Of a DNA stretch of 64,000 nucleotides, positions 1-64,000 are shown one piece after another. Both the position numbers and the translations under genes were made by a program. The stretch's first letter is position 1. Each line of letters begins with the position of its first letter. This DNA comes from Octopus vulgaris. Lineage: Eukaryota. The DNA lies in the NCBI GenBank assembly GCA_951406725.2, contig OX597815.1, forward strand, positions 191,704,001 to 191,768,000. The letters run 5' to 3'. Below the pieces are notes generated by a model. The model made no database searches, was not told the DNA's origin, and saw only the letters and a program-made list of their open reading frames with translations.

Positions 1-620
1 AATTTGAACTCAGAACGTAGCGGCAAACGAAATACCCATTTCTTTACTACCCACAAGGGGCTAAACACAGAGAGGACAAACAAGGACAGACAAACGGATT
101 AAGTCGATTATATCGACCCCAGTTCGTAACTGGTACTTAATTTATCGACCCCGAAAGGATGAAAGGCAAAGTCGACCTAGGTGGAATTTGAACTCAGAAC
201 GTAACGGCAGACGTAATACCTATTTCTTTACTACCCACAAGGGGCTAAACACAGAGAGGACAAACAAGGACAGACAAACGGATTAAGTCGATTATATCGA
301 CCCCAGTTCGTAACTGGTACTTAATTTATCGACCCCGAAAGGATGAAAGGCAAGTCGATCTCAGCGGAATTTGAACTCAGAACGTAGCGGCAAACGAAAT
401 ACCCATTTCTTTACTACCCACAGGGGGCTAAACACAGAGGACAAACAAGGACAGACAAACGGATTAAGTCGATTGCATCGACCTCAGTGCGTAACTGGTA
501 CTTAATTTATCGACCCCGAAAGGAGGAAGGCAAAGTCGACCTCGGCGGAATTTGAACTCAGAACGTAACGGCAGACGAAATACTGCTAAGCATTTCGTCT
601 GGCCTGCTAACGTTTCTGCC
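1..620 (-). mobile_element. Tandem array (~3.4 units, ~181-185 bp period) of tRNA-derived SINE family A
   Basis: AATTTGAACTCAGAACG recurs at ~1, 186, 368 and 549. The minus strand gives an A-box-like TGGCAGAAACGTT and a B-box GAGTTCAAATTCC. Many dispersed copies occur in the window. Confidence 0.9.
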
Positions 621-1136
621 ACTTATATTGAGATCAGACCCAGCGATCTTCTTAACCATACAGTCATATCTTGTCATATCATCCTTTAAGGCGGTATGTC
701 GCAATATGAGATCATTTAGTTGTTTCTTTCTAAAACGTCAAGGCTTCAGCGCTTTCTTTGGCTTCATTGTTAAATGTTGCTGCTGGAACCATTGAAAAGT
801 TACCGCGTTTATCCTTAGGCCACCCATCTGCTTTCTATCAAGAAAACTTTGATCATATAAATCAATCATTGTTGTAGCTTATGGGATGAGACTTGTCACT
901 AAAGTTTGTCAAATAATTTTAAGGTATTCACAATTTTAAAATGAATTATTACATCATATGAGTTGGCTATTAAGATATCTAAGTTCAACGTTCCTCTGCC
1001 CTTCGGCTATATATATCTCAAAAGAAGCCAATATCATAATTATAATGAGACTGACATCGCCTTTGTAGTATGAAACGAGTTAACCGGGTATCGATAAAAA
1101 GTACTGGACTTGTGTGTCAGCGTTTTCGCCCTAGAT

Positions 1137-2052
1137 CAGTGACCCTCAACCATTTTTTTTTATCTATGGTCCTCTTTGATTCCTATTTAATTCTGGTGGA
1201 CATCCATAGCCATTCGATGTTTAAAAACTAGTGTTATAGATACCCCTTTCAAAAATTTTTATTTTGTTTTTCATACATTAAACCTTAAAGTCGCCTTAAA
1301 GGATGATATGACAAGATATGACTTGTATGGTTAAGAAGATCGCTTCGCAACTGCGTAGACTGGGTCTGATCTCAATATAAGTGGCAGAAACGTTAGCAGG
1401 CCAGACGAAATGCTTAGCAGTATTTCGTCTGCCGTTACGTTCTGAGTTCAAATTCCGCCGAGGTCGACTTTGCCTTTCATCCTTTCAAATTCATGCCGAT
1501 CGTCCGTTTACACTGACCCTTAATTTTTTAAGGGTATAAAAAACAAATACTTGATACAAATTGTGATTTGTGTATGATCTGTATCAAAGAATGAAACGTG
1601 TTCTTAACGCGTATGCAGTCTGTATCAAACGGATTTCAATGAAATTTTTTCCAGTTATTTAGGTCAAAATAATCGTACCTGTGAATTTTCAGGTAATTTC
1701 AATCACTAGAAAAAATTCGGCACGAATGGGTTAACCTGTATAAGTTGAACTATGTAAAACGTGACAGAAAGAAGCCTAGCTGTTTCTTGCAATAAATATA
1801 TCTAAAGCAAAATTGTTTTCATGGTCCCTTAAGATATCACTGTTGAGCCCCAGTTTACTATTTTGCTTGCGTAAACCCCTAAAAATCTCACAAGAACTCT
1901 GGCTGAACAGGGCAGTGGATTAAAGCAGAATTGTTTTCATGGTCCCTTAAGATATCACTGTTGAGCCCCAGTTTACTATTTTGCTTGCGTAAACCCCTAA
2001 AAATCTTACAAGAACTCACTACCCTGGCTGAACAGGGCAGTGGGAATCATTG
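1137..2052. mobile_element. Degenerate hAT-like MITE carrying nested insertions and a ~119 bp direct duplication (1810-1918/1929-2043)
   Basis: Imperfect TIRs CAGTGACCCTCAAC ... GTGGGAATCATTG. The TSD is unclear. Confidence 0.45.
1278..1734. mobile_element. piggyBac-like MITE with its left TIR disrupted by an inverted local duplication
   Basis: Right end TTCGGCACGAATGGG|TTAA at 1716-1734. Left TIR remnant ATTCATGCCGA at ~1489. TTAA at 1278-1281. Confidence 0.55.
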
Positions 2053-2125
2053 CTCTGACTGAGTAGATTTGTAATTAGAGGGGTTCAACCATGACCACCA
2101 CATCTAACTTACGGTATTATATACT

Positions 2126-2461
2126 GAGACCCCTTTCGGTCATGAATGACCATGGTATTGCACCTAGAAAGTTACCCTCCCAGGCACAAGTCCGGGCAAG
2201 GTTGTTTATGGAAGACCAGTAGTCGCCCATGCATACCGGCCTCCCCTCTCCAGGCCACCAGTGTTACCCAAGGGAAAGGCAAAGGCCGATACAGCTTGGC
2301 ACCTGTGACGTCGCAACTCATTTCTACAGCTGAGTGAACTGGAGCAACATGGAATAAAGTGTCTTGCTCAAGAACACAACACGCAACCCGGTCCGGGATT
2401 CGAACTCACGACCTCGCGACCGTAAGCTCGACGCTCTAACCACCGAGTCATGCGCCTTCAC
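2126..2461 (-). mobile_element. tRNA-derived SINE family D with 15-bp TSD
   Basis: Head GGCGCATGACTCGGTGGTTAG...GAGTTCGAATCCC (A/B boxes). Perfect TSD ACGGTATTATATACT at 2111-2125 and 2462-2476. Confidence 0.9.
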
Positions 2462-3289
2462 ACGGTATTATATACTTAAGGTTATATCATTTGATGTTTG
2501 CTTCCTTTTAAAGACGTTGGTGTTTAATTAATAGATATTTATCCGGTACTTTCGGCTTCGTTTATGTCTCTTAAAGTATATGGTCAAATCAAGATTGTAT
2601 TTTTCTGATCATGGTGGATTTTCTCCTCCAAAGTATTTTGGTGTTCCCGCTAAGAACTGTACTTTCACAGAATTATTTTAGAATTTCTGCGATATCTAGA
2701 GACTAATTTTATCACAAAGATGGTAACTTTACCATTTTACGTCATTGTATTAAACTTCCATCAGCTGCAGATGAGTAAATTGTAATCACAAAACAAAAAA
2801 AGAAGCATTTTCTAGCACATCGGAAAGAAAAAAACAAAAACAACAAACATCTTGGATTTCATAGGAAGTAATTGTTATGTAATCATCACAACAGACATGA
2901 ACAATCAACGTTGCCCATTGTCTCCCTTGATACAAGGACATTCAGTAAGTTTCCCGCCACAACAAATACCTTGTACAACAATGGCAGTCTAATAAAGTAT
3001 CTCGTATCGTTAACACGTTTTTTCAGTCTCTCTCACTTTCTTAATCTTTCATACTAAGTACTCACTACTTCCTTTAATACTCAATACATTATATATAACA
3101 ACAACAGTAATAAGCCGTCATCGTTTTCAATCGCCAGCATGAAGGTTCGAATCTTCATATTTCTAGCTGGTTAAACGTGTATGTCAACACTTTCGTAGCC
3201 GTCTACATCGCTTCACGTGCATGGTGACAAGAAAGCCGAGTGCAGTGCACGAAGTTGTTTAGAGAAGACCAAACATGCAGTGTCTTTTT

Positions 3290-3942
3290 TTATCTTTATC
3301 CTTTGTTTGTTTCGGTCATTGGACTGCGGCCATGCTGGAGCACCACTTTGAAGAGTTTAGGTCGAAGAAATCGAACCCAGTACTTAATTCTAAGCCTGGT
3401 ACTTATACTACCAAGCTCTTTGCCGAACCATTTAGTTACAGGGACGTAAACAAAACAACACTGGTTGTCAAGCAGTGGTGGGGGCCAAACAAGACACAAG
3501 CACACACACATACACAAGTATATAGATATATCTTTTACTCTTTTACTTGTTTCAGTCATTTGACTGCGGCCATGCTTCGATATCTTGAGACTGATTCAAT
3601 CACAAAGATCGTAACTTTACCATTTTCGTCATTGTACATTGCACACGCACATGTATCCATACATACTTCTACATACATACATACATACAAAAATACATGT
3701 GTACATTCATACACACATGCACGCATACACACGCACACGCACGCATACATACACACGCACGCATACACACGCACACACACGCGCGCACGCATACACACGC
3801 GTGCACGCATACACACAGATGAGTAAATTGTAATCACAAAAAAAGTAGAAGACACTTGCTCAAGGTGCCACGCAGAGGAACTGAACCCGGAACCATGTGG
3901 TTGGTAAGCAAACTGCTTACCACACAGCCACTCCTGCGCCTA
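3290..3942 (-). mobile_element. Two SINE family B copies; the second has its interior replaced by a templated insertion (3578-3845)
   Basis: Matches the family B tail (CTTTTACTTGTTTCAGTCATTTGACTGCGGCCATGCT) and head (...CACACAGCCACTCCTGCGCC). Confidence 0.85.
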
Positions 3943-4339
3943 TTTGGTTCAATGAACTGGTGGTGGTTGGTCAAAATAAACCCTAAAACTTCACCCAGGA
4001 AGAGAAAACACATACATCACTAAATGCACAAGTATGTAAATAACTAGCTAACAAACTAACTATTTAAGTAGCTAATTAGTTAGCTAGCTTACTTACTTAC
4101 TTACTAACTGACCTACTGACCGACTAATTAATTAATTAATTAATCGTCTAACGAAGTAACAAAATTTCCCGTTACTCGCAATCGAATATGGCTTCGTAGC
4201 AATATGAAAAATGTTTACGGTTCTCTTTTAGTTGGTCATGTGATGATCACAAGAGGACAAAGATGCAAAGGTCATCATCGTGACCTTTGCATCTTTGAAA
4301 AATCGAGACCGCAAAGATGTTGCGGTTAGAAGATGGAAG

Positions 4340-4508
4340 GCTGCACCTCAGTATTTCGGCTGCTAATTTATTTTTTATCATTTATTTTTTATCGACTCCG
4401 GAACGACGACAGGTAAAGCTGACATTGGTGTAGGATTCGAACTCGGAACTTAAACAACCGGAACAAATACAGCAAAGCTTTAAACGGTTCTAGCAATTCA
4501 CCGCCTAA
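4340..4508 (-). mobile_element. Degenerate SINE A-related copy
   Basis: TTATCGACTCCGGAACG...GGATTCGAACTCGGAAC...TTCACCGCC resembles family A. Confidence 0.5.
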
Positions 4509-4509
4509 A

Positions 4510-4518
4510 CGCGCGCGT

Positions 4519-4580
<62 letters not shown>

Positions 4581-5223
4581 CTACATACATACATACAAAA
4601 ATACATGCGTACATTCATACACACACGCACGCATGCACACGCACGCATGCACACGCACGCATGCACACGCACGCATACGCACGCGCACGCTCGCACGCTT
4701 ACACACGCACGCATACACACGCACACATACACACGCACATGCACACATACCCACACACACATACCCACACACACGCACGCATGCACACGCACGCATGCAC
4801 ACACGCACGCATGCACACACACGCACGCATGCACACGCATACACATACGCACATACACATACGCACATACACATACGCACATACACATACGCACATACAC
4901 ATACGCACATACACATACGCACATACACATACGCACATACACATACGCACATACACATACATACCCACACACATACATACGCACATACACATACGCACAT
5001 ACACATACGCACATACATACATACACACACACACATACACACACACATACATACACACACACACATACATACACACACACATACATACACACACACATAC
5101 ATACACACACACACACATACACACACACACACATACATACACACACACATACATACACACACACATACATACACACATACATACATACACACATACATAC
5201 ACACATACACATACACATACATA
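4510..5223. repeat. Compound (CA)n/(CATA)n/(CACATACG) micro/minisatellite
   Basis: Direct reading; explains the His/Thr and Val/Cys ORFs. Confidence 0.95.
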
Positions 5224-5299
5224 CAATTCGGTCTAAGGTCAGGAAAGAAAAAAAAAACGAAATGTTTTCACCCATAATGCATCATGTCTAAATACAACC

Positions 5300-5545
5300 A
5301 GGAAGAAATACTATATCAAGTTCGACAGCAAAATTTAGGTAATCATCTTTGAAACTGTTGGCAAAGCTGCGGGAAAACTGCATAATGAGAAGACACCAGG
5401 GAGAGATCTGATAACCCCAACTATTAGATCTGGTACAAAATGTCGACTTTCTTTAGAAAGTCACTCATGTGTACATTTAAAGGAACTAGCAAGGCAAAAC
5501 TGACACGAGATTGGCTTACCACAGCACAAGCAAATCTTGTAAGCA
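5300..5545 (+). pseudogene. Decayed R4/Dong-type LINE RT-upstream fragment
   Basis: Translates piecewise to KAAGKLHNEKTPGRDLIT..WYK..DWLTTAQANLVS, like the R4-clade NWKAPGPD/WLT motifs. Confidence 0.5.
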
Positions 5546-5735
5546 ACAATGAAAGAACGACTTGATGAGAGAGGCGGTTCGTTCTATGCTTCATCCGTAT
5601 CTTCTGGAATCACTATCTTTGAGAGAAGTACTGGTTCTAGTAGCTGCCATTGAAAAGTTTACAAAAGACCAGATTATAAATTCGAATTTCTACCAACGAT
5701 AATTGGTACACATGGTTTTGTGAGTAAATGTTTAA

Positions 5736-5954
5736 CCCTTTAGTGTTCAGATTATCCTATCAAACATAATGCTTAATGATTCCCATTGATTTGAATTAAT
5801 CATGCATTATCTCATATCTTCAAGATCTTGATGGTGTAATTACTTAATGTAGAATAACATTGTAGGGTATGTGTGAGGGCCTGGATCTGGTCAGTTTGAA
5901 CATAAAACAGATTAACTATTTTGGCCAGATATGGCCGGTTTAAATACTAAAGGG
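5736..5954. mobile_element. piggyBac-like MITE
   Basis: TTAA|CCCTTTAGTGTT ... AATACTAAAGGG|TTAA gives TIRs plus a TTAA TSD. A degenerate relative lies at ~43455-43680. Confidence 0.85.
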
Positions 5955-5974
5955 TTAAGCTAAAATCTGAAAAA

Positions 5975-6222
5975 TTTAGGGTTTGCAGAAAAAAAAATCA
6001 ACCAGCTGACACGGACATTTTAAATGTTCCTGGCCTTAAGGGAGTCGCAAAAGGCCTGGCTGGAACCCCGACCTTCCGAGTTCATTTACAAGGCTTAGAA
6101 AAACTGAAGGACCGCTGCAATAAGTGTTCTGAGAGGGGATTATGTTGAATGAAATAATAATTAACTGATCCTCCTGTATTTTCTTTTACCCAAAGCCAGA
6201 AACTTTTCAACACTCCTTCGTA
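5975..6222 (+). mobile_element. mariner-type transposon 3' end
   Basis: GLEKLKDRCNKC..GDYVE* C-terminus (frameshifted), then TIR-like AGAAACTTTTCAACACTCCTTCG|TA. Confidence 0.7.
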
Positions 6223-6343
6223 TTTCTGTGGAAAGTATACATGTAATCAACAGTTGACTCAAAATGCTATCAAAATATAACTTACCAATAAAGAATGTTG
6301 TTGTTGCTGAAACAATATAAAATGTCTCTCATGAGGAAGATTA

Positions 6344-6646
6344 TCTTTAAATATAAAACTGAAGTTGTGTGAGAGTCTGTCTCCTCCGATTTAGATTCCT
6401 AATTACTCCCACATTTTGCGGTGCAGTTTAACCAAAAGCGGGTATCTTATAGTCGTGATTCATATCAAACCCTTCTGGGTATTAGCGCGCGTCTACGATG
6501 AGTCTACGATTTAAAAAAAAAATTACCATTTTTTTCGTTTTTTTAATGCATTTTTTGCTCGGTTTATATAAGGGAAGTAACTCTCTAAAAATGCTTATAT
6601 AGTTATTTCCCTTACAAACCCGAGCAACGCCAGGCGATACTGCTAG
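6344..6646 (+). mobile_element. Non-autonomous Helitron
   Basis: A|TC 5' end, subterminal hairpin CCCGAGCAACGCCAGG, CTAG|T 3' end, no TSD. Confidence 0.85.
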
Positions 6647-6983
6647 TCTTGGTATAAAGTTTCAATAGCTTAAGAAATAATATTGGAATCTTGCAGTCAA
6701 AAACATAAGCCAATTGTAAATACCATAAGTCCAGTGCCGTTCTGGGTACAAAGGAGGTAAAAAAATGCACAATTATAGAAATCAGTATCACTGCAATTGA
6801 AAGGAATATGGGAGAAATATAGTTCTTTCAAAACCAGTGAGTACGGCAATATTCATGGACCCATGTATATATATATATATCAATTAATAAATTTTAAGGT
6901 AGCAAAAAATTCTAGAAAAATTCTCCGCTACCAGCGGTCAAGTGAGAAAGGAAAAATAGTCAATAGACTATATAATATACATT

Positions 6984-7194
6984 CAAACATATAAGGGATG
7001 GCCATAATAGGACATCCGACTCACTAGAAAGAGCAGCTAAACTCCAAACCACTAATAGTTGTAATTCTGAAATGGAAAGGGTAAACGTTTTTATTTCTCT
7101 TTCCGTTTCAGAATTACAACTATTAGTGGTTTGGAGTTTAGCTGCTCTTTCTAGTGAGTCGGATGTCCTATTATGGCCATCCCTTATATGTTTG
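6984..7194. repeat. Near-perfect ~95 bp inverted repeat with ~18 nt spacer between (TA)n tracts
   Basis: CAAACATATAAGGGATGGCC...TCTGAAATGGAAAG versus CTTTCCGTTTCAGA...GGCCATCCCTTATATGTTTG. Confidence 0.95.
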
Positions 7195-7196
7195 TG

Positions 7197-7255
<59 letters not shown>

Positions 7256-7603
7256 TTATTCATTCATTCATTCATTCATATGTCTTTCTGTCTCGATCAA
7301 TCAATCAATAGTTATGGCCAGTAATAGTGTCTATAGGTTTTTGCATCCTATAAAGCGCATAGCAGTATATGCAACTCATATGGCCCGGGGGGGGGGGGGC
7401 TTCCACCATTTGAGTTTGCTGAGCCACCACCTGTACTGCTAAGTGCTTCATAGGGTCGAAACCAATGGCATTTTATAACCGGCCATAACTTTTAACTTCC
7501 TAAAAATACTGTATGTCACTGTTCTAATGCTTTAGAGTGTACTTTTTTGTAGGATATATGAACTATGAACTACTGACGATATCTGTGATACATCTATCTA
7601 GAA

Positions 7604-7652
<49 letters not shown>

Positions 7653-7734
7653 CTTTTATCTCTGTCTGTCTGTTCTCAATGCATTCTCAAACGGCTCACT
7701 CAAATCAAATTTTACATGGTAATACTATCAGACC

Positions 7735-8945
7735 CCGTGAGTGTCAAACATGTATTTTATTTATTTTGTAATTTCGATTAAAACAATCCAACATCGGTAC
7801 TGGTTCGGTATTACGTGTCAAAAGTGAAAGAATAAGATCTATATTGTAATGTGATATAATGTTTCACTTTTATACTTTTACTTTTAAATCTAACTACGAC
7901 GACGACTTCACATTTTTGTATAGGACTGTGTATCTGTCTGTGAATATGTATGTAAATGTATGAGTGTGTATATGTCTTGCTGTGTGTCTTTCCGCGTTAG
8001 GTACGTTATTAAACATACTGCGTGTCACCCTATGAGGATTGGTCAGTGTCAATACGAAATTTTATTTTCATTTCGATTAAAACAATATAACATTTCATAG
8101 AGATAAACTTTTTGTCAAGAGGACATTTCATATCACAACGACATCGTATTCTGTATGTGACTGTGTATCTGTCTGTGAGCGTGTATCTGTCTGTGAGCGT
8201 GTATAAGTGTACAAGTGTGTATATGTCTCATAGTATGTTTCCGTGTTAGGTACGCTATTAAACACACACACACACATCTACATAAACATATGTAACGGCT
8301 GACATGCGTGACTGTATGCTTCTGTGTGGCTATCTTAGTATATGTATGTGTGTATGTTAGGAACATTTCATACCACAACGACGTCACATCTTTATATATA
8401 AAAGAGAGGTTGTGTGCTGTCTGTCTCCTACGATTTAGATTCCTAACTACTCCCACATTTTGCGGTGCAGTTTAACCAAAACCGGGTATCTTATAGTCGT
8501 GATTCATATCGAGCCCTTCTGGGTATTAGCGCTCGTCTACGATGAGTCTACGATTAAAAAAAAAATTACCATCAATTTTTCCCATTTTTAATGCATTTTT
8601 GGCTTATATAAGGGAAGTAACTCTCTAAAAATTTATTATTAAATCTCAGAACGTAAAAAGCTACAGTAACACCCCCCCTTTGTGGTTAGCCATATTAAGA
8701 TGGCTATTATACTTTACATCTCTAAAAATGCTTATATAGTTATTTCCCTTACAAACCCGAGCAACGCCGGGCGATACTGCTAGTTTAGTATATGACTGTA
8801 TATCTATCTCTGAGTGTATGAGTAACTATGTGTCTGCGAGTGTGTGTGTGTGTGTTTCTGCGTTACGTACGTTATTAAATACACACACACATCTAGACAT
8901 ATATGTTGACGACTGTGATACCTGAATGTGTGTTTGCGTGTGCTA
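7735..8945 (+). repeat. Diverged local tandem repeat (~3 units) interrupted by a Helitron
   Basis: GACTGTGTATCTGTCTGTGA...GTTAGGTACGYTATTAAA recurs at ~7924, 8159 and 8794. Confidence 0.65.
8389..8783 (+). mobile_element. Non-autonomous Helitron
   Basis: A|TCTTTATATATAAAA...CCCGAGCAACGCCGGGCGATACTGCTAG|T. The reconstructed empty site matches the neighbouring repeat unit with no TSD. Confidence 0.9.
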
Positions 8946-9342
8946 GAGGTGAAACTCTTGGAAAAATAAAACAATGAGGTAGCAAGGTTCAAGATATATA
9001 TATAAAAATACTCATTTACTGTTCCATTACCAGTTAACAATTATCGCGGCATTTGTAAGATTGCAAAATATTCACAATTATATATTTACTCTTACATTAA
9101 GAAATTTATATACATACATAATTCTTTGTCTCTCTCTGTAATAATTATTGTGGAATTTACCGTTAAATTAGCAGTTCCATACATGTAGTATTTCGTTCAT
9201 TTGCTTGTATTTCGTTACAGACATACTATATACATATGGCGCGGTAAGCCATTATTATGCCTTATTTTTTCAATTCATTCATTACTACATATTCTCATGT
9301 GACTACATAGCTTCACTTTGCTTCTTATTCTACAGCTACACC

Positions 9343-9725
9343 TGGAAGCACTGCGTCGGTTACGACGATGAGGGTTCCGGTTGATCCGAATCAATGGAAC
9401 AGCCTGCTCGTGAAATTAACGTGTAAGTGGCTGAGCACTCCACAGACACGTGTACCTTTAACGTAGTTCTCGGGGATATTCAGCGTGACACAGAGAGTGA
9501 CAAGGCCGGCCCTTTGAAATACAGGTACAACAGAAACAGGAAGTAAGAGTGAAAGAAAGTTGTGGTGAAAGAGTACAGCAGGGATCACCATCATCCCCTG
9601 CCGGAGCCTCGAGGAATTTAGGTGTTTTCGCTCAATAAACACTCACAACGCCCGGTCTGGGAATCGAAACCGCGATCCTACGACCGCGAGTCCGCTGCCC
9701 TAACCACTGGGCCATTGCGCCGCCA
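9343..9725 (-). mobile_element. tRNA-derived SINE family C
   Basis: Head GGCGCAATGGCCCAGTGGTTAGGGC...GGTTTCGATTCCC. Near-identical copy at 39034-39416. Confidence 0.9.
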
Positions 9726-9982
9726 CATAATATCTCCATTACGCCTCCATTCATTTGACTGTCAACCATACGACGGGTCATGTTGGATGCAGCGCTGACC
9801 GCCTCAAAGGCGAGTATATCCACTGACAGCTTTTCGGTGGGATCACAAATTACATAACACCCCCACTCTCACTTACTCCATCATTTACTCCACAAATGTT
9901 TTGTCGTCAATGCTGCACTTTCCCGTATCACCTGTTTCAACATAACTGTAATATATATATACACACACTATACCATTTTAAT

Positions 9983-10010
9983 CCCGAGCAACGCCAGGTA
10001 TCTCTGCTAG
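9983..10010 (+). mobile_element. Orphan Helitron 3' terminus
   Basis: CCCGAGCAACGCCAGG-TATCTCTG-CTAG|T; the 5' end was not located. Confidence 0.6.
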
Positions 10011-10025
10011 TATATATATATATAT

Positions 10026-10252
10026 ATACTCTCTTATACTCTTTTACTTGTTTCATTCGACTGTGGCCATGCTGGAGCACCGCCTTTAGTCGAGCAAATC
10101 GGCCCCAGGACTTATTCTTTGCAAGCCTAGCACTTATTTTATCGGCCTCTTTTGCCGAACCGCTAAATTACAGGGGACGTAAACACGCCAGCATCGGTTG
10201 TCAAGCGATGTTGGGGGGACAAACACAGACACACAAACATATACACACGCAC

Positions 10253-10318
<66 letters not shown>

Positions 10319-10673
10319 GACGGGCTTCTTTAAGTTTCCGTCTACAAAAAACACTCACAAGGCTTTGGTCGGCCCGAGGCTATAGTAGAAGACACTTGCC
10401 CAAGGTGCCACGCAGTGAGACTGAACCCGGAACCATGTGATTCGTAAGCAAGCTACTTACCACACAGCCACTCCTATACGTCGTTTATTTTTTACTCATT
10501 TCAGTCATTAGACTATGGCCATGCTGGGGCACTGCCTTGAAGAATTTTAGTTGAACAAATCGACCCCAGTAGTTATTTTATGAAAGCCTAGTACTTACTC
10601 TGTCGACGCTTTTGCTGAACCGCTAAGTTACGGTGATGTAATCACGTCAACGCCAGTTGTCAAGAAGTGGTTT

Positions 10674-10710
<37 letters not shown>

Positions 10711-10882
10711 TATATGTACGATGAGGTTCTTTCAGTTTCCGTCTACCAAATCCAATTAGAAAGCTTTGATCAGCCCGAGGTTATTAGTAAAAGACTTTCC
10801 CAGTGTGACACGCAGTGGAACTGAACCCGGAAACCATGTGGTTCAGAAGGAAACTTTTTACAACACAGCCACGCCTGCGCCT
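10026..10882 (-). mobile_element. Two adjacent SINE B copies (10026-10475 younger, 10485-10882 more diverged)
   Basis: Family B head, CORE-like GGCACCTTGGGCAAGTGTCTT segment, internal (TA)/(CA) tract and AAAAGAGT tail. Confidence 0.9.
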
Positions 10883-10884
10883 AT

Positions 10885-11837
10885 ATAAATATAAAGATAT
10901 ATAGATGAACGCGCACGCGCATACGCACTAACACAGTCACGTAGACATACAGACATGCGTACGAACATCGATAGGATATTATTACATACGTACGTACGTA
11001 CGTACGTACGTACTTACACATGCATATATGTACAAAGAATACATACGCACACATGTATAGAGAGATGAAGATAGACAGGTAGAGAAATAGAGAGGGAGAG
11101 AGAGAGAGAGAGATGTACGTACACTCGTATGCATCGAATGCCTGTTTGTATGACTGCAAAGTTGTGTACACACGCATGCATGCATAAATTCATTCTTTAG
11201 TACATAGATACAGACTTACATACACACACATCAACACATATCAACACACACTCATACATGCATATTACATGCATACATACATACATACATTCATTCATAC
11301 ATAGATACACACATACACGCTTACATACATGCACACACATACATACACACATGCACATTTCACGCATACATACATACATAAATTCATTCTTTCATACATA
11401 TATACACATACACACAATCTACATATACATGCATACATAAATTCATTTTCATACATATACACACATACAGACATACATTAATGCATAAATTCATTCTTTC
11501 ATGCATATATGCATGCACACAAATACATACATGCATGCACACAAATACACATACATACATGCATGCACAAAAATACACATACATACATGCACACAAATAT
11601 ACACACATACATGCACACACACACACACACACACACACTCATACACACTTACATGAACACACACATATATACACACATATCTACACACACATACATGCAC
11701 ACACACACACACACTTACATGACACACACATACATGCACACACACACATGAACACACTCATACACACTTACATGAACACACTCATACACACTTACATGAA
11801 CACACACATATATACACACATATATACATACATATCT

Positions 11838-11870
<33 letters not shown>

Positions 11871-12461
11871 CATATTAATGCATACATAAAATCATTTTCA
11901 TACATATTCACACATACACACACACACACACACACATCTAAATGCACACACACACACACACACACATACATGCATACATAAATTCATTGTTTCGTACACA
12001 CACACACACAGATACACACGCGTGTGCATTGGGCATTGTTTAACAGATAAACATTGAAGTTCTGCAAGCTTGGCTGATAAGAGAACATAGACAATGTCAC
12101 AGACGTGTGTCTGCGCGTACGTTTGAACAAATAGAACTGCTGCGTAGGTGTGCGTGTGCGCGCACAATTACGCGCGCGACTGTGCGCGTGCGTGTGTGTG
12201 CGTATGTATTATGTGTGTCAATTTGTGTTTATTGATGTAGTAAGATTGTATGTAACTGTGTTTGTGTGTGTGTGTTTGTTTGTGTGTGTGTTTGCTTGCA
12301 CATGCTAAAACGTGGTCCATATTTGTCAAGCTAATTTTGTAAGAAGCTATTGAAACTAAATAATAGGAGTGTTAAAAAGGCAACAAGATAAATGTGACTG
12401 TGACAAGAAGCAAACCATTGAAAGGAATTATTAGCGAACACGGAGAGAGATAGAGGGAGAT

Positions 12462-12492
<31 letters not shown>

Positions 12493-12555
12493 TAGAGATA
12501 GAGAGAGGGAGATAGAGAGATAGATATATGTATATATAGAGAGATAGAGAGAGAA

Positions 12556-12590
<35 letters not shown>

Positions 12591-12790
12591 AAGAGAGAGA
12601 TAGAGATAGATAAAGATAGATAGAGAGAGAGAGTGAGAGATAGATAAAGATAGAAGAGAGAGAGAGTGAGAGATAGAGAGGTAGATAGATAGAGAGATAT
12701 AGAGAGATATATAGAGAGATAGATAGAGTGATAGAGAGAGTGATAGAGAGAGAGAGAGAGAGAGATTGATAGATAGAAAGAGAGAGAGAA
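10885..12790. repeat. Microsatellite-rich block ((CA)n, (CATA)n, (GA)n/(GATA)n) with short unique islands
   Basis: Direct reading. Confidence 0.85.
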
Positions 12791-13187
12791 AGGGTGGGGG
12801 AGACGGGGAGAAGGTGAGAAGGAAGAAGAATGACGGAGAGTGTATGCTTGCGTGTGTGTATACGTGTGGGTATGCTTGTGTATAAGCGTATGCGTATGTG
12901 TGTGTGTGTGTGTGTGTATCTCTATTGTGTGTTTGTGTCTGTGTGAATTTTTGCTTAGCTTCAAGTTTAACTTCTGATCAAAGGTGATTTATCTCGCGAC
13001 CATCCCGTTATATTTTCAAATTATATTTCAAATATAAATTATCAGCCCAATGTGTCCTACATATTTTAGATAAAAGAAAAAAAGAAGTCAATAAAATTAA
13101 TTTTGATGAGATTTGACTGCTGTTTCTCATCGGTTGAACAAGCGAGTGGAGGGCTCATTCGGAAAGGGCGTGGTATGTGTGTGTGTG

Positions 13188-13229
<42 letters not shown>

Positions 13230-13383
13230 CACTTGGTAGCTTATGTATTTGTGTATGTATGTCAAATATATGTATTTTATGAGTAGTTGCTTGCTTAAAT
13301 TTTTTTATAGTTTTCTGCATATATAGTGATTCTGGTATGTGTGTATGTATATATATGTATGTGTGTATGTATATATATGTATG

Positions 13384-13455
<72 letters not shown>

Positions 13456-13556
13456 AACGGGAAGCTTTATGAAAATAAACAAAAGACGAAGGCAGGTGGA
13501 GTACAAACAAACAATTGTATATATATAGGTTATGAGAAGTACATTTTTCTCGCACC

Positions 13557-13604
13557 GTCACTGATGAAGGCATATATAAAATATCCCAGAAACAGCTGTA
13601 AGAC
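13557..13604 (+). ncRNA. Minimal type I hammerhead ribozyme motif in a short PLE remnant
   Basis: GTCA-CTGATGA-AGG...CC-A-GAAA-CAGCTG-TA-AGAC. Canonical core, palindromic stem III, GUA site. Confidence 0.75.
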
Positions 13605-13661
13605 CATCTCTTTATAAACGTTCTGAAATCTTTCACAGCCTTGGATTTTTATCTCATTCTG

Positions 13662-13709
<48 letters not shown>

Positions 13710-14119
13710 CTGGCACTTGCCGTCAGTAATTACTCAAGGTAGGTAGTTGGTGACCTTTTAATGTAGTAAAACACACAAAAAATAAGCGAAACAGAGGCTC
13801 GTGACTGAGTTGAAGGCAGATTTATAGAAAACGTAAAGAAAACGGTGTTGTAGGAGTGTATGCAGCATGTATACTACATCATTACTGTGCGAAGCTTTAA
13901 TACAAAAAAGAAAGTATTTTGCATTTTATGCATAGTAATAAGAGTAACCTTCATAATTTTATTGTATTTGGTGCATATTTCGCCGTAAAAGAAAAATGTT
14001 ACTATCGATCTATTTTATTCAAGGTAGGCACTGCCTTCTTGCTACCTAGGTGACATGTCTCTGATATATATATATATATATATATACTTTATTTAAAGCA
14101 GCAGAAAATTCAACAAAAT

Positions 14120-14157
14120 CTGTTACTCTGAGTTTCTCGTTGCCGTTCATCAGACGT
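14120..14157 (-). ncRNA. Minimal hammerhead motif
   Basis: Reverse complement CGT-CTGATGA-ACGGCAACGA-GAAA-CTCAGAG-TA-ACAG. Confidence 0.65.
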
Positions 14158-14409
14158 GTTTTTGCTAGAATGGAACCGATATATCAATTCAATCCAGACT
14201 CTTACAAACGCTACACCTTTTAAAACATGGACTTGTTTGATTGGCCCTTTAGAAATAACGGTCAATCTTCGAGCGATAAACAAAAAAATGAGCTCAAAAA
14301 TATATATGTATGTATATATATATATATATATATACATATATATAAAAATTATAAAGATTATAAAATTCGAGGAAAAAACCTTACATTGAATAAAATACAT
14401 ATATATATG

Positions 14410-14615
14410 TCTGGTGTGTGTTTCATTCGCCGTGCTGAACCACTGAAATCTACACGCTTGTTTTCTTTCTCTATTTATTTCCTCTTTTTCCTTTCTGTCG
14501 AAGAGCGTAGGCTCGAAACATAAGACTTTTAAATTTCCCCGAGCGTCAAACTAATACACTTATTTGTTGTTCCTACACTTGTCTTCATCTTTTGATTTTC
14601 AATGAATTTGAACTG
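14410..14615 (+). mobile_element. Short PLE 3'-end family with variant hammerhead at 14491-14526
   Basis: CTTT-CTGTCGA-A-GAGC GTAG GCTC-GAAA-CA-TA-AGAC plus a shared tail. Relatives at 18285, 30300, 41835, 46245 and 51500. Confidence 0.65.
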
Positions 14616-14659
14616 TGTGTGTGTGTATGTATATATATATGTGTGTGTGTGTCTGTGTA

Positions 14660-15057
14660 TCTTTATATATAAAAGAGAGGTTGTGTGTCTGTCTCCTACG
14701 ATTTAGATTCCTAACTACTCCCACATTTTGCGGTGCAGTTTAACCAAAACCGGGTATCTTATAGTCGTGATTCATATCGAGTCCTTCTGGGTATTAGCGC
14801 GCGTCTACGATGAGTCTACGATTTAAAAAAAAAATTACCATAATTTTTTTTCCATTTTAATGCATTATTTCGCTATTATATAAGTGAAGTAACTCTCTAA
14901 AAATGTCTACGATGAGTCAACGATTTAAAAAAAAATTTACCATCATTTTTTTCCTTTTTTAATGCATTTTTTTGCTATTTTTTGGCTATAACTCTCTAAA
15001 AATGCTTATATAGTTATTTCCCTTACAAATCCGAGCAACGCCGGGCGATAATGCTAG
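14660..15057 (+). mobile_element. Non-autonomous Helitron
   Basis: TC...hairpin...CTAG|T, with two internal subrepeat units. Confidence 0.9.
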
Positions 15058-15261
15058 TATATGTATATATATAAACAAAAATACGTATGGGGAATATATC
15101 TTTAATTGTAGAATTCACTTCACAACAGAAGCAATTGTCGGCTTTTTATCAACGTATTTAAATATAGATAATATAATTGATATTAATATTTCCGAAAATA
15201 TATGTTAACACAACGTTTTCAAGGTGATCCAAAATTAGTTCACTTTGAATATAATTAATTT

Positions 15262-15722
15262 TGGATCGCCTGGAAAACGTTGTTAGTGGCCAGATAAGAT
15301 GTTCGGCTTCACTTGACTGTTCCTTATGCCAATCAGTAACAACCTTAGCTTTGGGAATTGGATGCATTATCATCCTGAAATATTGCGCGCCCCCCCCCCC
15401 CCCGGAAGCACTTCCGCAACCATAGGATGAATTTGATCAGACAAAATGCTTAAATAGTCTTGACTGTTAATTCTTCCATGAAGGGGAGCTATAGGGCCGG
15501 CGGATTTCCAAAATATAGCCCCTCCCCTCCCAGATCATCACAGATCCTCCTTCATGTTTAACAGTTGGAAGAAGGCAGTCTGGGTCAAATGCTTCTTTTG
15601 GCTGTCTCCACGCGTATACTCGGCCGGTCGTCGGAAATAAGGTAAAGGATGACTCGTCTGAGAAAACATTCTTCCACTGCTCTAGGGACCAATTCTGTAG
15701 GTTTTTACTCCACCCTAAACGC
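15262..15722 (-). pseudogene. Tc1-family transposase fragment (frameshifted)
   Basis: WSLEQWKNVFSDESSFTLF...TVKHEGGSVMIW and FQDDNA..AKVVTDWHKEQSSEAEHLIWP motifs. Confidence 0.9.
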
Positions 15723-15724
15723 CT

Positions 15725-15976
15725 AATAGCGGCAGATGAAATACCTATTTCTTTATTACCCACAAGGGGCTAAACACAGAAGGGACAAACATGGACAGAC
15801 ATAGGTATTAAGTCGATTACATCGACCCCAGTGCGTAACTGGTACTTAATTTATCGACTCCGAAAGGATGAAAGGCAAAGTCGACCTCGGCGGAATTTGA
15901 ACTCAGAACGAAGCGGCAGACGAAATACCGGTAAGCATTTCGCCCGGCGTGCTAACGATTCTGCCAGCTCGCCGCC
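15725..15976 (-). mobile_element. SINE A, full copy plus start of a second unit
   Basis: Head GGCGGCGAGCTGGCAGAATCG; the tail is followed by GGTATTTCATCTGCCG. Confidence 0.9.
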
Positions 15977-15984
15977 TTTTTAAA

Positions 15985-16190
15985 ACTCCCAAATCATAAC
16001 AGGACTGTTTCTCAGAGCTTTATGTTTCCGTTCGTCGGACAATTGTGACGCTGGGAACATAAGGCTCTGAGTAACCGTTCTGTGATGATTTTACAGCTTT
16101 AAACTGAAAGCATATTACTCTACCTTTCGTATTCGAGTACTATCTTCTCCATCTTGTTTGCACTTATGTGCTCACCTGTATATATAAACG
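15985..16190. mobile_element. Inverted pair of PLE ends; hammerhead motif on the minus strand at 15994-16042
   Basis: Reverse complement TTGT-CCGACGA-A-CGGA...TCTG-A-GAAA-CAGTCCTG-TT-ATGA. A degenerate inverted copy lies at 16043-16092. Confidence 0.6.
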
Positions 16191-16220
16191 GCGTTGCAAA
16201 CAAGGAAATAGAGCTAAAAA

Positions 16221-16592
16221 AGCTAAGCGTAGTTGTGTAGTGAGTAGCTTGCTTACCAACCACATGGTTCTGGGTTCAGTCCCACTGTGTGGCACTTTGG
16301 GTAAGTGTCTGCTACTATAGCTTCGGGCCAAACAAAGCCTTGTGAGTGGATTTGGTAGACGGAAACTGAAAGAAGCCTGTCGTGTGTGTGTATTCATTCG
16401 TCCCCCCCACCAGCGCTTGACAACCGATGTTGGTGTGTTTATGTCCCCGTAACTTAGCGGTTCGGCAAAAAGAAACCGATAGAATGAGTAAGTACTAGGC
16501 TTACAAAAACCAAATCCAGGGGTCGATTTGTGCGACTAAACGGGGTGCTCCAGCACGGCCGCTGTCAAATGACTGAAATAAATAAAAGAATA
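16221..16592 (+). mobile_element. SINE B
   Basis: Family match. Confidence 0.9.
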
Positions 16593-16794
16593 TATTTTTC
16601 TTAATAGTGACACTATGTCCGGGAGCTCTGCATTTACACTTTTCCTATATCAGTACGTGTGTTTGTGTCTGTGTATATATATATATATATATGTGTGAGT
16701 GCGTGTATACATTGTGTGTGTGTACGTGATGAATGTGAGCGTGCTAGGAATAATTAATTGCTTTTATACATGTATGGTATGTACACATACGCCT

Positions 16795-17390
16795 GTCTGT
16801 CTGTCTGTCTATATGTCTATCTATCTGTCTATCTGTCTGTCTGTCTGTCTGTCTGTGTGTCTATCTGTGTATCTGTCTGTCTATCTGTCTGTGTATCTGT
16901 CTGTGTCTGTCTGTCTATCTGTCTGTGTGTCTGTCTCTGTCTGTGTCTGTCTGTCTGTGTGCCTGTCCATATGTCTGTCTATGTGCCTGTCTATCTATGT
17001 GCCTGTCTATCTATGTGCCTGTCTATCTATGTGCCTGTCTATCTATGTGCCTGTCTATCTATGTGCCTGTCTATCTATGTGCCTGTCTATCTATGTATCT
17101 GTCTATCTATCTATGTGTCTGTCTATCTATCTATGTGTCTGTCTATCTATCTATGTGTCTGTCTATCTATCTATGTGTCTGTCTATCTATCTATGTGTCT
17201 GTCTATCTATCTATCTATGTGTCTGTCTATCTATCTATCTATGTGTCTGTCTATCTATCTATCTATGTGTCTGTCTGTCTATCTATCTATGTGTCTGTCT
17301 ATCTATCTATGTGTCTGTCTATCTATCTATGTGTCTGTCTATCTATCTATCTATCTATGTGTCTGTCTATCTATCTATGTGTCTATATAT
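16795..17390. repeat. (TCTG)/(TCTA) derived 16-24 bp minisatellite
   Basis: CTATCTATGTGCCTGT-type units. Confidence 0.95.
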
Positions 17391-18225
17391 GAGTGTGTCA
17401 AGATAGGTCTATGTGCGTATGTATGTATGTATGCATGTGTGTGCAAACGTCTGCGTGAAAGTGGTTGCCTCGGTGTGTGTTAGACGGATCGCGGAAGGTT
17501 AGCAAGTTACTAGGCGGTAGGCGGGGAAACAAGGACAAAACAACAGCAATTAGCGTAGAGAGAGAGAGAGGGTGGGGAGAAGGTGGATAATAAAAAGCAA
17601 ATCGAAAGAGAAAAGGTAAAAGCGATATAGAGGGGGTGGGTGAGGGAAAGATAAATAGTGGTAATATGAAACAGAAAGAAGAGACACATATAAGAGACAC
17701 ATACAAGCATATACAAAGACATACACATACACACACACACATATGAATGTATATTAAAACACTCACGTAGACTGTGAATGAAAAGAGAGAGAGAGAGAGA
17801 TAGGTAGAGGAAAGAAAGAGAGAGAGAGGGACGGGTTGGGGAAGAGAGAGAGGGAGAGAGGGGTGACTGTCAAACACAAATAGAAAATAAGAGGGAGAAA
17901 GTGAGAGGAAAGTGTTAGTGAGTATAAAAATAGAAAAAAAATGATTGCGAGGAGAGAAAGGGAGTGAGGGCGAGAATGAAAGGAGGTGGGGAAGGGAGGG
18001 AGAGAGTAATGTTGGCGGAAAATATGGAGTGAAGAGGTTTTTTTTTTATAAGTTATTAAAGGTTAAAAAGAGTGGGGGTAGAGAGAGGAGGAGAAAGAGA
18101 ATGGGGGGAAATAGAGGGTGAGAGGGAGAGAGCGAAAGAGAAATTACGTACATAAAGAACGTTTAATATGGCTTCCCTTACTCTCATTCCCTCTCCTCCT
18201 CTCTTTCTAAATAAGTGTGAAAATA

Positions 18226-18284
<59 letters not shown>

Positions 18285-18287
<3 letters not shown>

Positions 18288-18480
18288 TGGAGAATTCACT
18301 AAAAAAAAAGCAAAAGACGAAGACAGGTGGTGTAGAAAACAAACAGATGTATTAGTATAACGCTCGGGAATTGAAAAAAAGTCTTTTACGTTTCGAGCCT
18401 ACGCTCTTCTACAGAAAGGAACAGAGAAAGAAACAAGGAGAGAAAAAAAATGTGTGTAGTGGCTATCGATCTATCATGGC
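18285..18480 (-). mobile_element. Short PLE 3'-end family with hammerhead motif at 18383-18418
   Basis: Reverse complement CTTT-CTGTAGA-A-GAGCGTAGGCTC-GAAA-CG-TA-AAAG, flanked by (TA)n. Confidence 0.7.
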
Positions 18481-18494
18481 TATATATATATATA

Positions 18495-18997
18495 TTCTTT
18501 TCTTTGTTATTTCACTGCAGGCATGCTGGAGCACCGCCTTTAGTCGAGCAAATCGACCTCAGGACTTATTCTTTGTAAGCCTTGTACTTATTCTATCGAA
18601 CAGCTAAGTGACGGGGACGTAAACACATCAACATCGGTTGCCAAGCGATGGTGTTGGTGGTAGTGGGGAAACACATATTCACACACGCATACACACACAC
18701 GCATACACACACACGTATACACACATACGCATACACACACACGCATACACACACACGCATACACACACACGCATACACACACACGCATACACACACACGC
18801 ATACACACACACACACGCACCCCCCCACATATATATATGAGGGGCTTCTTTCAATTATCCGTTTATCAAATCCACTCACAAGGCTTTGGTCGGCCCGAGG
18901 CTATAGTAGGAGACATTTACCCAAGGTGCCATGCAGTAGGACTGAACCCAGAACCATGTGGTTGTTAAGCTAGCTACTTAAAACACAACCACTCCTC
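18495..18997 (-). mobile_element. SINE B with expanded internal repeat
   Basis: Family match. Confidence 0.85.
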
Positions 18998-19425
18998 TGT
19001 ATATGTGTGTGTGTGCGCGCGCACGCATCTGTGCGTATGTGCGCGTACATGCATACATACACATTCATATGCATACGCACACATATGTGTGTTAATGTAT
19101 ATATACATAGGTACATATCTAAATAAGTATACACATACGCATGCATACGCGCCCGCACACTCCCCCCCACCCGCCACACGTTTAGAAAGGAAGGTGTGTG
19201 TGTGTGTGAGAGAGAGAGAGAGAACGGTTGAAAGAGTGGTGGCAGTTTGTGTTGGAGGGTAAGAGAAAAGAATTAGCTGATAGTGGAGAAAAGGTCGACA
19301 GTGATAGAGAATATATATATATATATATATATATGTATAAGGGTGAAAAGGAACACACGAGTTGATATATATGAAAAAACAAGTAAAAAATAGAAAATGC
19401 TAAAATAATTTTATAGTGAACATTT

Positions 19426-19463
19426 CAGTACCGGTTTCGGTCATTTTGAGACCTTTTCAACTG
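19426..19463 (-). ncRNA. Minimal hammerhead ribozyme, U3-A8 variant (left arm)
   Basis: Reverse complement of 21546-21583. Confidence 0.75.
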
Positions 19464-20140
19464 TAACGATTAAATAATTAAATTTAGAAAAATTAGAAGA
19501 AAAGTTTTTTTAAAAAAATATTTCTATAGTAGTGTTCAGATTTAAGTGGCATTCTGCCTTTCTCTGACTCCCTTGTTTGCACTTGTGTGTTCGAGGTAGT
19601 TGTGAGTTCTTGGTAGGGTAGTAGAGGGAAGGCTGGTGAGGAAAGGGGGTTGGAGAATCTGGGAGTGCCCTGATGGTCGTATTTTGAATGGTCAGTGGCG
19701 GCTGGCAGTCTCAGTTCAATTCAGGATTGTTTATAGAATTAGCGTAGGTGTTATACTAAAAAACATTAGTGACAAACTTAAGGGGTAGGGGGTGAGAAGA
19801 AGAAGAAGAAGAAGAAGAAGGAGAAGGAGAAGATGATGGTGATGGTGGTGATGATTATGACGACGATGATGATGATAACGATGATGATGAAGAAGAAGAA
19901 GAAGAAGAAGGAGGAGAAGGAGAAGATGGTGGTGATGATGGTGGTGATGATGATGACGCCGATGATGATGATAACGATGATGATGAAGAAGAAGAAGAAG
20001 AAGAAGAAAAAAACAGAGAAGGGAGAATATGAATGGGTGTAAATATAGCTATGAAGGGGCTGATTAGTAATGGATTCTATGGAGTGTAGTATTTGTGTGT
20101 GTATATATATTTTTTTCTTTTATTCTAAAGTTGAGGTATA

Positions 20141-20400
20141 TTAATTGTTTGTCGTAGACCCGTTAAGAAGTGGCTTGTATTTTGTAATAAAGAGATTTTC
20201 TTTACTTATTCTTTGTCTGGAGGTTGTATCGTCCCTAAATTGGTAGAGGGGGAAAATTCTGAAGTTTGGTGTTTTTTTGTTGGCGCAAGTATCTATGTGT
20301 TGGCTAAAAGCTATTTTTCTGTTTTGGGGAATTTTTATCTGGGATCTGTGCAGGGCCATTCGTTTACGCAAACCATTTTTGTTTGGCCTATGTACTGCTC
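20141..20400 (-). pseudogene. Penelope GIY-YIG endonuclease C-terminal fragment (left arm)
   Basis: EQYIGQTK/NGLRKRMALHRSQI...SQHIDTC...FRIFPLYQF...RISKENLFITKYKPLLN: YIG motif plus conserved R, H, E and N, with one homopolymer frameshift. Confidence 0.85.
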
Positions 20401-20549
20401 TTGAGCAGTACATAGGCCAAACATAGGCGCAAGTATCTATGTGTTGGCTAAAAGCTATTTTTCTGTTTTGGGGAATTTTTATCTGGGATCTGTGCGAGGG
20501 CCATTCGTTTACGCAAACCATTTTTTTGTTTGGCCTATGTACTGCTCTT

Positions 20550-20808
20550 GAGCAGTACATAGGCCAAACAAAAATGGTTTGCGTAAACGAATGGCCCTGC
20601 ACAGATCCCAGATAAAAATTCCCAAAACAGAAAAATAGCTTTTAGCCAACACATAGATACTTGCGCCAACAAAAAAACACCAAACTTCAGAATTTTCCCC
20701 CTCTACCAATTTAGGGACGATACAACCTCCAGACAAAGAATAAGTAAAGAAAATCTCTTTATTACAAAATACAAGCCACTTCTTAACGGGTCTACGACAA
20801 ACAATTAA
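20550..20808 (+). pseudogene. Penelope GIY-YIG fragment (right arm)
   Basis: Inverted copy of 20141-20400 with homopolymer indels. Confidence 0.85.
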
Positions 20809-21545
20809 TATACCTCAACTTTAGAATAAAAGAAAAAAATATATATACACACACAAATACTACACTCCATAGAATCCATTACTAATCAGCCCCTTCATAG
20901 CTATATTTACACCCATTCATATTCTCCCTTCTCTGTTTTTTTCTTCTTCTTCTTCTTCTTCATCATCATCGTTATCATCATCATCGGCGTCATCATCATC
21001 ACCACCATCATCACCACCATCTTCTCCTTCTCCTCCTTCTTCTTCTTCTTCTTCTTCTTCTTCTTCTTCTTCTTCTTCTTCTTCTTCTTCTTCATCATCA
21101 TCGTTATCATCATCATCGTCGTCATAATCATCACCACCATCACCATCATCTTCTCCTTCTCCTTCTTCTTCTTCTTCTTCTTCTTCTTCTTCTTCTTCTT
21201 CTTCTTCTTCTTCTCCACCCCCTACCCCTTAAGTTTGTCACTAATGTTTTTTAGTATAACACCTACGCTAATTCTATAAACAATCCTGAATTGAACTGAG
21301 ACTGCCAGCCGCCACTGACCATTCAAAATACGACCATCAGGGCACTCCCAGATTCTCCAACCCCTTTCCTCACCAGCCTTCCCTCTACTACCCTACCAAG
21401 AACTCACAACTACCTCGAACACACAAGTGCAAACAAGGGAGTCAGAGAAAGGCAGAATGCCACTTAAATCTGAACACTACTATAGAAATATTTTTTTAAA
21501 AAAACTTTTCTTCTAATTTTTCTAAATTTAATTATTTAATCGTTA

Positions 21546-21583
21546 CAGTTGAAAAGGTCTCAAAATGACCGAAACCGGTACTG
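21546..21583 (+). ncRNA. Minimal hammerhead ribozyme, U3-A8 variant (right arm)
   Basis: CAG-TTGAAAA-GGTC TCAAAAT GACC-GAAA-CCGG-TA-CTG. All three stems pair. Confidence 0.75.
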
Positions 21584-21632
21584 AAATGTTCACTATAAAA
21601 TTATTTTAGCATTTTCTATTTTTTACTTGTTT

Positions 21633-21671
<39 letters not shown>

Positions 21672-21879
21672 AAATAAGGAAATGGAGAAATACATTTTAA
21701 TCAATAATCAACTACCAGATAATACCCAATCACATAATTTATTAAACCACTACATAAGGAACATTAAGGTCAAACATAATAATATAGAACAAAACAATGT
21801 ACATCAATGAATAATGAGATACAATAAGTACAGTATGTATAAGTGAATATAAATAAATACAAGTATAAATACAAACTAC

Positions 21880-22006
21880 ATCTTACAGCTGTTTCAGCCA
21901 TGCAGATATGAGTGCCTCATTATGCTCATATTAGCCATGTGTGATAGGTTAATATGTAGTTATAAATGAGACACTTACAAAAATATCCCAAGGCCTCTTC
22001 AGAGAT
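21880..22006 (-). ncRNA. Hammerhead with canonical core and ~90 nt stem II insertion, in PLE remnant ~21670-22105
   Basis: Reverse complement ATCT-CTGAAGA-GGCC...GGCT-GAAA-CAGCTG-TA-AGAT. Confidence 0.75.
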
Positions 22007-22329
22007 TATGAAGAACAAACTAAATTAAATATGAAAATCAGAGGAGGTATTGGATACATGTTATCCCATGGTGGGTTGCACTCACAACCCCTATCTCAAT
22101 TTGTAATATATATATATATTCATATTTATATGTATATGAGAAAGTGGTATAAACCAGAGTAAAGGAGTGTGAGAGAGAAAGAGGAAATATGTAAGGGAAG
22201 GAGGGAGAGTGAAAGCGAAGGAGAGAGAGTAATTAGGAGAGAGTAATAAAAATGTCACTGCGTGTGTGTATGGGTGCGTATATGTGTGTCTACGGATATC
22301 CGTGTAGTACGAGGCGTGATGTTATAGAC

Positions 22330-22672
22330 CAGGGTTGGCCAACCCGAGGCCCGCGGGGTGCATGCGACCCTCAGACTTTTATCTTGCGGCCTGCTTCATA
22401 CTTTCTTGAAGTATTGTGTTTAATTTCAAAATAAAATTATTTGTGTAAAACATTTGTCTCAAAATAAATTAAAAATTTATAAGTGGCAAGAAAGCAATAG
22501 CCTACAATTTTATAATTTCAAACAAACAAAATGTATGAAAAATTCTTGATTCTGTAATTTGATTATTTGACTATTAATGCATAAAGTATACAAGAGGCTC
22601 TCAAAAACTTTCTGTGATAAAATTTTCTGTGATTAAAGTGGCCAGCAATGTAATTCGAGTTGGCCAGGCCTG
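22330..22672. mobile_element. hAT MITE with 8-bp TSD
   Basis: TIRs CAGGGTTGGCCAAC / GTTGGCCAGGCCTG. TSD TTATAGAC at 22322-22329 and 22673-22680. Confidence 0.9.
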
Positions 22673-23252
22673 TTATAGACCATCTCTCACTTCCATACAT
22701 TAGCACAGGGCAGACATACGTATCCTGGTCTTGATACTCAGAGCGCGGTTCCTCAAGACATACACTTTTGAAACAACAGATGTTGCTGGCACTATTCATC
22801 TTTTGACCGCCTTCAGGCACCTTGCATCTTCTGTGATCTAAATGCTATTATATGATTTTAAACAGCAATGGTATTTCGATTTCCATACTCCAATATTAAT
22901 TCCTGATTGAATTGTTTACTTGTTTCATTCAAATCAATTAATTACACATTAATTAAGAAATGATTATATGGTCGATGACGTATTTAATTAATCCTTTGAA
23001 ACAACTGTTGAGCCTAATAAAGAGATTTTGGAATAACATTCAGATGACTGTATTTTCTAAACGTCTTGCTCTGAACATTCGTTTTAGCCAATTTGAACTC
23101 TGGAAACTCATTTCGGTTAAGGATGGTGTATTGAAACGCTAATATATTGGAATTTAACGATTTCTTAAATAGTTGAGCTCTTAATCTCAGTGGATGTATT
23201 TTTAGAGAGTCTAAGCACTAACTCAGTATATGTAAACATACATGCATACATA

Positions 23253-23390
23253 CAGGGCCGGATTAAGACCATAGAGGTCCTAAAAACTTAAAAGATTTTG
23301 GTACCCCCCCCCATATATATATGGTACCTCTCTAGCAGTATATTGGATATATGTTATCCCATGGAGGGTTGAATTTACAACCCCTATCTC

Positions 23391-23438
<48 letters not shown>

Positions 23439-23794
23439 CAAAATATAAACGATAATAAACCTCAAAATAAATTTTATTTTTTCAAAATGAAACAAAATTA
23501 ACAGGAAGATGGAAAATAACGGTATGTTTCTGGATATTTTCACTCTAGTTATATCTAGAAAGATTTCTCCTACCGGTTTTTTTTTTAATTTCAAAATGTT
23601 TGATCAGATCCCCACAGTGACACTATGAACACTTAGAAATTATATTCCCAATCATGTGAACCACTTCAAATATTAATTTATGAAGTTGAAAGTTATTTCT
23701 TTTGTGCCGTAGACCATTTACCATTTCTGTGGTGCCCCATTCCCTTGACACCCTAAGCACGTGGTGATTTTGCGTAATGGCTAATCCAGCGCCG
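23253..23794. mobile_element. hAT (Tip100-like) MITE with internal insertion
   Basis: CAGGGCCGGATTAA ... CTAATCCAGCGCCG; near-TSD CATACATA/CATACACA. Confidence 0.6.
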
Positions 23795-23829
23795 CATACA
23801 CACACACAGATACATACATACATACAAGG

Positions 23830-24110
23830 ACTATTGCTTTTACATCCAGATTATAAATTCACATTTATACGAATAATGATTAATGCACTTGACTTGGTTA
23901 GTAAATTCTCAAATGTCAGTCTGAATAAGCCAGGGTTTTCGGAAAAAGAAATTAACCAACTAACTCGCATATTACAAATGCAGTCTGTAAGTGGAACAGT
24001 AAAAATATGCAAGACATTTTCTCGAGTTTAAAATGTGACATTGTCCTTATTATCTACGCTCCGACGATGGAGATTTATATCTCTGTTAGAAGCCAGCTTC
24101 TTCCTCAGAG
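23830..24110 (+). pseudogene. R4/Dong LINE C-terminal (REL endonuclease end) fragment
   Basis: IRIMINALDLVS...LQMQSVSGTVKICKTF resembles the IIIGALG...LQ...GT C-terminus. Confidence 0.6.
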
Positions 24111-24291
24111 GAAGAATTTAAATAACCAAAAAGGGAAGAGAGCAGTTATATATTTTCAACTTCATACCTTTTATTATCATTGTAGCAACAGGATCGGTAC
24201 CAACCCGCCTAGAACTGAGTATGGTTGAACTTGAGTTCACGGGGAGAGAACGCAGATCCTTAATTCATGCACTACAAATGAGCATGATATA

Positions 24292-24675
24292 TCTCTCTCT
24301 ATATAAACGGCAGTTTGTCTGTGCGTTTTCTGTGTGTCTGTTTTCTTGTACCCTCACTCTGACCACGGCTTTCAACCGATTCTGATGAAACTTGACACAC
24401 ACATAGCCCAATGTCATAATTAAAAACTAACGCAGCGAAAATTTTGAAAAGTTCCCCCAGTTCTGAAAAAAATCGATAAATTCGACATGGGGTCGAGAAT
24501 CAGAAACACAAACCACAGACCGTCTAGGGGACGCAACTCCACCTTTTTTAACTCTCAAAAAAAATTTACCATCATTTTTTTTCCATTTTTTTGCTATTTT
24601 TTGGCTATAACTCTCTAAAAATGCTTTATAGTTATTTCCCTTACAAACCTGAGCAACGCCGGGCGATACTGCTAG
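24292..24675 (+). mobile_element. Non-autonomous Helitron, alternative 5' half with the common 3' end
   Basis: TCTCTCTCTATATAAACGGCAG... and ...GAGCAACGCCGGGCGATACTGCTAG|T. Confidence 0.85.
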
Positions 24676-24883
24676 TGGAACTATAAAATTCTGCAAGAGC
24701 TTTTTAAGATTTATAGGATGATGAACGACACAAGATGCTTTCCTTTACAATATTGCTACTAAGCAGATGGCCGGTCAAAATTTACTCAAAATTAGAAAGG
24801 AAAGAGACAAGAGCATGCATGCATGCATACATACATACATACCTGCATTTATACATCTATAAAATTTTTCAGAAGTTCATCAT

Positions 24884-25405
24884 TTAGTTAGTTAGTTAGT
24901 TAGTTAATTTGGCTCAAAAGCAAATAGCAAGGCCATGTAGGGGGACATGGAGTTAAGTACAGGGTGGTGTTCATGTAAAGAGTTCAGGCCACTTGAGGTC
25001 CAGGGAGGCTTTGAACAAAGCGGTCGTCGGCATCTTCACCATCTCGTCTGGCAGCTTGTTCCACGGATCCGCAACCCGGACGGAGAAAGCTCCTCTCCTT
25101 CGATTGAGATGAAATCGTCGCAGGTAGAGCTTTTCGGAATGACCCCGCAGCCGACGCTCCGGAGCAGGAGTGAAGAACAGCTCTTTCGAGAGGTTACACT
25201 TCCCGCTTATGATGTTGTGGGCGAGAATGAGATCACCACGGCGGCGGCGTTTTTCAAGAGAATAAAGGTCGAGCGTCCTCAGCCTTTCTTCGTAGGACAA
25301 ATTTTTGAGACCATGAACCATGCGGGTAGCCAGCCTCTGGACTCTTTCGAGATGCTGTATGTCTTTGAGGAGATAAGGAGAAGAGGCTTGAATCCCATAC
25401 TCAAT
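24884..25405 (-). mobile_element. 5'-truncated CR1-clade LINE (ORF2 C-terminus, 3' UTR, (TAAC)n tail)
   Basis: Uninterrupted frame IEYGIQASSPYLLKDIQHLERVQRLATRMVHGLKNLSYEERLRTLDLYSLEKRRRRGDLI...FSVRVADPWNKLP. Confidence 0.92.
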
Positions 25406-25864
25406 TTAAATATATATATGAGCATGTCTAGATATGCAACTATATGCAAGAGAATACATACATAAAACAAAACATACAAATCTGCACACACACATACATA
25501 CAAACAAACAAAAATACGCTGTTGTTGATATTGAAATTCCAATGAAGGATCCTTGGATCTACGTTAGAAATAGGCTCTTTCTTTATTGGCAAGAAATCTT
25601 GAAATAAAACTAATTACATTCATACATACGTAACGTACATACATGCATGTACACACACAAACACACAAATAAATATATATCATATGGACATACGTACATG
25701 TATGAGTTAAAAACTGCATTGAAATACATGCTCTAAACTTTGTTAAGCCGATAACACCGCTTCGTAAAAGATGAGTTTTTCTCAGTAAAACTTCTTTGGT
25801 TAAAATATACATTATAATATTGTATTGAGTCAAAAGTTTTACATATTCTACTGACTTACATCCT

Positions 25865-26360
25865 TCGTAAGTTGACAACAAAAGCAGCCTAGTATTCAAA
25901 ATGGAGGCCATTGTGTTGCCCTGTCTGAAGTCACCTTTCTGACAGGTCTTTGATCCCATGCTGATACTAGTTTTTTATCCTTTGAGCCACAGAAACCTTT
26001 TACTGAAGTTTCCGCCTTCCCTTGGCCGAGGAAGTGTTGCGAGCGAAGAAAGTAAGCCATAGATCAGAATAAATAAATTTCTTTACTACCCACAAACAGA
26101 GGAACAAATAGCAACCCAAGAGAGTTAGGTCCAGACTGTATGCTGCGTATGACATCAGTTCGATTCCCTCGAGTTCCTGGAGTTTATTCCGGTTCGTTCT
26201 TATGTTGTCTTACTGCAGAAGAACTCGCCTTCTGTTAACCAACGCCGGGTATTTTAACCACACAATGACACGCACCTGCTCCAGCTGTTCGGAGTACAGG
26301 TTGGCATCAATAATTTGACTGTCTGGAACGAACTTGTAGTGAATTATCCCTGCTAACGAA
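25865..26360 (-). pseudogene. mariner transposase C-terminal fragment
   Basis: GIIHYKFVPDSQIIDANLYSEQLEQV...VLLQ*DN...AYSLDLT (degenerate YSPDLAP). Confidence 0.85.
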
Positions 26361-26398
26361 ATTACCTCTTATTAAAAAAAAAATTATAACCAGGATAT

Positions 26399-26770
26399 AG
26401 GCGTAGGAGTGGCTGTGTGGTGAGTAGCTTGCTTACCAAACACATGGCTCTGGGTTCAGTCCCACTGCGTGGCACCTTGGGCAAGTGTCTTCTACTATAG
26501 CCTCGGGCCGACCAAAGCCTTGTGAGTGGATTTGGTAGACGGAAACTGAAAGAAGCCCGTCGTGTATATGTATATATATTTATATGTGTGTGTGTATATG
26601 TTTGTGTGAAAGCCCATCGTGTGTGTATAAATATATGTGTGTGTGTTTGTCGCCCCATCATCGTTTGATAACCGATGCTTGTGTGTTTACGTCCCCGTAA
26701 CTTAGCGGTTCGGCAAAAGAGACCGATAGAATAAGTACTAGGCTTACAAAGACTAAAACGAGTAAAAGAG
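26399..26770 (+). mobile_element. SINE B
   Basis: Family match. Confidence 0.9.
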
Positions 26771-26804
26771 GATCTCTGATCTACGATATGATCTGAACTG
26801 ATCT

Positions 26805-26963
26805 GGGTTAGGGTGTTGGGTTAGAATTAGGATTTTGGGTTAAGATATTGTTAAGATCTGGGTTAGGGTTTTGGGTTAGGATTTTGGCTAGGTTTTAGAG
26901 TGATGGCTAGGTTTAGGGTTAGAGTTAGGGTTTAGAGCTAGGATTAGGCTTAGAGTTAGGGTT
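26805..26963 (+). repeat. Degenerate interstitial (TTAGGG)n-like tract
   Basis: GGGTTAGGG, GTTAGAGTTAGGGTTTAG and similar units. Confidence 0.75.
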
Positions 26964-27107
26964 GGACTGCTGGCTAAAGTGTAAATGGTCAGATAGACCG
27001 CACGTTAAAAATGGCACCTTCAAAGCCTGTGTTAAAGTTTATGATGTCATCATTTGATATTTAATTTAACCACGTAGAAGTTTTCAGTTTATCATATATA
27101 GATAGAT

Positions 27108-27182
<75 letters not shown>

Positions 27183-27771
27183 CATACACAAACATATATA
27201 TGATAAACTGGAAACTTGTACGTGAAAAGTTTACTGTAGGTTCGAACACGTGATGGCATAACTTTTTGTTTGTTGTGCATTAGCTTTTCATTGACATAAA
27301 TATTTGTACATTTTAATGTTAATAACCTATAAAGGCACAATTATAGATGTACAAAGATAGGAAATTATATTTTTATTTATTCCTGTTCATCATACGAACT
27401 ACAATAACAGGAACAGTGATCTCAGCAAAGGAATTAACTATAAAGCTACGAGAGAGAAAGAAAGAAAAACACTCTATCTAGCAGTGAATTAAAATCAGTT
27501 TTCTGAGGTTGCAATCTTCAATTATGTAAGAATTTCAAAAGCCACATTTTGATAAAAAGAAAAGGCATTAGAATTAGAACATTAAAGAATTTTCTAGACA
27601 GCGCAGTCTTTAATAATTGCTTTCCTTTAGTCAAAGTTGAATATCTAAACTAATCATAAAGCGGCTTTCGTCATTATAGTATATATACAGTTGCATAATA
27701 TAAATATTTACCTCCTATGTCAAAAATTTTAACAATACATGTATGCATTCATTCATTAATACATACATACA

Positions 27772-27803
<32 letters not shown>

Positions 27804-28080
27804 GTACCCACGCTTCACCTCACCTCTCATAGTTCTCCCCTTTGTCAATCACACCTTCAGCAACCTCTTCCCCTTCCGGTCATTTAATCATGCGGTAATT
27901 GTCTAATCGAGACAGACTTGTTCTTTTCTGAAGAGAGAGAGAGAGAGAGTGTGTGAGAGAGAGAGAGAGGTAAAAGACTTTTATTTTCCTGAGCGTAAAC
28001 TTAATACACTTTGCTTTTTTTTCCTTGTCTTCGTGCTTTTTAGGTATTAGACACACCATATATATATACATACGTACGTA

Positions 28081-28560
28081 CGAAGTATGATCAATAAGTA
28101 TCCGGACTGTTGCCATAGTAACAAAACTAAAGCACGCAGGGTGAAGCCGCTTGGCACAGATTGACCTTGGACTCTGCCGTGCATGCGCACTAAGTTTTAA
28201 CGTTCTAGCTAGCTCACTTCCGCTATTTACAGCAGTGCTTGGAAGGAAGGTGAGTAGCGTGTGATCGTCGCATTGGCCATGACAGAGCAAGCGGTCATGG
28301 TGATACCTGCTCAGGGGCCTACGCAAAGTTGCAGAAAGCCTCAGGAGAGGAATATATGAGCCTTGCAGATGTGTACAAGTGGTTTAGACGTTTCTAGATG
28401 GCCGAAAACAAATGTCGATAGTGACGATAGAGACCCGCAACGAGCAGAACTGAGAAAAGCATAGCAGATGTGCGTGCAGCTGTGAGGGGAAATCGTCGAA
28501 TCAACATCCATGAGTTATCAGAGGATGTTCAGACTACTTACGGTTCAGACGTTCTCTCGA
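28081..28560 (+). mobile_element. mariner 5' end (TIR plus HTH region), decayed
   Basis: TA|CGAAGTATGATCAATAAGTATCCGGACT; VYKWFRRF..GR, RPATSRTEKSIADVRAAVRGNRRINIHELSEDV. Confidence 0.85.
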
Positions 28561-29059
28561 CATCGTTCAAATGCGCTTGACTCGGGCTCAGAAGTTACAG
28601 TGCGAGTTGTTATCTATAATCGTAAAAATTGAAAGTAATTCAAATTCACAAAGTAATTAAAAATTTTTTCTTGAAACAATAAATTTCTGAAGAGATTAGG
28701 ATTTAAATTCCAATCGATGAAAAGTTACCATTCTACAATATTCTTAAAAGAATGAAAAATTATCCAGCAGCTCGGGCTATTATGAACGAGTCTGTCAGGT
28801 GAAAGACATAGTGCTAGATATATATAAAAACAATAAGCCATTTGGAGCTAGAAATAAAGCGGGAAAGCGGGAAATTCTTCGAGTAGGCATGTGTCTTATG
28901 CGAAATCCGTGATGAGCCCGAGTGGTGCTGTTGACCTGGAGTCACCTCTGCTACGTACATACATATGTATGTATGTAGATGTATGTATATATATATATAT
29001 GCATGTATGTATATATATACGTAGGCATGTACATATATATACGTATATATATATACGTC

Positions 29060-29350
29060 TGTATGTACTGTCCTGTTTTTGTTACCATTTTTACCCCTCC
29101 GCAAAAAGATCTCAAATTTTATTTAATTTGCTTTTCGCGGGAAGGAAAGCTTCTATTGAAGATGCGTATCGCCTTCACCTTCGAAACGCAGAGTAGATGA
29201 AACCATGGCGACTGAAGAAGGGGAATTTTCCTTGTGTTATTTGTCCTGTACTCTATTTTTTCGTTGTTTAAGAAAAATGTCCAGTTCCTTGGTTTTGTGT
29301 CTGTTTTCATTTCTCATTGTGTTCGAGGTTTTTTTGGTGTCCTGTACCCA
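29060..29350 (+). mobile_element. PLE-like short remnant with hammerhead half-motifs (related copy 40200-40370 minus)
   Basis: CCTTCGAAAC...CTGAAGAAGGGGAA and a shared tail ...GGTGTCCTGTAC. Confidence 0.5.
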
Positions 29351-30247
29351 TATATGCATGTATATATACATGTAGAGGTAGGTACGTACATATATGTATG
29401 TATATATGCATGTGTTTTATTTATTAATTTATATATATATATACATACATACACACGTATATATATACGTGTGTATGTATGTATATACACACACACACAT
29501 TATGAGGAAAATTATATACTTTGTATTAATTTTTTCCTCAATTGGTTTTCCGTGCTGGCTACTTAATAAATTATATATAGATTTTTATCCTTAAATTATA
29601 TGTATATTCTACCTATCTACCTGCCTACCTATCTACCTACCTTCCTTCTCACCTGCCCTCTTTCTGTTACTCTTTCCCCCCTGCTATTTTATTTTATTAC
29701 ACCTCCCAATTTTTTCTATGTCATTGTCATACGTGTAAAACTGCATCTTCTATGACCTAGTCGATCTGATGTCTGTGAACCAAGTCTGAACTGCCATGGT
29801 GAGAGCTGTTTTAATTAATCTGTTAATTAACTTGCGAAAAGCAGGCTCACCACAGCAATATACATTCTCCTCCTATTAATGAAATCAATAAAACTGATAG
29901 ACGTTGCATGATATTAGCGCACAAACAAACCAACGAACACATAAACACATGTGGCGTTACTTATAGATAATACTTCGTAAGTCGGAGTTTCATGCTAACG
30001 AAATGTTACTATCATAGAACGAAAGTCTCATTAATATTTAAATCATTTAAATGGACTGCATGCACATATATATATATATATATATATATATACAACTGTG
30101 GTGGTGTTGGTAAAATAGGTTCTTTGTCTATCTCATTATCCTCTTTGGAGATTTTAGGTAAAATTATACTAATGTGTCCTAATTTAATTAAATTCTGTTT
30201 TTGTGCAGCTGACGATTGCTCTACATTTTAAATTGATGTAATGAAAT

Positions 30248-30299
<52 letters not shown>

Positions 30300-30475
30300 T
30301 AATCTAAACAATAAAGCACAAAAAACAACAACGCGAGGACGTGGAACAAATATAGTATTATTGGACGCTCAGGAAAGAAGGAGGGTTTAACGTTTCGAGC
30401 GGAGCTCTTCGTCGGAAACATAGGAGAAGGGAAGACAGATGAAAAAAAGTCGCCAACGGTACACACGAGGTCACA
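30300..30475 (-). mobile_element. PLE end with hammerhead motif at 30385-30419
   Basis: Reverse complement GTTT-CCGACGA-A-GAGC TCC GCTC-GAAA-CG-TT-AAAC, between (TA)n tracts. Confidence 0.75.
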
Positions 30476-30492
30476 TATATATATATATATAT

Positions 30493-30975
30493 ACACCTTC
30501 CACCTCAGAAGCCTCCGACGCATACTCGGCATCTCCAGGCAAGACAAAGTAACCAATACTGACGTTCTGTCTCGTGCTGGCCTCTCCACCATGCTCACCT
30601 TGCTAAGACACCGTCGACTGCGCTGGCTTGGCCACATTCGCCGTTTGGAGGATGGTCGGATCCCAAAGGATGTCCTCTTCGGAGTGCTTGTCGCAGGGCG
30701 GAGAAGCATTGGTCGCCAGAAGCTGAGGTACAGGGACGTGTGCAGGAGGGATATGCAGGCACTTGGCATCAACACCAATTCCAGTGAGGATCTCGCAGCC
30801 CACCGAACCAGCAGAAAAGAAATGACAGCCAACAGACCGGATTTAACGTATAGGTGCAAACGAGACTGCCAATCCCACAACGGTCTCTACAGCCACAGGA
30901 GGCGTTGCAAAAACAGAATAGACAACTCAACGGACGGATGGCATCATCCATGATCAGCCATGACCGACGGAGGCC

Positions 30976-30998
<23 letters not shown>
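30493..30998 (+). mobile_element. 5'-truncated RTE (BovB-like) LINE with internal deletion and (CTAA)n tail
   Basis: FHLRSLRRILGISRQDKVTNTDVL...RRLRWLGHIRRLEDGRIPKDVLFG...GRQKLRYRD, then a terminal zinc-finger remnant CKRDCQSHNGLYSH. Confidence 0.92.
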
Positions 30999-31008
<10 letters not shown>

Positions 31009-31330
31009 AGGCACGTGACTTAGTGGTTAGGGCATTCGGCTCAAGATTGTAAGGTCATGAGTTCAATTCCCGGTGATGCGTTGTGCCCTTGAGCAAGACA
31101 CTTTATTTCACGTTGCTCCAGTCCACTCAGCTGGCAAAAATAAGTTTTACCTTCATTTCAAAGGGGCCAGCCTTGTCACACCCAGTGTCACGTTGAATCT
31201 CACCGAGAACTGTGGTATGGGGTACACGTGTCTGTGCATTGCTCAGTCACTTGCACGTTAATTTCATGAGCAGGCTGTTCTGTTGATCGTTTCAGCTGGG
31301 AACCCCGTCGTCGTAACCGACGGAGTACTC
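31009..31330 (+). mobile_element. Mosaic SINE: family D-like head/core with family C-like 3' half
   Basis: TTGAGCAAGACACTTTATTTCACGTTGCTCCAGTCCACTCAGCTG is shared with 2126-2461. ATTTCAAAGGG...CGTCGTAACCGACGGAGT is shared with 9343-9725. Confidence 0.8.
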
Positions 31331-31333
31331 ATG

Positions 31334-31385
<52 letters not shown>

Positions 31386-31388
<3 letters not shown>

Positions 31389-31848
31389 GGGTTGGACAAA
31401 ATAATGGAAACACCTTAAAATTTCAAACAAATATATTTTAATATAGGGTAGGACCGCTGTTGGCAGTAATTACAGCTTGAATTCTACGAGGTATGGACTC
31501 GTACAAAGATTGAAATGTTTCCAAAGGAATTTTTGTCCATTCTTCAACTAAAACAGTCTCCAGGTCTTCTAGTGATTACAGTGGAGAATATCGACTCCTT
31601 ACTTGTTTTTCTAAAATGCACCATAATTTTTCTATACTATTGAGATCTGGGGACTGTGGTGGCCAGATAAGATGTTCAACTTCACCACAATATTCCTCGT
31701 GCCATTCAGTAACAACTTTAGCTGTGTGAATTGGTGCATTATCACCCTGAAAGATTGGGAATTGGTGCATTATCATCCGGAAACACTTTCGCAACCATAG
31801 GATAAATTTGGTCAGATAAAATGCTTAAATAGTCTTGACTATTAATTC
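31386..31848 (-). mobile_element. Tc1-like transposon 3' end with TIR; DD36E spacing
   Basis: FQGDNAPIHTAKVVTEWHEEYCGEVEHLIWPPQSPDLNSIEKLW; TIR GGGGTTGGACAAAATAATGGAAACACC. Confidence 0.9.
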
Positions 31849-31867
31849 GCTTTCCTGTTCTCTTCAA

Positions 31868-31898
31868 CCCTGAAGAAAGACTCAATCCGAAACGTTGG
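31868..31898 (+). ncRNA. Minimal hammerhead motif
   Basis: CC-CTGAAGA-AAGA CTCAA TCC-GAAA-CG-TT-GG. Confidence 0.6.
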
Positions 31899-32064
31899 AT
31901 ACTTTACTGCTTTTTCTAAACAATAAAAGTCCTGCTGACGTTGACCACCGTTATTCTCCTACACCACCGCAACACAGAAATGTTTTAATATATGGTAGAA
32001 GTAACAGTGATTCAAGGCACGAGAGTTTCGTGGGCTAGCACTTATTAGATAAATACAAATATAT

Positions 32065-32480
32065 AGGCGCAAGAGTGGCTGTGTGGTAAGTAGCTTGCTA
32101 ACCAACCACATGGTTCCGGGTTCAATCCCACTGCGTGGCATCTTGGGCAAGTGTCTTCTGCTATAGCCCCGGGCCGACCAATGCCTTGTGAGTGGATTTG
32201 GTAGACGGAAACTGAAAGAAGCCTGTCGTATATATGTATATATATATATATATGTGTGTGTATGTGTTTGTGTGTATGTGTGTGTGTGTGTGTGTTTGTT
32301 TGTCCCCCTAGCATTGCTTGACAACCGATGCTGGTGTGTTTACGTCCCCGTAACTTAGCGGTTCGGCAAAAGAGACCGATAGAATAAGTACTGGGCTTAC
32401 AAAGAATAAGTCCCGGGGTTGATTTGCTCGACTAAAGGCGGTGCTCCAGCATGGCCGCAGTCAAATGACTGAAACAAGTA
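32065..32480 (+). mobile_element. SINE B, full length
   Basis: GGCGCAAGAGTGGCTGTGTGGTAAG ... GACTGAAACAAGTAAAA. Confidence 0.92.
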
Positions 32481-33214
32481 AAAAAAAAAAAATTCTGTCT
32501 AGCTATCTAGCTAGCTGTCTGTCTGCCTGCCTGTCTCATTCTCTCTCACTCTATCTATCTAGTACAGAAAGAAAGAGGGGAAAGAGTGTGAAAAGTGAGG
32601 GAGAGAGAGAACGAGATGCTGGAACGCGAGTAAATTTAAGGAGAAAATATTAACAAAAAAAAATGCATGAAACAAAGTCAAGTAATAAGAGCGGGAAAAA
32701 GACTCATTGTGGATATGAGAGGGAGAGGGGAAAGAGAGAGAGAGTAAGTGTATGAGAGAGAGAGAAAGTGAGTGTGTATGTACGTACTGGTGTATGCGAT
32801 AGAGTGACAGTGATAGGTAGACAGAGAGATAAAATGAGAAAGAGAAAGAGAGTGTGTGTCAAATGGAAGACGCGTTTCAATAAATCAGAAATGAAATACA
32901 GAGACAAGTAGAGGGGGAAAAGAACAACGATAACAAAAAGCAATAAAACAAAAAAAGGAAAAAAAAATAATAATAAAAAAACCCCAACAACTCCAACCTC
33001 CCAGTCCCACCCTCTGCCTTCTACGCAACAGTCATGATCCGTAGCAGCTTCACCAACGAGAACAAAAAACAAACAAACAACAACAAAAACAGCGATATAT
33101 ATATACATGTATACATACATATACATATATGTATATATAGATACATATATATATATGTAATACACATACATTTGTGCACACGCAAACACATGTATGTTTG
33201 TACGTATCGCTCAA

Positions 33215-33952
33215 TCCACACACATACTCACACACTAACACACACACACTAACACACACACTAACACACACACACTCACACGCACACGCACACACGCACA
33301 CACACGCACACGCACACTAACACACACACACACACTAACACACACGCACACTAACACACACGCACACTAACACACACGCACACTAACACACACGCACACT
33401 AACACACACGCACACTAACACACACGCACACTAACACACATCACACTAACACACACACACACTAACACACACACACACTAACACACACACACACTAACAC
33501 ACACGCACACTAACACACTAACACACACACACACACACGCACACGCATCGCACGCGCGTATCTGGTACTTAAGTCAGAGCATGCAGTTTTAAAATCACGT
33601 CCATAGAATAAGATTCTCTTTCTGCTAATAAAAATGCAAGATTTATATTAAAGAAAAACATAAGATTGTTTGATTTGTATTCATTTAATATAACTAAACG
33701 CATGCATTGCATTCACGTAGGAAACACCTCCAATGTATAAGCTTCTAACTACGTATAGGCATGCATATATATATATATATATATAGATAGATAGATAGAT
33801 AGATAGATGTGTGTGTGTAGATAGATAGATAGATGTGTGTGTGTGTGTATATATATATATAATAGATGTGTGTGTGTGTGTGTGTGTTATATATATATAT
33901 ATAGATAGATGTGTATGTGTGTGTGTGTGTGTTATATATATATATATGTGTA

Positions 33953-33985
<33 letters not shown>

Positions 33986-34025
33986 GATAGATGTGTGTGT
34001 ATTTATATATATATATATAGATAGA

Positions 34026-34057
<32 letters not shown>

Positions 34058-34215
34058 GATGTGTGTGTATATATATATATATATATAGATAGATGTGTGT
34101 GTATTTATATATATATAGATAGATGTGTGTGTGTGTATATATATATATATATAGATAGATGTGTGTATATATATATATAGATAGATGTGTGTGTGTATAT
34201 ATATATATAGATAGA

Positions 34216-34292
<77 letters not shown>

Positions 34293-34431
34293 ATAGATGT
34301 TTGTATATATATATATATATATATATAGATAGATAGATAGATGTTTGTATAGATAGATAGATAGATGTTTGTATATATAGATAGATAGATGTTTGTATAT
34401 ATATATATACAGATAGATGTGTGTGTGTGTG

Positions 34432-34490
<59 letters not shown>
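33215..34490. repeat. CACACTAA minisatellite (33215-33545) and TA/GATA/GT compound repeat (33765-34490)
   Basis: Direct reading. Confidence 0.9.
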
Positions 34491-34491
<1 letters not shown>

Positions 34492-34785
34492 TTGCCTTGG
34501 CCTTGTTATCTTATTTTATTTGAAACATATGTGCGTGTGTGTGTGTGTATATATATATATGTGTGTGTCTCTATTGTGTTGTGTATGCATAATTTGAGAA
34601 AATTGAAAGAGTGAAACTTTTGTTGAGTTGTCAAAATAAAAAATAAAAAAACCTTTATATTTATGTAAATCTCCTTGCAGTCACGCATTTCTAATATTTT
34701 AAATATCACCTTTTTATATTTTTTTTTTCCAAAAATAAATATTTAACACCAGATCACAATTGAATAATTTATTATTATTATTATC

Positions 34786-35345
34786 GTTGAGAGAGTGAGC
34801 AGTGCCTGCCATCAAAGTGACACTGGGGTAAAATATGCGAAGCCCAGTATACCCATCATGACTACCTGTCTGATAAGGGTACACCAGGCACATGCATCAC
34901 AACCATTGTTTTGCGTGACATGGGGATCTCATATCAAGATAAACAGCGCATGACCTTGCAGGTGGGGCCCAGTTAGAATTTTCTTCTGTTCGAGTAGCCC
35001 ATCCCGATCAAAAGGTCTCTGAATAAGGCTTGTTTTAGGATGTTGAACGAAACACCCATGTTTCCTGAGGTGAATTATCCAAACCTCAAATTCCTCTCAA
35101 CACACGGCTATGATGCTCCCCCACTACTTCTGCTCGTGATCAGAGATGCACATACTGTTAGCCACTAAGGGACATGCTCAACTGGTTAAGGCCAAACAAC
35201 TCGCAAGCAAATCTGTGGTATTGAGCAGAATATTTGCTGTAGTTCATCTTTAATACCAAGACAAAACAATGTACATGATAACACTTCCAATCAGTTAAGA
35301 TCAGAAGCCATGAGAGCCAGTGCCTGGTACTACATCAGGGCATTT
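34786..35345. mobile_element. Unclassified ~560 bp element inserted within (TTA)n
   Basis: GC-richer block flanked on both sides by TTA repeats; no ORF or TIR seen. Confidence 0.5.
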
Positions 35346-35364
35346 ATTATTATTATTATTATTA

Positions 35365-36020
35365 TGGCAGCAAGCTGGCAGAATCGTTAGCACACTGAGC
35401 AAAATGCTTAGCGGTATTTCGTCTGTCGGCGAGCTGGCAGAAATGTTAGCACGCCGGGTGAAGTGCTTAGCGGTATTTCGTCTGCCGCTACGTTCTGAGT
35501 TCAAATTCCGCCGAGGTCGACTTTGCCTTTCATCCTTTCGGGGTCGATAAATTAAGTACCAGTTACTCACTGTGGTCGATGTAATCGACTTAATCCGTTT
35601 GTCTGTCCTTGTTTGTCCTCTCTGTGTTTAGCCCCTTGTGGGTAGTAAAGAAATAGGTATTTCGTCTGTCTGAACGTTCTGAGTTCAAATTCCGCCGAGG
35701 TCGACTTTGCCTTTCATCCTTTCGGGGTCGATAAATCAAGTACCAGTAAAGTACTGGGTTCGATGTGATCGATTTGCCCCCTTTTCCCAAAATTTCAGGC
35801 CTTGTACCCATACTAAAAATTATTATTATTATTATAATTAACTGACAGAATCATCAGCATGCCAGGCAAAATTCTCAGCGGCATTTTGTCCGTCTCCACG
35901 TACTGAGTTCAAATTCTTCTTTCATCCTTTCGGGTTCGATAAATTGAGTACCAGTTATGCACTGGGGTCGATGCAATCAAGTTGTCCCATCCCTTCAAAT
36001 TTCAGGTCTTGAACCTTCAG
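35365..36020 (+). mobile_element. Nested/tandem SINE A cluster
   Basis: Partial head at 35365, full unit 35427-35655, junction unit 35656-35812, degenerate copy 35835-36020. Confidence 0.85.
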
Positions 36021-36127
36021 GATATAGTATTATTATTTGGTTTGGCTCAGTTTTGATCTCATTCCTGCTAGGATTTATGAGGGTAGCCAGTTGCTACCTG
36101 TAACCTTTAGATATGCACAAGTTTTCA

Positions 36128-36140
36128 ATAGAAGCCCGTC

Positions 36141-36199
<59 letters not shown>

Positions 36200-36665
36200 G
36201 TGCGTGTGTGTGTGTATATGTTTGTGTGTCTGTGTTTGTCCCTCCCAACATCACTTGACAACCGATGTTGGTTCGGCAAAGGAAACCGATAGAATAAGTA
36301 CTAGGCTTACAAAGAATAAGTCCTGGAGGCGATTTGCTCGACTAAAAGCGGTGCTCCACCATGGCCACAGTCAAATGACTGAAACAAGTAAAAGAGTATT
36401 TTTGAACCCACGTGATAATCTTTGCTGTCCCTAAGAGATAAACTTCCTGTAGGAGCTTCTGTTGTTTGTTGACAGAATCATTAGCGCGTCGGACAAAATA
36501 TTTAGCGGCACTTCGTCCGTCTTTACGTTCTGAGTTCAAATTCCGCCAGGGTCGACTTTGCCGTTTATCCTTTCGCGGGTCAATAAACTAAGTACCAGTT
36601 GAATATTGAGATCGATGGATCGATGTAATCGCTTCCCCAAACATGCTGGCCTCGTGTCAAAACTT
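36128..36665 (+). mobile_element. Partial SINE B (36128-36398) and degenerate SINE A (36465-36665)
   Basis: Family matches. Confidence 0.8.
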
Positions 36666-36898
36666 GAAATCATCATCATCATTATTTTCGTCTCTTGTAT
36701 TATAAAATCATGTGTGTGCATGCGTGCACGCGTGTGTATCTGTGTGTTTCTGTGATTCACTTCTTTGCTACTCGGAGTTTCGTATGTTTCACGTGTAACC
36801 TACATCCATGAAACTTTGAGTAACAACGGCGGAAATTGCCAGCTGATATAAGCCATACACCGAGTGCTACATGATACATGTTTGTGTACATAATCCAC

Positions 36899-37385
36899 AT
36901 GTATGTATGTATGTATGTATGTATGTATGTATGTATGTATGTATGTATGTATGTATGTATGTATGTATGTATGTATGTATGTATGTATGTATGTATGTAT
37001 GTATGTAGGGACGTGTGTGTGTGTGTGTATGTGTGTGTGTGTGTGTATGTGTATGTATGTATGTGTGTGTGTGTGTATGTGTGTGTATGTGTATGTGTAT
37101 GTGTGTGTATGTGTGTGTATGTGTATGTGTGTGTATGTATGTATGTACGTATGTATGTATGTACGTATGTATGTATGTACGTATGTATGTATGTACGTAT
37201 GTATGTACGTATGTATGTATGCACGTATGTATGTATGTATGCACGTACGTACGTATGTATGCACGTACGGACGTATGTATGCACGTACGGACGTATGTAT
37301 GCACGTACGGACGTATGTATGCACGTACGGACGTATGTATGTACGTACGGACGTATGTATGTGTGTACGTACGTACGTACGTATA
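36899..37385. repeat. (TATG)n plus 20-bp GTATGTATGCACGTACGGAC minisatellite
   Basis: Direct reading. Confidence 0.95.
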
Positions 37386-37846
37386 CATGAATGCATATAA
37401 CACACACACACGTAACAATAAAAATGGTGCATAGCGCTACATTAAATAAGTTCCCAAAATTCAGCAGAAACGTAACAATGGAACAAACGTAAAATTCACA
37501 CACAAGCCGTTGCTCTCGCCTCGTCAGTTATCGTGCAAAAAAATCCTTACAATGTCACGTCTTTAACGATAACATTGTTCATTTTTGGTGGCGTCAACAG
37601 CAAGATTTAGTTAAACTCTTTATTACAATGCTGTGCGGTAATCGTTACGTAGAGAATTGTTTAATGACTTTGAAACGCCAGATTTTCAAAAGAAAATCAT
37701 AATTTACTCCATTGCTATTTACCAGCCTCACTTGGAAGGGACTGTACACACACGTACAACACTTATACACACAACACATATATACATATAGCGATGTAAC
37801 AGTTATAAAGTATATAAATGATATATTTTAAATAGTGCAAGCATTA

Positions 37847-38165
37847 TCTCTCTATATATAAACGGCAAAATGTCTGTGTGTGTGTGTCCTTTATACAAAT
37901 CCACCATTTTTCAGTTAGAGGGCTCGCACTTTCTATGGTCATTCAAAACCGTCCAAGGGTAGTCGTGCACATCTTTACATTTCCCTAGTCACCTCGCAAA
38001 GTCATTAAAAATCAATTTTCTATCCAAAACCCAATCAAAATGCCCGAAACCTGATACGCCAATTGAATGCCAGCTAGCTGTATGTGATTGGTCGGAGATT
38101 TGGACAGTACTCGCGTGTATGTGCGCACCCACGCACGCAGCTGTATTGCCGGGTCATACTGCTAG
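37847..38165 (+). mobile_element. Non-autonomous Helitron (third subfamily)
   Basis: A|TCTCTCTATATATAAACGGC ... GCCGGGTCATACTGCTAG|T. Confidence 0.8.
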
Positions 38166-38216
38166 TCTGGTATAGCACTTAGTACGTTAAGAAGATATAT
38201 ATATATATATTGAGTA

Positions 38217-38718
38217 CTAGCAGTGTCGCCCGGCGTTGCTCGGGTTTGTAAGGGAAATAACTATATAAGCATTTTTAGTGAGTTATAGCAAAAAAATAGC
38301 AAAAAATGCATTAAAAATGGAATAAAAAATGATGGTAATTTTTTTTTAAATCGTTGACTAATCGTAGACATTTTTAGAGAGTTACTTCCCTTATATAATA
38401 GCGAAAAAATGCATTAAAATGGAATAAAAAATGATGGTAATTTTTTTTAATCGTTGACTCATCGTAGACATTTTTAGAGAGTTACTTCCCTTATATAATA
38501 GCGAAAAATGCATTAAAATGGAATAAAAAATGATGTTAAATTATTTTTAAAATCGTAGACTCATCGTAGACGCGCGCTAATACCCAGACGGGCTCGATAT
38601 GAATCACGACTATAAGATACCCGAATTTGGTTAAACTGCACCGCAAAATGTGGGAGTAGTTAGGAATCTAAATCGAAGGGGACAGACACTCACACAACTA
38701 CAGTCTTATATATATTGA
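38217..38718 (-). mobile_element. Non-autonomous Helitron with three internal subrepeats
   Basis: A|CTAGCAGTGTCGCCCGGCGTTGCTCGGG; reverse complement of the main family. Confidence 0.9.
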
Positions 38719-39033
38719 GTATATATAATGAGTCGACAATTTGCTTTGATTTTCGTCCATAGCTAGACTATCCACAATCGCGAGATCAATAGAAAAGTCT
38801 GGTGTTTATACAGGGTTCAGGTATGCCAGCCGTGAACAGCATAGCTCAAGGTAAAGCTCAGAGAAGATTATAAACAACGGAGTTTCTTTGCCCCACGTAG
38901 AAACTGCAGGAGGTAATCTGAGGCATTGCAAGCTCTTCTTCTGAATCCGTCGTAATGTCGGAACCGTTTCGTATCATTGGAAGGTATTTTTAGGATATAT
39001 TAAATAATATAATGCATAATGTGTGTTTGGGAT

Positions 39034-39414
39034 TGGAAGCACTCCGTCGGTTACGACGACGAGGGTTCCGGTTGATCCGATCAACGGAACAACCTGCTCG
39101 TGAAATTAACGTGTAAGTGGCTGAGCACTCCACAGACACGTGCACCCTTAACGTAGTTCTCGGGGATATTCAGCGTGACACAGAGAGTGACTAGGCCGGC
39201 CCTTTGAAATACAGGTACAACAGAAACAGGAAGTAAGAGTGAGAGAAAGTTGTGGTGAAAGAGTACAGCAGGGATTACCACCATCCCCTGCCGGAGCCTC
39301 GTGGAGCTTTTAGGTGTTTTCGCTCAATAAACACTCACAACGCCCGGTCTGGGAATCGAAACCGCGATCCTGCGACCGCGAGTCCACTGCCCTAACCACT
39401 AGGCCATTGCGCCT

Positions 39415-39416
<2 letters not shown>
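39034..39416 (-). mobile_element. SINE C
   Basis: Matches 9343-9725. Confidence 0.9.
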
Positions 39417-39497
<81 letters not shown>

Positions 39498-40149
39498 TAC
39501 GCGTAAGTGTCGAACGGTGAAAACGAGTGCTCAACACTGCATTGGTGGATATAATTTCTTTATTTATGAATTAAAGGCTACCGTTAGTTTCATGTTAAGA
39601 AAAATAGGAAAATATTCTAGAGTCGATCACACACACATCGCGCGCGCACGCACACACACACAATCACGTGATCGACCAGACAATCGGATGCTATTATACA
39701 TCGCTGGTCGCAATGCACTTCGCAACGTTTTTAGCTTTCGAATGATGCCACCTGCAGGCTAGTCGTGCGGGCCAATATATCTGTGTGTCTGTCTGTGTGT
39801 AAATGAACGCTAAAAGCAAATTAAGATTAAATTGATTACGTAAATAGTAACCTTTGTCATTCATTTGTTAATTAATATTACGTTTTCTGGCACGTTATAC
39901 CAGCAACCGAAGTTGAGAACGTAATTCAATTCACCCCTGCTCGCCGTCAGTGTTCATTAATACTATGAAGTATACTGAATTCTAACAACGGGTTATTGGT
40001 GTCGCTAAGGCAAAGCGGAAGCATTATATATATATATATATATATATAAACTTACTTGGAGAAATAAGAAAGTGACGCGAGGCGTTCAATCATATAATAG
40101 CAATTTAACAATTAAAACATAAGCATACATACATACATATATGTACATA

Positions 40150-40201
<52 letters not shown>

Positions 40202-40439
40202 TACAGGACACCACAAATAAACGTAGAACACAACGAGGAACGAAAACCTAAAATCAAATAAGGAAAGGGATTTTTTTAACAACGTAAAAACAGAGTACAG
40301 GACAAACAATACAAGGAATATTCCCCTTCATCAGCTGCCCCTGGTTGACTCAATGCGTGTTTCGAAGGTAACATATAGATGTAGGTATGTACATATATGT
40401 ATGTATGCATATGTTTTAATTGTTAAATTGTTATATATA

Positions 40440-41075
40440 TCTATATATATAAAACTGTAGTTGTGTGAGTGTCTGTCCCCTTCGATTTAGATTCCTAACT
40501 CCTCCCACATTTTGCGGTGCAGTTTAACCAAATTCGGGTATCTTATAGTCGTGATTAATATCGAGCCCGTCTGGCTATTGGCGCGCGTCTACGATGAGTC
40601 TACGATTTTAAAAATAATTTAACATCATTTTTTATTCCATTTTAATGCATAATTTTTCGTGTGTCATGGCGGCGGAGTTGGCGTCCATGGTCACACCTGC
40701 ACCTGTGGGGAAGGGAATGTAAAGAAATCAACGTCGTAATACGTTGTCAAGGAGACCAGCGTTCTTTTAGAACAACGACTTCATGGCTTGAAGACACCAA
40801 AACAGAAAAGACTAAGAAAGCGTCTACATGAGTCTACGATTTAAAAAAAAAATTTACCATCATTTTTTCCATTTTAATGCATTTTTTCGCTATTATATAA
40901 GGGAAGTAACTCTCTAAAAATGTTTACGATGAGTCAACGATTTAAAAACAAATTACCATAATTTTTTATTCCAATTTTAATGCATTTTTTTGCTATTTTT
41001 TTGCTATAACTCTCTAAAAATGCTTATATAGTTATTTCCCTTACAAACCCGAGCAACGCCGGGCGATACTGCTAG
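40440..41075 (+). mobile_element. Non-autonomous Helitron with extra internal segment (~40660-40820)
   Basis: TC/CTAG ends and hairpin. Confidence 0.9.
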
Positions 41076-41091
41076 TATATATATATATATA

Positions 41092-41405
41092 TATATTATA
41101 TTAAATTAGAGACAAAACCACTATTAGGCAAATCATACAATGAAAAACTTAAGCCAATACATAAGATTATTTAATTTATATTATTTAAATATATAACAAA
41201 ATTATTAAAAAAATATAATTAATAAATCACTACGATCGTTTCATGGCTGTTAATTTCTTAAGTTTTTCATTGTATGATTTGCCTAATAGTGGTTTTGTCT
41301 CTAATTTAATATAATATAATATTTTACTATAAAATTGGATTCAATCCTAAATCTGATTTTTCCCTGTAAGTTTGGATTTATTCCCTAATATTTATTATTA
41401 ATTAT
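41092..41405. mobile_element. Inverted PLE-like remnant: ~62 bp IR (41092-41153 / 41257-41317) with hammerhead 3' half
   Basis: Perfect IR; the spacer's minus strand has GAAA-CGATCG-TA; flanked by (TA)n. Confidence 0.7.
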
Positions 41406-41639
41406 ATATATATATAATCTGGATACTAACCTCATAACGTGCATTTCGAGTCTCGTATACATTTATCGGCTACCATATACCATATTTGTTTTGTACTTTA
41501 TAATGTTATGCTTTTACTGCCATTAATTTATGACTTATGAATTTGCAAGTTATTTAATATAGACGGTATGCTAAAAAATACAGCAGGGTATAAAACACTG
41601 GGAAACTGAATGTGATCTAGAGGTGCTATCAAAGCCACT

Positions 41640-41756
41640 CACCTGATGACGTGCCGGTACTTAGCTGCAGTTGGATCATATTTAGTTATGTTATCATTTA
41701 TATGGAGAAACTCAGCAACTAAAAGTTGTTACCTCTGCACAGAAACAATTGTTGTG
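41640..41756 (+). ncRNA. Hammerhead with canonical core and long stem II
   Basis: CAC-CTGATGA-C-GTGC...GCAC-A-GAAA-CAATTG-TT-GTG. Confidence 0.7.
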
Positions 41757-41834
41757 TTTTTGATTCAAGCTTCTTCATTGCATCTTGTTTTATAATTTTG
41801 TTTGTTTGTTTGTTTGTTTGTTTGTGTGTGTGGT

Positions 41835-42280
41835 TCAAATTTACAGAAAACAAAAGGCGAAGACAGATGAGAGAATAACAAGCAGACGTATTAGTTTGAT
41901 GCTCGGGAAGAATGGAAAAGTCTTTGACGTTTCGTACATACGCTCTTCGACGGAATGGGCCTAAGGCGGCGAGCTGGCAGAAACGTCAGCGCGCCGGGCG
42001 AAATGCTTAGCGGTTGTTCGTGTCTTTACGTTCTGAGTTCAAATTCCGCCTAGGTCGACTTTGCCTTTCATCCTTTCAGGTTCGATAAATTGAGTACCAG
42101 TCACGCACTAGGGTCGATGTAATCGACTTAATCTCTTTGTCTGTCCTTGTTTGTCCTCTTTATGTTTAGCCCCTTGTGGCAATAAAGAAATAAGAAAGGG
42201 TTGAGAGGAGGAAAAAAATAGAGAGGGAACGCGGGGAAAAACACAGAGAAAAATGTGTAGGGATTAACGGTCCAACATGT
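41835..42280 (-). mobile_element. PLE end (hammerhead motif 41922-41957) interrupted by SINE A (41964-42193, +)
   Basis: Reverse complement CCGTCGA-AGAGCGTATGTAC-GAAA-CG-TC-AAAG; the element resumes after the SINE. Confidence 0.7.
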
Positions 42281-42399
42281 ATGTATCTATTAATGGCTGG
42301 CTGAACGGATGAATAGATTGGTGGATGTGTGCATATATGTACACGTAGGCACATACACACAGCGACAAGCGATTGTGCTAAGAAAGGACCACAAAACAA

Positions 42400-43202
42400 T
42401 ACTCTTTACTCTTTTACTTGTTTTAGTCATTTGACTGCGGCCATGCTGGAGCACCACCTTTAGTCGAGCAGATCGACCCCGGGACTTATTCTTTGTAAGC
42501 CCAGTACTTATTCTATCGGTCTCGTTTGCCGAACCGCTAAGTGACGGGGACGTAAACACACCAGCATCGGTTGTCAAGCAATGCTAGGGGGACAAACACA
42601 GACACACAAACACACACATACATATATATATACAGATATACGACAGGCTTCTTTCAGTTTCCGTCTACCAAATCCACTCACAAGGCATTGGTCGACCCGG
42701 GGCTATAGCAGAAGACACTTGCCCGAGATGACACGCAGTGGGACTGAACGCGGAACCATGTGGTTGGTTAGCAAGCTACTTACCACACAGCCACTCCTGC
42801 GATTCTGTTACCTTCCAGTCGGTGAGAAACTAATGGAGTAACTTATATCGTTTCCGATACTTTGGCCCAACTGCTGGACACCTTGTGTATAAATAAGCAG
42901 TTCTATGTCTTAATGTAATGAGATGCGTTGAGTTCTTTCAGGTTTGAATGGGTTTCGTATTACTCTTTACTCTCTTTTACTTGTTTCAGTCATTTAACTG
43001 CGGCCATGCTGGAGCACCGCCTTTTAGTCGAGCAAGTCGACTCCCAGGACTTATTCTTTGTAAGCCTAGTACTTATTCTATCGCTCATTCTTTTGCCGAA
43101 CCGCTAAGTAACGGGGACGTAAACATACCAGCATCGGTTGTCAAGCGATGTTGGGGAGACAAACACAGACACACACACACATGTATATGTATATATATAT
43201 AC

Positions 43203-43239
<37 letters not shown>

Positions 43240-43912
43240 CGATAGGCTTCTTTCAGTTTCCGTCTACCAAATCCACTCACAAGGCTTTTGTCGGCCCGAG
43301 GCTATAGTAGAAGACAGTTTACCAAGGTGCCACGCAGTGGGACTGAAACCGGAACCGTGTGGTTGGTAAGCAAGCTACTTACCACACAGCCACTCCTAAA
43401 GTTAGTCATGATGGCGGCCATTCGATTTCGAACAAAACCGTCGCTTGATTATTATCGTAACCCTGTAGCGTTCACATTAATCTGTCAAATGTCCTGTTTA
43501 TTTTACTCATATCTTTTGAACTACTCTTGCAGTATCTTGTAGCTTTGATATTTTGATGAGGCGACTGTTAATTTTTAGAATGATTTCGTAAGGTTGATGT
43601 GAGATGCCAAATCAGGCCAGTTTGTGACATAAAACAGGTGGAATATTTGGGCCTGATACGGCCTGTTTAAATGTTAAATGAACATTTACGGATGTGGCTT
43701 TTAAGTCCTGTGAAGGAACTGCACTCTTTTGGTTTTCCGGCTTCGACCGGCCAAATTATGTGACACTCTATTACTTGTTTCAGTCGAGCAGATCGACCCC
43801 GGGACTTATTCCTTGTAAGCCTAGTACTTTTCTATCGGTTTCCTTTGCCGAACCGCTAAGTTACAGGGACGTAAACACACCAGCATCGGTTATCAAGCGA
43901 TGATAGGGGGAC

Positions 43913-44005
<93 letters not shown>

Positions 44006-44160
44006 GACGAGCTTCTTTCAGTTTCCGTCTACCAAATCCACTCACAAGGCTTTGGTCGGCTCGAGGCTATAATAGAAGACACTTGCCCAAGGTGCCACAC
44101 AGTGGGACTGAACCCAGAACCATGTGGTTGGTAAGCAAGCTACTTACCACCCAGCCACTG
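42400..44160 (-). mobile_element. Three SINE B copies (42400-42801, 42960-43397, 43765-44160)
   Basis: Family matches, all in the same orientation. Confidence 0.9.
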
Positions 44161-44164
44161 ATGT

Positions 44165-44710
44165 CTGTGCGTGAAGCTTTTTAATGTGAAGAAAGGCCTT
44201 GCATAGGGCTAATCACGGTATCGACCAAACCATGAGATGCTGTTAAAGACCGCTGGCCAGAGTGCGCTTCCAGTTGTCTTGATTGTGTCATTCTTTTCCA
44301 CCTTGACCTAAATTGCTTGACCAAATCGTCTTCCCATCGTCATAGTCACCAGACTTTTAAAAAAAAAATAAACGCCACGAAAAAGTAAGCAGGTCTCCGT
44401 AGGAACTATAGTACGACAGGTCACATATTCATTCTAACACAGCTCATAGAATAAGCGAACAAACACAAGCTTCTTCTATGTAACACTTTTGTCGATTATG
44501 AGACATCCATAGATAGCGTAAAGATGAATGCAGTGTTGAAATCTCTGGAAATGCAAGGTGAAGTGCAATACATCAAATTGCTCAGAACTCTGAGCTCTAG
44601 ATGCTCAGTAGATATAGCTCTGCTATCACCATCCGTGAGTGTTCCAATTTAGAAAGGCGTCATGCAAGGAGATACCATCTCTCCAAAGCTCTTTACTGCA
44701 TGTCTAGACA
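44165..44710. pseudogene. RTE-clade LINE fragments in opposite orientations
   Basis: Plus strand 44390-44710: AGLRRNYSTTGHIF...FVDYETSIDSV...KGVMQGDTISPKLFTACL (RT). Minus strand 44165-44340: RWEDDLVKQF. Confidence 0.8.
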
Positions 44711-44754
44711 GGGCTAATACCACTCCAAACAACAGAGGGTCCTATTTTGTTCTA

Positions 44755-45893
44755 AGGCGGTGAGCTGGCAGAATTGTTAGCACGTCGGGCGAAATGCGTA
44801 GCTGTATTTCGTCTGCCGTTACGTTCTGAGTTCAAATTCCGCCGAGGTCGACTTTGCCTTTCATCCTTTCGGGGTCGATAAATTAAGTACCAGTTACGCG
44901 CTGGGGTCGATGTAATCGACCTAATCCGTTTGTCTGTCCTTGTTTGTCCACTCTATGATCAGCCCCTTGTGGGTAGTAAAGAAAAAGGTGAGGTGCTATA
45001 CATCAAATTGCTCATAACTCTGAGCTCTAGATGCTCAGTAGATATAGCTCTGCTATCACCACCCGTGAGTGTTCCAATTTAGAAAGGCGTCAAGCAAGGA
45101 GATACCATCTCTCCAAAGCTCTTTACCGCATGTCTAGACAGGGCTAATACCACTCTAAACAACCGAGGGTCCTATTTTGTTCTAAGGCGGTGAGCTGGCA
45201 GAATTGTTAGCACGCTGGACGAAAAGCTTAGCGGTATTTCGTCTGCCGTTACGTTCTGAGTTCAAATTCAGCCGAGGTCGACTTTGCCTTTCATCCTATC
45301 GGGGTCGATAAATTAAGTACCAGTTACGCACTGGGGTCGATATAATCGACTTAATCCGTTTGTCTGTCCTTGTTTGTCCCCTCTGTTTAGCCCCTTGTGG
45401 GCAATAAAGAAATAATTGTTAGCACGCTGGACGAAAAGCTTAGCGGTATTTCGTCTGCCGTTACGTTCTGAGTTCAAGTTCCGGCGAGGTCGACTTTGCC
45501 TTTCATCCTTTCGGGGTCGATTAAATAAGTACCAGTTACGCACTGGGGTCGATAAAATCGACTTAATCCCTTTGTCTGTCCTTGTTTGTCCTCTCTGTGT
45601 TTAGTCCCTTGTGGGTAGTAAAGAAATAGGTATTTCGTCTACCGTTACGTTCTGAGTTCAAATTCCGCCGAGGTCGACTTTACCTTTCATCCTTTCGGAG
45701 TCGATTAAATAAGTACCAGTTACGCACTGGGGTCGATATAATCGACTTAATCCGTTTGTCTGTCCTTGTTTGTTCTCTCTGTGTTTAGCCTCTTGTGGGT
45801 AGTAAAGAAATAGGTATTTCGTCTGCCGTTACGTTCTGAGTTCAAATTCCGTCTGTGTTTAGCCCCTTGTGGGCAGTAAAGAAATAGGTATTT
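44755..45893 (+). mobile_element. SINE A array, including a ~430 bp tandem duplication of RT fragment plus SINE (44557-44986 / 44987-45413)
   Basis: Repeated ATACATCAAATTGCTC...TCTAAGGCGGTGAGCTGGC, followed by further SINE units. Confidence 0.9.
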
Positions 45894-46244
45894 TCACAAA
45901 AAGAAGAGCTAGTTTACATTTCTGAATGCAAGCACAATCTCAGGTGTTACATCAGAGTGTTCCTTCTCCCTGAGAAATGTTTAAGTAAGACTAAGGGTCC
46001 CTCACTTTTAGCTGCTGGATGATTGTTGACTCTGCTGTGTTCATCCGCCATTTGGCAGGTTTTATTATTCGTTCTGCAGGGTGTCCAACGAGTGTCACCT
46101 TTTCTACCATGTCGGCTTGGAAGGCTTGCCAGTTTAGTCGCCGACGGCCTGACCATGCAACAGGTTGTACTGGATCATATGTGACCAGTGGTACAAAAAG
46201 TGACATAACGTATTTATATACACACCTGCGTACATATATTCATG

Positions 46245-46440
46245 TCGCCATGATATATTGGTAGCCACTACACACATTTTTTTCTGTCCTTGTTTTTTTC
46301 TGTGTCCCTTTATGTAGAAGAGCGTAGGCTCGAAACGTAAAAGACTTTTTCAATTCCTGAGCGTTATACTAATACATCTATTTATTTTCTACACCACCTG
46401 TCTTCGTCTTTTGTCTTTTTCGCGAACCCTCCCCCTATTC
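46245..46440 (+). mobile_element. PLE end family with hammerhead motif at 46308-46343
   Basis: CTTT-ATGTAGA-A-GAGCGTAGGCTC-GAAA-CG-TA-AAAG; reverse complement of the 18285-18480 element. Confidence 0.7.
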
Positions 46441-46864
46441 ATGCATACATATGTATGTGATTATCCAGTTTTATTTCAAGATTTCTTGACAATAGAGAAA
46501 GAGCCAGTTTCTAACATAGAACCAAGGCTACTTCCTTGGAATTTCAACAACATCAACAGGGCATTTATGTATGTATGTGTGTATACGTGCAGATTTGTAT
46601 GTTTTGTTTTATGCATGTATTCTCATGCATATAGCTGCATGTCTAGACATGCTCATATATACTTAATTTATGAGCATATCATATAAAGCTAGACACGCTC
46701 ATATAAAGCTTAATTTCGTAAGATTGGTATTTAGGCAGTGTGTTATGTTATGTATGTATGTATGTATGTATGTATGTATGTATGTATGTATGTATGTATG
46801 TATGTATGTATGTATGTATGTATGTATGTATGTATGTATGTATGTATGTACGTATGTATTTTAT

Positions 46865-47238
46865 TCTTTTATTCTTTAACTCGTTTCAGTCATTTGACTG
46901 CGGCCATGCTGGAGCTCCGCCTTCAGTCAAGCAAATAGACCCCAGTTCTTATTCTTTGTGAGCCTAGTACTTATTCTATCGTTCTCTTTTGCTGAACCGC
47001 TAATCTACTGGTACGTAAACACACCAGTATCGGTTGTCAAGCGATGTTAGTGGAACAAATACACACACACGCACATATACGACTGGCTTCTTTCAGTTTC
47101 CGTCTACCGAATCCACTCACAAGGTTTGGTTGCGCCGAGGCTATAGTAGAAGGCACTTACCCAAGGTTCCACGCAGTGGGACTGAACCCGGGAACCATGT
47201 GGTTGGTAAGCAAGCTACTTACCACACAGCTACTTCTC
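46865..47238 (-). mobile_element. SINE B
   Basis: Family match. Confidence 0.9.
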
Positions 47239-47254
47239 CATCTATGTATGTATG

Positions 47255-47625
47255 ACAGTGACCTTTTTGTGTGCACAGTCTGTGACAGACAATGCCTGTC
47301 TTTTGCTGGCCTCAAATCTCATCGGCGAACGCCTGGAAAACGAACCTCCACAAACTATTCTGTCTATATGTCTGTGCACACCTCTGAATGCAGTGTATGC
47401 CATAAGGTTTGCAAATCCAACGGAGGTCCCAAAAGATATTTTAAGATCCACAAAGATCAGAACTTATCTGCAGCTCTTGGTGGTCCAAATCGGAGGAGCA
47501 ATCTATGTAGGTGTCTTTTCAAAACATTGTCTGGTTTAAAAAGCCACATAAGTTGTCATGATGGTTCTAACGTGTAGGTACAGGCGGTGGTCAAACTCTG
47601 CATAAAGAGTAGACAACTATCATGT
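47255..47625 (+). mobile_element. LINE (probably RTE) 3' end encoding three C2H2-like fingers
   Basis: CTVCDRQCLSFAGLKSH, CSVCHKVCKSNGGPKRYFKIH, CRCLFKTLSGLKSHISCH*, then a short UTR and (TATG)n. Confidence 0.65.
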
Positions 47626-47694
47626 ATGTAATGTGTGTGTGTATGTATATATGTATGTGTGTATGTGTGTGTGTTTGTATGTATGTATGTATGT

Positions 47695-47920
47695 AGAAGA
47701 GTGTAATTCGGCAGGAGGACTTAAACGACATGCAAAGGTACATGAAGCCCAGTTACAACTACAACCGGCTATTACCGGTAAAGGTTTTAGTTGCCAATTC
47801 TGTACAAGACATTGTAGATCTTTAGCTGGGGTAAAAATTCACATTCGGTCACAGCACCAATAACAGTTAAGCTTCGTGCAATGGCCATACTCGATAACGA
47901 GGGGGCAGCCATCATGTATG
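47695..47920 (+). mobile_element. Second RTE-like 3' end with C2H2 fingers
   Basis: ECNSAGGLKRHAKVH...CQFCTRHCRSLAGVKIHIRSQH; 3' hairpin CTCGATAACGAG then ATCATGTATGTA. Confidence 0.65.
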
Positions 47921-48109
47921 TATATATGTAATGGGTTTTATTTATGTTAAAGGAGTTCAATCCATTTGCTACCAAATCAACAAGAGTTACCGGTGTTTGT
48001 GAATATGTGGTTGACTCGGTGTGTTGACTTAGTTCTGTTGGTTGAGCTTTCGTTATAATAAAAACAATTTTACATTAATCTAAAGGTTACTCCTAATTTT
48101 TGTACAGCA

Positions 48110-48152
48110 CAGTCCGATGATTGTTTATCTGACCGAAACTCCGAAGTCACAG
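48110..48152 (+). ncRNA. Degenerate hammerhead motif
   Basis: AGT-CCGATGA-TTGTTTATCTGACC-GAAA-CTCCGAAG-TC-ACAG. Confidence 0.5.
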
Positions 48153-48735
48153 AAAATATTCTTCTTCTTAAACGTGTGTGTGTGTGTGTGATGGTGTGAT
48201 TGTGTTTGCCCTCCACCACCACTTGATAACCAATCTTGGTTTGTTACCGTCCCTGTAAGTTAGTTGTTCGACAGAAGAGTCCGATAGAATAAGTATCGGG
48301 CTTCAAACAAAAGTAAGTACTGGTGTGAATTCGTTCGACTAAAAAGACATTACAAGGCAGTGCTAGCAAGGCTGCAGCCCAGTGAATGAAACGAGTAAAA
48401 GATAAAAGAAACATCCATCATCAGCTGTTAACTAAGCTAAATGTGGTTTCCATATCATAGTGTTTAGTTAGGCTGATGAAAGGCTGCCTTATGTAGTCCC
48501 TCTGTTTCGGTTATTGAGTATTGGTGTTTTGGCTATGAACTACACACGTACACACACACACACACATGCTTGTTTATAACGCGTGTGTGTATTTTTGTAC
48601 GCATATATGTATATATACATATATTTATGTATGTGTATGTTTGTACATATGATAGTACGTATGTATGTATGTATCCACCTATCTACCTGTCTGTATATTT
48701 ACCAGTCTGTGTGTAAGCATGTACGTATGTATGTC

Positions 48736-48805
<70 letters not shown>

Positions 48806-48924
48806 ATTTATCTATCTATCATTTATCTATCTATCATTTATCTATCTATCTATCTATCTATCTACCTGTCAGTGTATATATCTGCCAGTCTGTCTGTGTA
48901 TCTATCTATCTGCCAGTCTGTCTG

Positions 48925-48968
<44 letters not shown>

Positions 48969-49004
48969 CCTGTCAGTCTGTCTGTGTATATATCTATCTG
49001 CCTG

Positions 49005-49038
<34 letters not shown>

Positions 49039-49490
49039 ATAATCGTTCACTCTCTTTCCCTCTCATCCCTTTTAAGCTGCCTCTCTCTCTATGTATGTGT
49101 GGGTGTAAAAGAGTGAGAGAGTGTATGTGTGTGTATGCATGAGACTTGTGAAATGTGTGGGGATTTGCATACACGCATACACTCTCTCTCCCACGCACAC
49201 ATACACACGCACACACACACACACATATGTATATAGAATAAATGATTGAATAACTATATTGAGATGTAGGAAGATAAAGGAAGGCAACGATGTGCTGGGA
49301 AGAAGATGATGGCAGTAGCAGAGTGTCGGCAGCGGCGGAGGGAAGAGAGAGATGATGTGTAATAGCTGAAAAGATTATAGTATGTAGCTAAGAGTGTTAA
49401 CGATACGGTTTGAAGAGCAGAAAAGTAACGCCGTTAAATGTAAGACTTGATGTGTGTGTGTGTGTGTGTGTGCATGGGCCTGTGTTCGTA

Positions 49491-49532
<42 letters not shown>

Positions 49533-49609
49533 ATGTATGTATATATCTATGCATTATGTATGTGTATGTATACATGTATACAGAATAAATACATGCATTG
49601 ATATGAGTA

Positions 49610-49669
<60 letters not shown>

Positions 49670-49722
49670 TAAATGCATCCATATATATATATATATTAAT
49701 ACACACTCACACACACACACAC

Positions 49723-49765
<43 letters not shown>

Positions 49766-50384
49766 CACACGCAAACGTGATAATATGCATTTACAAGTAT
49801 ATATTACATATTGACATTAACTATATACATTTAATATATATCTACATACATTTAATAAATGTGCATGTATACACACGTAAACATATATATATATATATAT
49901 AGGCAAATTTAGCAAAAATATATATGTATGAATCTAGATACATACACACTCAAACACACCTATGTATTTACACGCGAACATGTGTGTGTGTGTGTGTATA
50001 TATATATAAATATATATTCAAATGCATGAATTTAAATATTATATACACATGCATACAAACACAAACGTACATGTACTAGATATAGTATATATATATATAC
50101 ATTATATACACACACACACACACATGCATATATATATGCAATATGTGTGCGTGTGTATGCATGTGTATACACACACACACACTCAAGCACACGCACAAAT
50201 GCTTATGTATACCCACCCATACAAACACACAACTGCAGACAAACTTGTACATTATATACACACACACACACACACACACAAAAGAAAAAAATACGACATG
50301 TACAGAAATGTAGTCGGATGCAGATGTGTGTTTAGACTAGTATAGTATTTGTTTTAAGAGATAACAGGAATTGATAAGATAAAG

Positions 50385-50429
<45 letters not shown>

Positions 50430-50511
50430 TGTGGCGGTGAGAAGGCGAAAGAGAGAGAAGTGGTGAGAGGGCAAGAGAAAGAAAGGAGAGAGAGAGGTGG
50501 TGAGAGGGAGG

Positions 50512-50544
<33 letters not shown>

Positions 50545-51544
50545 GGTTAACACAACACCAATAACGACGTACAGATACGCCGATACAGCGCAATACAAGA
50601 CTCATACACACACACACATACACGCACACATGCACTCTCTCGCTTTCACTCTCTCTCTCTTTCTCTCTCTCTCTCACACGCGCGCACGCCCTGACACACG
50701 CACACACACTCAGTGGCACTCAGAACATAGCAAAGCATAACAAGATACAATAAAAGTATGGCAAAACGCATGGCTTGCAATGAAAGATGTATGAAAGGTA
50801 ACCATAAAATTGTTAGACGTAAAATGTACTGGCATATAATACATGCGTGCGTATGTATGTATGTATGTGTGTGTGTATGTGTGTGTATGTATGTTTGTGT
50901 GTATGTATGTTTGTGTGTATGTATGTGTGTGTGTGTATGTGTGTGTATGTATGTATGTGTGTGTATGTGTATGTGTGTATGTATGTATGTGTGTGTATGT
51001 ATGTATGTATGTATGTATGTATGTATGTGTGTGTGTGTGTATGTTTATATGTATGTGTGTGTGTGTGTGTGTATGTGTTTGTGTGTGTGTATGTATGGAT
51101 GTGGGCTGTAAATGAATACATGTAAAAGGAGATATAAGTGTTTGTATTATGTGTGTGGATATGTGTATATGTAAATATATATGTCTATGTATTTATAACA
51201 GAATATGTGTATATAATTAGTTGAGCATTTACGTTTGTGCGTATGTACGCATACATATTCGATATATATATATATATATAATATATGTGTGTGTGTATGT
51301 GTGCGCGCGTGCTTACATGTATATATATATATATATATGTCTATATATGTTGTGTGTGTGTGTGTGTATGCATACACATATACGCACATACACCCCTTCC
51401 TCCATGCTACTATGCCCTTCCTCCCTTCCTAACACCCCCCATAAAACCGCATTCCCACCTGGCTCCTAACCCATCGCCAATCTTTTTTCTCTTCCTCTCA
51501 TTCTCAGTGCATTTTTCCTTCATTTTTCCTTCTTCTCTATCTTG

Positions 51545-51578
51545 CTTATGATGAAGAACTAGCATCCGAAACGTCAAG
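51545..51578 (+). ncRNA. Degenerate hammerhead motif in a PLE end
   Basis: CTT-ATGATGA-AGAACTAGCATCC-GAAA-CG-TC-AAG. Confidence 0.55.
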
Positions 51579-51705
51579 ACGTTTCCCTTACTTTTAAGAG
51601 TTCAAATAATACGGTATACTCCAAAACTTGTTACTCCTGTTGTCTGTCTTTTTGTGCTCTTGTCTTCACAACACACACACACGTATATGTATATCTCTCT
51701 CCCTA

Positions 51706-51749
<44 letters not shown>

Positions 51750-51846
51750 TGCATACACACACCGGCACACTCACACACATAAATATCTATATATTTGTAC
51801 GTATATATTTACACTCACACACCAACATACATCCCTATGTGCCTAA

Positions 51847-51877
<31 letters not shown>

Positions 51878-52429
51878 AAGTTTTAGGTGTATGTTCATGT
51901 TGAAAGTCAGAAGGGTTGGATGAGTTAAGAAGAAAAAGAAAATGAGCAGAGAATAGAAAAACAAAATTAAAAGATGAAGTGAAATGCGAAAAGAAAAGTA
52001 TTTAAAGAAAAAAAAAGAAGAAATTTTAAGAATATTGAGTCGTCAGAATAAAATGACATTTTACGTGAACAAAATAATTTGATAGATAAATTTATAGATT
52101 CTTCAGGTTCATAGGTTTATCGGTTTGAAGCGGTAGGGTGTACATACATACATACATACATACGTGTGTGTGTGTGTGTATGTATACACAAATATATATA
52201 TATTATACATACACACAAACACACACTTATATAGTGTGCTTGTTTTTCGGATTTGTTATAACTGACGATATATACGTGTGTATGTATATATATATACATA
52301 CAGAGAGAGGAGGGAGAGACAGAAAGTGAGGAAAGGTGAGAGAGAAACAGGAAAGAAAGAGGTGATATGTGCATTGTTGTTAATTTTAGCACCGAAAAGG
52401 GAACTTTTTCTGATTGTGTGTATGTTTGG

Positions 52430-52470
<41 letters not shown>

Positions 52471-52667
52471 AAAATTAGAAAACTACCTTTTGTCAATTCA
52501 AAATGAACAATTAAATTACACCATCTAGAAAATTACATATAATAGAAATATTAAAAATAAAATAACAATTAATATACCGATGATTAAGTAAATTGCAAAA
52601 TGATTAATAAAAACGTATATATTTAGTATATATTATTATATATATGTTATTCTACTAAATATATACA

Positions 52668-52706
<39 letters not shown>

Positions 52707-53873
52707 CAAACATACGCACGTATACTCACGTTCACTCACACATACATGTATGTATGAACGCATATTTATAGAGTACATATGGTGTTGAAAAATTCTACAC
52801 CATTGAATTTATATATATTTTTCTAAAATAAAAAGGTGTATCCGTGTCTTTGTCAGTATTCCATGAGAGTGTGTGTGTGCGTGCGTGTGTGCGTTTGTAT
52901 ATACATTATTTGAGTGTGTGTCTGTGTGTGTGTGTGTGTGTGTGCGTGCATGCGTTCGCCCGCCTTCTCGTGTGTATCTGCGCGCTTGTGTGCATTTTAA
53001 TAAGTGCATGTATTTATTTATCTGTGTGTGCGTGTGTCTACATGCGCTTGCATTGCTACACACACACGCACACGCACGCACACACAGGGAATGCACATAC
53101 GCATACGCACGCAAAGGCTGACATCAGACATCAACGACTGATAAATAATTAGATAGTTTGATACAAGAGAGATTGGAGAAGTAGGTAGATAGATGGACAG
53201 ACGAGCTAGATAAGCAGATATAATAAATGGCTGGCTGGCTGGTTGTTTGGACGAAAATATATATAGTTACATGAGGTTCAAGTACGTTTCCTAACAGAGA
53301 TGCATAAGTTCCGAGTACATTTCTAACAGAGATGGGGGTTTTGAGATGAGCAAAGACCGGCGTGTTTTTCGTGTAAGGGCGATGTTGGCTATGAACGAAC
53401 TTGCCGATTATATCAGCTTGGCACTTGAGGGTTACAAGGAAAATTGTGTCATTTCTATTTTGTTTTGTTTTAAATCTTCCTTTAAAGAAATTAATTTTAA
53501 TCGGTTCTCCTTGGGTATTGAACTCAGGGCGTTAAAGGGGGACGGAATTATATAATGCAAGTCCAAACTATGTGTGTGTGTGTGTGTGTGTATGTGTGTG
53601 AGTGTATCGGTCACTAAGATAAAGTTTGAAACAATTTTTTTTTTAAATTTAAAGATAAGCTGAATAAAACTTGTCATACGCGCGCGCGCACACACACACA
53701 CACACACATACACACAATATACACGGATGTTTTAGTGGATGCATATGTGTACATGTACATATATATATATATATTTGTGTGTATATATATATATATATAT
53801 GTGTGTGTGAATATATATATATATTTGTGTGATATATATATATATATATTTGTGTGTGTATATATATATATAT

Positions 53874-53911
<38 letters not shown>

Positions 53912-54539
53912 TTGTGTGTGTGTGTATATATATATATTTGTGTGTGTGTGTGTATATATATATATTTGTGTGTGTGTATATATATATATTTGTGTGTGTG
54001 TATATATATATATATATGTGTGTGTGTATATATATATATATTTGTGTGTGTATATATATATATATTTGTGTGTGTGTATATATATATATATTTGTGTGTG
54101 TGTATATATATATATATTTGTGTATGTGTGCTTATATATATGCATGGACGTATTTGCGTACGTACGTACACATAAATATATATCGTTAACAGAATTATAT
54201 TTAAAACAGGAAAGGCACAAACACGCGCACACACAGACCCCCCCACACTCATGCACGCACATACACTACCCTTCCCTCCCTCCAACACAGACACACATAC
54301 ACAGACACAAGCACACTGGTACACACGCACAAGCACACACAGCACACATAGACACACACATACGAAAAGAAATTGCGTGAGACTCACTGAATGATTAGTA
54401 ACGAGAGAGAAAGCAAGAGAAAGAAAGAGAGAGAGAGAGGGAGGGAGGGGAGAGAGATAGTGATATATATGTGTGTGTGTGTGTGTGTATTGAGAATATA
54501 TATGTGTGTGTGTGTGTGTGTGTGTATACATATACATAT

Positions 54540-55111
54540 ATTTATGAGAGTGAGTGAGTGTGTGTAGAAGTCAGAACGAAAGGAATAAAGAAGCCGGAAA
54601 GAAGGAGTGGAAGGAAGAGGAGGAAAGAGAGGAGAGTGATTGTGCAAGTGGTGGTGGCGGCGGCGGCGACGGCAGCGTATGAGAGGTGTGAGAGCGGAGG
54701 TGGAGTAGCGAAGAGGCAAGTGAAAAGAAAAGAAAAGAAAGAAAACAGAAAGACCGAAGCAAAGAGTAGTAGGAGGCAGGCAGGAACAGGAGTAGGAGCA
54801 GCAGTAAGCGTAATAAGGCTGCAGAAGAGGAGGAGGAGGGGGGTAAGAGAAAAAGAAAAAGAAGAAGAAGAAGAAGAGAGAGTGTGTCTGCTCTTCGGAT
54901 CAGCTCGTAGATGGATCGTTCTTGGTTATAGTTGTTAAAAAGCCTTTTTCTTTTTTTTTTTTTGACTTGGTTTGGAGTGAGAAGGAAAACACACACACGT
55001 TTTGCTCCATAGCACTAACTTGGATCTACTACTATTATTTTACTACTTTTCATCGAAGGCCTGTTTTGTGTTTTTTTTTGTCTTTTTACAATACCAAAAT
55101 TTTTATCGACT
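54540..55111 (+). promoter_or_regulatory. Candidate non-coding first exon / 5' UTR
   Basis: TE-free purine-rich leader with a (GGC)n tract, ending at the donor-like CGACT|GTAAGT (55112). Confidence 0.3.
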
Positions 55112-55588
55112 GTAAGTAAAGTCGCTGGATTCGTTTTTTGGGAGAAGTTTTCTACCTTTAATACCAACATATATATATATATATATATATACATATGTAC
55201 AGAAGATGTATAGATGCTGAAAAGGTTAGTTAAACGATTTCTTATTTATTGTTACGAATTCTATTATTGATATACTGTTGATGATTTTAATGCTTTTTTA
55301 AAAGAAAAAAAAAATTCAGTCAATTTTGCGTGAAGCGAGACCCACCAATTATATTATTATGATGTTTTTATTTTTGGAACTAGCCCTAGCAATTAATTAA
55401 TGTCCCCTTTATTCGTCGCCCTAGTGACAAACACAAATACAATAATTCTTATAATACTAAAGAGATTAACTTTACCATTTATTCTTCAGGAGGTTTATAG
55501 TTTAAAGTACGAGTGAAATCCTGGAGTCTATTTAAACGATTAAAACCCTTCCCTTTTATTTAAGGTTTGTTAGACATTTATTAATATG

Positions 55589-55619
<31 letters not shown>

Positions 55620-55626
<7 letters not shown>

Positions 55627-56060
55627 GAAGACCCCGCTGAGGTTAACTTTGCCTTTCATCCTTCCGGTTGGGTAGCGTAGTGGTTTCGGTGGAGACGAGG
55701 AAGATAGGTACCGGATAAGTTCAGGGGCAGGGGTAATTGTCTGTGCACCTCCCTCATTTTTAAAACACACACACACACCCTAGTTTTGTTGTTGTTCTTA
55801 GTATTGCTGTTGTTTTTCTCTTCTATTTCTTTCTTTTTTCTTATCGTCACTGAGGGTGGTGAATGGCTGAGTATCTCGGGACAAGAAGCAGTACTTTGCG
55901 GTATTTAATTCAGTTACGTCTCTTTTACGTTCTGAGTTCAAATCCCTCTGGGAGTCGACCTCGCCTTTCATCATCCTTTCCGGTGTAGAAAAGAAAGAGA
56001 GAGAGAGGAGAGAGATGGGAAGATACAATAAGTGCCAGTTAAAGAATTGGGGTTGATTTA
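55620..56060 (+). mobile_element. Two degenerate SINE A-related copies
   Basis: TTTGCCTTTCATCCTTCCGG; ACGTTCTGAGTTCAAATCCC...GTCGACCTCGCCTTTCATC. Confidence 0.6.
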
Positions 56061-56399
56061 ATCGGCAGTACCTTAAAAAAAAAAATGGAAAAGCACAAAA
56101 TAAACTTATATATGTCGTCTATGTTTATGCGAGAAAAACATATGATGTTTAGTTTTTTGAAACTTAATGTTCAGTGTTTCTTAAAAATTTTCTGCTGGTT
56201 GTTGTTAGTAAGAAGAAAAGTCGATGCTAATAGTACACAAAAATAGATCAGCATCATCACTATTATACTGATGGTTATCATTGTTGTTATTCCTTCTTAT
56301 TGATGATGCTCACCAGTGTAAACAATGCAATACTAATTTGAATCGAATTGTGTGTGTATGTGTGTGTATGTTTACTCCGTCCAATTTCACACACACGCA

Positions 56400-56438
56400 C
56401 ACACATGAATATATTTACGTACATACATATAGTTACGT

Positions 56439-56469
<31 letters not shown>

Positions 56470-57330
56470 GTTACATACACACATGCACACACATATAGTT
56501 ACATACATACACACGCACACACTTATATACGCACGCATACACAGTTATATACACACGCATACAGTTATATACACACGCATAGTTATATTACACGCACACA
56601 TAGTTATATACACACGCACTGTTATATACACACGACCACAGTTATATACACACGCACACGTAGTTATATACACACGCACACGTAGGTATATACACACGCA
56701 CACAGTTATATATACACAGGCACACATAGTTATATATACACACGCACACAGTTATATACACACGCACACAGTTATATACACACGCACACACAGTTATATA
56801 CACACGCACACATAGTTATATACACACGCACACATAGTTATATACACACGCACACAGTTATATACACACGCACACATAGTTATATACACACGCACACAGT
56901 TACATACACGCACATAGTTATATACACACGCACACATAGTTATATACACACGCACACACAGTTATATACACACGTACAATTATATACACACGCCCACAGT
57001 TATATACACACGTACAGTTATATACACACGCCCACAGTTATATACACACGTACAGTTATATACACACGTACAGTTATATACACACGTACAGTTATATACA
57101 CACGCACACAGTTATATACACACGCACACAGTTATATACACACGCACACAGTTATATACACACGCACACAGTTATATACACACGCACACAGTTATATACA
57201 CACGCACACAGTTATATACACACACACGCACACAGTTACATACACGCACATAGTTACGTACACACATACATAGTTACATACATGCACACATAGTTACGTA
57301 CACGCACACACACACACATATGTAGTTACA
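56400..57330. repeat. ~18-24 bp minisatellite (AGTTATATACACACGCACAC)
   Basis: Dozens of tandem units. Confidence 0.95.
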
Positions 57331-57816
57331 TACACACATATACAATACACATGCGTACTCGCGCTAACACACACGCACACATACGCGCGCGCACACTCGC
57401 ACGCATGTATATTTTAAATATTACACACTATTCGTGTTAAAGGACCGAAATTTCATAACCAGATGTGTCTATTTAGGGCTCAGGATCTCCTTCACACACA
57501 CACACACACACACACACAACGTACGCACGCATGCACACACAGCACACACACAGCGTACGTACGCATGCACACACACACAACGTACGTACGCATGCACACA
57601 CACACACGTACGCAAGCACACACACACATACATACGTGTTCACACACGCATAATTTGTTTGTTTTTCCAAGATTTCCTCCGTTTGTCAATTCAAATACAA
57701 AACAGGAAACCCACCTAAACTCAACGTTTAAATCTGTTATCACACTCAAAGACCCTTTGTAAAATCTCCCTTCCAAGGCAAACACACGAGAAGGCCCCAG
57801 TTATTTGATTACTTAC

Positions 57817-57924
57817 TTGAAAACTATCGACATCAATAAATCTTCCACAATATTGATTCTTGTCTGACGAAGGGCACACAAGACATTCCCAGTTCGTTTT
57901 ATATTTCCCCTTTCGCATAAGATA
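57817..57924 (-). CDS. Candidate 108-bp phase-0 internal exon, unknown protein
   Basis: Pyrimidine tract + TTTTTAAG| open frame YLMRKGKYKTNWECLVCPSSDKNQYCGRFIDVDSFQ |GTAAGT. Confidence 0.3.
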
Positions 57925-58677
57925 CTTAAAAATAGTACAAAAATAGAGAGAATTCTGAACTGCTAGAAATAGTTACTTAAATTTGCCCACTGTCTTAGAA
58001 AAATGAAACTGAACGACACATTGCGGAAGGTAAACCTAGATAGCTTTTCAAAAGAGTAGTTTGGAGACACCTTGATCATTAATAAATAAGCCTGTTCGGT
58101 CATTGATCTGGGTCTCAACAACAATAGGCCACAACATAAACAGTTTTGTTGCAATCTGCGTGGGTGCACATGCTAATGTTGTTGTTATTATTCAGATCCA
58201 GGTAAAAGTCTTGGCCGAACAGATTCATGATCAGAGACAACCCAGCAGTGACCGTATCATTGCCTTTTTCTTTTTGTTTTGTTCTGTTTATCTGCGACTA
58301 CAATGTCTAAAACGTATTCTTCTTTCCATTTATAATACAGTAGTAGGGTTTGATTCGACGGGAGTTTTGGCTGCTTTTTCTAGCAGGGCGAATGAGAGCA
58401 TAAGGGATCACTCGTTAGCTAGTGTGTATGACAAAAATTGTGTGCGTCTTTGAGTGTGTTGTGTGTATGTATGTGTGTTGTGTTGTGTTGTGTGTTGTGT
58501 TGTGTGTGTGTTGTGCTGTGTGTGTGTGTGCTGTGTTGTGTTGTGTGTGTGTATATGCACGCGTGTGTCAGAATGGTGGGGAATACAAAGGAACCAGAAT
58601 AGTTCAAGCTTGCATTTTTATATTAACAGTATTGGTATGAAGGCCACAAATTCACAGATGGTGTTATTATTATATCA

Positions 58678-58721
<44 letters not shown>

Positions 58722-60235
58722 GATTAAGCACGCTGTGTACGCGTACAAGCATACTCACTAAATACATAGGCATACACACATCATTACTTACACACTATCA
58801 CATCTGTCTATCTGTTTATCTACCTATCTTTCTGTCTGTCTTCACGCACACACACACACACACACACAAACATAGGCACATATACACATCGAGCCACGCA
58901 CGCATATGTACTCTTGAACACAGGCGCTAGGGATACGTGTGTGTGTGTGTGTGTGTGTGCACATAAATACAATATACACGCTAGCGCAAAGTCGCACTCG
59001 CAGACATGCAAACGTTATATATATATAATGTGCGTGTGTGTGTATATATGTGTGTTTGTGTGTATATATGTGTGTGTGTGTGTATATGTGTTTGTGTATG
59101 TATGTATGTGTGTGTGTGTGTGTGTGTATATATGTGTGTTTGTGAATGTATGTATGTGTATATGTGTGTTTGTGAATGTGTATATGTGTGTATATGTGTG
59201 TTTGTGAATGTATGTATGTGTATATGTGTGTTTGTGTGTATATATGTGTTTGTATGTGTATGTGTGTGTGTATGTGTGTGTGTGTGTATGTATATGTGTG
59301 TGCATGTATTTATGTGTATATATATGTGCGTGTGTGCATGTGTGCGTGTATGTATTTATATGTATGTATATACGTACATACATGCATACAAATTCTTCGA
59401 AATAATACCCCAGCATGGCCGCACTCTAATGACAAACGAGTAAAAGATATATATATATATATTTACACATGCATTCATAAATGCAGTCTCATATAAATTT
59501 ACGTACATACATACAAATAAACAAGCGTATATATGTATATATATATATTGACACATACGCGTACACATCTAGATAGATAGATAGATAGGTAGGTGTGTAT
59601 GTATGTATGTATGTAAGTGTGTATGGATGTGTGAGTGTATGAATGTATTTGTATCATAAACGAAGTGTGTCTGCGCGCTTAATGGCATCGTATGAAAGGG
59701 AATTCCAAAAGTGAGTATATGTATACTTGTGTGTATGCGTGCGTGTGTTTAAGTGTGTATGTGCGCGTGCGTGTGTTTGAGTGTGTACGAGTGTTTGCGA
59801 TTGTATGTGAGTGTGTGTGTATGAGTGTTTGTGTTTGCGATTGTCTATGTGTGTGTGTGCGTGTGTTTGAGTGTGTACGAGTATGTGTGCGAGAGTGTGT
59901 ATGAGTGTTTGTGTGTGCGATTGTCCTGTGTGTGTGTGTGTGCGCGTGTGCGTACAGCTAAGTCTCATTAGATGTGTACATATCGATACACGATTCTTCC
60001 ATAAGATGAGCACACCACCACCACCACCACCACCACCACTACAACTGCTGCTGCTGCTACTACTACAACTACCACTACCACCACCACCACCACTACTACT
60101 ACTACTACTACAGCGAACATGCGTGGAGATGTTGGCAATGCGATGATGTTTTAGCTCCAGGTTAGCTCTGCCCGAACAAGACCTATGATCCCACGTTCTA
60201 AACAGACAAATTCATCCTTCATGCAAATTATACAT

Positions 60236-60288
<53 letters not shown>

Positions 60289-60541
60289 GATCGTATTATC
60301 TTATGTGTTCTTATAAAAAATAAGAGGCATGGAAGAAACTCGCAGGAGATTTCGGTACTCTTCCACGCAGGTTCAATACATTGTGTATGTATGTATGCAT
60401 GTACGTACGTATGTATGTATGTATGTGTGTGTATGTATGTGTATATGTATCACTCATCTCCCCCCTCTCTCTTTCTTTCTTTCCACACACACCCACACGG
60501 ACATACATTGGATGTGTGTGCATAAATATGTATGTGTGTGA

Positions 60542-60587
<46 letters not shown>

Positions 60588-60693
60588 ATTAAGGGTTTAG
60601 CAACGAACAAGCTTGGATTACACATACGCACGCATACGTATGTATATATATATACACACACACAAGCTTGGGTTACACATACGCACGCATACG

Positions 60694-60739
<46 letters not shown>

Positions 60740-61434
60740 TACAAGCTTGGGTTACACATACGCACGCATACGTATGTATATATATTTGTATGTATGTATG
60801 TATATAAATATACTCGCGTACGCACACGCACATGTGTAGCCAAAAGTAAGTGCACATTTAAAATACATACATACATGCTCGTGCATACATTTATATATTA
60901 CACAAGATACCAGATACATATACACACACACAAACCATGAAGCAAAAAAAAAATGGATTACAAGATATACACGACCCTTTCGTATCAATTGTCATTTTCA
61001 CAATATTTTGATTACTTTCTGTGAGTGTCAAATTGTTGTAACGAGCTTTTTGTAACGAAATGTTTCTGATTAGAGCAAACGAGAGAGAGAGTGAGAGGGG
61101 GAAGAAAGAGAGATTGATAGAGAGGGAAGCATATTTACAGTCGCACACACAAGTTCAGACACATACATACATACACACACGTCGTGTATAGTTTAGCGCG
61201 GACTGACGACAAGTCGAAAGAAGTCTTGTCATTAGAGCTTAAAGTGGCCAAGAAATTTTAGTTTCTCTCTCTCTCTCTCTCTCACTTACTCTTTCTCTAT
61301 CTCTCTCTCGCACACACAAAGAAACATATACACTTTCACACGCTCGCTTGTCCATATTGAGATGCGATGTGCTTAAGACATCTCTCTCACACTATCTGTC
61401 TGTCTGTCTATCTATGTCTGTCTATCTATGTCTG

Positions 61435-61507
<73 letters not shown>

Positions 61508-61959
61508 AACTGTCTATCTATCTATCTATAACTGTCTATCTATCTATAACTGTCTATCTATCTATAACTGTCTATCTATCTATCTATCTGTCTATATATA
61601 TCTGTCTATCTGTCTATCTGTCTATCTATAACTCTCTATCTGTCTATCTATAACTCTCTATATATCTGTCTGTCTGTCTATCTATCTGTCTATCTATATC
61701 TGTCTATCTATCTATACATACATACATACGTTGAATACAGGCTCATTGGCATATGGGGCTATTCATTCTCCCGGATAATGAAAGCTATCTCCTGTAATTT
61801 TTTCCATTAATACAAGCCTGGTATAAAAACTGATTATCATCTTTGAATAAATGCAAAGAAACAGCTTTTTTTTTTCTTTTGGGAAAAAAAGTTCGTAACA
61901 GTTATCGAACAGCGAAATTAAGTTAATACGATCCATCACGTAGAAAATCACAACATATA

Positions 61960-63845
61960 CCATGGCGAGAAAAGAACCTAGAACCATCTGTCGCATATCG
62001 TGGAACTATCGTGAGAAATTCCAGTGGACTTTCGAACTGAACTGAGATCAATACCTGTTCTAGGGAAAGGTTAGGGAAGATCCCTCGATTAACTACATGA
62101 GGAAGCTGAAAGAATTTTGGGATAAGATATACCCAACATACTCTTTTACTCTTTTACTTGTTTCAGTCAATTGACTGAGGCCATGCTGGAGCACCGCCTT
62201 TACTAAAATTTTTCAGAGAAACAATAGCGCCAACACCTTACCGAACAAAATCACTCAGCTAAAATGTACAAATGATAATATTTGTATTAACAACACAGTA
62301 AACTTCTTCCGTGTGAAGGCTGTCAATGGCAAAGAACACGACCAAGATGAACGCAACAACAAAATCGCCGCCATTACATGGATATGTGGTAGCTGCTTAT
62401 GATCTCACAAAAACAAGTGGGGAATATAAAATATTAAAATCACAGCTTGCATCGAAGTTCAAGCAGATCTTTATTATTAATAGACAAGGCACTGCATGAA
62501 AGGACGATTCCGAAATTGCGAGAGAACATCTTGCTCAAGTCTTTATTCTCGGCTTTTAAGCAATAAATGTCCTGCTTTATTATACCACAGTACACCAACG
62601 GACTAAGTATATATATATATATAAATAAATAAAGAGGGCGGTTGGACACTATTATCGGATGCAAAGCTAAGAATGAATTTTCGAATCACCAGCTGTGATT
62701 ATATGGTAGATTCTCCAAATTGTATAGGAACTGGCACTGATAAACTCACGCAAGCAAACTTACCGCCCTCAAACACGATATATAAGTGGTAAGTGTAAAA
62801 CTTTGCTACTGTAAAAAAATTATATGGATAAAATATGATAAACTACAAGTTTGCCCGAAAGTCGCACGCCGTACATCGCAGTATGGAAGCCCATATCAAC
62901 AAGTAGAAAGTGCCCCTCTCCGGGAGGAACTAGAGTCACCTAGGCAGGGAATATGGGATGTAAACAAAGAACACAATCGTAATACAGTATGGTTAAACGA
63001 ACTACGAAGTGAGTAAAGTGTCAACGCCTCTCCCATAATACATAACACCACCAGTGAAACTCTCATAACGGGGGAAAGATTGCCAACCGTACAGAAAGTA
63101 TGAACAGCGATGGGATCTTTTCACTTTGACCGGCAGATTTTTATGATAATTTCTTTGTAACTAAACACTTTTAAATTTCGTATACTGGTAAAATGTGTTA
63201 CATAAAACATCTTTTTCTCTTGGCTTTCTTGAGAAAATTCTGTAGTTTGTAAGCTATTTGTTGTTAAATTTCTTGCATTTCGGCAATTTCAACCAATCAA
63301 TGACGTCTATTGAGGTGAATACAATTTCTGCGGTTGTTTGTCAACAACAATTTCTTGCGGTGTCATATCAGTGTGTCGCTGTTATTTATGAGAAAAAATA
63401 TACCTTTATCCCCTGCCGGTCAAAGATCCCAGCGATGTCTTGTCTGTTTTCCTTACCTCTGATAGTGAAAACTATAAGTATTTTAGATCGATGAAAATGT
63501 TGCATACGTTGGTGCAGTGAGCAAAGCCAGAATAACAAAAGAGTACTTCTGTAGATTCCAGAAAATATGGAACTCAGAGTTGTCTGCATTTAACAAGACC
63601 ATATTTCACAATGCTTTTGCAGTGCCAGTGCTAGTACCAGAATTTGGGATATTGAACTGGACACTCGATGAGATACGCAACCTGGACATCAGAACTAGAA
63701 AGATACTGATCACCACTGGCAACTTCCATATCAACAGCGACTTCAATAGGATCTATGTGAGATGAAATCTTGGTGGTAGAGGCATAAGATCAGTTCGAAC
63801 AGCCTTTGAATGTCGTATTGTATCACTCAAACTACACCTGTTGAA
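61960..63845 (+). mobile_element. Fragmented R4/Dong-clade LINE
   Basis: NYMRKLKEFWDKIYP (~62090); IWDVNKEHNRNTVWLNEL (~62950); KEYFCRFQKIWNSELSAFNK..NAFAVPVL..FGILNWT..DIRTRKIL..RIYVR*NLGGRGI (63517-63845). Confidence 0.8.
63078..63518. mobile_element. Probable MITE inserted into the R4 LINE
   Basis: Subterminal inverted motifs GGGATCTTT..TTTGACCGGCAG / CTGCCGGTCAAAGATCCC; right end GTTGGTGCAGTG. Confidence 0.5.
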
Positions 63846-63846
63846 C

Positions 63847-64000
63847 AGCGGCGAGTTGGCAGAATCGTTAGCACGCCGGGCGAAATACTTAGCGGTATTT
63901 CGTCTGCCGTTACGTTCTGAGCTCAAATTCCGCCGACTAAATAATCGACTAAATCCGTTTGTCTGTCCTTGTTTGTCTCCTCTGTGTTTAGCCCGTTGTG
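63847..64000 (+). mobile_element. SINE A with internal deletion, running off the window
   Basis: Family match. Confidence 0.9.

Follow-up and report, generated by a model that had tools for sequence, protein, structure and literature searches.

Does a cluster of hammerhead-like motifs in octopus DNA mark a ribozyme system of its own, or the remains of a mobile element that is already known? A sequence-only reading of the window (the whole 64,000-nt stretch of Octopus vulgaris DNA analysed here) had listed 15 such motifs and assigned them to several unrelated families of a system resembling Penelope-like elements (PLEs) and retrozymes. We found hammerhead-like text at all 15 coordinates, but these amount to 14 distinct insertions, and most of the copies are damaged. 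The motifs are largely real and mostly of an already known kind; the families had been overcounted, with six sites falling into one group and two into one insertion. The reading that we favour, with a probability of roughly 0.8, is that one motif pair sits at the 3' end of a truncated PLE, that six more belong to a very abundant ~200-bp group, and that one and the same PLE copying process probably left them all behind.

An inverted, truncated Penelope-like element

The proposed link to PLEs was supported, directly so at 19335..21644, where arm complementarity and self-BLAST define a single PLE insertion, inverted and 5'-truncated, between (TA)n blocks, its two arms lying head to head. Complementarity between the arms (19365-19648 and 21361-21644) is 100%, further arm pairs follow inward, and self-BLAST gave 99.7% identity between those carrying the motifs at 19426 and 21546, which are a single insertion and not two. 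A 30-nt extension on the minus arm only (19335..19364, minus strand) fits the 30-40-bp tail found at one PLE end (PMC8557442, covered in part; PMC11167929). Together, the inverted 5'-truncated copy, this tail and TA on both sides reproduce the PLE layout.

The minus arm also encodes the C-terminal part of a GIY-YIG endonuclease, with a stop codon at its end (20144..20377, minus strand), identified through its protein relatives: 245 were found at E ≤ 0.001, the best being 58% identical (E = 2e-18), and those of 738-773 aa match at their C-terminus and contain GIY-YIG, accompanied in three cases by RVT_1. The same endonuclease end recurs on the plus arm (20626..20805; stop codon 20806-20808), frameshifted further upstream. 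A word-index protein search with a 60-aa piece gave no match, and Pfam did not directly recognise a 78-aa piece. Kept are the endonuclease end and its stop codon; the reverse transcriptase (RT) is lost and known only from the relatives, and the CX2-5CxxC linker that Neptune/Nematis-type PLEs have before the endonuclease, present in 22 of the 27 relatives of at least 300 aa, has itself been truncated away. As only ~80 codons are left, the PLE clade is taken from the relatives, not from a tree. Searching the window by tblastn with relatives of at least 140 aa yielded no PLE coding piece beyond 19335-21644. That a protein gene is tied to one insertion only out of 14 counts against reading all the motifs as PLE relics; the location at a PLE end, observed there, would extend to the rest.

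Each arm holds a minimal type I hammerhead with a U3-A8 core, at 19426..19463 (minus strand; strict descriptor and relaxed score) and at 21543..21586 (plus strand; relaxed score and contig pile-up). The plus-arm copy combines the core UUGAAAA (21549-21555) with stem II GGUC/GACC and the palindrome ACCGGU, lies 741 nt behind the stop codon and has a predicted cut after 21580; dimer folding predicted a double hammerhead for this motif and not for those at 18383 or 30385. Neither U3 (21549) nor A8 (21554) showed any other letter at ≥4% in 1744, 1450, 276 and 90 contigs from four runs, and U3-A8 covariation is known in S. mansoni PLEs (PMC4209133, covered in part). In both arms G10.1 pairs with C, and there is no extra base after A9. 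Among the loose ends of the PLE contigs there are signs of a subfamily whose 10.1-11.1 pair is A-U; it was excluded from the covariation because its two halves come from different contigs.

A ~200-bp group with U at core position 6

Judged by alignment, the motifs at 14491, 18383, 30385, 41922, 46308 and 51545 are one ~200-bp repeat group (family A): four are 76-92% alike by self-BLAST, and 30385 and 51545 share a downstream tail, so that six of the 15 sites fall together. Four members have a U6 core. The best copy, with all stems intact, is 18383..18418 (minus strand; strict descriptor and relaxed score). In 14491..14526 (plus strand) the palindrome and stem I are decayed, as are the stems of 41922..41957 (minus strand), both placed by self-BLAST and copy alignment, whereas 46308..46343 (plus strand; self-BLAST and contig pile-up), the reference copy for the pile-up, has a private change at position 3. 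The other two have A6: 30385..30419 (minus strand; strict descriptor and alignment), with intact stems, core CCGACGA (U4C) and an outer stem I pair G-C instead of C-G, and 51544..51579 (plus strand; relaxed score and common tail), a decayed, distant relative. Two 3' fragments without the core, both with approximate ends, lie at 27975..28050 (plus strand) and at 13437..13530 (minus strand), the latter family A-like and adjoining (TA)n. All six copies of the group have an extra base after A9 and a G10.1-C11.1 pair. No autonomous partner or protein gene was found by tblastn of the window with PLE relatives, which also counts against an origin as PLE relics.

Stem covariation is visible in part: 88.9% of cells in the six-copy alignment are paired and in three of nine pairs both sides have changed (slid controls, 11-43%), but shuffles equalled the observed values in 10-89 of 500 cases, for six related copies from which the structure itself was derived. 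In the pile-up of four contig sets (504-20,934 contigs each), the core reads CUGUNGA, with U at position 6 and with N7 and H17 variable. When only contigs at least 80% alike to a U6 copy were counted, leaving out CpG sites and the private change of the reference copy, N7, H17 and the outer stem I pair alone varied at ≥5% among the 36 hammerhead positions. In runs labelled organism A and E, N7 is C in 12-17%, G in 7-35% and U in 12-50%, and H17 is U in 2-50%, with G not listed. By this comparison of sequences, the U6 core, in which a catalytic base that is normally invariant is altered in nearly all copies, is the one unusual point of the motif set; a family-wide A6U hammerhead core was not found in the literature searched.

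Family A could be a working core variant, in which U6 would be tolerated and abundant transcripts would cut one another slowly as trans-dimers. Variation at N7 and H17 with the rest of the core constant is a better fit to continued selection than to a dead relic, and it counts against the latter view; the post-hoc chance of variation falling on both positions is estimated at 0.005, and a natural A6C variant cuts at <0.1 per min (PMC3088659). On the other hand, mutations of the CUGA turn gave low activity without rescue by second mutations (PMC9901934), some of the variation at N7 (C to U) could be due to CpG decay, and the tally was confined to contigs resembling a U6 copy. Moreover, the hammerhead of an anole PLE cuts, yet its catalytic mutants insert normally in vitro, so that cutting is dispensable for insertion there (PMC11167929). 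We regard slow cutting by family A as possible, though rather doubtful. The same tentative standing applies to the wider proposal that the commonest hammerhead family may be a naturally selected CUGU-core ribozyme, common to at least two species labels, which would either still cut as a dimer or now serve as a recognition fold for the PLE protein. Dimer cleavage of PLE hammerheads was reportedly treated by Lunse et al. in 2017, which may bear on A6U.

TA tracts, tandem arrays and chance expectation

The elements had been described as mostly adjoining TA repeats. With (TA)6+ as the threshold, nine of the 15 sites lie within 200 nt, compared with 4.8 at random (P = 0.022), a modest excess, but with (TA)4+ the count of ten against 7.6 is no longer distinguished from random (P = 0.17). 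This weak enrichment within the window counts against an origin as PLE relics. The window is TA-saturated, and the contig loose ends behind both family A and the PLE are TA-rich.

The likeness to retrozymes was not supported. Non-LTR retrozymes would excise and circularise between tandem hammerheads, and the unit length of 135-440 bp does fit the 150-450 bp of metazoan retrozymes (PMC7229834, covered in part), which have been proposed as PLE derivatives (bioRxiv 2026.07.22.740005, covered in part). However, no motif lies in a head-to-tail array, either among the 150 of 171 TRF rows listed or in self-BLAST, same-strand copies of family A are at least 5 kb apart, ~46,000 family A contigs contain only isolated 'goes back' joints, and the hammerheads are minimal, not canonical. 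Since these comparisons show no tandem copy, we consider a retrozyme nature very unlikely.

Two of the remaining sites are credible hammerheads. That at 21880..22006 (minus strand; relaxed score) has a perfect core CUGAAGA (22002), 4-bp stems I and II, a ~100-nt loop II and the palindrome ACAGCUGU; its G10.1 is paired to U without an extra base after A9, and its predicted monomer fold is not a hammerhead. The 437-bp element around it (21668-22105) is flanked by TA blocks, and the 5' end of this element recurs at ~23340-23395. The other (the site listed at 31868; 31866..31900, plus strand) has a perfect core and decayed stems, is not TA-adjacent, is preceded by a Tc1/mariner remnant (DDE_3 at 31579-31821) and gives the best match outside the training copies when the window is searched with the covariance model built from family A (E = 0.0035). 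Decayed hammerheads are plausible at 13557..13604 (plus strand; perfect core, palindrome ACAGCUGU, broken stems; score 14.9, 1.5 chance matches per window), 14120..14157 (minus strand; perfect core, near-palindromic stem III, broken stems; score 13.5, 4.3 chance matches) and 41640..41756 (plus strand; long loop II, 8-nt palindrome, stem II without a closing pair; score 16.2, 0.43 chance matches). Hammerhead-like text of doubtful standing lies at 15994..16045 (minus strand), which folds into a single long hairpin (-42.6 kcal/mol, z -6.2) whose pairing takes up the cleavage-site strand, and at 48110..48152 (plus strand), with a weak stem II.

Taking the sites together, stems I and II in type I order are intact in 18383, 30385, 19426/21546 and 21880 and broken in most others, and CUGANGA plus GAAA is present at 21880, 31868, 13557, 14120 and 41640, the PLE arms having the U3-A8 variant. 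Palindromic stems III that allow a dimer include ACGU, ACCGGU and ACAGCUGU. Monomer folding energies of the short motifs are mostly no better than those of shuffles, as expected for dimer-type motifs. With stems or cores broken, most copies in the window are probably inactive.

A strict type I descriptor (stem II region ≤30 nt) found no perfect-core match in the window, two matches with one core mismatch (18383 and 30385; shuffled means 0.05-0.65) and nine with two mismatches (1.8 in shuffles; maximum 6 in 20 shuffles). On a relaxed score, which was built after the motifs had been seen and so favours them, nine matches reached ≥16 against a shuffled mean of 0.47 (maximum 2; 30 local dinucleotide shuffles), eight of them at sites listed before. 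An Rfam scan of the window gave no family at gathering score, the best 150 of 496 E-value matches being microsatellite-driven miRNA families, and a descriptor demanding a hairpin stem III recovered none of the listed sites. The top tier stands ~19-fold above shuffles, and seven of the 15 sites score within reach of shuffles (13557, 14491, 14120, 31868 and 51545; 1.5-9.5 chance matches per window) or outside the top 40 (41922 and 48110). Chance matches in repeat-rich, AT-rich DNA, a reading favoured by these seven sites and by the lack of perfect compact motifs, may account for 15994 and 48110 and perhaps for 13557, 14120 and 41640, but given the top tier, the family-level data and the endonuclease link for eight sites they are extremely improbable as the source of the whole set.

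A six-order scan added one candidate absent from the earlier list. At 29163..29223 (plus strand), three stems (5/4/5 bp) and an intact, perfect core (at 29212) follow the S-G-C block order of a type-SGC (non-circularly permuted) hammerhead, with a predicted cut after 29168; this was the top match of the scan, and none of 40 shuffles reached its score in any order. A second copy (40323..40372, minus strand) has lost the cleavage-site block (S) at its 5' end. None of 28 matches from a metagenome pattern search for this family pairs as SGC, and a literature search since 2022 for Naiad, hammerhead and permutation found nothing. We put at about even the odds that an animal retroelement carries, at 29163-29223, a true permuted hammerhead of type SGC.

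Origin and relation to known elements

Relics of PLE copying, our preferred reading, could have formed as follows. At 19335-21644 we see an endonuclease end, a ~830-nt 3' tract that has a hammerhead close to its terminus, a second arm in inverted orientation and a one-sided tail. Published PLE biochemistry suggests that an RT-GIY-YIG protein would cut AT-rich DNA and that reverse transcription would start near the RNA 3' end. If it frequently stopped early, mainly the hammerhead-bearing last few hundred bases would land, often in (TA)n. Family A may have travelled with a PLE as a short non-coding passenger, or may be the short end that such an element habitually leaves. Source-element hammerheads would cut slowly as dimers via palindromic stem III, trimming tandem or read-through transcripts; family A would have spread widely with U6, its cutting likely slow at best and probably not needed for insertion.

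In an animal genome rich in PLEs a swarm of hammerheads is no surprise and alters little. Family A is the useful part, since it would offer a natural experiment on the purpose of PLE hammerheads if its reading as a CUGU ribozyme were true. Because insertion in vitro does not need cutting, the retention of hammerheads by PLEs calls for an explanation, and a very abundant family in which a core change that should slow cutting has become fixed, with the rest of the core kept, makes the matter testable. Cutting may be dispensable in nature; otherwise, the requirement for A6 would be laxer than mutagenesis suggests. Either outcome would alter the descriptors behind ribozyme counts, which require CUGA and would miss family A.

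Already in the literature are minimal PLE hammerheads, their cleavage as dimers, the U3-A8 variant and a preference for (TA)n. As minimal hammerheads are dispersed by thousands per animal genome (PMC4209133, covered in part) and PLEs make up 6.83% of the O. vulgaris genome, the new system that had been proposed is needless. A motif look-up in the supplements of PMC8557442 and PMC13282606, files that seem to be metadata rather than libraries, gave no matches.

Metazoan non-LTR retrozymes (PMC7229834; bioRxiv 10.64898/2026.07.22.740005; both covered in part) share short non-coding units, a type I hammerhead and probable movement by PLEs with the window elements, but they form head-to-tail arrays of canonical hammerheads, whereas the copies in the window stand singly and have minimal motifs. 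Type-SGC hammerheads (Eckert et al. 2023, PMC10085705, covered in part) resemble 29163-29223 in S-G-C order and in having a short linker between stems I and II. Neptune/Nematis-type EN+ PLEs (Craig et al. 2021), in the sections of PMC8557442 covered, have the C-terminal GIY-YIG, inverted 5'-truncated copy, one-sided 30-40-bp tail and (TA)n insertion seen at 19335-21644, which differs in keeping the last ~80 codons only, as do the short families in having no coding part; the same sections list Octopus Naiad and Hydra families that prefer (TA)n. Finally, the minimal type I hammerheads of metazoan PLE pseudo-LTRs (Cervera and De la Pena 2014, PMC4209133, covered in part) differ from 21880 and 41640, whose loops II are ~100 nt long, and family A fits their consensus except at position 6, the portion of text covered making no mention of a family-wide U6. 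They share with the window motifs the type I order, short stem I and palindromic stem III, the extra base after A9, G10.1-C11.1, a U-rich flank and the U3-A8 variant, and both occur mostly as single dispersed copies of several consensus families, thousands per genome.

Motif population of the window

Hammerhead-like text was found at all 15 coordinates listed by the sequence-only reading. With a strict type I descriptor, none of the compact motifs in the whole window had a perfect core; allowing one mismatch returned two motifs (18383 and 30385; shuffled means 0.05–0.65), and two mismatches returned nine (1.8 shuffled, maximum 6 in 20 shuffles). A relaxed score, devised after the motifs had been seen, gave nine matches at ≥16, compared to 0.47 across 30 local shuffles, and eight of these nine are listed sites. 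Five more sites score within the range reached by shuffles, two rank below the top 40 relaxed scores, and Rfam gave no match in the window at gathering score. Because top matches exceed the shuffles while lower-scoring sites overlap the shuffled range, we conclude that the population is genuine, yet damage affects the majority of individual copies, and some, taken alone, are indistinguishable from chance. The proposed excess over shuffled sequence thus holds for the top-scoring sites.

The swarm was nevertheless over-counted, and its supposed several unrelated families contract. Sites 19426 (-) and 21546 (+) are two arms of a single inverted duplication (99.7% identical), and 6 of the 15 form one group of ~200-bp repeats (family A), in which 14491, 18383, 41922 and 46308 are 76–92% alike and 30385 and 51545 have a common downstream tail. 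A covariance model from these six copies found no further family A copy in the window, its best outside match being 31868 (E 0.0035). The suggested adjacency to TA repeats survives as a modest excess near (TA)6+ (within 200 nt of 9/15 sites, 4.8 at random, P 0.022), but (TA)4+ proximity of the 15 sites showed no significant excess, and 31868, following a Tc1 remnant, sits at least 354 nt away from TA.

Among the other sites, 13557, 14120 and 41640 each combine a perfect core with a stem III that is palindromic or nearly so, the other stems being broken; 48110 is weak as a hammerhead, and the predicted fold of 15994 is one long imperfect hairpin (15985–16095, -42.6 kcal/mol, z -6.2). The hammerhead at 21880–22006 (-) has a perfect core at 22002 and a loop II of ~100 nt. 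In it, as in 13557–13604 (+), AAGA follows the palindrome ACAGCUGU, and the two loops II contain complementary 11-nt stretches; this suggests descent from a single ancestor that had a long stem II. MAFFT failed to align the pair. Two unlisted stretches were also seen: 44164–44207 (+) reaches a relaxed score of 17.2 through long stems and a palindrome, but has two core mismatches, and 57855–57900 (+), beyond the listed range, has a perfect CUGACGA core inside a 6-bp hairpin, with no GAAA block matched to it.

The DNA of the window is microsatellite-rich and animal (GC 32–45%), with SINE-like repeats, LINE fragments and one Tc1/mariner remnant (DDE_3, 31579–31821 (-), Pfam E 7e-13). LINE reverse-transcriptase-like ends were recognised by eye in three frames (24974–25405 (-), 30510–30950 (+), 63487–63762 (+); no Pfam match above cutoff). 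Tandem arrays of SINE-like repeats (periods 184, 212 and 430) and a degenerate interstitial (TTAGGG)-like tract occupy 1–583, 44555–45851 and 26800–26965.

The Penelope-like insertion at 19335–21644

Between the inverted hammerheads of this Penelope-like element (PLE), protein matches reveal a reading-frame end (20144–20377 (-); 20626–20805 (+)). At E ≤0.001 it has 245 protein matches, among them proteins of 738–773 aa that align at their C-terminus. Pfam GIY-YIG occurs in 8 of 9 relatives scanned, with RVT_1 as well in 3, and 22 of 27 relatives of at least 300 aa carry a CX2-5CxxC linker, which the consulted sections of PMC8557442 give as a mark of Neptune and Nematis PLEs. The hammerhead core lies 741 nt downstream of the stop codon, the predicted cut site 56 nt short of the PLE end; a 30-nt extension is present on the minus arm and absent from the plus arm, and (TA)n flanks both ends. 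The same layout, an inverted 5'-truncated copy plus a one-sided tail, appears in the consulted parts of PMC8557442 and PMC11167929. The proposed PLE link is therefore borne out here by endonuclease end, inverted arm and tail, but no PLE coding piece was found elsewhere in the window.

The core carries U3-A8; in 1744, 1450, 276 and 90 contigs (four runs, three organism labels), neither position shows another letter at ≥4%. This agrees with the U3-A8 covariation of S. mansoni PLEs in the portion of PMC4209133 consulted. Two copies are predicted to fold as a double hammerhead joined via ACCGGU. The (GAA)n/(GAT)n runs of the 3' tract (19794–20021 vs 20936–21215) differ in length though the arms are otherwise nearly identical. 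At 6976–7195, a near-perfect inverted repeat (arms ~110 nt, adjoining a (TA)n block, without recognised hammerhead) is possibly another two-armed insertion.

Family A and a candidate permuted hammerhead

Family A was piled up on the copy at 46245–46435 at 80% likeness in four runs (three from organism A, one from organism E; 20,594, 20,934, 4,379 and 504 contigs). Position 3 is C in 98–99.8% of depth, so the A of the reference is private to that copy. At position 6, no letter other than U reaches 5% in any run, and both loose-end consensus rows extending that far likewise read U; the family core, as far as these contigs represent it, is therefore CUGUNGA. Because the relatives 30385 and 51545 retain A6, U6 is likely derived. 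All four letters occur at N7 and A or U at H17; elsewhere in the motif, variation is limited to decayed CpG sites and to the outer pair of stem I. Beyond the element, the loose ends continue as (TA)n. Except at position 6, the family agrees with the published metazoan minimal-hammerhead consensus (PMC4209133). As to stem covariation, the six window copies have 88.9% of cells paired (11–43% in slid controls) and 3/9 pairs change on both sides, but in this small sample shuffles match these values in 10–89 of 500.

It is doubtful that the U6 core still cuts, even slowly: CUGA-turn mutations gave low activity (PMC9901934), although a natural A6C variant cleaves at <0.1 per min (PMC3088659) and the N7/H17 pattern resembles continued selection (post-hoc P 0.005). 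An anole PLE with a dead hammerhead inserts normally in vitro (PMC11167929), so a crippled family could spread.

Across all six block orders, the top match in the window was an unlisted candidate type-SGC hammerhead at 29163–29223 (+), with stems of 5, 4 and 5 pairs and a perfect core; its score was reached by 0/40 shuffles in any block order. It lies in a ~300-bp repeat whose second copy (about 40323–40372 (-)) has lost the cleavage-site block and carries the tail of the element, inverted, at its start. By eye, a 4-of-5 helix could link stems I and II at their far sides in this copy, as in published SGC forms. A metagenome search for this SGC family returned chance matches only, and a search of the literature since 2022 yielded no paper combining Naiad, hammerhead and permutation.

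Proposed origin and comparison with known hammerheads

What the sequence data show directly is how the PLE insertion is built, how the copies group into families and which core letters are fixed. From published work, AT-rich DNA would be nicked and reverse transcription would start near the RNA 3' end, where early stops and inversions would leave hammerhead-bearing ends in (TA)n; in source elements, the hammerheads would slowly cleave tandem or read-through transcripts as dimers. Family A, we propose, may be moved in trans by a PLE protein, and most copies in the window are probably inactive. Dimers within one transcript are unlikely here, because the nearest same-strand, same-family partner of any copy is at least 5 kb away and the PLE arms lie on opposite strands. 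A retrozyme-like system, as had been suggested, fails on tandem arrangement, which is absent from the tandem-repeat rows listed, self-BLAST and contig data.

This hammerhead class is already known. What we have not found in print so far is the family-wide A6U core (literature search, with Lunse et al. 2017 and supplement file 1 of PMC4209133 outside its reach). Our search found no cephalopod hammerhead survey, and the main text of the O. vulgaris PLE survey is without mention of hammerheads. In the consulted parts of the sources, minimal hammerheads number about 2,000 in S. mansoni, 4,000 in coelacanth and 9,000 in Xenopus (PMC4209133), and type I motifs >6,000 in one coral (PMC7229834). PLEs make up 6.83% of the O. 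vulgaris genome (190 families); by simple arithmetic, this load corresponds to ~4.4 kb per 64 kb, with room for 10–20 short ends.
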